Of a DNA stretch of 64,000 nt, positions 1 to 64,000 are shown one piece after another. Made by a program: the position numbers and the translations under genes. Position 1 is the first letter of the stretch; each line of letters starts with the position of its first letter. The DNA is from Octopus vulgaris (lineage: Eukaryota): contig OX597837.1 of NCBI GenBank assembly GCA_951406725.2, forward strand, positions 18,724,001 to 18,788,000. The letters run 5' to 3'. Below the pieces are notes generated by a model, which was not told the DNA's origin, did no database searches, and saw only the letters and a program-made list of their open reading frames with translations.

Positions 1-10
1 AAAGTAAGTA

Positions 11-276
11 AATATTTTCAGACGCAAAGGTGTGTAATTAATGGAAGATTTGGTTGTTGTTTCTAGCATATCGCATGATTACCTTCCTCGTTTCTTTCTC
101 ACTCTGATACGTATTGATGTTTTTCAATATTTTCTCCCCATTAATAGCATAAACTCATTTATGCTAGTAAAATAATTTTTTTGAAAATTTATGGTTTTAA
201 TTACCGGTCATGAGATATGCTAGAAACAACAGACAAATCTCCCTTAAATCACACACCTTTTCCTCTGAAAATATTT
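11..276. repeat. Imperfect inverted repeat (foldback/MITE-like family)
   Basis: About 11-80 (aaatattttcagacgcaaaggtgtg..gatttggttgttgtttctagcatatc) pairs with about 207-276. The same gagatttggctgctatttctag motif recurs near 7245, 7820, 32855, 35505 and 43245. Confidence 0.6.
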
Positions 277-767
277 AATTTTTTTACCGAAAAGCCTTCT
301 ATAGTTTTCTCAAGTGCGTAGTGCCCACAAAATCGGTCTGGAAAGGGGAAGATGTGTGTGGAGAGGGGGTTTTATAATAAACATTTTTCGTAAATTTTTT
401 TTTTTTGCTAAAAGGATGCCCCAGGGCATTTCCAAGTGCATTGTGAAAAAGAAAAAAAAAACTCTGAAAACAGAAATTCCTGTCAAAACAGAAATTCCAT
501 CCTGTAGGTGCTACATATCTCCGACGTCAGCCAATAATTTGTTTAATTGCTACTTCAAAATTCTTAATTTTCAGTGGTAAGAATTTTATTGAATATGGTA
601 TCGAATGGTACAGGGAGAGCTTTTTAAAATACAATTTAACGAAAGCAATTAACCGCAAAATCAATTGGTCAAAGTAACAGTAGCTCGAATCAACATTAAT
701 TGATTTATAGCAAATATTAAAATAATTAAATCTTAGAGCGAGTTATAAACAGTAGCTGCAACACATC

Positions 768-1000
768 GTGATGTATATTTGCCATTTAAATATGGCTAAC
801 CCCTAAGGGTGGATGCTACTGTAGTTTGTAGCCCCAGGAGGACACCTCCTCCAGCTGGCTATAGACACACTTTGCAAATACTGATAAGGCACAGAAAGTG
901 TGTCTATAGCCAGCTGGAGGAGGTGTCCTCCTGGGGCTACAAACTACAGTAGCATCCACCCTTAGGGGTTAGCCATATTTAAATGGCAAATATACGTCAC
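768..1000. repeat. Near-perfect 106-bp inverted repeat with 21-nt spacer
   Basis: 768-873 is the reverse complement of 895-1000 with one mismatch; spacer gcaaatactgataaggcacag. Confidence 0.9.
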
Positions 1001-1560
1001 CATTAAAATAATTATAATAACAAATATTAAACTAATAATAGCCTATATTAAAACAAGGCTTTCATTAACGGTGTAGTTTATGTGTGCGTATTTGTCTCGT
1101 TTGCATTTACAGTATAAACAATCTTCACATTTCAGGAGTTTCTGTAATCAGCGTCAATCAAAAAGAATCAAATCTATGTTAAAAGCACAAGTCTTCAGGG
1201 GTTTTAATAATTTCATTATTCAGCTTAAAGGATATCTTAGACTTATGAGACCAGATGAGAACACTAAATTGGATTTGTTTCTGTTAAGTCTTTGAGATAC
1301 AATATTTGGCTGCTATGATAAAATAGAGACTTGGAATTATATTTTAAAAAGCGAGGCTTGAAGATGGCATTACATTCTATTCAAGAGTAAAACTTTCATT
1401 ACGTCTAAATTTATCGGAAGCAAACAACCTTTTAATTAGTTTGATAATTTTCTTAGATAAAGATCAAAATACTGTAATCTAACCATTTACGAAAGAGCTT
1501 ATAAGAGATGTTTCTTCCTCAACCCACTCAGGGATTAAATGGGGACCGATCCAAAGGCAC

Positions 1561-1948
1561 TTTACTCTTTTACTTGTTTCAGTCATTTGACTGTGGCCAT
1601 GCTGGAGCACCGCCTTTAGTCGAGCAAATCGACCCCAGGACTTATTCTTTGTAAGCCTAGTACTTATTCTACCGTCTCTTTTGCCGAACCGCTAAGGTTA
1701 CGTGGACGTAAACACACCAGCATCGGTTGTCAAGCGATGTTGGGGGGACAAACACAGACACACACACGCGCGCGCGCACATATACATATGACGGGCTTCT
1801 TTCATTTTCCGTCTACCAAATCCACTCACAAGGCTTTGGTCGGCCTGAAGCTATAGTAGAAGACACTTGCCCAAGGTGCCACACAGTGGGACTGAACCCG
1901 GAACCATATGGTTGGTTAGCAAGCTACTTAGCATACAGCCACTTCTAC
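1561..1948 (-). mobile_element. tRNA-headed SINE, family A (full length)
   Basis: Minus-strand head with A-box-like TGGCTGT.TG and B-box GGTTCAGTCCC, internal (TG)n, tail gtaaaagagtaaa; many near-identical copies in the window. Confidence 0.85.
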
Positions 1949-3689
1949 GTCTAACTTTACTTCATCTCATGAAGCTGGCGAAACCTTTACGTTGCAGGAT
2001 GTCGCTACAGCTCAGGTGGAGGAGTCGACTTTTAGAATAACTACAATAACCAGTTGTTGAGAAATCAACTTCAGTTGAAGCTTAAACTTGTTTTTCGTGT
2101 TGCTTTAGATAATATCCCGCTTTTGATAAATGATGTCTTTATTGTAAGTGAGATACAATCTCAACAAACCAGTTAAAACGAGCTCCTGGATCCAAAACTC
2201 AAAATAGCACTTAGGAAACTGCAAACATCTGGTCATGCAGCCCTCGTTGTTATGTAAATACAGCAACTCATACAGTAATTATGATAACACAAGTAATCAT
2301 AATAACATAAATTTAGAAGCGGTAAATCGTGAAGACATGTCTAACACTCTACCACTATTGGAATAAACAATTTTAACCAACCAAATATTTGAACGAATTA
2401 TGTTATATCCTAATTATAAGCAAATACAAGCTTTTTATTTTACTCAAAAATTACTAACTTTTGGCATTTCTTCTGAAGTCTCTTTATTTAGTTATGCAGA
2501 GTTTAAAAGAATATCCAATATCATATTGGGTATTCTGTAATTATCCTACATTGTTAGTTAATTACTAATAGCAGAATTAAGTAAGATTACGAAAGTTCAA
2601 TAATCATGCACTCTTAGTTGTAGCGAAACAATTTGCCATTTATTATAAAACGTGGGTGAAATAGCTTCGCTAGTCGACAAACTCTAAAATACTTCTATGG
2701 TTTGGATAATTGACTCCTTGAAATTACGGATCATTAGTGTTATTGCTGCTGTTATATATACTTAAAACTGAGCATTTATAAATATATATATCAGATTATA
2801 AAGCGAGGAATTCTTATTTGATTTTATAAGGCTGCAGCTACCCCAATACCGACTCATATCTATCTCTTAAAGGTGTCAGCCAATTTGGGCTCCCTGATAA
2901 ACCAATTACTAAGCCAAGAATGCTGCCATACAAAAAAGCCATATCTGAAATTTGCTGTCAAACCTGATAGAAGTTCTTCCTCTGAGTACATATGGTAAGA
3001 TTTAGCCAATTACGATGTCGCAAATATGAATGGCGGGTTTTGTTCTCATTAGTCAGAAGTTAGTGATCAGAAATTAGATTAAGAAAGACATGAAATATAA
3101 AACCAGAATATGTTCCATATTAATTCTATATTTCATGTGTAATAGATTGTGTAGTAACACACACACGCACACACACACACACACATACACACACATACAC
3201 ACACACACGCGCACACATACGCGCGCGCGCACACACACACACACTCACACACACACACATTCCAGGGTGTACACGTACTTCTATGCCATCATATTTCTGG
3301 GATCATAAGTGTGTCTGCATTCTTATAGAAACATTGTGATTATGTGCGTGCGCGTGTGTGTCCTAATTTCAAACTTTTCCCTCTTTTTCCGTGATCTTAA
3401 CCTCCTCAAACAATTTTTTGTTGTCCTCATTTTCCCTTCATACGTCTTTACATCGCCCTAAACTTATTTTCACTAAAATTCCCTTCTCATATCATGCTGA
3501 TTCCCTAAACTATTGTCTCTATCACACTTTCATCCAACGTGCTTCCCGCTTGAACTTCAATTCCTCTAACCACAATACCAAATCTTATCCAATGAGCCCA
3601 TACTCACCTATTCTTCATGTCTACCAAATGGAGAGTCTTTCTTACTCAAGACTACTATCTATAAAGTAAAATGTTAAAATACATAACAC

Positions 3690-3778
<89 letters not shown>

Positions 3779-3813
3779 GTAAATATAATATGTGACAATT
3801 ATTCGGTAGTCAT

Positions 3814-3874
3814 GATAAAACTCCGAGTTTCAGATGTCGGGGCGGAAATCAACGCCGGCATCTCATCAGTTATC
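3814..3874 (-). ncRNA. Minimal type I hammerhead ribozyme motif
   Basis: Minus strand: GAUAA-CUGAUGA-GAUGCCGG..CCGACAUC-U-GAAAC-UCGGA-GUU-UUAUC. 5-bp stem I, 8-bp stem II with one mismatch and one extra U, palindromic stem III. Confidence 0.65.
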
Positions 3875-3907
3875 GGACCATCGAAAAAAATGCCTGTCAC
3901 AATTATT

Positions 3908-5517
3908 CGGGTGTCTCAGAAATATGTACATCCCTAAAAATTTTCAGTAAAATTTCCATTACTCTGATAATATCGAAGGAAATCAAGCGAAATTTATCCC
4001 GAATAAAATATATTATACATGCAAACATTATACATATTTAGAACACAAAACAATAAACATTTTCAATGATATGAATGAAATATTAATTTTCAAACGTCAC
4101 AAAAATATGTACACCCTAAAGGAAATTTGCTATACTCAATATTTTATCCACTTTTCTTTTTTTTTTATACTAAATACAGATATTGCTGATGATTTCAATT
4201 CTAATAAAATCATTGTCCTGGCATTTTTGCACCGGTCATAGTTATTGCATTTTCAGGAATTCTGATTTGTGTGCCATGGTGAAAATCGTCTTCATTGTGA
4301 TTAAAATGGCACCAAAAAGAAAAGAATTGTCTGAAGATTTGAAGAAAATTATTTTTAATTTGCACAAGAATTGTTTAGGATACAAGTTAATTAGCAAACG
4401 AATGCATATTAGCGTAAACACAGTTGCCAAAGTAATTCAGAAGTACAAAGCGACTAGACGGCTAAACAATAGAGATCGTCCTGGTCGTCGTTCTATTTTA
4501 ACTGCTCGTGATATTCCCCACATCCAACATTGCGAGATGGACGACAGGCGTCGAACCGCTTCATCTTTGGCCCAAGAAGTGTCTTCTGTTAATGGAAAGA
4601 GTGTGTCCGCCCAAACAGTTCGCCGAATGTGGTCTTCATGGACGCATTCCTCGTAGAAGCCTTTCCTCACTACCATGCATAAATCAAGTCGTCTTTCTTT
4701 TGCCAAAAGCTATGTAAGTGGAAGGAGTTTTGGAATAAGATTCCTTTTTCTGACGAGACTAAATCAACTTGTTTGGGTCAGTTGGCATTAAACGAGTATA
4801 GCAACGACCAGGTAAAGATGATAACGACAAATACACCGTGCCTACCGTGAAACACGGCGGCGAAAGTGTTATGCTTTGGGGATGCATGAGTGTGGCTGGT
4901 GTCGGAGAACTCACATTTATTGAAAGAACAATGGATTCAAGGCTTTATCGCGACATATTGCAGAAAACAATGTTGAAAAGTATCAAGGAACTTGGAAGAC
5001 ATTCCATGTTCCAGCATGATAATGACCCTAAACACACTTCAAAGATAACGACTAAGTTTTTGCCAGATAAAAAGGTAATGGTATTGCCTTGGCCTACCAT
5101 GTCACCTAATTTAAATCCAATAGAGTATCTGTGGGGTGTTTTGAAAAAGAAGGTTGAAGAGGGAAAACACCGCAAAGTAACACAGTTGAAAGACAGCATT
5201 CAGGATGAATGGAGGTCGATTTTATCGGTTTTATGCGAAAATTTGGTCGACTCTATGCCCAGAAGACTTAATGCAGTCATTGAAAACAAGGGCAGTCACA
5301 CCAAATATTGAATATAGCAAATAATCTTTTAGGGTGTACATATTTTTGTTTCGTTCATATCTTTGAAAATGTTTATTGTTTCCTGTTCCAAATTTGTATA
5401 ATGTTTGCATGTATATATTATTCAGTATAAGTTTCGTTTGATTTCCTTCGATATTATTAGAGTAATGGCAATTGTACTGAAATTTTTTAGGAGTGTACAT
5501 ACTTCTGTGAGATACTG
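3908..5517 (+). mobile_element. Tc1-family DNA transposon with long IR/DR-type terminal inverted repeats; frameshifted DD34E-type transposase (about 4306-5311)
   Basis: ORFs MAPKRKELSEDLK..GYKLISK and PTVKHGGESVMLWGCM..FQHDNDPKHTSK..WPTMSPNLNPIEYLW. TIRs of about 200 bp (about 3908-4120 and 5327-5517), each with inner and outer atgtacaccctaa-like direct repeats; right end gatactg|TA. Confidence 0.92.
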
Positions 5518-5556
5518 TATCTATAGTTTTATACACACACGCACACACACATAACT

Positions 5557-5820
5557 ATTACAATGAATACAGAGATCGGTATATTTGTATATCTTTTTTT
5601 TATTTCTACAGTGAATTATACAGCATATTTGATAAAAGCATGTCCGACACACGTTTCTGTTTCATAGCCCCTCGCAATTGCATTAGCATTCAGTTATTGG
5701 AATTACGAGATGGCTATGCAGCAGAAACGTGCGTCGGACATATTTGAATCAAATATGCTGTACAATTGACTGTCGAAATAAAAAGTATGCTGATTCACTA
5801 ATCTCCGTATTCATTGTAAT
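5557..5820. repeat. Diverged inverted repeat, probably an inverted Penelope tail
   Basis: attacaatgaatac..gtccgacacacgtttctg..catagcc versus ggctatg..cagaaacgtgcgtcggac..gtattcattgtaat. Each arm carries the hammerhead 3' half GAAAC-GUGY-GUC. Confidence 0.7.
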
Positions 5821-6473
5821 TTTATTGAATGCACACTCGGTAAACTACTTATAATCCAGCGAAGCGAACCCAGGATTTACTCACCGGATGAAATACATTG
5901 GGATTGTTTACCCTAAGTAACCCTAGATGCTCCGTATAACTCGATGCGGTTAGCCATAACCCGGATTATAACTGAGTGCTTGTACGGTAATCACCTGAAT
6001 ACTTTATCCTTCTCTATTCATTATATACGAGTCAACCTCTGGACATGATAGGGAAAAGCAGCATCTGTCTGATTTTATAAATATATATATTTATAAATGA
6101 GAAAATAATTGGGCATCTTGATACTTTTCTGTCAAACTCAGTTTGTGATGGGAAAATTTCCAAATACATTGATTAGAATTACATTCTCGACAACCAGATT
6201 GACATTCATCAAGCTTCAAATTATGGGAACGCGTAAAAACTATATTTTATTCAAATAAATCTAATTCACGTTATTACTGAACGTTAGCTTCCAAAAGTAT
6301 TCCAAGAACTTCAGAATCGGATCACAGTTTGGTTCATAATGACGATGGACATGCAGAAAATTAACAATTTCAAGAATAAAGCCTGTTTTTCAGACAGTAA
6401 TTTATTCTTTCAGTTAAATTCTACCAAATATAGAACTAAAATTATACACCTTTATAATTGCATTAGAATGACT

Positions 6474-6512
<39 letters not shown>

Positions 6513-6524
6513 CGTGTGTGTGTG

Positions 6525-6695
6525 AGGGCGCATGGTATAGTGGTTAGGGTATTGCACTCACGATCTAGCGACCGTGATTTCAATTCCTAGACCATCATAG
6601 ACCGGGTGGTGCGTTGTATCACGTTGCTCTGCCATCACTTCAACACCTGACGCGTGGTATACAATGCACCTATTCAGGTAAAGTTGATTTGATGC
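6525..6695 (+). mobile_element. tRNA-headed SINE, family C fragment
   Basis: gggcgcatggtatagtggttagggtattgcactcacgatc..tttcaattcc (A/B-box-like); related to the head of the minus-strand copy at 8395-8700. Confidence 0.55.
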
Positions 6696-6707
6696 ATATA
6701 TATATAT

Positions 6708-7074
6708 ACTAGCAGTATCGCCCGGCGTTGCTCGGGTTTGTAAGGGAAATAACTATAAAGCATTTTTAGATAGTTATAGCCAAAATATAGCAAAAAATGG
6801 GAAAAAAATGATGGTAAATTTTTTTGAGAGTTAAAAAGGTGGAGTTGCGTCCCCTAGACAGTCTGTGGTTTGTGTTTCTGATTCTCGACCCCATGTCGAA
6901 TTTATCGATTTTTTTTCAGAACTGGGGGAAATTTTCAAAATTTTCGCTGCGTTAGTTTTGAATTATGACATTGGGCTATGTGTGTGTCAAGTTTCATCAG
7001 GATCAGTTGAAAGCCGTGGTCAGAGTGAGGGTACAACCAAACAGACACACAGAAACACACACAGACAAACTGCC

Positions 7075-7085
<11 letters not shown>
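6708..7085 (-). mobile_element. Non-autonomous Helitron/Helentron-like element
   Basis: Minus strand ends in a GC hairpin (cccgagcaacgccggg) followed by CTAG; the other end is acagacaaac..tttatatata. A similar hairpin plus CTAG end lies at 43357-43384 on the + strand. Confidence 0.6.
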
Positions 7086-7134
<49 letters not shown>

Positions 7135-7239
7135 TTAGAGAGAGAGAGAGAGAGATAGAGCTAGAGAGAGAGTTAATGTGTGGCATGAACATTTGGTTGC
7201 GATAATCAAATCATTTGTGCAGGTCGTTCGGCAAAAGCT

Positions 7240-7536
7240 GATTTAAGGGAAATTTGGCTGTAGTTTCTAGCACATCCCAAGATCAAACTCCTTGTTTCTT
7301 TCTCACTCTCGCATGTATTTATGTTTTTAAATATTTTTCTTCTCATAAACACATTTATTTTATTAAAAACATTTGAAAATTTATGATATTTTTTCACCCA
7401 TCTTTCTGCTTATAATTTTAAATATTGGACAGACTGATAGTCATTTCTGGCATTTATCCACACTGATTAAGAAAAGTGCGGTGGGGCTATTTAAAAGATA
7501 CTTCAATTTAATAGCATACTTTTCTGTTACAAAATA

Positions 7537-7614
<78 letters not shown>

Positions 7615-7840
7615 CTTCGTAAGATCGAAGTGGGGTCAAAATTTAAATTACCGTTTTTTTTTATTTGGTTGTTGCTTTATATCCCACCAAAGGACCACGC
7701 GTTTGTTACTTCCGCATCATCATTCCATAAATGTGTTTATGGGGAGAAAAATATTGTAAAACGACAATACATATGAGAGTGAAAACCAGGAAGGTGGTCT
7801 TCGGATGTGCTAAAAACAACAGCCAAATCTCCCTTAAATC
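7240..7840. repeat. Inverted pair of the family seen at 11-276
   Basis: About 7240-7358 pairs imperfectly with about 7727-7840. Confidence 0.6.
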
Positions 7841-7941
7841 ACACACAATTTCCTCTGAAAATACACCCCCTCGGAAAATACACAGTACTGTGTATTGCAA
7901 CAAACAAGCTTTGCTGTAGCCTTTCTTACTATAGATGGACA

Positions 7942-7993
<52 letters not shown>

Positions 7994-8394
7994 AGGATTG
8001 AGATGAAGAATTACTTATTTAACAGGACAGAACAAAGTTGATTTCTTACTGAATTTTAAACTTGGACAATTTTCCTTGTCTAATTGTTTCCATGGGCTTC
8101 TTTTGCATTTGACTAAATAGGTACCAGGTCTTGTTGGTTTTGAATTGTCATCAAATGCTTCTCTAACTTTACTTTTTCAGGTAGGAGTGTCGGCTTTTCA
8201 CAAATCCACAAACCCATTTTTACCTCTAAGGAGGAGAGGTCGTTATATATCAGGCCTCCATTCTTTGATCTTTACTGCATTGGAGGTTCCATCAGGAGCT
8301 TGTGCTCTGCTGACATAACTCTCATGGGTCACTGAGGCCCACAAGCCATCCTTCCGTGAAAAGGACTGGACCTCACGTGAAACCAATATAACTG

Positions 8395-9200
8395 GTTACG
8401 ATGACAAGGGTTCCAGTTGATCCGATCAACGGAACGGCCTGCTCACGAAATTAACTTGCAAGTGGCTGAGCACTCCACAAATATGTGTTCCCTTAACATA
8501 GTCCACAGGGAGATTCAGCAGGACACAGAATGTGACAAGGCTAGCCCTCTGAAATACAGGTACATCTCACTTTTGCCAGCTGAGAGGACTAGAGCAATGT
8601 GAAGTTAAGTGTCTTGCTCAAGGATAAAAAACATCACTGCATATCGAACTCACAACCTTACGATCATGAGCCGAATACTCTAACCACTAAGCTAAGTGCC
8701 GTCATACATACATACATACATACATACATACATACATACATACATACATACATACATACATACATACATACATACATACATACATACATACATGCATGCA
8801 TGCATGCATACATACATACATACATACATACATACATGCATGCATACATACATACATACATACATACATACATACATACATACATACATACATACATACA
8901 TACATACATACATGCATGCATACATACATACATACATACATACATACATACATACATACATACATACATGCATACATACATACATAGATACATACATACA
9001 TACATGCATGCATGTAACACTCCGTCAGTTACGATGACAAGTGTTCTAGTCAATCTGATCAACAGAACAGCCTGCTCGTGAAATTAACATGCTAGTGGTT
9101 GAGCATTCCACAGACATGCTTACCATTACCGTAGTTCTCAAGGAGATTCAGCGTGACACAGAAAGTGAAAAGATTGGTCCTTTGAATTACAGGTACACCT
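8395..9200 (-). mobile_element. Two family C SINE copies (8395-8700, 9022-9200) separated by (TACA)n
   Basis: Shared gttacgatgacaag..gatcaac.gaac.gcctgctc..gaaattaac..gagattcagc..gacacagaa. Confidence 0.7.
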
Positions 9201-9209
9201 TTTTTGTCT

Positions 9210-9247
<38 letters not shown>

Positions 9248-9295
9248 AAATAAGTCAAAATAGAAAATGCTAAAATAATTTTATAAAGAACATTT

Positions 9296-9333
9296 CAGTA
9301 CCAGTTTCAGTCATTTTGAGACCTTTTCAACTG
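9296..9333 (-). ncRNA. Minimal hammerhead ribozyme motif with U3-A8 variant core
   Basis: Minus strand: CAG-UUGAAAA-GGUC-ucaaaau-GACU-GAAAC-UG-GUA-CUG. All three stems close; C3-G8 is replaced by U3-A8. Confidence 0.6.
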
Positions 9334-9437
9334 TAACGATTAAATAATTAAATTTAGAAAAATTAAAAGAAATGTTTTTTTAAAGGAATATTTGTATAGT
9401 GTTCAAATATAAGTGGCATTTTCCTTGTTTCTGCCTT

Positions 9438-9529
<92 letters not shown>

Positions 9530-9623
9530 CATACATACATACATACATACATACATACATACATACATACATTCATGCATGCATACATACATACATACAT
9601 ACATACATACATACATACATACA

Positions 9624-9709
<86 letters not shown>

Positions 9710-9930
9710 TGTATGTATGTATGTATGTATGTATGTATATAATACAAAATGGGACTAGAACGCAAAACATCTAGACAGTTAGGTGATACAAAAATGAGAC
9801 AACAAAACATCCAGATAGACGATACAAAGAAACCAAGGACGGGTCATTCGAAGTTTTCTTTCCTCAGGCGAGTACCAGATTATCTTCGCAATTTCGGCTG
9901 ATTATACTCGAGATTGCTCCAATCTGGCCA

Positions 9931-9974
<44 letters not shown>

Positions 9975-10433
9975 TCTTTCATTGGTTTCAGCCATGCGAC
10001 TGCGGTGAAGCTGAGGCTCTACCGTAATTTTCAACATTTACATATGATTCTTCTTGGGCTGATTTCTTCGGTGGTGGGGGTTCACATTACCACCCCTGTT
10101 TATATAAGTACATTTAAAAGTCTTTGTAAAAATTATTTCATACAGTTTTACTAAGTATAAAAATGAACTTTCTAAAAAGAATTTTTCTTTTTTTTTTAAG
10201 TTATGAATTCTTTATCAGAACGGCACTAACCTTTGTGGCAGAAGTTTCTTTCTAGTGTGTGTAAGCGCTTTCGATTATCTTTTCAAACACGCACTCACAC
10301 ATATGCGCGCGCGTAATCAGCCGAAATTGCGAGGATGATCCGGGTCTTGACTGAAGATTGAAGGCTTCGAATGTCCTGACCGTGTTTTTTGTATCGTCTT
10401 CTAAATGTTTTGCGTTCTTGTCCCAGTTTGTAT

Positions 10434-10594
<161 letters not shown>

Positions 10595-10614
10595 TGTATT
10601 TATGTATATATTTA

Positions 10615-10808
10615 AAGAAGTGACTTTAAATTCTCAAACGCAGGATTATGCTAATAATATAGCCTGAACAGGATAAGCTACCCTTAATTTGCAGAAAAAG
10701 GTATTGGCGGCCGCCGCCAACACTTTTTCTGCAAAATAGGGGTAGCTTATCCTGTTCAGGCTATATTATTAGCATTATCCTGCGTTTGAGAATTTAAAGT
10801 CACTTCTT
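10615..10808. repeat. About 194-bp palindrome (hairpin MITE-like)
   Basis: aagaagtgactttaaattctcaaacgcagga..ttggcggc|cgccgccaa..tcctgcgtttgagaatttaaagtcacttctt; few mismatches and almost no spacer. Confidence 0.88.
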
Positions 10809-10881
10809 AATTTTCTAAGACATCTGAACGCTTCTAAAGCAAACTTCGTTTGTTTGTTTACGTTCATCGTAATTTGAATTA

Positions 10882-10927
<46 letters not shown>

Positions 10928-11269
10928 CACATACTTGCATACACACACATACATACACACACATGATGTGTGTAAATGGTTGTTTTTAATGTTAGTATAT
11001 GCGAATGTGTGTATGTCTGTAAAGACGTAGTCAATTAGATTAATAAATCTCACGAGCCACTTCACTTAATCTGAAAATTAGATACAATGCAACTCCACTG
11101 AGAAACGTCAGCGATTTTATGGAGCTTTGAGGAATACACAATTAACAGAGCGACCATTTAGAATCATATTTATGTTCAGTGCCAGATATGTACTTTCCGA
11201 TGTGCCAGTTATTTCTATTTGAAGAACAGACACCGAGAAGTGTTGTATATGGGGAGTTGTTTGAAGAAC

Positions 11270-11502
11270 AGGTAGCGAGGCTGGTAGAATCGTAGGCACG
11301 CCGGGCGAAATGCTAAGCGGTATTTCGTCCGCCGCTGCGTTCTGAGTTCAAATTCCGCCGAGGTCGACTTTACCTTTCATCCTTTCGGGGTCGATAAATT
11401 AAATACCAGTTACGCACTGGGTCGATATAATCGACTTAATCCGTCTGCTTGTCCTTGTTTGTCCTCTCTATGTTTAACCCTTTGTGGGTAGTAAAGAAAT
11501 AG
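11270..11502 (+). mobile_element. SINE family B
   Basis: ggcggcgagctggcagaatcgttagcacg-type head, B-box gagttcaaattcc, body gaggtcgactttgcctttcatcctttcggggtcgataaattaagtaccagt; older copies at about 11600-11750, 12230-12390, 42375-42490 and 50050-50210. Confidence 0.8.
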
Positions 11503-13134
11503 GTAGCGAGGCTGAGTGATCTATAACGCAGTATCGCAGAATATGATGTGGCATATGAAAAGCAAGCGCTATATACTGGTGAAGTATAGGATGCTTAAAA
11601 GTGGCAGATTGGCAGACTCGTTAGAGTGTCGAATAGACGGCCGTGCGGTAATCGTTCCGGCTCTCTGCTTTCTGAGTTCAAATTTTCGTGAACTCAACTT
11701 TACCTTTCATGATCAATATCTAAGGTACCAGTTAAGTTCCGGGGCTGATTGTTATCTCCCTCCACTCTATCTTCTCTGTCTCCTCTTCCCTAGATTATGT
11801 TTGTAGATCAAAGGGTTTAGCTTCCCATATTGTGTCCCGTCGATTTGGTCTGAAAATTACGTTAAACTTGTCTGTGGAATAGTCAACTGATTACACGTTT
11901 ATTTCAGTAGAAATTCATTTGGTTGAGCAGCCAAAAGCTCATCGCTTAAACTGACGGAGAACCACTATATGATGCTTATTTCTCCCGAAAAATACTTCCG
12001 TTTCCAGATTGTGATGGTCATTTATTTACGTATTTATTTCGTCCACTTAACACTTCTGTGGTATAGGTGTGACTCGGACCTCTGCCATGATTCAAAATTA
12101 TAGCATCTAGTTACACTTGGATGGGCAGACTCAGACAAATACTCACTAAAACTCGCTCACATACACTTTTGCACATGCAATTATATATACATACACTAGT
12201 TATATAATTTCTTACATAAGGATTTTCTCAGGAGAGGGTAAGTCGATACCCTCTTGACTAGTACTTTATATTACTGACCCCGACAAGAACAAAAGGAAAT
12301 ATTGACCTCGACGGGATTTGAACTCAGAACAATATGAGCCAGAACAAATGCGAAGCTTTTTATCCGATACTCTCACATTTCTGCCAATCCACACATAAAC
12401 TAGAAATATAATAGATTTCATGAAATTTTCTAGTTTGTGAGTCGCTTCGTGATTAATCCTTCTGCCTCAGACGAATTGGTTCATATCGAATGGTCAGATT
12501 CCTCTTTTCCAAGCGACGACCTACAGACTTATCCAATCTCGCCAAGCTTAGTATTTGTAATTCTATGCGAGCAGAGTTTTGCTTCCAAGTGATATTAATA
12601 CCACTTTAAAATGATATTTAATGGCTTCAAAATAAGCGATTTCAAAGTGGAATTAACACAAAAAGATTTATTAGAAAGACTAACACAGAAACATCATAAC
12701 ATCATAATGGGCCTTGTAAGGCCTGTGGAGACCTAGCAAGCCAAAAAAAATTAAAAAAGAAAGAAAGAAAGAAAACCAAAATTTGTCAACAACGTGAATG
12801 TGCTAAGTTACAGGTTTTCACCAAACAAGCAACGAAGCAAAAGTTCATCACAAGGTTGTAATAGCTTCCAGGTTTCCGCGGTTAAGTACAGGGATGGCAC
12901 GCGATATTTGTTATAACTTTTTAGAATTTGCAATTCTAAATGAGAAGAAATCACTCCGCAGTGAAAACCTTGTTGCTTCACAGTGAAATTAGCGATTTCA
13001 AATTGAGGCTGGTACATTTGCGAATATGTTATCAAATAACTCTTTAGAGAATAAGCAGTTAAAATCAGTATGAGTTTTGCTTAAGTGAAATGTGATCACG
13101 TTGAAATTCCTGTTGTCACTTTGAATTACGAATA

Positions 13135-13479
13135 CAGACATACCTCAGCTTACGACGGTAATTGGTTCCAAGACATGCAACTTAAATCAAAAAACGACAT
13201 ATCAAGAAAAATCATTTTACAAAAAATATTAGATTATTACTGTTTTAAAAAATGATTTGTACATATTTTCACATGTATTTTAATCTGATTCTCCGCTTCA
13301 GTAATGGTTTTTAGTTTCTTTTAAAAATATTTTTATGCTTTGAAATAAGTTCTCTGAGACCGACGTAAAGTCGGATAAATGGACTGAACTTGAGGTTTAT
13401 TTATTAAAAAAAATAATAAATAAAACGTCGCAAAATCGAAAAGGGTTAACTCGAAACGAAGTAAGTTGAGATATGCCTG
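13135..13479. mobile_element. pogo/Tigger-like MITE
   Basis: TA|cagacatacctcagcttacgacg ... cgaagtaagttgagatatgcctg imperfect TIRs; no ORF. Confidence 0.6.
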
Positions 13480-15022
13480 CATTGTAGTATACGGCATGTG
13501 ATGTTATCAAACAATACATGACATGATATCTCCCGTAATGAATGCACTCATCAATGCCAAACAGTTTTTCTCTACATCGTTCTTGCTTTCTAGGACATTA
13601 GAATGTGAAGAGATATCTTATGAATACTTTTACAAATTCTTGAGTCAAGAAGAAAGTTTCTCAGTGATTTATCTTTTACTTGCTTCAGATCGACTTGTTT
13701 TAGTCGAACGAATCGTCCCCAGTTATTTATTTTGTAAAGCCTGGTACTTAATCTATCGGCCTCTTACAGCGGACCTCTAAACTCCGGGGATGTGAACAAG
13801 CCAACAGCGGTTGTTAAGCGTTAGTGGAGGATAAACACGGACACAAAGACACGCACATATGATGCGTATATTATATTTTTGCTTCGTTGCTTGTTTGGTA
13901 ACTTAGCATGTTCACATTGTTGACAAATACCTACCTACCTACCCACCTACATACATACATACATACATACAGACAGACAGACACATGCATATACATACAT
14001 ACATACATATATACATATATATATATACACACATACACACACATATATTCTTTTATTCATTTTAGCTGCGATCATGCTGGAGCAACTCCGTGGACGTGGT
14101 GCATCGGCCGGGAAACGAACCCGGGGGCCAACTGTGTGGCAGATATATATTTATATATAATATATACATTTAATATGATATATGTACATAGGTATATATA
14201 TGTATATGTATATGTATTTATCTTTGTCTTCTTCTCCCTCTCTCTCTATAGATATGTATAGACACACATACAGATGCGCGCGCACGCACGCACACATACA
14301 TATATATAATAAAATATAATATACGCATCATATGTGTTATATATGTGAGTGCCTGAGAAGTGTTTGCGTGTAATAACAAAACGAGATATGGGTGTGTGGG
14401 TACGCATGTGTTCGTATATGGATGCGTATTATATGTATGTTTATGTGTTAGTATGTGTATATGTACACGTCTCTGTGTGTGCGTGTGTGTGCGTGTTCGT
14501 TCAAGAATACCAATAAGGCAAGTAATTTAAATCTGATTAGATAATCTAGTAATCCCCAATTAAAACAATGTTTCGCCCCAGACAGTCCAAAATACTGATA
14601 TTCAGAACTTGTTACGTCATATCTAATCAAATACTACTCTTATGACCGCTTCTAGACACAAAAATTAAGACAGATTTTTAATTAATTCAATATTGCGTGA
14701 TGTAATTTCTTCCGTCCTAATTTTCTTTCTCTCTCGCTCTCTCTTTGGTCACCCTTTTTTTTTTCTAACTTTCGTTCTTAATCTCTCTCTACTCTCTTCA
14801 GAAAACTCTTTCCCAATTTATCTGATCCTCGCCGTTCTTTCTGACCCTCTTCACGCATTCAGTTACTCTATTTCGTTTTCTCTCTCTCTCTCTCTCTCGC
14901 TCTCTTTTTTACTATCCGGATTTTCTCATGCACTATTGTTATTCAGTCTACTTACCAACTTACTTATCACTCCATCCATGCATAAGTATGCGTGTATGTG
15001 TGTGTGGGTGTGCATATAGATA

Positions 15023-16299
<1,277 letters not shown>

Positions 16300-16330
16300 A
16301 TATATATATATGTATATATATATACCCACA

Positions 16331-16546
16331 CGAGGGGTACTGAAAAATCCCTTGCTTTGGGTAAAAGAAAATACAGGAGAATCAGTTAATCATAAATTTA
16401 TTCAACGTATTCTCCTCTCAGTTTCACACACTTATTTCAGCGATCCTTCAGTTTTTCTGAGCCCTGTAAAAGAACTCAGAAAGTTGGGCCTCCAACTAGG
16501 CCTTTCTCGATACTCTTCAGGCCTGGAACTTTTCAACACCTCCTCG
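16331..16546 (-). mobile_element. Mariner-derived MITE, deletion derivative of the family at 36750-38208
   Basis: TIRs cgaggggtactgaaaa / ttttcaacacctcctcg. 16331-16493 is the reverse complement of about 38040-38208. Confidence 0.8.
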
Positions 16547-16571
16547 TATACATACATACATACACCCCCCC

Positions 16572-16647
<76 letters not shown>

Positions 16648-16782
16648 TGAGAAAAAACCCACCTTTTATCAATTCAAAATGAAAAATTAAATTACACCAT
16701 CTAGAAAATTACATATAATAGAAATATTAAATATATGATAAAAATATAACGATGATTAAGTAATGTGCAAAATAATAAATAA

Positions 16783-16884
16783 AACGACACGTGTTTCGTG
16801 GCTATATTTAAAAAATGATTAGAGTAAAAATATTAGTAGAAGTAGTAAAATCACTTCAATATAAATATAGCCACTCATCAGGTT
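16783..16884 (-). ncRNA. Type I hammerhead ribozyme in a Penelope pseudo-LTR
   Basis: Minus strand: AAC-CUGAUGA-GUGGCUAUAUUUA..UAAAUAUAGCCAC-GAAAC-ACGU-GUC-GUU. Perfect 13-bp stem II, palindromic stem III loop, GUC triplet; lies downstream of a same-strand GIY-YIG relic. Confidence 0.8.
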
Positions 16885-16960
16885 AAATATAATTACAATA
16901 ATAAAATAATTAATTAATAAATATACGTAAATAATCTTTTGAAATATAAATATATTCTTT

Positions 16961-17080
<120 letters not shown>

Positions 17081-17233
17081 TATATAAGATACAAAATATA
17101 CATTAAGTGAAAACTAAATACGACACTTTAAACTATATACATTAAAAAAATTATTATATTTATTTAATAAACATCCAAATAAAGTCTAATACCCCTTACG
17201 CAATTAATACTAAAAAGCTTAATGTTAATTAAA

Positions 17234-18527
17234 ATACACAATGCTAGTACAAGCCATAAATACTGGAATCAAAAATAGGAAATAGTTCAAATATACACAA
17301 ACCCATTATATAAACTAAATTATTAAAATATATGTAGTATCTATAGATTTCATATTTCACTCAATAATATATTTGACCGAAATATTAATTAATATAAAAA
17401 CTAATTTACTTAAATGTAATACTAGTTGATAAATATACCACCTAATTATTAAATAATGTATTGTCAAACAAAATAATTCTCAAATTAAATTATATTTAAT
17501 ACGTTAAATCCCTTTATAAAAGTAATAATAAAGCATTCTAAATAAATAGATATAATAATTAATAACTATCATAACTTATAACTATCAATAAAATATATAT
17601 GAAAATAATAATATTTCAACAACAACAACAACAATAATAACAACAATAATAATAATAATAATAATCAAACCCAATATAATTCAAAAGCCAAATGATATTT
17701 ATAAGCAAAAACCGTTACTTAGCTTCTCGATGAAAATAATATAACTGAATTAGAAACGTAAAAAATATATAGGTCTTAGTGTTTATAAAAATTAAACGCG
17801 TGAAGACTTTATATAAACAAATAGAATAAATTATCAATGAAAATGGCGAAAACTATTTACTAATGAAAAATACGTAAAAGCTCTAAGCCCCATGAATTAA
17901 AGAAAGGTACGAAAAATAGTAGAACAAATGAACAATACACTATGAAGATATTCAATACAACCGACAGTCCACTACAAATCCAGTCAATAACAATCAAACC
18001 CAATATAATACAAACTCCAAATAATATTGATAAACAAATAACGTTACTAAGCTTATCGATTAAAATAATATAACTGGATTTTAAATGTATAAAAATAGGT
18101 CTTAGCGTCTTAATAAATATACACAATACTAGTACAAGCCATAAATACTGGAATCAAAAATAGGAAATAGTTCAAATATACACAAACTCATTATATAAAC
18201 TAACTAAATTATTAATATATATGTAGTATCTATAGATTTAATATTTCACTCAATAATATAGTTGACCGAAATATTAATTAATATAAAAACTAATTTACTT
18301 AAATGTAATACTACGTGATAAAATACCACCTAATTATTAAATAATGTATAGTCTAACAAAACTAATTCTCAAATTAAATTATATATAATACGTTAAATCT
18401 CTTTATAAAAATAATACTAAATCATATTAAATAAATAGATATCATAACTAATAACGATCGTAACTAATAACTATCAAGAACCTATAAATAAAAATAATAA
18501 TATTTCAACAACACCACCACTGTCACC

Positions 18528-18559
<32 letters not shown>

Positions 18560-18584
18560 CAATAATATAATAATAATGATGATG

Positions 18585-18616
<32 letters not shown>

Positions 18617-18626
18617 GATAATAATG

Positions 18627-18673
<47 letters not shown>

Positions 18674-18678
18674 TAATG

Positions 18679-18746
<68 letters not shown>

Positions 18747-19290
18747 TAGTAATAATCAAACCCAAAACGATTCAAAATCCAAATAATATTGATAAGCAAA
18801 AAACGTTACTTAGCTTGTCGATGGAAAAAATATAACTGAATTTTAAACGTAAAAAAATAGTTCATAGCGTTTATAAAAATTAAATGCGTGAAGCCTTTGT
18901 GTAAACAAATAGAATAAATTATCAATGAAAATGGCGAAAACTATCAATGAAAAATACGAAAACATCTAAAGAAAGGTGAGAAAAATAGTACAACAAATTA
19001 ACAATTTACCATGAAGACATCCAACTACAACTGACAGCCCACTATTAATTAATTCAATAACAATAACAACAACAATCAATCCCAATACAATACAAAATCC
19101 AAACAATATTGATAAACAAACAACGTTACTTAGTTTGTTGAGAATATAATATAACTGGATACTAAACGTTAAAGAATAGTTCTTAGCGTTTATAAGAAAT
19201 CAAACGCGTGAAGATGTTGTGTAAATAAATAGAATAAATTATCAATGAAAATGACGAAAACTATTTAATAATGAAAAATACGAAAAATAT
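17234..19290. repeat. Nested tandem duplications in the Penelope tail (about 885-bp unit plus about 330-bp subrepeats)
   Basis: atacacaat.ctagtacaagccataaatactggaatc at about 17234 and 18119; cgttacttag..cgcgtgaag..atcaatgaaaatg.cgaaaacta at about 17712, 18804 and 19124. Confidence 0.85.
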
Positions 19291-20279
19291 TTAAAACAAG
19301 TATTGCTTGTTTATCAGACCCTACATCACACTGTATCCGACTATTATTATTATTATTACCATCATTTCTACTAACCCAATCTACAACAAACCGTCAAATA
19401 CAGCCAAATGTATTCACAGCCGATTGCCTCCCTACCACCCCATCCCTCCCACCTCTCTCCAACTCACGAAGCCCAAACACATCTCACACTCACCATCAAC
19501 AAATAGTTTTCGTCATTTTGTTTAAAGTATTAATATAGCATATAATAATATAATAAATTATACTCTAATACTATTAAATCATTTCTACAATAAATAAATA
19601 ACATAAGACGAAATAAGGTTTAATACATACTGAAAGATAAGTTAAATGTATTATATAGGTACATAAAATTATTATAGCATTTAATTTTAAATGACTATTT
19701 ACTATAAATTTAAAGTCTAAATAATAAGTAAACTAAATATATATATATTATATTTAAATTAATTTATATTACTATAATAAATATATCTTTAAAATTTATA
19801 TAATTATTTATTTATTAGCTAAATCTATTATATAGGTAATTTAATTTATGTTTACATTTAATTTTACGTTCCTCCAATGAGTTTACTAACGCTTAGTTAT
19901 TATTAAATAATATTTCTTTAAATTCTTTATCACACAGTGAACAATAATTACTCCCTATAGAATATGATTTAGCCCTACAAATAATCTCCCAATTTAATTA
20001 ATATTTAATGGATCTAGATTTAAGGTCCCAAATATATTTACTGAGACCTGTTGAATTTATAAGATTTTTATTCTTAAAAGAATACATATGTTGAGGTACT
20101 CTAGATTTAATTTTATTCGAAGTGGACCCTATACAAATAGTATTTAAATTGTGATAATTCAAATTCTTATCATCTATTATAGTTACCAGACACTTATAGA
20201 CTACATTATCTAAATTACAATTATTATTAAATTTACATGTAGTCTTATCCCTACATGTCCAATAAATTAAATCTTGGTC

Positions 20280-20318
<39 letters not shown>

Positions 20319-20568
20319 GGAATCAATATTTAATCTATCTTTATAGATTTCTTTAATTTAAATATATTACATGAAAAAATAATATTACCAACATTATTCG
20401 TAGTTGAATACCCAACTCCAAAATTATCATTAGAAAAAATGTTATAGTATTTTTTATTATCCCTAATGGATATTTCAATTATATTAAAAATCTCTTTAAT
20501 AAGATTTGTTTTAACCTGAGCCCCAAAAGGAACGATTAACCATATTTTATTTTTATTTTTATCTTTTA

Positions 20569-20649
<81 letters not shown>

Positions 20650-21434
20650 CATCATTATTACTATATTTATTTGTAATATTAAATTTATTATCTTCATTAA
20701 TTGAATTAAATTTTATCTTATTTTTATTTTTATTTATATTACTCTTTTTATTTTTTATTCTAATATTAAATTTATGATTTACATCATCGACGATAGATAC
20801 CTAAATAAAATTTATCACAATTCATATAATTAGGTTAATCATTATAGGTTAATCACTAAAATTATTCTCCTTTAAATTATAATTGTTTACAAATACTAAA
20901 TAATTTAATATTATTATTGTACCCTACCTCATGCAGGGCTTTATTATAATAAGGTGCATGTTTATAAAAAATCTCTAAATCATAAGAAAGTAATGATATT
21001 CTTTTACCTACGTTATTTATCAACGATTTTTTAACAGAAAGTGGATGATTACAATAAGCATTAATATATCAGATTTTATGGAATGGTTGGGATTTACCCG
21101 TTATTAAATTAAAATTAACATTATATTAAAACTAACATTATATTAATTAAAATTATAGTCTATCAAATATATACGTTTTATTTATTATTTTGCACATTAC
21201 TTAATCATCATTATATTTTTTATCACATATTTAATCTTTCTATTATATGTAATTTTCTAGAAGGTGTAATTTAATTTTTCATTTTGAATTGATAAAAGGT
21301 GGTTTTTTTTTCTAATTTATATATATATTATATTTTGTGAAATTTGATTTAGTATTTCTAAATTGAATTTTTCCCTGTAGGTTTGGAATAATATTCCTTC
21401 ATATTATATATATATCTATATATTATATATATAT

Positions 21435-21517
<83 letters not shown>

Positions 21518-21773
21518 TAGCTATATATGTACACACATATACATACATACTTTTGTAAAGAGAGTGTGTGGAAGGAGAGAGAAAGTGCTACATAATCATA
21601 TAATCACGTATATCCGTTTACGCATGCATACATACACGGGCAAACCAAGAGATATCTCAGTATCTCCCCCCCTCTCTCTTCCCTCTCTCTCCCCTCCTCT
21701 CTCTCTCTCTCTCTATTTATCTATCTCTATGTATATATGCTATTTTATCAAAGCCGATGAAAACTTTGAAAAG

Positions 21774-21895
21774 TGTTACTCAGAGTAGCCGTTCATCAGA
21801 CAGTTGTGATAATACAGACTACGAAAGAAATTTGTAATTTTTTAAAACCAGTTTATATTATCTAAAGAACGCTTACGTGAAACTCTGAGTAACTA
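21774..21895. ncRNA. Two broken hammerhead relics in divergent orientation
   Basis: Plus 21861-21895: CUAAAGA-ACG-cuua-CGU-GAAAC-UCUGA-GUA (G5 changed to A). Minus 21774-21802: UGU-CUGAUGA-ACGGCU-[deletion]-ACUCUGAGUA-ACA. Both share stem III ACUCUGAGUA. Confidence 0.5.
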
Positions 21896-22576
21896 AATAT
21901 TTTTTCAGTTTAATAAAATAGCATCTTACTTTAGCTTTGAAATTCGAGTACTATTTTTGGCACCTATGTGCAAACGTGTGTATGTATATATGTGTCTATA
22001 TATACCGAGTGAGAAATCAATAAATAATACACTATGTGTACTTGTATATATATGTATATATATTTTTCGCGTATAACACTTCACCATCTGAAGCTGTTCT
22101 ACTTAATATGATTTACTTCCTAAATTACTCAATATGATCTCTCATTCTATACTAGCTCTCATTACTGGCTGAAAGAATTCTGTTCAGTTTTAGGAGTCTA
22201 TAGAGTTTGTATATATATATACATATATATACACGCACACACACATATTTTTATCTTTTCTTTTAGTTGTTTCAGTTATTTTGTTGCAGTTGCTGCCGTC
22301 ATTCTTATTTGTGTGCTGTTGCTGTTGACGATGTTGTTGCTGTTGTTTTTGTTGTTATTGTTGTTGTTCACGATGTTGTAGCTGTTGTTGTTTGTGTTGT
22401 TGTTGCTGTTGCAGCTGTCAAAATATGGTGGAACCCAAATTCGCTCCCTGAAAAATACTATTTTAAACAATTTACAACATTTCGTAAATAAAATCAGCGC
22501 AACTACTATATACATTCACGCGTAGACATATATAAACATACAGAGTGTAAGATACACAGACATAATACAACGCCCC

Positions 22577-22617
<41 letters not shown>

Positions 22618-23029
22618 AAACTAATATAATTTAGATCTGCAACCCAATGATAGTAATATTTACTTTGTTTTTCTGTGATTCTGTACATGGCTAAGATGAT
22701 GTGGTGCAGTGAAAGCTATGATATCCTTTAATAACTGATATCCTAGATTTTATCCATGCACAGGTGTTGCTTGCTAATATAAATGGGTAAAGCATTTTTT
22801 TTTCTTGGTGCTCAGTTAACAAAATATGGTAATACTTATGCGTAAAGCAACAAGAGCACAAGGGAACTTAGAAGAGTTGTCAAGAGCCCTGTGAAAAAGT
22901 CTCATTTATTCGCGAAAACCGCATCTGTGGAATCGGATCGTCCGTACGCATGGAGATGATACCTGTTCAGCACCGTATTTCGAATAACGTCTACTGCTTT
23001 CTTGTCGACTCTCTGTTTACTTGAGTTGT

Positions 23030-23115
<86 letters not shown>

Positions 23116-23161
23116 ACACATACACATACACACACATACACACACACACACACACACACTT

Positions 23162-23224
<63 letters not shown>

Positions 23225-23561
23225 TACTTACGACGAGCTTCTTCCAGTTTCCGCCTACCAAATCCATTCACAAGGCTTTGGTCGGCCGGAGTTTATAGTA
23301 GAAGACACTTGCCCGACTCGGAACCATGTGGTTGGGAAATAAACTTCTCACCACACAACCGCGCTTTTATATATTTGAGAATGGACTAAACAAAACAGGA
23401 AGAGACACGTGAGATGGAGAGTTGCTGAAGAGGTCACAGAATGCGTGACGAAAGATTTCAGAAAAGGATACTAAAATAATAACAATAAAGCTGAAGTGTA
23501 GCTCGAGCATATAGTGCGTATGTTTATTTGGCAAAAAGAAGATCATCCCAATATATAATGC

Positions 23562-23625
<64 letters not shown>

Positions 23626-23693
23626 CATACATATATATATGCATTCATACACACATATATATAAACATATACATATGTATATATGCACATACA

Positions 23694-23736
<43 letters not shown>

Positions 23737-23759
23737 CGATCTATCTATCTACCTACCTA

Positions 23760-23820
<61 letters not shown>

Positions 23821-23957
23821 CATCGAAATTAGTGGTCTTGTCCCGAAATTTTAACATTTTAAGTCGGGCTGACAATTGCCGAGTAAAGTGACAACAGGTC
23901 AGATATCTTTTTCCCCACTGTGAAACTTAAATAATTAGTTGTAAATATAATGCTGCA

Positions 23958-24027
<70 letters not shown>

Positions 24028-24904
24028 ATATATATATATGTATGTATATATATATATGTATGTATGTTTGTATATATATATATATATATATATATAGGTG
24101 TGTACACTCATACATCCACATCACATGCATGCACTCACACACATACACATATAAACAGTTGCAGATGTTTTGCATATAATCGAATTTTTTTCTTTCCATT
24201 TCAATCACCAAAACATCCGTTTTGCATTCTTATATGAAAGAAATAAAGACGTAGAAAAAAAAACGAAACATTCCTAGTGTGAAACAAGAGATAAACTTAG
24301 AAATAAATTACTTAATCACACACGCACTCACACGTATACACACATACACACATACACACGTACGCATGCACACATACACACACGCACACGCGCACGTACG
24401 CACACACATACACACACACACATACACACATTAGACAAATAAACTTTCCAGTGAAATCATTCTTTTCTCTAAAGACAACAGTGAATTTCGACATTTTAAA
24501 CTTCTCATCTGTTGACTGGTGGCGATTTACTGTAGTGCTGTCTGATCCCTCGAATGAGAAGCCTCTCTTATAAGGAATGGGAATTAGTTATTTATTATCA
24601 GCATATCGAAAGTTTTTCTATGATAAATGTTGCCGTTACATTTGGTTTTATTGTAGAAACTTCTATACTGAAAACGTATGGATCTACGTATGTTTATATG
24701 CATATACATACATACATACATACATACATACATACATACATACATACATACATACATACATACATACGTACGTACGTACGTACGTACGTACATACATACG
24801 TACGTACGTGTGTGTGTAACGGTTTTAATAGATTTGTAAACATTATTATGAAATGTCGGTGGAGGCAGTGGTAACAATAATAATTTGTGGTTATAATTGT
24901 TTAC

Positions 24905-25564
24905 TGTAGGATGTGAAAGATGAACAACGCATGAAGTTTAAAGAAAGTATTTATTTACCGTTACGTTACAATACCTTGCTTCGACGAGCAAGTTATAATA
25001 TATCCAAAAGCATGCGAAGTAAAGTTTGTGTTTGTGTCTCCTTCATTGTTTAGTAGTAAATACAGAGAGAGAGATAGAATGATGTTGTAAGAGAACAGAA
25101 TTGGAGCTAGTGAGAGAGTGTGGGACGTTGTCTTTCTTTTCCTTCTGGTCGTGTTGTCTGCCTGCCTCCATGATTCTAGTGCTCAGTTCACTAACTGATG
25201 TTAGCTCTCTCTCAACTCACGAGTTTGTAACCAAGGTGACTAACTCCGTTGAGTCGTCACGACTGTGACGAACTGATATTTGTTTGGGGTGTGCTTGCTT
25301 ATATAAAGATCCAGAAGGATAGATATATCATTGAGAACAATAGATTTACTTGGTGGTCTTGTTATCTCTATTCTAGCTTTTGATGAAGTAGAAGAGGTTA
25401 GAAAGGGTCAAGTGGTGAAGACATTATTTCGGCCTAGCTAAAGGCATCTGGAAAATGTAAAACTGCTGTCAGAGAAAAACCATTGTTCCACCATGGGAAC
25501 AGTTCTGTTGCAGTGTTAATTTAAATTTGGCTGTGGTGGATCGAATCCACTTTGTGCTTGCAAA

Positions 25565-25568
<4 letters not shown>
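24905..25568 (-). mobile_element. Possible solo LTR
   Basis: Bounded by TGTA..TACA. On the minus strand a TATATAA box near 25300 precedes AATAAA near 24952, about 45 nt before the terminal CA. No target-site duplication seen. Confidence 0.3.
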
Positions 25569-25639
<71 letters not shown>

Positions 25640-25667
25640 GAGGATATAAATTATATATATATATATA

Positions 25668-25710
<43 letters not shown>

Positions 25711-26606
25711 TATCAGCGTACGTACACTTTGGTCTCGTATATGTAAGTACACATTTTTCTAAATCTTGTACGACTCTATTTCTGTCTATCAGCCCTTTCA
25801 CACTTATTCTTCATTCCACTCTTTGCTCTTCCATTCCCTCTCTCTCACATTTCTTTGCCTTTCCTTCTTACTCACTTTCCCTCCATTGTCTTCAGAACAC
25901 AACGAGTCCGAACGAAAGCTGCAAGACATTTTTTTCGATGGTCTAAATGATCTGCCGATTCACTGCCTTGGATCAATACTCTTTTTTTTAGAAATCTCCA
26001 AAATCAGAGCGAAGAAATTTGGAAATAATAATGCAAAGAATTTTAACTAATGCTCTACTGATTCTTCCAATTCGCCGCTCTCCTCAGCCACAAGATGAGG
26101 GTGAACAGAATTCCACTTATTGCAGCAATTAGCTTCTTCTAAATCAACCCCAAGTAAGAATAACCACTAGTTTAATTCAAGAAAATATGCGAGGACTTTT
26201 TCTGGATTTTTAAATATAAATCTTAATAATTAATGTTCGAAATGGGGAACTTTCGGATACGGGAAACTTTCGGATATGGGGAACTTTCGGATAATTTATC
26301 CTTTAACTTTACCTATTTCAGCCATTGAACTACGGACAAGCTGGGGCTCCGCCTTGGAGGGTTTTAAAGTCGACCACTTATTTTTAATGACTGGTATTTT
26401 CCGTCTTCTTTGCTGAATTGCTCGTTTACGGAGACGAAGACAAACCACTTTTCAACAAGTGATGCGGGGACAAACACAAAGATACACACAGGCAGGTGCA
26501 AATACATACATACATATATACATACTATATACATACATATACATGTCTACATACATACATACATGCATGCTTGCATATATACATAAATGTATATATATAT
26601 ATATAC

Positions 26607-26642
<36 letters not shown>

Positions 26643-27254
26643 GTATATATACACAAACATGTATATATATATATAGACACATATATATATACATACATAT
26701 GTACATACATGCATACATACATATGTACATACATGCATACATACATACGTACTACTCCTAATGTCTTCTTTCCTCCCTTAGCAAAAGGGATACATATGAC
26801 AATATTTATGACAATACCTAGCCTTGAGTTATCAACTCACTCTTGTCCTTTATTCAAAACAGGCACAGTCTTCTAGTCTTAGAATTAGTAGTTGATAAAG
26901 GGATAAATGAATTAGAGATGAAGTACAATCCTTTACAAACTATGACCCCACTGGGCTTCAGGCGATTCTTGGAAGTGTAGTCTATTCTTAGCTACAAAAG
27001 CGACAACATGATTTTCTTCCATCTTCTTGCTCTGTATTTGAGAAAAATTATATTAATGTGTCCGACTAGTTAAAATTCTATTTATTTATTTGTACAGCTG
27101 AAGATAGCAATGCATTGATGTAATGATTGCATTGTTCAATTAAATGGCACTGCTTGAAACAGTAGTAGTGCATCATTACTTGACATCCTGTTGCTTATTT
27201 GGATTTTATTCACCTTACTTCGAGCTGTGCAGATAATATCTAAGATACGGGGAC

Positions 27255-27517
27255 GTAAATACATCAGTATCGGTTGACAAGCGATGTTGCGGGGACAAAC
27301 ACAGATACACAAAAACACACATATATATATACATATATGCGACAGGTTTCTTTCGGTTTCCGTCTACCAAATCCACTCATAAGGCTTTGGTCGGCCCGAG
27401 GCTATAGTAGAAGACACTTGCCCAAGGTGATACGCAGTGGGACTGAACCCGGAACCATGTGGTTGGTAAGTAAGCTACTTACCACACAGCCACCCTGCAT
27501 ATATATATATATGTATG

Positions 27518-27561
<44 letters not shown>

Positions 27562-27616
27562 TAGACAAATAGATAGATAGACAGAGAGAGATAAATATAC
27601 ATATATATATACATAC

Positions 27617-27687
<71 letters not shown>

Positions 27688-27700
27688 CACATACATACAT

Positions 27701-27773
<73 letters not shown>

Positions 27774-27895
27774 CAACTAGTTTCTTTCGGTTTCCGTCTA
27801 TCAAATCTACTTTTAAGAGTTTGCTCGGTCCAGAGCTATAGTAGAAGACACTTGCCCAATAGCCCATTCAGTGGGAGTGAGCCCAGAACCATGTG
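27255..27895 (-). mobile_element. Two partial family A SINE copies (27255-27495, 27775-27895)
   Basis: Match 1561-1948 (gtttccgtctaccaaatccactca..gctatagtagaagacacttgcccaa). Other partial copies at about 13670-13860, 23228-23365, 26310-26490, 31510-31690 and 57570-57780. Confidence 0.8.
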
Positions 27896-28620
27896 ATAGG
27901 GAACCGCTTGGCTGAGATTGACCTTCAACTCTGCTGTGCATGCGCACTAAGTTGTAACGTTCTAGATCAATTCCGCTGTTTACAGCAGTGCTTGGAAGGA
28001 AGGTGTGTAGCGTATGATAATCACATTGACCAAACATTTTGCCAAAAGTATGGTGATACCTGCTCAGTGGCCTGTGCAAAGTTTTCAAGAAGTTTTCATC
28101 GTTCTAGACACAATTAAGGAGATCTTATGCAACTGAAACTTGATTGTCTTTTTGGTCAGCTGAAAGCAGTTTTGGCAGACACGCGTCTCATACTCAAAAC
28201 TTCAGTGATAATGGACGGAACTGAACCATAACTAATCTGCACATCCTCTGATAACTCACGGTTAGTGATTTGACGATTTCTCCTCTCACAGCTGCCCACA
28301 CATCTGCGATGTTTTTCTCAATTCTGCTGATTGCGGATCCCGCAAAGCGTTCGTCAATATCGACATTTATTCTGCCATCTTGGAAACGTCTGAACCACTC
28401 GTACACTTGTGTGCAGCTCATACACTCCTCTCCATACACTTTCTGCGACTTTGTGTAGGCCCCTCTTCCAAGCACTGCGGTAAACATCGGAAGTAAACTA
28501 GAACATTAAAGCTTAGAGCGGATGCACAGCAGAGTTCAAGGTCAATCTTTGCCAAACGGCTTCATTCTGCGTGCTTTAGCTTCGTTAGTATGGCAACAGT
28601 CCGGATTGATCAGACCTAGT
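27895..28620 (-). mobile_element. Rearranged mariner 5' fragment (HTH region) with an internal inverted duplication
   Basis: ORF 28194-28487 QKVYGEECMSCTQVYEWFRRFQDGRINVDIDER. About 27900-27964 pairs with 28498-28562; TIR-like tgatcagacctag|TA at 28620. Confidence 0.75.
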
Positions 28621-30027
28621 ATGTGTGAAAAGTACCGGACAGTTATGGTTGGGACAGTTTTGAATCAAAGACTATATATATAAAATGCCACTTTCTATGA
28701 CCTCAAGTTGATCCATAATTTGTGAGTAAAACTGAGTAGATGGAAGTTGCAAAGGAGCCCGTCGGGTGGATTGTATCTAGAATTCAAAAGATACGATGTT
28801 GTCACACACTATTTCACGCTTGTTCTACTTCAGATTTGTGTTAAGGGTATACATGTCTGTGGAATGCTTAGATCATTTTATGTTAATTCAGGAGCAGGTG
28901 ATTCATTTGATTAAATAACTAAATCCTTGCTGCCGAACGACTGAGATTTTCCACCATTTATATTGGTTAAAATATTCTCAGCTAGAGACGAAGGTTAGAT
29001 TAGTTTTCAAACAAAAGAAAAAACGACTCATTCCACTAGCCATTGTCAATTCGTCAAGAAGAATGTATTTATTCTATCAACAAAGATGTACATATCTTCG
29101 TTAGATGTATGCATTTGAATAAATTTATAATTTATCCACAAACACGCGGTTTCAGTTCATTAAATTATTGATTCTCCTTGGCAGTGAATATGCAAATGAT
29201 CAAATTAAAAAAAAGTTACCTGGAATTGAGACACTCGTTCAAAAGTCACTGGCACTATCATAACGGCCAACTGTGTCATTCACCACAGCACTTTCAAAGC
29301 ATATTTTGAAACCGGGAAACAAAAGATAGAGCACCAGTATTACAGGAGTAGTGTTAGATAAGGCATATTACCATATTATGTTTAGATATTTAAGAACAGA
29401 TAAAAGCTCTGCAAATACCTGCCTCACAGAGAAACTCCACTTTATTCACCGTCATAACTAAAAGCAGCGAATTCATTTCCATCCAGTGACATACATCCAA
29501 TTTCTTTCTCAGGAATTTCAAGAAGGTCCCACTTGACGCATGCTAGATATTTATTATGGGTAAATGACTTCATCCTTAAGCCATTGTTACTGTGTACATT
29601 AGACCGAAGAGTCTAATGAACGAACTTGCGGTCCGGGTGTGTAATCGCTTTTACCTTGAACATAAACATTCATACGTATACGTGAAAACTGTTGCAGCGT
29701 CACTTACTTCCTTCACCATCAATTCACATCACCACCCATATACCTACCATCACCATATCTCTACAATAAATATCCAACCGAAACAATTGCAGGACTTGAA
29801 GAGGTTTGGATTGAGGAAAGCTGAGAAGCATTGATTCTCTTGGACATCGGTAGATCAAAGAGAAACCTATTCAGGTTTACCCAAGCGGAAATACAAACGA
29901 TTTGGCAATTTAACACTACGCAACGTCACTGTGTCATTAAATCACAGGTTTGTAGTGATATGGAGGTTTTGTCTGGGTTATGACAAAGGTTATCGTATTG
30001 AAATCAATCTACCTACCTACATACCAC

Positions 30028-30116
<89 letters not shown>

Positions 30117-30161
30117 TTATCTATCTATCTATCTGTCTATTTAACTATCTATCTATCTCTT

Positions 30162-30268
<107 letters not shown>

Positions 30269-30542
30269 CTCAGTTTGTTTCACACTATCTTTGTCTCCTC
30301 TCTTTACACGTATATTCATATGTTTATTATATACGCACATATATATGCTTATATATGTATAAATCTATGCCTATATGTATATATGTGTATATATATGTGT
30401 GTGTGTGTGGCTGTGTGTATATGTATATAATATATATATATAGGCATATATATATATATATATGTATGCGTACATATGTGTGTATGTATATATATATACA
30501 TATACATATATATACATATATGTATGTATATATATGTATGTG

Positions 30543-30577
<35 letters not shown>

Positions 30578-31075
30578 ACATATATAAAGGTATATTATGT
30601 GTATTGTGCAAGGACACACAAACGCATATATGCGCGCACACGTGCACACACACTTCCACACGCACACACAAATATACACACAATATCGACTTCCACCTCT
30701 TTCTCTCTCTCCCTATCTCTCCCTTTTCTCTTCTTTCTCCCCCTTTCTCTCTCTCTCTCTCCCACTCCCCCTTTCCCCTCTCTTTTTCTCTCTCTCTATG
30801 TCTATTTCGTTCTGTCTCGATAATTAACACAATAGTTGCACAACATTTGAATATCACAATTTATTTAATCCGAGTTTCTATGGCTTCACTTGTCATTTCA
30901 TACCGAAAATACGTTCTGCTGTTTACGTGAGATCTACGTGACTGGCTGGTTACAAATGGCACTGATATACTCGCTAAATTGTTTTACACAGTCACCAACA
31001 GATTCTGGGTTCGAGTCATGTAGGAGGTTATTTATTTTCTACATTTTGATTGTATCTACCCACGTAAGTGTGTTT

Positions 31076-31490
31076 GTGACTGCGTGGTAAGAAACTTTAT
31101 TCTCAACCACATGGTTCCAGGTTCAGTTCCACTTCGTGGCATCTTAGGCAAGTGTCTTCTACTATAGCTTCGGGCTGACCAAAGCCTTGTGAGTGGATTT
31201 GGTAGATGGGAACTGAAAGGAGCCCGTCGCGTATATGTGCGTGTGTGTGTCTGAGTGTGCGTGTGTGTTTTTGCATCTGTGTTTGTCTCCTACCACCACA
31301 TGACAACCGGTTTTGGCATGCTTACGTCATCGTAACCTAGCGGTTCGGCAAAAGATACCAATAAAATAAGTACTAGGCTTTAAAGAAAATAAGTCCTGGA
31401 GTCGATTTGTTCGACTAAAAATTCTTCAAAGCGGTGTCCCAGCATGGCCGCAGTCAAATGGCTGAAACAGATAAAAACTAAAATATAAAA
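31076..31490 (+). mobile_element. Family A SINE
   Basis: Reverse complement of the 1561-1948 type, from head to tail. Confidence 0.8.
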
Positions 31491-31689
31491 GACATATGTA
31501 TGCATCTATGCATGTGTGACTGCGGTCATACCAGGGCGCCGTCTTGAAGGGTTTAGGCGAACAAATCGAACCCAGTACTTACTTTTTTGAAGTCTGGTAC
31601 TTATTCTATTGAACTCATTTGTCAAACTGCTAAGTTACGTAAACGAGCCAACGCTAGTTGACAAGTGGTGAAGGGTGACAGGCACAAAA

Positions 31690-31746
<57 letters not shown>

Positions 31747-31946
31747 TACATACATACATACATACATACATACATACATACATACATACATACATGCATA
31801 CATACATACATACATACATACATACATACATACATACATACATACATACATACATACATACAAACATACATACATACATACATGCATGCATGCATGCATA
31901 CATACATACATACATGCATACATACATACATACATACATACATACA

Positions 31947-31980
<34 letters not shown>

Positions 31981-31984
31981 CATA

Positions 31985-32777
31985 CGGGATGTTCAGGTTA
32001 AATTTGACGATTTTTTTGTGACTCCTATTTTCAGGAACAGCTTCATGTATTACTGAAAAGTCAACGGCGGTGGAGAGCATGAAGATTAAAGTTGTAATTG
32101 AAAAAACGTTAGCTTATATGAAGGCCTGAAAAAGAGTTACCCGTACCATGATGATTGTCACCAGTTACCAACATGCCGAGATCAGGACTGCTGCTCAATG
32201 CTCTGTGACCACTGCAACGGCTGTAAGACATGACATGGAAATCATGAAAACCAAGTACCCGCCAAACTATGATGGTCTCTGGGTGTACCTTCCGTGAGGG
32301 TGACATTACGTTGACCCACATCTTTGAACAAAGCCTTAAGCTCAGTTCAGACGGCTATAAGAAGCTGCTGGAGACTGTGGTCAAATCCTGGCTAGAGAGG
32401 ATTGCTGCTGGAAGGTAATGTGCGGCAGTAGGATTGGGCTCTTTGCTGGTTGGAAAATTCCTACAATTCCTTATTCCAATTTCTGCCCCCTAGTTTCCCG
32501 ATTGTAATCCAATGGATTACTATGTGTGGGGCGCAGCTGATGAAGACACCAACTGCTCTGTTTGCACAACAAGGCCGAGTTAGTCCCAGGGACACAATGA
32601 GGAGCGCATGCACCATGATCAGTCTTCAGGCTATGGCGAAAGCTGAGGGTGACTACTTTGAGTCATAATCTAATTGACAGCTTTTGATTTTTTAAAAAAA
32701 TAATTATATTTTTGGATGGGATATTCGGATTTCTTTTCCTTTTATAGCAAAACGTCAAATTTAACCCGAACACCTTG
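31985..32777 (+). mobile_element. Internally deleted Tc1/mariner-superfamily element (maT/DD37D-like)
   Basis: TIRs cgggatgttcaggttaaatttgacg / cgtcaaatttaacccgaacaccttg; remnant PP.SPDCNPMDYYVWG motif near 32485-32532. Confidence 0.78.
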
Positions 32778-33821
32778 TCCATAAGATAAGTTTTTTTCAG
32801 CCTACCAAATCTTTTAACAATGTTAAAATCATTTAACAGTTGAAGAGTAATTTGAGGGAATTTGGTTGCTATTTCTAGTTGGTCGAGCGACCTTGTAGAT
32901 GCTCAGTAATGAATAGATACTGTTAGTCGCTCATCACTTGATATTCGTGATCCCAACGTGGAGCCTGGCACAATTGTGGTGTCCAAATATGGGTCCAAAT
33001 ATTTTTTCTTTAGTGGGACATCTTTCTTTTCTTACTCAATAATATACTTTTTTTAAAATTTTATTCAGTATATAATGAGTTACTGATAGATTTTTTGTAT
33101 TAAATAATTGTGATAAAATGTCAAAAATATAGTTTTTTTTCCTAATCATTAGAGGGGTGTACATTTTTCTGGAAAGTTATAGCGGAGCCTGGGGTAAAAT
33201 AGGTTGGTAAACGCTGGTCTATAAGGAGATCAAAGAGCTACATGTTTAAAATTATTATCTTTCCGACCTTGTATAAAAAAAAGATGCGATGGTCACCTTT
33301 GTCAAAGGCTTTGACGAAATCCAAGAAGATACAACAAAATCTTGATCCAAATGATAGACGTTTCAGAATTCAGTTGCTTTGTTGATGCTGTATGAAATAA
33401 TTTTCGAGGAAGCAAAAGCTACGTTAAAGAGGTTCCGTTAATGTGAAGAATTTATCTTATGTCTGCACACGAGATCGCGATTACGCCTTCGTTATAATTC
33501 CATTCACAGGCTTTATAGAAATATTAAATTTACCCCGTGTACTTGACTGGTGTTTTATCTTATTAGTGTATATGTGGGTAATGTTTCTGAACGCTTCTAT
33601 GTATGTATGTATGTATGCATGTATGTATGTATGTATGTATGTATGTATGTATGTACACGTGTGTGTGTGTATGTGTGTGTATACGTCATGAATATAATAA
33701 TGTAAAAACAAAAAGCAAATCTTTGACAGCAGGAGATCTGATAATTCAAGAATTTAAGAACGAAATTGCTGGAATAAAAATATCAGGATTCAGTCGTATG
33801 TATGAATGTATGTATGTATAC

Positions 33822-33875
<54 letters not shown>

Positions 33876-33962
33876 TATATATATATATACATGTTTCTGT
33901 ATGTATATATATATCTCTCTGTATATATATATATATATATATACATGCATACACGCACGCAT

Positions 33963-34025
<63 letters not shown>

Positions 34026-34367
34026 TTACAAAAACACACGTACATTTTATATATCCGCTTAAACAGAAATTTATATTTACATATATATATATAAATCAGT
34101 AAATACGGCTTAGCAATAGTAAGACAAAGGCGGTGTGTTGTAGTGGAACCAGCTGTGTAAACTGGGCTGTTGAGAGATCGGTATCTGAGATGGAGAAGTA
34201 GTGGAGGAGGGGAATGGGGGAAGCGAGGTTGTAAGGATATAAGCATTGGTGCGTGCGTGTGTGGAAGGTGGTGAAGGGGGAAGGGCACTTCAGCATTATT
34301 AAATGATTCAATCTACGAGGGGAGTGGGATGTAACAACCTACTTACATCTCACCTTCCCGCTGATAT

Positions 34368-34413
<46 letters not shown>

Positions 34414-34416
34414 AAG

Positions 34417-34493
<77 letters not shown>

Positions 34494-34507
34494 CATGTAT
34501 ATATATA

Positions 34508-34573
<66 letters not shown>

Positions 34574-34908
34574 TATATACATATATATATATGTATATAT
34601 ATACATACATATACATATACATATATATATATATTTATACATATATATATAATATACATATATATACATATATATACATATATATATATACATATATATG
34701 TATATATACACACACATACACATACACCTACATATATACATATATATACATGCATACACGCACGCACACATACTTATACACGCAAGCATGTATACATGAA
34801 CATATGTGTGTGTGTGTCTGTGTGTGTGCAAGCAAATGTCTGCCCATTATGCGTGTGTGCATACGCGTGTCACAGAGAGAGACAGAGAGAGAGAGAGAGA
34901 AAGAAGGA

Positions 34909-34943
<35 letters not shown>

Positions 34944-35339
34944 TAAGAAAGAAAGAAAGTAAGAAAGAAAGAAAGAAAGCGGGAGCTTAAGCGAGTGGGT
35001 GGGTGAGAGTGCCTTTGGCCAACTGTGTTATCGGCCCGGTTTCGATTCCTTGGAGCCGTATACACCATTGTCATATCGGCTCACCTCTCTTGCACATCTC
35101 AGTTAAACGTCTTCTGTTGCTGATTTTGTAGTTTATTGTTTATTGTTGATGCTCGAGTGATGGGGGTGACGGCGGAAGTGGTTGTCGTAGTGACGGGGAT
35201 AAAGCTTTGGTTTACTAAACAATTTATTTTACATATCACATCTACCTTAGTCTTACTATTTCAGCCACTTCTCAGTCTCTCAATCTCTCTCACCCTCTCT
35301 GTCTGTCTGTCTCTCTCTCTGTCTGTCTGTCTGTCTCTG

Positions 35340-35370
<31 letters not shown>

Positions 35371-36749
35371 GTCAGCTTTGCGCAGAGGCGGTGCCGTAGC
35401 CAATGAGGGTTATCCGAGGCGTGGTTATTGTTAGTTGAAAACTATTTCTGTCTCTGTCTCTCTCTGTCTCTCTTCATATCTCGCATCACCGAATCCCGAT
35501 GTGTTAGAAATAGCAGTCAAATCTCCATCAAATCTCACCTTAGCGTCTTTAGAACCAAATAGAAAAAGAAGGGAACTGGCCCATTAGATAACGTAGTTCT
35601 ACAAATTCGTAATAGTCGGAAAGATAATGTCTGGAACAGTTGTTTATAAGATTCCTCAATTAGGTCTCACCTGTTTGTATGCTGGTGATCTGACCCTTTG
35701 CAGTGTCCCAGAACAGACAGAATGCAGTAGCAAGGGTCTCTTTGATATTGTCTGTTGATTTACGTTGGAGTTTCAACACCTGACGACGTATACCAAAGTG
35801 AGCTGATCCATCTGTAAGTATCATAGACAGAATGTAATGGAAGAAGAAGAAGAAGAAGAAGAAGAAGAAGAAGAAGAAGAAGAAGAAGAAGAAGAAGAAG
35901 AAGAAGAAGAAGAAGAAGGATGAGGAGGACGAGGTGGAGGTGCTGGTGGTTGTTGTAGTAATGGTAGTAGTGGTGATGGTAGTGGTAATGATGGTGTGTG
36001 ATAACGATACGATAACGAAGATTCGGTTACGATGAATATAGGAAGAGGCGGTGGGGGTACTTATTGATTTTATATTTGTTTTTATGAGAAACATTAATTT
36101 GGTAAACATTTCTGAAAGGACTGCAGTTGTTTCCAACGCACCATCTATTATGAACAAACGAGGGATTTCCTCAGTGGTCACTCGGTCTCCTAAAGGTAGC
36201 TATCATATCCAACGTCTCAAAAAAAAAAAACCCAGAAAGGACACTTTAATGTAAGAATCTTCTCAAGAAGATAGAGTGGTTACGACTGAAAGACTCTTCA
36301 TCATAACAATATCGCATTTAGGCCTTATAAGCTGCAGAAACTCAAAATGAATGAAAAGTATATATGTTTTCAATTGAAGTGACTACTAATTTTTTTTTTC
36401 GCGCCGACTCTTAAGAAAGGAACAGAGGCCCTGGAACTTGCAGATCTTCTGGAATTCGTGAAAGTAATACTGTTAATGTCCCGTTTAAACTGTTGCAGAT
36501 CAAAACCTGCTGGTATGACATGAGTAAGAAGTTTCTAGAGTTCATATGTTCTGGGGAAGAAGAGTCGGGAATAGTGATTAGTGCAAGGAAAGGATGCCGA
36601 GAGGTAAAAAAACGAGTAGGACAAAGATGCCTTAGTTGTGGGGAATACGAGACCAGCCAGACTTGAAGAGCAGAGACCGGTCTAGTAACGAGAAGATATG
36701 TAAACAATGATGATGGAATACAATATATCTTTCTCTTTTTTGAAGATTT

Positions 36750-38208
36750 AACGCATGATGGCAGCTTTTTCGTGAAATTGAATCACGGACGGTCATGAAA
36801 TTCGTCTTTTTGTAAAGCAAAGGAGCGACGGAAATCCATGGCAAGATGAAGGAAGTCTTGAAGGATGGTTGTCCATCTTACTCTGCAATGAAAATCTGGG
36901 TGTCAAGGTTTCGGCGTGGTCATTTCGAGGTCACAGATGAATCCCGGCCAGGACGGCCAACATCCGCGACCACAGAGAAGAAAGCCAATGCTGTACACGT
37001 CATGATTCTCGAAGACCGCTGGATTTCAGCTAAAGTCAGCTGAAATTCTGGGGAATTCCATTGAAAGTGTTACCGTATTTGATGGCCTATAAGACGCACG
37101 AGTGCATAGGATGCATCCTAGCCTAGGCTATACTTTTGTAAAATAAACTACTACTAAAATAATGTTTTAATTCCTCTACTTACCTTTATATTATTACCGG
37201 TAATTATAAGCAATTTATTGCATCCATATTCGATATAAACATACCATAGGCAATTGTTTACCAATAGATAGCAGCACACGCTTTGTAAACATACATACCG
37301 TAGGCGATTGGCAACGCCCTGCCGTCCAAGAGTTTTGAGTGCATTGGACGCAGGGGGTTTTTAAAGCCATTTTGGGGTAAAAAAAAAAAAGGCCATCAAA
37401 TACGGTAGCCACATCATCCACAGCATTCCGGACACGAGAAAGTTTCCGCAAAATGGGTGCCAAAATGCCTGAATGCAGATCAGAAGCGCATCAAAGTACG
37501 ACATCAAAGGTGATTTTGGACGGAAGGGCTAATTTTATTTTTTTTATGGCTCGTTTAGTCACGATGGATGAAACTTGACTTGGTCATTATGATCCCCAGA
37601 CCAAGGAGCAATCAGCGAAGTAGTGTCACAGCGGTTCACCGCATCCCAAGAAGTTTCGGACCCAGAAGTCACAGATTGTGGCTTCAGTGTTCTGGTACAA
37701 AGACGGAGTACTTCTCATAAAGTTCCTGCGAAAGGGTCGCGTCATCAACGCAGAATACTACATGTCTTTGTTGGCCGAATTGCGTGAAGCTTCAAAGTAG
37801 AAACGCCGTGGAAAGCTGAACTGTAGTGTCCTGTTTTTGCAGGACATTGCACCAGCACACACAACACATGAAACTCCACGGTAAATACGCGACTTTGGCT
37901 TCGAATTTGTTGACTACGTACCTTACTCTCCTGACTTGACCCGCTCTGACTATCACCTCTTTCCACAACTGAAGAAACATCTCAAAATAACGGAATTTCA
38001 CTCCGATTCGGAAGTAATCGCTGTTACAGATTCTTGAATGGAGACCCAACCTTCTGAGTTCTTTTACAGGGCTTAGAAAAACTGAAGGAGCGCTGCAATA
38101 AGTGTGTGAATCTGAGAGGGGAATATGTTAAATAAAATCATAATTAACTGACTCCCCACCACCATATTTTCTTTTACTCGAAGCCAAGAACTTTTCAGTA
38201 CCTCTTCG
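36750..38208 (+). mobile_element. Degenerate mariner transposon ending about 165 bp upstream of the Dmrt2 exon acceptor
   Basis: CPSYSAMKIWVSRFRRGHFEVTDESRPGRP, LVTMDET, PYSPDLTRSDYHLFPQLKKHL; right TIR gaacttttcagtacctcttcg|TA. Left TIR not found. Confidence 0.85.
37073..37405. mobile_element. MITE (pogo/Tc2-like ends) nested in the mariner
   Basis: Perfect 15-bp TIR ccgtatttgatggcc / ggccatcaaatacgg with TA on both sides; mariner coding sequence resumes after it. Confidence 0.88.
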
Positions 38209-38267
38209 TACACTACACAGCTTAACTTCGGTTTCGAAACTCTTTAGACAATGTGTTGTTGTTGTTG

Positions 38268-38304
<37 letters not shown>

Positions 38305-38387
38305 ATTGTTGTTGTTGTTGTTACTTAAATTTCTCTCCTTCATTTTATTCTTTTGCTTCTTTCTTTATTTCCAGTGAACGAACCAAT

Positions 38388-39004
38388 ATGGAGGTGGAGT
38401 GTAGACCAGATAACTCTATAAGGAATGGTCACTATAGCAACAGACTGCTTGACAGTGCGATTTACACGTACAGAAACGCCAAACACCTGCCGTCAGCTTT
38501 AATGTCTTTTTCTCCGCGTTCAGCATCATCGTCGTCCTCATCATCGTCATCGTCGACGTTGTCATCATTATCCTCTTCCTCCTCACCCTCCACCTCCTCA
38601 CCCTCCTCCTCCTCATCATCGTCATCATCATCGTCTGCAGTATTCTCATCAACCGCCACATCATCATCTCCAAAAACAACATTAACTACAACATCGTCGA
38701 CGTTGTCGTTATCCTTGAACCAAAACAAACTTCCGGGACCGCTGAAATCAACAATTATAAGGACTGAAGCCCACCACATCGATGGAAGTCATTTGAAGTC
38801 GACTCCAACTTTCAGACAACAATCTGTTGCCTCGGTGCGTCGTTTACTGCGGACACCAAAATGTGCCCGTTGCCGAAATCACGGTGTTGTGTCATGTTTA
38901 AAGGGTCACAAACGATATTGTAGATGGCGCGACTGTCAATGTGCCAACTGTCTGTTGGTTGTGGAACGACAGAGGGTAATGGCGGCTCAAGTAGCTCTCA
39001 GAAG
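38388..39004 (+). CDS. Dmrt2: Dmrt2/Dmrt11E-like transcription factor, coding exon 1 (Ser-rich N-terminus plus DM zinc-binding domain)
   Basis: Translates [55 protein letters not shown], a canonical DM domain with the DMRT2-type LLRTPKC...[21 protein letters not shown] signature. ATG at 38388 follows a pyrimidine tract and acceptor (ttctttatttccag, ends 38374). Donor AG|gtaaaa after 39004 (phase 2, at the usual LRR|xQA position). Confidence 0.93.
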
Positions 39005-39138
39005 GTAAAAACATGTTTCTTATGTTTTTCTTTTGCATATTCCAATTATTTGTAGAATGAGTTTGCTGTTATCATTGTTATTGCCATTGTGGTTCGTTGG
39101 TTTCTTTGAGTTAGCCAAATTATTATCAAGTTCGTCCT

Positions 39139-39350
39139 TAAAGTGGCGAACTGGCAGAATCGTTAGCACGCCTAGCGGCATTTCGTACGTCTTCGCGTTT
39201 TGAGTTCAAACGCCGCCAGGGTCGACTTTGCCTTTCATCCTTTCGGGGTCGATAAATTAAGTACCAGTTGAGCACTGGGGTCGATATAATCGACAAGCTG
39301 CTCCCCCAGAATATAAGGTCTGCAGTATGGTTACAGTAGAAAGGATTATT
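39139..39350 (+). mobile_element. SINE family B in Dmrt2 intron 1
   Basis: aagtggcgaactggcagaatcgttagcacg..gagttcaaac..gggtcgactttgcctttcatcctttcggggtcgat. Confidence 0.8.
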
Positions 39351-39847
39351 AGGTTCGTCCTTCATGTCTCTGAAGACTCACAGGTTATCACTCTGAAGAC
39401 ATCCAGATTATCAGCGTTTCTATCGGTGTCATGAAATCTGCGTTACCGTGGGAGAACGTAATAGCAGGGTCATAACCCGGAGGGACTCTTGCTCTTTCCA
39501 TGCAGGTCTCCTTTCTTTAGCTTCTCTGGTCATATCTGATTCTCAGAATTGTATTCGAGAGTACACAGTACTACACCACAGAGAGCGATCTCGAGCAGTC
39601 ACAAGGTTTTAAGCCAATTAGATAGATTTGTTCAAATTGTTCAAATTGGGCTGTCCGCTAAGAGAAGCCCTTTTCCCCGCCGTACACGATGATGGATTTT
39701 TTTGTATATCATTGTGGCTGATGGTGAAGCATCAAACCCTCAATGCTTTTTGGTGGGGATTGGCGTACTACACAAAGCATAAGATATCAATCGTCAGCTT
39801 TTGTAGAGGCCTCATTGACAATTCTCTAATTGGGATCCGTATTTCTA

Positions 39848-39985
39848 GTCATAAATGATATTGTAGTTGGCGCAACTGTCAATGTGCCAACTGCTTGTTG
39901 GTTGTAGAACGACAGAGAGTAATGGCGGCTCAAGTGGCACTCCTTATTACCATTGTGGTTCGTTAGCTTCTTTGTGCTGGTAAAA
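39848..39985 (+). pseudogene. Decayed partial duplicate of the DM-domain exon 3' half plus adjacent intron sequence
   Basis: Aligns codon by codon to about 38904-38999 ([30 protein letters not shown]) with 10 differences in 31 codons, including CGA to TGA. It then jumps, skipping the splice donor, to a copy of intron sequence near 39078-39120 (ccattgtggttcgtt). Confidence 0.85.
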
Positions 39986-40621
39986 TATGATAACTAAATA
40001 GTTTGTGTGTTCGTGTAGCGTTTTGTATTATTGAATGTCAACTACGTAAGCTGAATGTTGTTGAGATAATGCATTTAATTTCTAATATTTTTTGTCTTCT
40101 ATGTTTTCTTTCCATATTGATAACAAATGTTTGTCATTCTTCTGTTTTCCTATTCTATATTTATTTTTGTTAGTTATCCCCGTTATTTATCCCCGGTTTT
40201 TATCAAATTGGCTATTTCAGTTAAGTAATTCTTACTCAACTGAGCATAGCACGGCAAAGTCTCCATGTATAAATGACATCATTGTCATGGCGGGACATCA
40301 TTATCACAGCATCGTAATCTTTCTTGTAATCCTTTATAACGAAAGATCAAAAGGAAAGTAGTAAAAAATAAAACAAGCATCCAGGACGCAAAATGGGATC
40401 GAACTCGGACTTTCATGGCTGTGAAGTGTGATTCTTAATCACAGTGGTATATATGCGTGTGAGTGTATTATATATGTATGTGTGTGTGTTTGTGTGTATA
40501 TATATGAGAGAGAGAGAGAGGGGGGAGATAATGATGCAAATAAATAAACAAACCGCTTGGGCTAGATATATAAAATATATATACATGTTTACATGTAAAT
40601 AGAGAGAAAACAATGACTTTG

Positions 40622-40840
40622 TTTTCTCTCTATTTACATATACAGGTTGCGTAAGGCATTTGAGGACAGACCTTTGTGAGTCATTGCTGCATTTTTTTTT
40701 TATTCAGAAAATATTGGCAGATCTTCAGCTTACTCAAGAAATGAAGAAGCATGCTGTTATTGTGGTTATAAAGGCTGAGCATAGCGATTCAGAAATACCT
40801 CAATTTTTAAAAGTTGCCAGACAAACCATCTTTCTGGGAC
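40622..40840 (+). mobile_element. Tc1/mariner-superfamily 5' fragment
   Basis: TA|cagg start; translation ADLQLTQEMKKHAVIVVIKAEHSDSEIPQFLKVAR resembles a transposase N-terminal HTH. Confidence 0.5.
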
Positions 40841-40844
40841 TCTG

Positions 40845-41400
40845 AAGGATGACTGGTGGTTAAGAAAACGTTTCTTGAACGAAGTACTCGTCGAACCAAT
40901 ATATTTATAAAGATATTTATAAATATTTATAAACATGTTACCTCCTGGTAACATATGGGGCGGGGATAGTCATCTCATCGGTGGAACCGGGAATGACAGA
41001 TACCTCCTCCAAGTCGCTGGCTCTGGACAGGTCATTATTTCAAGGTGTGGTGTTTGTACTGGTCTCTCTATCTGCATCTATGATTTGTTCATTATCGGTG
41101 GCGGTGGTATCGAGATCTTCGGTGACGCTCTCTCTGCGATGCTGGTCCCGGTTTGGTTATTATCTCTGGGCGTGGCAACTGAGACGTGGTTAATCTGCTT
41201 TTCGATGTCACATTACTGTTATTACGGGTATTAGGTCTAGGTATCACCGTAGCCTCATATATGACCCCTTCAGTCTCGCACCGGGTTCCTACTGGACAGT
41301 TATTATATACTTTGAAAGAGCAACCTGCCTCCCCCCCCTTGTATTGTGTTTATTTGTTTATTTTGCTTATTTGCATCATCTGGAGATGATCTTACAGTAA
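40845..41400 (-). mobile_element. Penelope-like GIY-YIG endonuclease fragment
   Basis: Minus strand CSFKVYNNCPVGTRCETEGVIYEATV (about 41245-41323) and YIGSTSTSFKKRFLNHQSSF (about 40845-40903). Confidence 0.78.
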
Positions 41401-41618
41401 CTCTTTACCCCGCAGACTTAGTCCTCGGTAAAGACTTCGGAGTGTAAGTTCAAATCATTTGAGCGCCACCAAGTGTTTTCTATATTGAGCATCTCTGAAT
41501 CTCTTCTGTTAGTTGTCCATAAGTCATAAAGAAGGTCACTCTAAAAGAAATTTTGCGCAGTTATATATTTTATGTAGTCCAGTCGTATGTTCTTGGTTAT
41601 GGCATGTAATCAGTCGGG

Positions 41619-41679
41619 AAGTTACCATTAGTTTCACGTCTACTATTGTTTTTGGCAAAACAGACGACTCATCAGACCT
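41619..41679 (-). ncRNA. Type I hammerhead ribozyme motif, antisense within Dmrt2 intron 1
   Basis: Minus strand: AGGU-CUGAUGA-G-U-CGUCU..AGACG-U-GAAAC-UAAUG-GUA-ACUU. Intact core, 4-bp stem I, GUA triplet; about 250 nt from a same-strand GIY-YIG fragment. Confidence 0.72.
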
Positions 41680-41895
41680 GCTGGACGGAAGCACGTAGCC
41701 TCTTTGCGAACGGAAGTAAATATAGTCTTGGCCAGTTTGGTGGGGAAAACAAAACCAAGACAAAACGAAACAAAGGCTTTTTTCGATAAATGTATATAGA
41801 CGCGCGCGCGTGTTTCGTCTTCGCCTTAATAGTGTATGAGATAAAAGCAAAAACCAGAAAGTCAAAGATGAACAGATGGCAGAGGGGTTGCGAGC

Positions 41896-41956
<61 letters not shown>

Positions 41957-42507
41957 GAAAAGAGGTAAGGAGAGAAAGAGAGAGAGAAAGAAGAAAAGAG
42001 GAGAGAGAGAGAAAGAGAGAGAGAGAAAGAGAACCAGACAGCGAGAGGAGGTGTGACTTGTACTCTGTGTTGGGTGATTAGTTTTGACAGATAAATTAAA
42101 CATTCAATTAGACTTGCCGCAATAAAATCTGAAGGTGTCAGTGATGAGTCGGAGCTGTTGACATCCCAGTAGCTGCAGCAGTTACTTCCCAAATAGTGGT
42201 GGTGGCGGCGGCGGCAGTAGTAGTAGTAGTAGTAGTAGTAGTAGCAGTAGTAGTAGTAGTAGTAGTAGTTGTTGTTATTGTTGATATAACTTATCTAGAT
42301 CAGCTCTGATGGAGCAGCGCTATGATCCAGGGTGTTCCAGCTATTGTGAGGAACGAGAAGAATCGATCATACTTGTGAACTGGGGTACGTTATTAATCGA
42401 TCCTGGAAGAATGAAAGTTAACTTCGACGGGGTTTGAACACTGAGCGCAAAGCATTGTATTCGATGCTCTAACGATTCTACCAGTTGGTCGATTATATGT
42501 AATATAT

Positions 42508-42930
42508 CTTTTACTTCTTTCAGTCACTGAACAGCGGCCACGCTGGAGCACGGCCTTCAAAGGTTTAGTCGAACACATCGACCCCAGTACTTATATTCTA
42601 AGTCTTGTACTTATTCTATCAGTTCTCTTTTGCCGAATCGCTAAGTTGCGAAGACGTAAACGAACCAATACTGGATGTCAAGCGGTGGGGGTTGGGGTGG
42701 GGACAAACACAACACAAACATAAAAACACACACATAGATACAAACACGCATATACATACATATGCACATACACACATATACACACACATATACATATATG
42801 TCTTCAAAATGCACTCACAAGGCATTGGTTGACTCGAGACTATAGTAAATGACTCTCGCCCACCAAGGTGCCACGCAGTGGGACTGAACCCCGAACCGTG
42901 CGGATGGGAAGTAAACTTCTTACTGCACTG
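42508..42930 (-). mobile_element. Family A SINE, diverged
   Basis: Tail ttttacttctttcagtca through head caaggtgccacgcagtgggactgaacc. Confidence 0.75.
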
Positions 42931-43383
42931 CAGCTTCCTCTAGAAGGACAATGTTCAAGGGAGCAATGACTAGACATTTCCTCTGTGGATGTTCAAGGAA
43001 GATAACTATGTTCGGCTCTATTAACCGAAATATTTGGGCAGCACAAAGTGGAGTGGATGGGGTTATTAAAGGCAAATGGTGAAAGGAACAGACATGCTTC
43101 TGTTTTATTAGACCTTCTCAGCGAAGCATGTTCTACTCAGCAAGAGTACTTTGTGGGGTTAATAATCTTAATCTTTAGTTACAGTTTCTCATTAAAACTA
43201 CATAATAGGCAGAATTGTCGGATTAAGACAGCCGAGTGTTTTGAGGGAGATTTGGCTGCTATTTCTACCAGGTCTAGCTACCATGTACGGGTCTACACTT
43301 AATTTTCATTCACATATGCCTAACCGAAAACGATCACAGCCACATCATTCAAACGGACCGAGTGAAACCGGGTTTAGCTGCTA

Positions 43384-43438
<55 letters not shown>

Positions 43439-43526
43439 CACGGAGATATAAAGAGAAGGAAGAGAGAGGGAAAGAATAAGGAAGAGGTATGTAACACTAA
43501 TATATAACTTTATTCTCTTTTATAAG

Positions 43527-43663
43527 GCATCAAGCAACCGAGGCGAACAGCAATATGAAGAACAAGGGAAAGAATGCAGCTAACGTCCTGCAACAAAGGA
43601 AATTACTCCACCGAAATCTGCGGAATTTGCAACAACATACACTATCTAGAGAAATACTTTCCA
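43527..43663 (+). CDS. Dmrt2: Dmrt2-like coding exon 2 (not in the ORF track)
   Basis: Acceptor tttattctcttttataag, donor A|gtaag, 137 nt. Continues exon 1 in phase as (R)HQATEANSNMKNKGKNAANVLQQRKLLHRNLRNLQQHTLSREILS, matching the DMRT2 pattern RRQQATE...SLLAKSILE. Phases 2 and 1 join exons 1 and 3 with no frameshift. Confidence 0.88.
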
Positions 43664-44261
43664 GTAAGATTTACTTCTTAGCCCATTTTGAGATGTATGT
43701 ATTGCTGTTGTTGTAGCTTATTACCTGGTCAGTTATGATTAAACAGGCTTGTGTTAAAAAGTCCTGCATCCGTAATTGTTCAGCCTTATATTCAGACACA
43801 GTGTATATTCGAGTACCTTATCAAATGCGTCCTTTTTATTTTCATTTTCTCTTCTCTTGCTTTTGAAGACTGTCAATAAGATGTGATATGAGTGAGGTTT
43901 CGCTTTTAATTCTGCTTGAACAACAAAATCTTATATAGACCACCAAGAGTGATGTGGGTCCCTGTTGAGAACTAAGCATGCGCCAGTAAACTTGAGCACA
44001 ACAGTTGGGCAAGGACTGAAGCACCTGGGGATCAGGACAATTCTGGATCTGTGGGTTTCCTTAATTGATCCCAGTTGGAAGTTCTCCATCATTCATATAT
44101 TCGCATATTTTGTATATTATATATACTTTTGATCTCATCGCTTGTTTTCTCCTTTTCTTACTCTCATCTTTTTGTGCGCTCCATGCGCACAAAATGTTAA
44201 TTGTCCTTGTAATATCCCCTTCTTTGATGCCCTTGTGTCAAATGAAAAACCACCACCGCCG

Positions 44262-44327
<66 letters not shown>

Positions 44328-44399
44328 TTTTACTTTTCAGAGATCTCGGTCTTGTTCTGGTTGGTTCTGTGAGAGCGGACAGCAACCTGTTGTCAGAGA

Positions 44400-45240
44400 T
44401 CTCACAGGGCCTCTTCCCGCAAATACCTGGATGTTAACTTATCGTGGAAGACACTTAACAACCAAGCACAAATCTCAAAATCCTAGCTGTACCCAATAGA
44501 GCAGTTTTTTGGACCTGCCCTGCCCTCATTTCAATTTCAATTTCTCCGACATATTTCTCGAACCTGGTTGTTAGTGCTCCGAGTGCCTTTACAACTACTG
44601 AGACAGCAGCTACACTCCTCATTTCTCACATTCTTACAGTTTCGTCTTTTAGTAGTCTGTATTTCTCTATCTTTTCCAGCTCTTTGTCACCTACGCTTTC
44701 ATCTCCAGGTATTGCAATACCTATCATCCTGGTTTCCTTTTTTCTGGTCTCCGAGAATCGATTAGTGTCACGTTGGACTGTAAAATCCCACAGGATCGTA
44801 TATTTATTATTCTCAGTGATGGCCTCTGGTTCATGTTTATACCATTTCCGTGCTGTGCCCAGACCATACTTTACACACAGTCTCCAGTGAATGAACTTAG
44901 CCACATTTTCGTGTCTCCTTTTGTTGTGCTTTTGGGTCAGCTTGCTACACTCACTCACAATATATGAGATTGTTTCGTTTTTGCTGCCACACATCCTACA
45001 AAGGGGCGATTCACTGCCCTTATCTATTTGGAACATAGTGTAATTAGTTCTCAGAGTTTGTTCCTGGCGCTGCATATCAGTGCCTCAGCGCATCCTTTCA
45101 AATTACTATCATCATCATCATCATCATCGTCGTCGTCGTCGTCGTCGTTGTTGTTGTTGGGTCCTTGGGACCCAACAATAATTGGCACTATCTTCGCCTT
45201 CTCCATTTTCCATAGCCGGACTATTTCGTACTCTGAGGAT
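44400..45240 (-). mobile_element. Dong/R4-like non-LTR retrotransposon 3' fragment (zinc knuckle plus restriction-like endonuclease)
   Basis: ORF 44626-45075 CRMCGSKNETISYIVSECSKL..KRRHENVAKFIHWRLC..ILWDFTVQRD..IAIPGD..KELEKIEKY; second piece EIVRLWKMEKAKIVPIIVGSQG. Confidence 0.85.
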
Positions 45241-45659
45241 TGTATATATATATTTTTCCGCCTTCCTTCTTGATTATTCATGGGTCAAAGGAGCACGCAA
45301 CATCAACTTTATAGCACATGTGGTTCATCTCGTCCACTACCACTAGGTCCGTTCTGTTATGCACTAACACCTGATCTGTTTGGATTGGGGTTTTGCAGGC
45401 TTGCAGGCCTCCGACTCCGCCACTCTCTTCGGTTTGTGTTCATACTACGTTTTGACTCTCTCTCTTGCACTCTGTTCTGTACAAGATAGAATTGGCCATC
45501 TGTTGAATACGTATTGCCCTTTGTTCCATTTTTGTTGTCTTTTGAGTACTTGCGACTAATAAAGAAATGATTATTATTCAGTTGTCTTAATTTTTATAAC
45601 GTGTTTTCACCGTACAACCGACCATAACATTTTAGAGCTTGTGGATGCGCAGTGGTTTT

Positions 45660-46075
45660 CTCTTTTACTCTTCTACTCTTTTACTTGTTTCAGTCATTTG
45701 ACTGTGGCCATGCTGGAGCATCGCCTTTAGTCGAGCAAATCGACCCCGGGACTTGTTCTTTGTAAGCCTAGTACTTATTCTATCGGTCTCTTTTGCCAAC
45801 CGCTAAGTTACGGGAACGTAAACACACCAGTATCGGTTGTCAAGCGATGTTGGGGGGACAAACAGACACACAAGCATATACACACACATACAGATATATA
45901 TACATATACATATATACGACGGGCTTCTTTCAGTTTCCGTCTACCAAATCCACTCACAAGGCTTTGGTCAGCCCGAGGCTACAGTAGAAGACACTTGCCC
46001 AAGGTGCCACGCAGTGGGACTGAACCCGGAACCATGTGGTTCGTAAGCAAGCTACTTACTACACAGTCACTCCTA
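45660..46075 (-). mobile_element. Family A SINE (full length)
   Basis: Near-identical to 1561-1948; head aggagtgactgtgtagtaagtagcttgc on the minus strand. Confidence 0.88.
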
Positions 46076-46158
46076 GGTTATTGTGTTTTTGTGTTTTCTA
46101 CTGTATTGAAAAAACACTCTACGTAATATATGATATGTACAGTGATTAGCAGTGTCAC

Positions 46159-46429
46159 AATCCCTCGCCATATCGCGGTTCACCTTTCGCGGTTCACCTT
46201 TCGCGGTTCACCTTTCGCGGTTCACCTTTCGCGGTTCACCTTTCGCGGTTTATTATTTAAGCTTACATCGATTCCTCTGTGGTGTTGTTTTGCATTTATA
46301 ATAAAATAAATATATAAAAATCATAAAAATAAAAAATATATACAGTACAGTTCTGTTTCTGCTTCGCGGATTTTCACCTATCGCGTGGGGTTTTGGAACG
46401 TAACACCTGCGACAGTCGAGGGATTACTG
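46159..46429. mobile_element. Tigger-like MITE with an internal 14-bp tandem repeat
   Basis: aatccctcg ... cgagggattactg|TA; (tcgcggttcacctt)x5 plus a partial copy at 46173-46250. Confidence 0.65.
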
Positions 46430-46508
46430 TATTGTACATGTTTGTAAGTCCGGGGTCTATGGCTGTGCATTTACCTGCATGCTTATTATTGTGCCTATAT
46501 TAGAAGGG

Positions 46509-46547
<39 letters not shown>

Positions 46548-46551
46548 GTTG

Positions 46552-46642
<91 letters not shown>

Positions 46643-46645
<3 letters not shown>

Positions 46646-46845
46646 GGCGGCGAGCGGGCAGAATCGTTAGCACGCTCGACGAAATGCGTAGCGGTTTTTC
46701 GCCTGCCGCTATGTTCTGAGTTCGAGTTCCGCCGAGGTCAGCTTTGTGTTTCATTCTTTCGGGGTCGATAAATTAAGTACCAGTGTAATCGACTAGCCCT
46801 CCCACCAAGATTTCAGGCCTTGTACCTATAGTAGAAAGGATTATT
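46643..46845 (+). mobile_element. SINE family B inserted in (ATT)n just upstream of exon 3
   Basis: aaggcggcgagcgggcagaatcgttagcacg..tagtagaaaggattattatt; (ATT)n on both sides. Confidence 0.82.
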
Positions 46846-46883
46846 ATTATTATTATTATTATTATTAAATATTTATTTTTTAG

Positions 46884-47160
46884 GTTACCGCTCCCGACTG
46901 CAATGTCTACCTTCTCCCGAGAGTATTCGAGGAGTCCTGCCTTACATGAACGAAAGAATGCGCAAGCGGAGATGTTTTGCTGACAAAGAACTTGAAGTAG
47001 TGATGTACCAGAGAGAACAAGAAGCTGAAATTGTTGCCAAATCGAAATCTAACGTAGGTGCAGATGCACTTTCTGCAGTCGGCACTTTACGTTTACCTAT
47101 GGTCAATAACAATCTGCAAAATTATACAGGAGAACGTCGACCTGGACCACAGCATCAATC

Positions 47161-47226
<66 letters not shown>

Positions 47227-48253
47227 ACATCAACAGCAACAGCAGCAGCAAATTCAGCAGCAGCAACTCCAAACCCCAAAAGAATTCTTAGGAAGAATTT
47301 TCCCGGCCTTAAATCCGAACCTCTTAGAACTGGTGTGGCAAGGTTGTGGCGGTAGCTTAGAGCGAGCGATTGAACACCTAGCCACAGGTATCAAGTCAAG
47401 TCTGGTGGTTGCTTCTAACAGTGCCAATTTTATGAACTCTGCTGGATATTGTCCTGCCACCCTAAATCAACTAATCCAAACCTACTCCGTCCATTACCCG
47501 TTTCACACATCACCTTTCAATTCAGACCACCCGATATATTTTAATTCATCGTTGTCGCCACCATCCCCGATCCTTTCGTCCATCACTAGTGTGCCTTCAG
47601 GTAGAATTCCATCCACTTCCCCCTCGTTGACATCAAAGTGTCCGGAAGATACTTTGTCTCTTTCATCGTCCACTCTTTCATCTTCATCACCTTCGTTGCC
47701 ATCAACTATTTCCCCTTCTGTCACTAAAGACAAACTACAATTCCAAAGTGCGCAACAAAAAGTTAATTACCAACTGTTGTCCTTGAATTTGTACACATCC
47801 ACAAACCAGAAAGATCCAGACGGATTAGAGCAACGCAAAAGTGGTAAAAGCTACAGTGGCTGTGTTCACACATCTACAGAAATTTCTTCCAAAGTCAACG
47901 ACGGAGTACCAGGAAAAAACGTTGAGCACAGTGGTACAAGTAGAATGTCTCCTGGTGAGAGTGTATCCCCTACATGCCAGACACCGCTAGCATTGGTTAC
48001 AACTATCGGTAAAAATGGTCTCAGTAACATGAGAAAACTTATAACTACGGAAGAGCTGTTGAAAAGAAGATCAGCTTTTCAATGTTTAGTCAGACCATTA
48101 AATCGGCCGAAAGCAGCAGACATAAACGATAGCTACGCAGAAGGAGCAACAATTAATTCGTTTAAAATGGAATCTCAAACAGAAAGAACTTTTACTACTG
48201 AGCGTGCGAAGATCCCGCTTAAGTTCTCTGTAGCTGCATTGATTGGCAAATAA
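46884..48253 (+). CDS. Dmrt2: Dmrt2-like coding exon 3 (conserved RMRKRR..ADKELE box, polyQ, DMA/CUE-like domain, C-terminal eh1 motif)
   Basis: Acceptor atttattttttag then (S)YRSRLQCLPSPESIRGVLPYMNERMRKRRCFADKELEVVMYQRE, matching the DMRT2 box DRMRKRRAFADKELENIMLERE. In frame with the 435-aa ORF 46946-48253; ends PLKFSVAALIGK*. Confidence 0.9.
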
Positions 48254-48416
48254 ACTAAACTGTTCGATATCCTGACCTGTTTGATATCATACCTCTGCAC
48301 CAACCAAAACTGCTATCAATTGAGACATACAGCAAACAAATGCGTGATCTAAACTGACAATTAAAATACACACACGCACACACACACACACACACTCACA
48401 CACACACACACACACA

Positions 48417-48493
<77 letters not shown>

Positions 48494-49764
48494 TTATACG
48501 ATTAGTCAGCCAGTAACATCAGATGTTCGACGTTAAATAGTATTAGTCTGAAATTGTTCTATATATCAGACAGAAGATAACTTTGGGATTAACACTTTAT
48601 AAGCTCTAGAAATGCCTTGTTAAAATAGTGTTAACATATTTAAGACAATCAACATTCAATACGTTAACAATAACTACTTAGCTATTAGTTTTCGTGCGGA
48701 AAGCGTATAAGTAATTTATTTTGTAGTCTTGTCTCTCTAAAGCTGTCATCACGTCTTAAAAACCATAGAGAAGTCATCTAATTAAATATTTTGTGAAATA
48801 GATGAAAGGTATAGATGGGCTCTGTCAGCTGAATAAAAACCTCTGGAATTCTCTTCAGATGAATCGAAATGAGCCGAAAGGAGAAGTAAAAAGAAACAAA
48901 CATGCTAGACAATACAGACAAATAAATGTGAAAATATGAGGCAGAATGAAGGATTAATTTTATACAATACTTATTCCTGATTTAGTAGTTTTATCAAATG
49001 CTTTGTGATTCCCGTCATCTCCCCGAATTCTTTTTAGGACGCAAATAAGTTTCCATTTTGCAATATAGAAGTCGGTTGTTCATCAAATAAGCAGCAATAT
49101 TCAATGACAATGCAGACATACACAGAAACTGTGATTACAAGACATACAGGGGAAATATCACGCATACACATACTCATATATACATACACACACGTCATAT
49201 ACATACAATATAGACACAAGAAATAAAATTCAAATATGGATTTCTTAAAGAAAAATAATAATTACTGAAAATAAAACTATTTAAATAGCAAGAAAAACAG
49301 CAATTCAAATAATTTTTCTAATTTTTTTTTTTTTTTGCTGAAAGTTTTAATGTTTAAAAATTAAAAACGAATATCCAAAACAATTTTGTTTTTCATTTTT
49401 GGAATAAAAATTTTCGCTAATATTTTTATCATAATTTAAATGTAAATGATTAACATTTTTCTTTCTCTCAGAGACGCCATTTGCATGAAAAAAACAATAA
49501 AGTTTTTGTCAACGTATTTAACGTATAGAGAGCATTGGAACAGCTAAATAGAAATAACCATGCAGTAAAATGAGAGGGCAAAAACGTTGTCTAGGTTTGA
49601 TTATTATTGTTTTAATTATCGCAAATGTATAATGAGCATTTCTAAAGTCAGTTTTAAATTAGTTGCTGTGTGTATTATCAGACGGTATTTGGCAGCACGA
49701 TGTTTCCCGCCACGTTTTATTCTTTTTTCAAGAATAAAACTTTATTTTTTCAAATGAATACATG

Positions 49765-49885
<121 letters not shown>

Positions 49886-50569
49886 ATTAAAAAGTAATAT
49901 TTGGATTATAGTTGAGAACTTATTGTAATCTTGTGTATTAACTTTTAACATCCCATTTTATATACACTAAATTGACATAATTGTTCTTATTTAGGCACAA
50001 AACTAGCTTTTTATGGTGGCGCTGGTGGTGTCTGGTGGTGGCGTGTTGAGGTTTGGTCTATTATATCGACCCGGGTATTTTATTCTATCTATCCGACGGG
50101 ATAAAGGGCAATGTAGAACTAGTGAGATGTGAACTCAGAATACAAAGAGCCGGAGCAAATGCAGCAAACTCTTTTTTTAACCTGATGCTCTAATGATTCT
50201 GCCCGCTCTCTGTCTTTTAAATTGATATCTAATAGCAAAAAAAATTATAATCGTTAAAAACACACAAAGCTTTATTTTTATTACTGTGCTTTTTTAAAAA
50301 AGTGGGTTGGGAAAAAATCTTGTTAGCAAATCCCGTGTGTTATAAGCACTCATAATTTTAATCTCTTGTAGCAATTATATACCACCGTTATACACAGTAT
50401 AACTCAGTGTTGTACAGACGTAACGAAGTACGGGGTTGTCCGTCTTGTTCCGATAAAGTCTCATATTAAATATATTTACACTAACTTTACTGAAGCGCTT
50501 GTTACACTTCTAAACAGAAGATTGACTTTCCTTCAATTCACCATTTTAGTTCATCAAAGCATAAAATAT

Positions 50570-53290
50570 TGTATTGTTGTTGTTGTTGTTTTGGTATCGG
50601 CAAGATGTCCCTTCATGTTACTCGTAATTTTTCTTTGTTTTAAATGTTTTAAAAGTTTATGTTCGGAATGGTTTGCTCTGTGTTAATACACTGAACAAGA
50701 TTCTGGGGAAGGGGTAAGTTTAGTTGTATTTTGGGGTGGATTTTGTAAATTATATTTCAGAACTCGAGCATCTTTTTAAAATCAAAGCATGTCGAATTTT
50801 TTGACAGAATTTCGGAGTTAAACGGCGGTTATACAATAGCAGTTTTAATTCAGCAAAGCAAAGCACCCACAACCACCTGATAACCCGATGCAGTTTGCTC
50901 ATATCCACATTGACACATTCGAAAACTCCAGTCGGTAAGTACTTGACACGTGGAAACATATGAGCAGGCCTGTGAAACTTTTAGATCTTCCTAAGCGTAC
51001 ACCCAAGATACTGAGCCAATCTCTCATTAGCACAAAGGAGCGAGACAACTCGGGGAAATTCTCTAGACGCCTAAAGCGATCTGGTTTCCACGCTTCTGTC
51101 GGAATGTAGTGGGCTACTAGTCTGATCGCTTTTAGTACTACCAACTAACCTCCTTGGTCCAAGATGATGGTCCGTATCTTAAGACTTTTTTCCACACAAC
51201 CCAGCCTCCAAATTTCAGTCTACTTAAAGATGCGCACATCTCGTATCCAACGAAAATAGGTGTGAAGGCTCGTGACTCGGAGGCTCTGCTTTCATTGATG
51301 GCGGCCTATATTAAGCAACCAGTAGTCGTTGAATATGTGGCCATGCTTCCATGGCGATCCTAGGTTACATGCTTTTACACTCCCTGTTCTAAGAAAGAAG
51401 GGAATGAGGAAAGTCTACGTACATTGTTGCGAGGTGTTCCGTCCTGCTGGTTAGTATGTTAACTGTCATATTTTTATAGATTTCGTCGGGCTATGTTTTT
51501 AGCTGGTTGCATGCTCATTATGATGTTTTTAGAATTTGCATATGTGTTGGTATGTTATTTGTTAGTGTGACGAAATCAGGGTGTGTAATGTTTGTGCATT
51601 GTTGTATGAGATTTATTAGTTCTTTGTTGTTTGTATTTATGGTCATGTAGTCTATGATGTTTTTTTTGCGGGTGTTGTTCTCGTTGGCTTGGGTGCAGAT
51701 TGAGTTGTCCTCGTGCTTGTGATGTTGTTGGTGTCTGTGATGGCGGTGGTGGCGGTGGTGGCGATGATGATGTTGATGAAGCTGATGAGGGTATTGTTGG
51801 TGGAAACGGTGTGTGTTTGCTTGAAGTATTTCCTCTGTTCGAATCTCCAAGGCTTGGGGGAGAGGGTGGGGTTTCTTCTCTTTTGCTTCTTACTTTTTGT
51901 TGTTGATCATCTTCTGCCATTTCAGCTCTTCACGCTTACCTTCACCACTCGCCACTCCAAAGTTGTCCGAAGTGGGGAGAGGCATGTCTTGAGAGTGTTC
52001 TGTTGTTGTTGTTGTTGTTGCCAGTGGTGTAGTGACACTTTAGGGTGGTACTTCTTTTCTTGATTTTGTTGCTGCTGCTTCCACTGTTGGGGTTGTAGGT
52101 TCTGTTGCTGTGGTTGCCAATTTTACTGTTGCGGTAGCTGTTGCTGCTGTTCTAGCTGCATGCTCCCATTGGTGCTGCTGCTATTTTTGCTTTTCGTGTT
52201 GTTGCTGCTGCAGTAATGGAATCGGCGGCAGTGGGGCGGGCTTTCTTTTTCTCCTCCTTTACTGTGAACAGAAACTGTTTAAATTGTTTGTGTTACCTCA
52301 TAAGTTGCACCTTGGCTTTCTGCCCTCAACCGGCACGAACAGTTGCAAGCCACCTAAGGGTGATCAAGACCAGAATGGTTTCCATACTTTCTTGATCCAA
52401 TTAGCTCAACAGTTCCACCCCTAGCCGACTAATTTTTCTTCTGTTGCCTACGGCCCATTGATATGTTGGTTTTGTTCTCTTGTCAAATAAAACAGCCGCT
52501 AATTCCGGTGGTACATTGGACACAGTTATTTTCACTACTCTCTGGTATGTGGACCAGTTCGTCACTCTTTAGGGATATTACAGAATGCTTCTGGCCTCCT
52601 TCTTGTTTGGAAATCTCATCTGTACTATACCGAATCTTTTTCCTCTAGCGAGTTTTGGTGTCTCAGAGTGGTTTAAGACACTTTTCGATTTGGCTCTGGG
52701 TCTCTTGTTCCACTTACCCGCTTTTCAGTCTATATATTTACATATACACATTTATATATGAGAGATTTCTGGTATGTGTCTTCTTGTACATTTTGAGGCA
52801 CGTTTAAAGTAATCGTGTGGCTACCTTTAGCGAGGAAGTGTTTCACATCTTTCCTGTCATACTGAGGTAAAGCAATTACTTCTTTTACTGGGACCCCGTC
52901 GGCGAAACCGCCACGAGTGGATTTGTTTGTCGAAATATTTTTGTTGTTGTTTTAGTTTTAATGTTAGTGATGGTGGCGGTCGTCGTCGTTGCGTTGTTAT
53001 CACTGGTAACTGTGTTGTTCCCACAATTAAGTTTTTTTTTTGTTTGTTTTCGTGGTTCTCATTTTCATTGATGCTGTTGCCGTTTGCCACTACATCTGTT
53101 GTTTCTATCGGCACGAGTGAAGCTGGTGGTGATTTTAATGGTGATGGTACTTTAATTTGAGCTGGTGGAAGCAGCATTAAAAGGGCTCTTTCATTTACTG
53201 CTTTATTCCTTCGGGCTTTTCTGGGAGAGATTTCGACGCCATTTTTCTTCTTTTTTTTTGTTTAAAAAAAATGAGTAAATCCCAGACAAA
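50570..53290 (-). mobile_element. Degenerate gag/ORF1-like retroelement without detectable RT
   Basis: Minus-strand low-complexity P/T/Q/K-rich ORF pieces, a start context aaaaATGGCG near 53241 and a zinc-knuckle relic LFVPVEGRKPRCNL*GNTNNLNSFC near 52265-52345. Confidence 0.45.
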
Positions 53291-53554
53291 AAATTCCAAA
53301 TTCCTCTCTGAAAGTAGAAAATATAACGAAGCTGATTAGTTCCCTAATATGTATGTTAATTTTAAGAATAACACAGAGTAAAAGGGTTTAAACAAAGACC
53401 TTTAAAACGCATTTAAAACAAACAAAACTTGTGAGCCACTCGAAGTGATGTCTTGCTGATACCAAAACAACAACAACGACAATGGGCACAAGGCCAGTGC
53501 TTTTTAGGAGGGAGAGACAATGGTCTTAAATTTTACCACAGGGGCAACAATTTG

Positions 53555-53733
53555 GGGGGAGGGGTAAGTCGATTTCTTCGACCCCACTGTTTCACTGGTA
53601 TTTAATTTATCGACCCCAAAAGGACGAAAGACAAAGTCAACCTCGGCGGAATTTGAACTCAAAACGTAGCGATGGCCGAAATACCGCTAAGCATTTTGCT
53701 AGGCGTGCTAACAAGTCTGCCAGCGCACCGCCT
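53555..53733 (-). mobile_element. SINE family B
   Basis: Reverse complement of the 11270 type. Confidence 0.8.
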
Positions 53734-53884
53734 ACGAAAAAAAACTCTTTCAATACAGTAACCATAAGAGCATCACAGCACATACCCAAGGCACACAGAG
53801 CTGCACTCGGTAGTGCAGTGAATGCACATAAAATAAGACTACTGAATAATGATAATAATAATAATGATGATGATGATGATGATG

Positions 53885-53944
<60 letters not shown>

Positions 53945-54485
53945 TACCCTGATGCAGTACCAGGCAGTGCCTCTTGTGGCTTCTGATCTTAACTGATTGG
54001 AAGTGTTATTATGTACATTGTTTTGTCTTGGTATAAAAGATGGGCTACAGCAAATATTCTGATTTGCTTGTCAGTTGCTTGACCTTAACCAGTTGAGCAT
54101 GTCCCTTTAGTGGCTGACAATATGTGCATCTCCGATCGTGAGCAGAAGTAGTGGGGGAGCATCATAGCCGTGTGTTGAAAGGAATTCTGAGAGGTTTGGA
54201 TAATTCACCTTTGGAAACATGGGCGGTTCGTTAAACATCCTAACCTCTTATTCAGGGACCTTTTGAGCGGGATAGGTTACTCGGCCAGAAGAAAATTCTA
54301 ACTAGGCTCCACCTGCAAGGTCATGTGCCGTTTATCTTGATATGAGATCACCATGTTGCGCATATATGGTTGTGATGCATGTACTTAGTGTATCCTTATC
54401 AGACAGGTAGTCATGATGGGTATACTGGGCTTCATATATTTTACCCCAGTGTCACCTTGATGGCACGCACTGCTCTCTCACTCAA
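53945..54485. mobile_element. Non-coding interspersed element flanked by (AAT)n on both sides
   Basis: About 540 bp of complex sequence between two (AAT/GAT)n tracts; no ORF; single copy in this window. Confidence 0.45.
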
Positions 54486-54529
54486 TAATAATAATAATGA
54501 TAATGATAATAATAATAATAATTCATTCT

Positions 54530-55295
54530 TTTATTAGCCACAAGGGCTTACATAAAACAACATAAAATTACGAAACACAACATAAAAGACAACACAACAC
54601 GAGACAAAGGGTTTTACTGCCGTCTAAACATTTGAAAACAATAAAAAAATTTAAACAACATGAATCTCCCAATAGGAGAGGCGCTTTGAAGGTCCTCGTA
54701 GAAAAACCCACAAAAGCCTCAGGTGCCCGATCAACAGGGCAAGAGCCCTTCTTTAATTTTTCACAGGTGTATGCTCAGAATTGGTCCTTTCACACTGGCT
54801 ATTCTTCCAACATTCACCCGCCTTTCAACAAACTTTCTAGAAGGCAACACTCCCCTCTTCACCCTCAACTTCCTTTTCGAGTGAAACTTGAAAAAGTTGA
54901 TGAGGGCTTGGCTAAAGAGAAAAGTGTCTAACTTTAGCCCTTTCAGACGAGTCCACATACTACCCCTTTCGCTACAGCCACCAGACAAATAAAAACTGCC
55001 TGCACCTCCCGGCCAAAAGAGAGCGTCGAGGCAATTTTCACTATGGATTCAGTTGGTAACCGCATCCGTCCCACACGCGACAGTAGGTGTTCAACATTAA
55101 CCCACAGATCAGCATTACTCGGGCACTAGACGAGAGCGTGCAGAACGGTTTCATCGTTCTGCCCATTTCTCGGGCAAGCCCGGCTGACGGTACTTCCGTG
55201 CCTGCAAAGTTTATCCAGGACAGGCAGCGCCCCTCGGTAGCACTGCCAGGCAAGGGATTTCTGAAATTTATCCATAGGCCCAGGCAGTTACGGTG
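54530..55295 (-). mobile_element. Tx1/L1-like LINE 3' fragment
   Basis: Minus-strand zinc-knuckle relic PRNGQNDETVLHALV*CP followed by WTRLKGLKLDTFLFSQALINFFKFHSKRKLRV. Confidence 0.65.
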
Positions 55296-55339
55296 AATCA
55301 CGATTAAAGGAAATAGCAAATGAAATAGCTGAGATTAGC

Positions 55340-56290
55340 AAAGATAGTCAAACCTTCATGCATAATTTTAACAAACTCAATACCCATATATGACAGAATT
55401 CCTTTAGTGATTAACTGGCACCGACATTTTGCTGGAATTTCAAAAGTGTTGCGTGAAAGTTACCAGCATGTTGCGGAAAAACATCCTCCCTTCAAACAGA
55501 TATTTCCTCAGCCGCCTATTGTAGCCTTTAGACAGAATAAGAATATAAGGGAATTATTGACCACTGTTTCCGATTCCAAGAAAACTAGCATTGGGGTATC
55601 TGCACAGCTGCAAGATAGGTAAGCCCTGTTCATTGTGCAACAATATGAGTCAAGTGAATTCCACCAGGAATCATAACAGAGGTGGGACATGTAGAGATTA
55701 CCATTTGGTGTACGCGGCAGAATGCACGAAGCACAACTTGATTTATGCTGGTTGTACAGAAATTAAACAAAGGGTTTAATAGACACAAATATGACGTCAG
55801 GTAGTTCGACAGAACTTGCCGAACATTTTGCTTCAAACGGCTGTAATTTTGAAAACGACTTGAAAACGCATATTCTCAGAAAATATTCTGAATCTACTTC
55901 ACTTTCAATACTCAAAATGCATGAGGAGAAATATGTTTGCGGGTTATTAACATCACGCCCAGGAAGAATGAATAAAATAACAGGAGAATTTCATCAAATT
56001 TACACAAAACTGTTTAATTAAATATTCTTCTTTTTCCTTTTCTTTCTTCTTTCCTCTTTTTTCTCTTTTTTCTGTCTTTTTTGTCTTTTTCTTTTCGCCA
56101 GTTATAAAATTGAAACGTAAAGACTGATTATGTCATTCCATCAACGTGTGAACGCTAGTTGCTCTCGTTCATACTTTAGATTTGAATATCTTTAATTTTA
56201 AATTTTTATCACTTTTTATTTCGAATTCGACAAAGATAGGCTTGCTGTCGAAATATCGTTCAACAAATGAAATATCTATATAAATAAAAC
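55340..56290 (+). mobile_element. Penelope-like linker plus GIY-YIG fragment with 3' tail
   Basis: Frameshifted ORFs PPFKQIFPQPPIVAFRQNKNIRELL, CKIGKPCSLC..GGTCRDYHLVYAAECTKHNLIYAGCT, STELAEHF. Confidence 0.82.
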
Positions 56291-57794
56291 AACATTGAGT
56301 CGGGTAGAAGGAAGAAGACGTCAGGGAAACACACGGTCTGCATGGCGTCAGACATTTTCAGGGAGTCTTGAAATTTATGAATAGACATTAAGGAATAAAA
56401 GATCTATTAAACTTGCAACCGAACGAGAAGGAGGGAGCAAAGCTGCTACCCCTGATGGGCAAATATACATAGGATGGGAGAACACTGAAGTAGAACTGCC
56501 GTGCGATGTGCAGACATACATGGGATAAGATAACTAATCTTTCTGCCATTGTAAAGGAGGCGCAGGATAACAGAAACCAAGTGTGAGGTTGAAGCACGCC
56601 TTGTATGAATAAAGTAGATGAGATAAGAAATAATTCGTAAGGTGAGACAAGGGAACGTAAAAGAAGAAGCGAGTTGTCAATTTAGTTTCTGGCCATACAT
56701 TTCTCTGTTCGGTGTTTTCTTTTTCATTGAGTTTTTCTCACTTGATTACACCCGTTCTCCACTCCACATCATATTGCCCATCACTCGTTGACGACTTGTA
56801 CACCACTGTTTACATGTCAGCTGTATCACTCAGCAAATGTGTTAAACAATAAATAAATATATATGAGAGCAGTTTTAACATAGAGATTTCACACGCGCAC
56901 GCACGCACGCACACACACACACACACACACACGCACGCACACATACACACACACAGACACGCACAGACACACACTCACGCAAATATTAAACTACATCCAA
57001 GCCCACGCCTCAGCACAGACACACAGCCTCACAGGCATACACTTCCGAAACTATGGTAATATCAAATTCCCTGTTTATTAATCAATCTTTCACTCTGTCT
57101 ATTTGTTTCTCACTGTGTTTTGTGTATGTGTGTGTATGTATATGTGTGTGGAAGTGTTTGTGTATATACACACACACACACACACACACACATGGACATG
57201 CATATGTGTATATAGAGGCGCATATTCATGCTCATACACGCATATATATAGCTCTTTGTGTGTGTGTCCGAGTGTGTGCGTCCGAGTGTGTGTGTCCGAG
57301 TGTGTGAATCTGAGTGTCTGTGTGTGTCTATGTGTGTGTATGTATGCGTGTATGTGTGAGTGTGTGTATCAGTGTGTATGGAATTGAATGGTGGAAGGGA
57401 ATGAAAAAGAAGCACATAAATGCGTACGTAGAAAATACACTCATTATCATGCTCACTCGCACACACACCCATACATACCCATACATACACACATACATGC
57501 ATACATACACACATACATACATACATACCCATACATACATACATACATACGTACATACATACATATTTTATCTTTTATTTGCTTCAATCATTGGACTGCG
57601 GCAATACTGGAGCACAACCCTCAAGGGCTTAGTCGAACAAATCGACCCCATTATTTTTTTAAGCCTGGCACGTATTCCAACGGTCTCTGCTCCCGAACCA
57701 CAAAGTTACAAGGACATAAACAGACCAACACTGGTGTTAAACGGTAAGGGAGAACAAGCACAAACACAAAGACACACATACACACTCACACATG

Positions 57795-57875
57795 CACACA
57801 GAACGACACACATAGAACACACAGAACGACACACATAGAACACACAGAACGACACACATAGAACACACAGAACGA
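57795..57875. repeat. 23-bp minisatellite, about 3.5 copies
   Basis: (cacacagaacgacacacatagaa)n. Confidence 0.85.
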
Positions 57876-58742
57876 TACACAAACACAGCTCCACGTGCAC
57901 ACAAACACACAAACACAGACACATACATACATGCGCACGCTCCACGCACGCACGCACACACACACGTACACACACTTGTATGTATGTAAACTGTGACTAA
58001 ATAACCACAGGTTCGCTTTTCGGTTCCAAGAGGGGTGCAACGCTACGTCTTCAGTCAACAATATTTGACGTTTAAAAGAAGAGTGAATGCCATACAGGAT
58101 GAAATGGAAGATCTTGGAACAGCCTGGACCATACACCAACGGGAGCAAACGATGCAAAGTTTGCTCGGCCGAGAGGGCAAAGATCCTAAAAAATTCGTTT
58201 CATCTGGGAGGGATGTTTTCTAAAATCCCAAAGTAAGATATTTAGTCGGTGCCCTCATGAGAGAAAATTTATGTTGGAGACATAGACTTCCTTGCTTCCT
58301 CACTAATGAACGGAAATCGTACATAACTGGAACCGCGCTAAGGGAGATAACTTCACCTCGCTTCGAAGAATTTCATTTCGCTTTTTTTTTTCACAAACTT
58401 GCTTACCAAAGCTGAATTTTTACCTCCACTACTAGATGGGTTATGTGCCTCTGGTCATCAAGTCCGGTGAGTTGCCAATATTGCTAAGACTAATAATAGA
58501 CCTGAAACCATTGGTAACTTTCCTAGCGAGCACATAATATATATGTGTGTGTATGGGCATGCGTATATATATTCATATATGCATAAACATGCACATATGT
58601 TTATATATATTTATATATTTGTATGTATATACATATATATTATATTATATTATATTATATTATACTATATTAGAGGAAAATCAAAACCAAGGCAGAACGA
58701 GTATCTCGAGTCATTCAGAATAATTTAATTAGGGTAGAGTGA

Positions 58743-58820
58743 AGTCTTACAGCCGTTTCTGGGAGAACGTAAGTGGTAGGTTAGTATGTCCACGCACTGG
58801 GAATTCCGTCATCAGAGACC
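58743..58820 (-). ncRNA. Type I hammerhead ribozyme motif with weak stem II
   Basis: Minus strand: GGUCU-CUGAUGA-CGGAA..UCCCA-GAAAC-GGCU-GUA-AGACU. 5-bp stem I and intact core; the base of stem II is imperfect. Confidence 0.65.
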
Positions 58821-58919
58821 AGGTATGAATATTTTAGACAGGGAAAATTTACAGTTTGCAAAGAATAAAATTCACAGTTTATAAGGAATAAACTAGAAGA
58901 ATAAAGGAGTAAATAGAGG

Positions 58920-59248
58920 ACTTGTTCTTTGTAAACCTAGTACTTATTCTATCGGTCTCTTTTGCCGAACCGCTAAGTTACGGGGACGTAAACACACCAG
59001 CATCGGTTGTCAAGCGATGTTGGGGGGACATACACAGACACACAAACATATACACGCATACATATATATATATATACATATACATATATACGACAGGCTT
59101 CTTTCAGTTTCCGCCTACCAAATCCACTCACAAAGCTTTGGTCGGCCTGAGGCTATAGTGGTAGACACTTGCCCAAGGTTCCACGCAGTATGACTGAACC
59201 CGGAACCATGTGGTTCGTTAGCAAGCTACTTACCACACAGCCACTCCT
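58920..59248 (-). mobile_element. Family A SINE, tail truncated
   Basis: Matches 45750-46075. Confidence 0.85.
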
Positions 59249-59375
59249 ACATATATACATATATATAGTTGGAATTTATGCATGCACTTATAAAAATACA
59301 TGTATATTTACATACATGTACATATACAGAGGCATACAAATAAGATATATCTCTCGAGTTATCCTCAATTTGATA

Positions 59376-59432
<57 letters not shown>

Positions 59433-60108
59433 CGCTAAGCTTCATTTTTTTTCAACTCCTGTTCCAGGATGGTGTTTGACGAATCCACTTTGGTGATTTA
59501 TCAAAGATATTAATAAAATGTGACTCCAGGATTTTGTTAATCGGAATATGTTGACGCACTCTGCTGTGCCATATATCTGCCAAAGAGAAATATTTAGACT
59601 TTAAAAGAATTTACAACCTACAGGTCTAAAATGGGTTTCACAATGGAATGTTACAAAAGAATGCTGCTCCCACAATGACATTTTGGACCGCATCCAGAAA
59701 AAGATCTACTCGCTTGATTGTTACTCCATTACACTGCAGCCTTTGGTGCACAGATGTGTTATCTCCTCACAGTCTTTTCTATCGCTGTTATATAACAGCT
59801 TCTGTTCTTCAGAGCTAGCTGGATCGTATGTCCTCTGCTCAGACAAGCTATTCTCACTCGTATTTCCACTTATCATTTGTGTTGCGTCCAGTTCCACTTT
59901 CTCTGCACCAACCCTTGTGCCCAATCCTTCATCTCCAGAATATCGGCTCTCTGGAATTTCCTCCCTCTTCATGGTTTTCCTATATGGAAGTTCTACTTTC
60001 TAAAGGTTTATCCCAAATTTTGGCTCAAGGCCAGGATTTCGTAGTAATCAACTGGTACTTATTTTTTATCGACTCCGAAATACATACTCACACACGCAAC
60101 GCACACAC

Positions 60109-60159
<51 letters not shown>

Positions 60160-60379
60160 TGCATATATACACACACACGCATATATACACACATACACGC
60201 GCGCGCGTGTGTATATATATATCATGGTTTCTCCCGTCAGTTTTGATATATGAAAGTCCGACAACCTACACTTTCTTTGCAAGACATAATTTTTATATCG
60301 AATGTGACATTTGAGCGCCACCAATGATTTCTAAGGAAGCCCGCAGATACTGTAAGTATGAGGATTGCGAGTCTGTGCA

Positions 60380-60655
60380 GGCGGTATACTTGCAGCCCTC
60401 CTCTCCTTTGCCTTGCTCCTCAAAGTCTGTTAATAGTCGTTGAAACAAAGTCTCTTTTACTAATTTGACACGACGATTTCCATTTTGTTCGCTCCAAGGC
60501 TGTTTGTTCAAAGGTATTGTGAGTTATATTGACTGCTGAGAGGTTACTCTTTAATTTGCCCTTATATCTCAGCCGTAGCCGACCAACATTCCTCTGCTCA
60601 CTATCAAGCTGTTTGAACATGAGGACGTTGGGTGTTCTTTCAAAACTCATCCATA
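60380..60655 (-). mobile_element. RTE-clade LINE 3' fragment
   Basis: MSFERTPNVLMFKQLDSEQRNVGRLRLRYKGKLKSNL..ALERTKW resembles the RTE C-terminal R.PK..LYGEL..G.R..GRP..RYKD motif. Older RTE-like ends are likely at about 8060-8360, 56290-56600 and 59590-60000. Confidence 0.7.
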
Positions 60656-60657
60656 TG

Positions 60658-60870
60658 AAAGCGGCGAGCTATTGGAATCGTTACCATACTGGGAAAAATG
60701 CTTAGCGGCATTTCGTCTCTCTTTATGTTCTGAGTTCAAATTCCGCCGCGGTCGACTTTGCTTTTCACCCTTTCGAGGTTGATGAATTAAATACTAGTTG
60801 AGCGCTGTGGTTGATGTTGTCTACTTACCACAAAATTGCTGGCCTTGTACCAAAACTTGAAACCATTATA
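60658..60870 (+). mobile_element. SINE family B
   Basis: aaagcggcgagcta..gttctgagttcaaattccgccgcggtcgactttgc. Confidence 0.78.
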
Positions 60871-61489
60871 AATAGATAGATATGTATATAGACACACATA
60901 CATGCATACATACATACGTACATATATTCATATATGTGAGTGTATGCGTGTGTGTATATGAACATTTATTTATATATCGGTATCTATCTATGGCTCCGGC
61001 AAGTTAAAAGAATGCCAAAGGTACGCCGTGTCATGACAGCGATACTGTGATTCGATCTACTCACGATGTGAGACCGATACATACGTATTTACATACACAC
61101 ACAAACGTGTGTGTGTGTGTGTGTAATGTATAAACACACACACGCACGCACTATGACACACGTATATAATGTAAGAATGTGTGGTTAAGGTGCCTGTGTT
61201 ACAATATTTAGAAATTAGATAAGAGGATTTCAATTTTGTTGCGTTTCTCTCTCCATCCACTCCTGTCAGACGGTTCGTGTCTTTTCAACACACTCGCGCC
61301 AACTGACATTAAACGATTCACAAACTGTTGGTCGTTGTCGCATATCTTCACGTTATTTACGTAGCAAATTCTTGCATTCTCTCTCCTCTCTCTCTTTCCC
61401 CTCCTCTTTTTCCCTTCCCTCATTCCCTCCCTCCCTCCCTTATTCCCTTCCACCACCCTCTCTCTATCTCTCTCTCTCTCTCTCTCTAT

Positions 61490-61840
61490 AAACTTGCTTA
61501 CCAACCACATGGTTCCGAGTTCAGTCTCATTGCGTGGCACCTTGGGCAAGTGTCTTCTACTATAGCCTCGGGCTGACCAAATTCTTGTGAGTGGATTTGG
61601 TAGACAGAAACTGAAAGAAGGTCGTCGTATATGTGTGTGTGTGTGTCTGTTTTTGACACCCCAACATCGCTTGACAACCGATGGTGGTGTGTTTACGTCC
61701 CCATAACTTTGCAGTTTGGTAAAAGAACCGATAGAATAAGTACTAGGCTTACAAAGAATAAGTCCTTGGGTCGATTTGCTCGACTGGTGCTTCAGCATAA
61801 CCACAGTCAAATGACTGAAATAAGTAAAAAGAATAAAAAT
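61490..61840 (+). mobile_element. Family A SINE
   Basis: cttgcttaccaaccacatggttccg..caaatgactgaaataagtaaaa. Confidence 0.82.
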
Positions 61841-62197
61841 ATAAATATGTGTGTGTGTGTGTGTTAGCGTGTGTGTGTGTGTATATATATATATAAGCAA
61901 AAAATATTCGAATGTTTACATTCAAAATAAGATGTTACTATTGTTAATACCATCTATGGCAAATAAAATATTTTTAATTGATAATATTAACAGCAGTAGC
62001 ATAGGCGGTTCACAAGTTTAACAACAGTGTAAGCTATAAATTATAAAATTAGCACGAAGCCTCAAGGATGCAGTGAACATCAATCTATTTAGAAATAAGG
62101 GCTTCAGTCTCAATGCAACCGCAAGAAGGGATCAGAATAATAGAAAATAACAGTATGCGAGGAAACGGACAAAGAATTAAAAAGCATACCTATACCT

Positions 62198-62274
<77 letters not shown>

Positions 62275-62277
<3 letters not shown>

Positions 62278-62640
62278 GAAAAATACAAACTGGGAGAAGA
62301 ACGTAAAACATTTAGAAGACGATACAAAAAACACGGACGGGACATTCGAAGCCTTCAATCTTCAGTCAAGAACCGGATCATCGTAGCAATTTCGGCTGAT
62401 TAATCTTGAGATCGCTCCGATCCGGCCAGCCCCAAGGAAGAACTAAGCTACGAGTATTAGATTTCTTGGAAGAAGGATCGAATGTATACGAAACAGGGAC
62501 AGAAAAACGGACGATGCCACACGAATATAAAATCCAAAATGGTAAAAACAGGACAAAAACAGCGGGTGTCTTACGACTAATAAACAGTACAAGTTTAGCT
62601 GGCGTATTTGGAAATAATGCCTTTATCGGCAGACGAAGAC
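62275..62640 (-). repeat. Interspersed repeat also at about 9745-9930 (-) and 10315-10440 (+); probable Penelope-type tail
   Basis: Shared aatcagccgaaattgc..gatgatccgg.tcttgactgaagattgaaggcttcgaatgtcc..gtgttttttgtatcgtcttctaaatgtttt; every copy abuts a (TA)n or (CA)n tract. Confidence 0.7.
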
Positions 62641-62769
62641 AACGATGTTCTCACGGCAGTGGTCGGAGGCCAAAAGGCTGATTTTGACCAGCGGTCACGT
62701 GATGAAGAGAGAGAAAAGAAAGGGGGGCAAAGGAAACAAAGAGAGAGAGAAAAAGGGACGAAGGCAACA

Positions 62770-64000
62770 AAGGGGGGAGAAGAGAGAGAAAGAAGGAATT
62801 AAAGAGGGGAGAAGAAAGAGTGCGTGCCAGGGATTCGAAGCAGGGATGGTAAAGAACTTCTTCGTGATTCACAAGGAATTCTGCGAAGGTGGCAAGAACA
62901 GTTTGATGAACTTTTGAATCAGCAGTCTAGTTAGTGAGGATGTTCAATCTCATCCCTGGATTGCCTGTGAAGGCAGCACTCGCGGAACCACCAAAGTTGG
63001 AAGAAGTTGCAATGGTTGTCTCAAGGTTGAATAATGGGAAGTCTCTGGGCATGGATGGCATACATGCGGAGTTGTTACAGCATGGTGGTGAGAAACTTCT
63101 GCAGAAACTTCACTCTTTCTTTGGTAAGATATGGGCTAGTGAATCTGTACCTGAGGACTGGAGAGATACAGTAATGGTGGTCTTGTATAAGGGAAAGGGC
63201 AACAGGAATGATTGTGGTAACTATAGGTGAGTATCATTGCTGTCTGCTGTAGGAAAGGTTTTATGCAGGATACTTCTGGATCGTCTGCTGAAACACGTTG
63301 CAGATTGTGTTCTTCCAGAAAGTCAATCTGGCTTTCGTGTGGGACGTGGCACTGCTGATATGATCTTTTCAGCTAGACAGCTTCAGGAGAAGCGTGTGGA
63401 ACAGGGTCTGGATTTGTATCAGGCTTTTGTCGATGTGACAAAAGCCTTTGATACAGTTAATAGGAAAGCATTGTGGAAAGTCCTCTAGAAACTTGGGTGT
63501 TCTGAAAAGTTCCTTGCTTTGGTTAGGTCTTTTCATGAAGACATGAAGGGTAGGGTTAATGTTAGAGGGAAAATGTCGGAGCCCATTTCAATACAAAATG
63601 GAGTGAAACAGGGGGATATTCTGGCACCGACCCTATTTGCCATATATTTTGCGATGGATTTCTGTATTGCTTTCAGAAACTGCAGATATGGTGTTTACAT
63701 CCATTATCGAACCTCTGGCAGCATATTTATTATCAGGCGCTTTGCTGCAAAAACAATGGTATTTACCTCTATCATAAGATACCTTTTGTATGCAGATGAT
63801 TGTGATCTAGTAGCGCAATACATTTTGAATGCATTCTCTGATGCTTGCACTGCCTTAGGATTGACAGTCAATCTCAAGAAAATAATTGTCATGTACCAAC
63901 CCGCCCCTGGTAAGCAGTATAGTATACCAAATATTTATGTGTATGGTAAACGACTTGATGTAGTTGATCAGTTTGTCTACCTGGGAAGCACTGTTAATAG
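62770..64000 (+). mobile_element. RTE-clade LINE reverse transcriptase pseudogene, running off the window end
   Basis: NGKSLGMDGIHAELL..VVLYKGKGNRNDCGNYR*VSLLSAVGKV..LPESQSGFRVGRGTADMIF..FVDVTKAFDTV..GVKQGDILAPTLF..LLYADDC; in-frame stops. Confidence 0.93.

Follow-up and report, generated by a model that had tools for sequence, protein, structure and literature searches.

Predicted hammerhead ribozymes in an octopus locus very probably mark the 3′ ends of truncated Penelope-like elements

Introduction

Penelope-like elements (PLEs) of metazoans carry minimal type I hammerhead ribozymes, for which the parts of Cervera and de la Pena (2014, PMC4209133) drawn on here describe a dimer design, low activity and a U3-A8 variant. 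An octopus example is on record: File S2 of Craig et al. (2021, PMC8557442) includes a Hydra-clade hammerhead, Hydra-1_Obim, from Octopus bimaculoides, section 11 of that paper defines the Hydra-type endonuclease motif, and the legend of its Fig. 1 mentions an ORF1 separated by a frameshift, the clade not being evident from the legend. For the Poseidon element PAc of Anolis, the cited parts of Frangieh et al. (2024, PMC11167929) give an internal start of reverse transcription, uncut RNA as the main substrate and protein-dependent cleavage. The main text of a recent repeat annotation of Octopus vulgaris makes no mention of ribozymes.

Here, we analysed a window of 64,000 nt of the O. vulgaris genome (contig OX597837.1, positions 18,724,001 to 18,788,000) in which an initial annotation, made from the sequence alone, had reported a dense, previously unannotated set of hammerheads. 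The PLE hammerheads in PMC4209133 and the octopus Hydra-clade entry in PMC8557442, as far as the cited parts of these sources go, already describe this kind.

Results

All eight stretches of the initial annotation are present in the window (Table 1), and a direct sequence check found both core boxes and the NUH triplet in 5/5 main motifs, confirming the full core ascribed to them. All five are on the minus strand, a point on which the initial annotation was silent. Self-complementarity of the stem III segment (15.1-16.1) extends to 8/8, 6/6, 8/8, 8/9 and 8/9 positions in these five motifs, as had been reported, and a palindrome of 6/6, 8/8 or 8/9 positions recurs in all eight window families. 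That three stems can close was borne out cleanly for 16783-16884 and 9296-9333, and for 3814-3874 if a 1-nt bulge is allowed at the base of stem II, but not for the window copies at 41619 (a G.U pair followed by a bulge) and 58743 (C facing A and a decayed stem II), which did not pass the descriptor. The stems do close in two members of the 58743 family (L013 and L028), and four family alignments keep both boxes intact in 27/38, 23/32, 23/29 and 14/29 aligned rows; the 41619 and 58743 window copies are decayed members of real families. In minimum-energy folding, the 9296, 41619 and 58743 window copies misfold as monomers, and in cofolding the stem III palindromes pair across strands in 4/8 sequences and 1/5 window copies. 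By shape the motifs are minimal type I hammerheads, with self-cleavage a prediction from their sequence.

Table 1 Hammerhead-like motifs and associated PLE remnants in the window, with predicted cut sites
Positions	Strand	Feature	Details	Predicted cut	First-look candidates in family
3814..3874	-	Type I hammerhead, 3814 motif	CUGAUGA core, bulged stem II, ACUC-G-GAGU stem III, GUU site	3819/3818	2535 (40 scored)
5640..5740	.	Head-to-head junction of two 3′ halves (GAAAC..GUC and tail)	Hammerhead-shaped repeat family		
9296..9333	-	Minimal type I hammerhead, 9296 motif	U3:A8 core (UUGAAAA), G.U at 10.1-11.1	9299/9298	1488 (best 40 at 99-100% identity)
16783..16884	-	Best-formed hammerhead, 16783 motif	13-bp stem II with G10.1-C11.1, ACACGUGU palindrome, GUC site	16786/16785	1621
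19822..21065	-	PLE ORF remnant upstream of 16783 motif, decayed	RT thumb, linker, GIY-YIG endonuclease with CxxC and CxH, putatively Hydra type		
21174..21333	+	Inverted copy of the 3′ tail of the 16783 element	93% over 161 nt to 16629-16786		
21774..21895	.	Two broken, mutually inverted copies from a compact ~42-nt hammerhead family	3-bp stem II, ACUC-U-GAGU stem III		
23421..23465	+	Hammerhead-like family member	Both boxes, extra nucleotide before G10.1, 5-bp stem II		
41619..41679	-	Decayed hammerhead, 41619 motif	ACCA-A-UGGU-type stem III, GUA site		128 (71-82% identity)
57997..58523	+	Truncated PLE overlooked in the initial annotation	Broken GIY-YIG C-terminus (about 57997-58270), then core-mutated hammerhead (58456-58523)		
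58743..58820	-	Hammerhead, 58743 motif	C opposite A at stem II base; stem II decayed further in window copy		1353

Motifs this short could be chance matches to a consensus in AT-rich DNA. Each descriptor setting was compared with 100 local dinucleotide shuffles of the window. The strict descriptor gave 2 matches against 0.11 expected, a number that 0/100 shuffles reached, and allowing bulges gave 3 against 0.65, which 2/100 shuffles attained. With a palindrome filter added to the descriptor, the 3 matches faced 0.18 expected and 0/100 shuffles got there, a density above that of dinucleotide-shuffled sequence, as the initial annotation had anticipated. A chance origin would fit the 0 window matches (0.06 expected) for a 4-bp stem I without bulge, the 4-6 chance matches per 800 kb under loose settings and an Rfam search of the whole window that returned zero hammerheads at the gathering score. 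Small slices gave sub-threshold Rfam hits to Hammerhead_1 (16784-16883; 13.7 bits, E 1.9) and HH9 (9279-9344; 13.2 bits, E 1). What chance does not account for is that every motif sits at one position, the 3′ end, of unrelated PLE families, and that the palindrome appears in all eight families though it was absent from the requirements of the first descriptor. For the five main families, a chance origin is already refuted by the shuffle controls together with family structure, and for the motifs as a whole we give it practically no credence.

Two further candidates were set aside. Rewired, non-circularly permuted hammerheads were sought with an any-order descriptor, which gave 3 weak window matches versus ~2 per shuffle, six orders summed. 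Repeat c21 (54096-54232) matches the descriptor in one genomic copy, the stems fail in others, and it was left out of the counts.

In 800 kb of evenly spaced stretches sampled across the genome, 22 intact-looking motifs stood against 3.4 expected by chance, and another count of the sample gave 12 against 0.2. The initial annotation had put the density at roughly one motif per 10 kb, close to the one family copy per about 12 kb in the sample. The set is not special to this locus, as shown by the agreement between the window descriptor count (3 in 64 kb) and the sample (22 in 800 kb). Extrapolation from the 800 kb suggests roughly 40,000-65,000 intact-looking motifs in the genome and about 200,000 decayed hammerhead-derived copies.

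The same agreement bears on whether the motifs are regulatory ribozymes kept by the host, for instance to trim or destabilise DMRT transcripts. Nine hammerhead-derived sites lie in the window and the 41619 motif falls inside a DMRT intron (39005-46883) flanked by the DM and DMA exons, as such a role would lead one to expect. However, this intronic copy has decayed and runs antisense to the gene, the lesions in window copies are missing from sister copies, and the window count fits the genome sample, leaving host regulation very improbable.

The five main motifs lie in five different dispersed repeats, each of which has a fixed 3′ end next to a microsatellite and is truncated to varying extents on its 5′ side, and shared 3′ ends with staggered 5′ ends were found in all five families. 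Loci were the best-scoring 18-30 per family, with no random draw, and family representatives were selected by the pairing descriptor. Longer copies of all five families are continuous with a GIY-YIG coding region, and in two of them with RT as well. The initial annotation had described most motifs as having no coding sequence attached, which holds for most window copies, because they are 5′-truncated, but not for their families. Tandem and inverted copies, 5′ truncation, a one-sided tail and a microsatellite target, all hallmarks of EN+ PLEs, were seen. On the strength of motifs rather than a tree, the five families are assigned to coding PLEs, one of Neptune type (9296) and four of Hydra type (3814, 16783, 41619 and 58743). 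The copies stem from few sources and are decaying neutrally.

Several independent Penelope or retrozyme-like families had been proposed for the window, and the Penelope half of that proposal is upheld by the five families linked to PLE coding. Non-coding retrozymes would be short hammerhead repeats whose tandem-array transcripts are cleaved into monomers that form circles and insert again. Retrozymes occur in molluscs (PMC7229834, in the part cited) and have been argued to derive from PLE terminal repeats (bioRxiv 10.64898/2026.07.22.740005, likewise), the window copies of four families measure only 120-260 nt and lack an ORF, and the three minor families (5640, 21774 and 23421) have no coding link. 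Against this, the best-scoring loci of the eight family sets contain 47 inverted pairs and a single same-strand pair (1132 nt apart), and no head-to-tail arrays of short units were found in the window or the eight family sets, which argues that the motifs are not retrozymes. In addition, the 5′ ends are staggered rather than unit-length, all five main families run into PLE ORFs, and the sole tandem copies seen have a 4.4-kb coding unit. We regard a retrozyme origin as improbable.

Among the presumed Hydra-type families, the 3814 motif lies in a ~120-nt 5′-truncated 3′ end (about 3775-3895), and its family is continuous with a thumb and GIY-YIG ORF at loci L139 and L146. In the window copy of the 16783 motif, a small deletion leaves stem I at 3 bp. 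The decayed ORF upstream of it is interrupted by stops and microsatellites and its Hydra linker is degenerate, yet it matches the L146 endonuclease (tblastn E 3e-14). Pfam matched none of three pieces of this remnant, and one protein search with its endonuclease piece found no homologue, so that the clade assignment relies on tblastn and on the motifs read. The inverted tail copy at 21174..21333 is an inverted flank typical of PLE insertions. The 41619 motif is in an old 3′ end (about 41508-41771), and an endonuclease remnant lies 166-435 nt upstream in 9/25 loci of its family. The 58743 motif is in a ~260-nt 3′ end (about 58660-58920); its family has A at the stem II base in 36/38 rows, CxCX5C, CxxC and CxH endonuclease remnants upstream, and a same-strand downstream motif in 4/8 stretches. 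Thumb and endonuclease remnants were found in the 3814, 16783 and 58743 families. The Hydra motifs (CxCX5C linker, CxxC and CxH) were read in the L139, L146, L374, L376 and L377 translations, and in the 41619 family the C-terminal endonuclease motifs alone were read, the linker not being seen. A first clade label, Penelope/Poseidon, was replaced by Hydra on the motif definitions given in the cited section of PMC8557442. The C opposite A of the 58743 family and the bulges at 3814 and 41619 were considered as new variants and dropped, like features being present in the cited part of File S2 of that paper; C/A or A/A at the stem II base also recurs in other octopus families.

The broken copies reported at 5640-5740, 21774-21895 and 23421-23465 proved to be members of hammerhead-shaped repeat families. 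The upstream box is non-canonical in most copies of the 5640 family, and a mismatch or bulge at the stem I base runs throughout the 23421 family (1112 candidates). An upstream coding link was found for none of the three in 18-20 loci each with 1.5-kb flanks. In the truncated PLE at 57997..58523, the GIY-YIG remnant was recognised by tblastn (E 2e-11) and the hammerhead is related to the 41619 family.

The 3′ end that contains the 9296 motif (~210 nt, about 9239-9450) comes from a young, apparently Neptune-type PLE. The ORF2 of its lineage matches the Pfam families GIY-YIG (E 3.9e-5) and RVT_1 (E 3.5e-8), and the translation contains GxKF and DKG motifs, a CX4CX2C linker, RT and, at the C-terminus, GIY-YIG, which by motif reading places it in the Neptune/Nematis group (CX2-5CxxC linker, GxKF and DKG). 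The motif has a young, intact two-ORF sister family with a 4391-nt coding unit; its near-identical copies number more than a hundred, tandem ones among them. In this family a 411-aa upstream ORF1 overlaps ORF2 at a U-UUU-UUA heptamer and, in tandem copies, 123 nt separate the predicted cut site from the ORF1 ATG downstream of it. ORF1 had zero Pfam matches, and the sequence that immediately follows the slippery heptamer was not predicted to form a stable structure (-0.9 kcal/mol). Contigs of four runs that we guessed to be RNA match the family with many differences, with ends, strand and level unreadable from the contigs, and were given no weight in either direction.

In 20 long stretches of the sister family, 26/27 3′ ends are found either 64 or 98 nt beyond the cut site, where 5′ ends are absent, suggesting that the template is likely uncut or re-joined RNA. 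In the 9296 family, 5′ truncation shows no clustering at the cut site, the nearest truncation points lying 13 and 16 nt upstream, with a query whose one base upstream of the cut biased slightly against copies starting exactly there. On these 5′ ends and the 20 sister-family stretches, we rejected the idea of insertion ends set by the cut site.

Discussion

Taking these observations together, each motif is very probably the type I hammerhead of a PLE 3′ terminal repeat, left as a 5′-truncated insertion beside a microsatellite, with most window copies likely inert. We propose that the element's protein nicks AT-rich microsatellite DNA and that reverse transcription would begin at fixed points shortly downstream of the ribozyme, on an RNA template uncut at that ribozyme or re-joined. 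If synthesis usually stops early, the ribozyme-bearing tail would be copied most often, and the high motif density would follow. In source elements, cutting may need two copies paired via the palindromic stem III, or help from the element's protein, and would trim long tandem transcripts to unit length, while lone copies without a partner would decay neutrally.

A more specific and rather unlikely possibility is that the 9296 motif belongs to a two-ORF Neptune-type element that is active at present. A -1 frameshift would join ORF1 to the RT-endonuclease, cleavage of tandem transcripts by the U3:A8 hammerhead, 123 nt ahead of the ORF1 start, would give mRNA or a unit-length circle, and uncut or re-joined RNA would be the template from two fixed start points. 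If true, it would offer a natural intact system for testing what PLE hammerheads do in vivo, within a genome that holds tens of thousands of motifs.

The finding itself is ordinary, as PLE hammerheads, an octopus element included, and the odd features are already published in the sources cited. Its scale is of modest value: tens of thousands of intact-looking copies are estimated, yet the Rfam gathering score misses the window motifs. The young intact Neptune-type family gives a clean genomic read-out (fixed 3′ ends past the cut, none at the cut) on whether cleavage matters in PLE copying.

The octopus families resemble metazoan PLE hammerheads, as the cited parts of PMC4209133 describe them, in the short stem I, long or variable stem II and palindromic stem III, the U3-A8 core variant, the extra nucleotide before 10.1, the mainly single truncated copies in many sequence families per genome and the opposite-strand pairs 100-700 bp apart. 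The octopus estimate (~40,000-65,000) exceeds the 2,000-9,000 given there for schistosome, coelacanth and Xenopus, a rough comparison because the descriptors differ.

With Hydra-clade PLEs, in the cited sections of PMC8557442, the octopus Hydra-type families share the CxCX5C linker, CxxC and CxH motifs, (TA)n targets and inverted flanks, and with their hammerheads the odd-length stem III palindromes (ACCA-A-TGGT, ACTC-G-GAGT) and GUU sites. Opposed unpaired bases at the stem II foot also occur there (C facing A in PLE-X1_cBra; U facing U or C among Hydra families). Unlike the octopus Hydra motif given in File S2, the four families have other stem I and II sequences, and two of them, unlike the Hydra-1_Obim entry, have long (1.5-3 kb) repetitive 3′ UTRs. 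The 9296 lineage is like Neptune-type PLEs in GxKF and DKG, RT, the CX4CX2C linker, the C-terminal GIY-YIG, the (TA)n target, a tail on one end, and tandem and inverted copies, whereas the 411-aa upstream ORF1 of its sister family departs from the single ORF that the abstract of PMC8557442 gives for canonical EN+ PLEs.

As described for PAc in the cited parts of PMC11167929, internal fixed RT start points would define the genomic tail, with uncut RNA the probable main substrate here too; the ribozyme of PAc overlaps the ORF start, whereas the sister-family cut site lies upstream of its ORF1 ATG. The octopus families share with animal non-LTR retrozymes, as presented in the cited parts of PMC7229834 and bioRxiv 10.64898/2026.07.22.740005, a type I hammerhead, AT-richness and dispersed monomers, but they differ in lacking short tandem arrays and in that the five main families are directly tied to coding PLEs.

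Type I hammerhead motifs on the minus strand of the window

A type I hammerhead reading fits all five main motifs (3814, 9296, 16783, 41619 and 58743, named by window start), all on the minus strand of a window with a GC content of 22-43% and abundant microsatellites. The initial annotation had credited all five with closable stems, which a strict descriptor confirmed for 16783 and 9296 (2 matches versus 0.11 expected from 100 local dinucleotide shuffles) and, only with bulges permitted, for 3814 (3 matches versus 0.65, with 3 reached in 2 of 100 shuffles), whereas 41619 and 58743 were rejected because the stem II base is broken in these window copies. Requiring a 4-bp stem I without a bulge left zero descriptor matches in the window. 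The proposed palindromic stem III was borne out, as the 15.1-16.1 segment was self-complementary in all eight families, including those of three broken or half copies (5640, 21774 and 23421). With a palindrome filter, the excess over dinucleotide-shuffled sequence also held, at 3 window matches versus 0.18, equalled in 0 of 100 shuffles. Rfam at its gathering score returned no hammerhead anywhere in the window, and small slices gave only weak hammerhead matches (E 1-2).

Features of the window
Feature	Position	Strand	Remarks
DMRT gene, DMA-containing type	38226-48253	+	DM exon to 39004, intron, DMA exon from 46884
Tc1-like and mariner-like transposase remnants, broken	4174-5311 and 15597-15998	+	
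U4 snRNA, 5' part	35374-35455	+	Rfam 69.6 bits; probably a truncated retrocopy
152-aa open frame	44626-45084	-	no Pfam match; presumably similar to the C-terminus of a LINE ORF
16783 element ORF, broken	21065-19822	-	thumb-linker-endonuclease
Inverted copy of the 16783 element's 3' tail	21174-21333	+	
16783 element 3' UTR, ~3 kb	17300-19300	-	22-24% GC, made of internal imperfect repeats
Ninth site, core-mutated hammerhead copy	57997-58523	+	behind an endonuclease remnant

The five main motifs are dispersed ends of coding Penelope-like elements

Searches of the 2.8-Gb assembly (227 contigs), in which the best 40 candidates were scored per main family and totals are lower bounds rather than copy numbers, yielded at least 1353 candidates for 58743, 1621 for 16783, 2535 for 3814, 128 for 41619 and 1488 for 9296, and at least 1112, 141 and 17 for the broken motifs 23421, 5640 and 21774, respectively. 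Across 25-30 loci per main family, the common sequence stops 50-150 nt downstream of the motif with a variable upstream reach, and the 3' end of the 9296 family adjoins a (TA)n or (CA)n run or bears a short tail. The eight family sets contained 47 inverted pairs versus 1 same-strand pair, where overlapping loci may count one pair twice. Both core boxes were intact in 27 of 38 aligned rows for 58743 (one duplicate locus omitted), 23 of 32 for 16783, 23 of 29 for 3814 and 14 of 29 for 41619, rows that include inverted partner pieces.

All five main families belong to coding Penelope-like elements (PLEs), which corrects the earlier view that most had no coding sequence attached. The broken 16783 element lies in the window itself, and longer 9296 copies carry an RT, a CX4CX2C linker and a GIY-YIG domain ~600 nt upstream of the motif. 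Two stretches outside the window (L139 and L146) share an ORF and 3' UTR up to the 3814 motif. For 41619, 9 of 25 loci have endonuclease remnants on the strand of the motif, 166-435 nt upstream of it. Sequence upstream of 58743 translates as decayed endonuclease, and the motif follows it in the same orientation in 4 of 8 stretches and is inverted in 1. The idea of several independent Penelope families is supported for these five; for 5640, 21774 and 23421 an upstream coding link was sought and none found. Two of these three are imperfect as families: the upstream box of 5640 is non-canonical, and the foot of stem I in 23421 is mismatched or bulged. The CxCX5C, CxxC and CxH motifs match the definition of the Hydra clade in section 11 of PMC8557442, and the 9296 lineage fits the Neptune/Nematis group, both labels coming from motifs rather than trees.

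A further PLE endonuclease fragment (41245-41349, minus strand) follows the 41619 motif in the same orientation, ~270 nt downstream, and is either a second insertion or a tandem with a deletion.

An apparently young and intact Neptune-type subfamily

When the 9296-lineage RT was searched as protein, most of the best 150 of 7587 candidates showed 93-97% identity, and many were in a 784-aa open frame. Read in 20 long stretches (L350-L369), a sister subfamily of 9296 has a 4391-nt unit (for example, L365 900-5290), occurs in tandem arrays (L350-L353, contig C9) and appears young and intact. ORF1 (411 aa counted from its first Met; no Pfam match) overlaps ORF2 at a U-UUU-UUA heptamer. ORF2 is in the -1 frame and has no Met ahead of its GxKF motif, so a -1 frameshift is likely. 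The hammerhead equals that of 9296 except for G-C at 10.1-11.1 in place of G.U. This family is the most useful by-product of the analysis, as a test system.

Of the 27 3' ends inside the 20 stretches, 26 lay either 64 or 98 nt beyond the predicted cut, and inverted insertions mostly had one end of each kind. No 5' end lay at the predicted cut in these stretches, where upstream repeats start about 130-250 nt before it, and short copies followed the same pattern. The RNA that was copied therefore spans the ribozyme and was likely either uncut or re-joined.

Hammerhead motifs occur at this density across the genome

Three descriptors run over 80 evenly spaced 10-kb stretches gave 15 versus 3.9, 12 versus 0.2 and 23 versus 6.3 matches (observed versus 10 shuffles); adding the palindrome filter gave 22 versus 3.4 (8 shuffles). 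A family library, partly built from the same stretches and missing some families, gave 75 matches. Removing 7 matches to repeat c21, 2 of low complexity and 1 motif that probably arose by chance left 65. The resulting one per 12 kb agrees with the initial estimate of roughly one motif per 10 kb. Scaled to the genome, with wide error, the sample counts give about 40,000-65,000 copies that look intact and about 200,000 that are decayed. The window is ordinary by descriptor alone (3 versus about 1.8 expected); its 11 library rows per 64 kb are ~2x the sample rate, its own motifs having been in the library.

The commonest sampled family, cluster c2 (28 of 75 library matches), often reads CUGUNGA, in which U replaces the usually invariant A6; many copies are alike (L220 741-795, L225 9330-9381, L276 2713-2770; set L210-L289), as if a subfamily had spread after the core change. 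Other families combine U15.2-A16.2 with a longer self-complementary stem III of 9-12 nt (L215 3419-3479, L220 1549-1609, L253 243-306, L280 9817-9875). The common dispersed repeat c21 (window 54096-54232, plus strand) has a CUGACGA-like word and a GAAAC hairpin and was rejected; the stems of most copies form no hammerhead.

Comparison with known systems

The genomic ends agree with PMC11167929, in which reverse transcription begins internally, the main substrate is RNA that has not been cut, and cleavage requires the protein. PMC4209133 reports no monomer cleavage and low dimer cleavage. In cofolding, 4 of the 8 sequences paired their palindromes across strands, a single window copy among them; this is weak evidence. 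In source elements the predicted ribozyme probably trims tandem transcripts, and lone copies would be passengers.

Our literature search, covering sources other than subscription journals, Repbase and figures, found neither an octopus genome-wide hammerhead census nor a description of the two-ORF Neptune-type family. The Octopus vulgaris repeat annotation (PMC13282606) describes active Penelope families, its main text containing neither 'hammerhead' nor 'ribozyme', and the giant squid paper (PMC6962438) lists 235 Rfam hammerheads. The motifs are real and of a known kind, and the families are new members: PMC4209133 covers such motifs, including the U3-A8 core, an extra base ahead of 10.1 and pairs on opposite strands, and the Hydra-clade hammerheads in File S2 of PMC8557442, one from Octopus bimaculoides, have, like ours, palindromes of odd length, GUU sites and bases left unpaired at the stem II foot.
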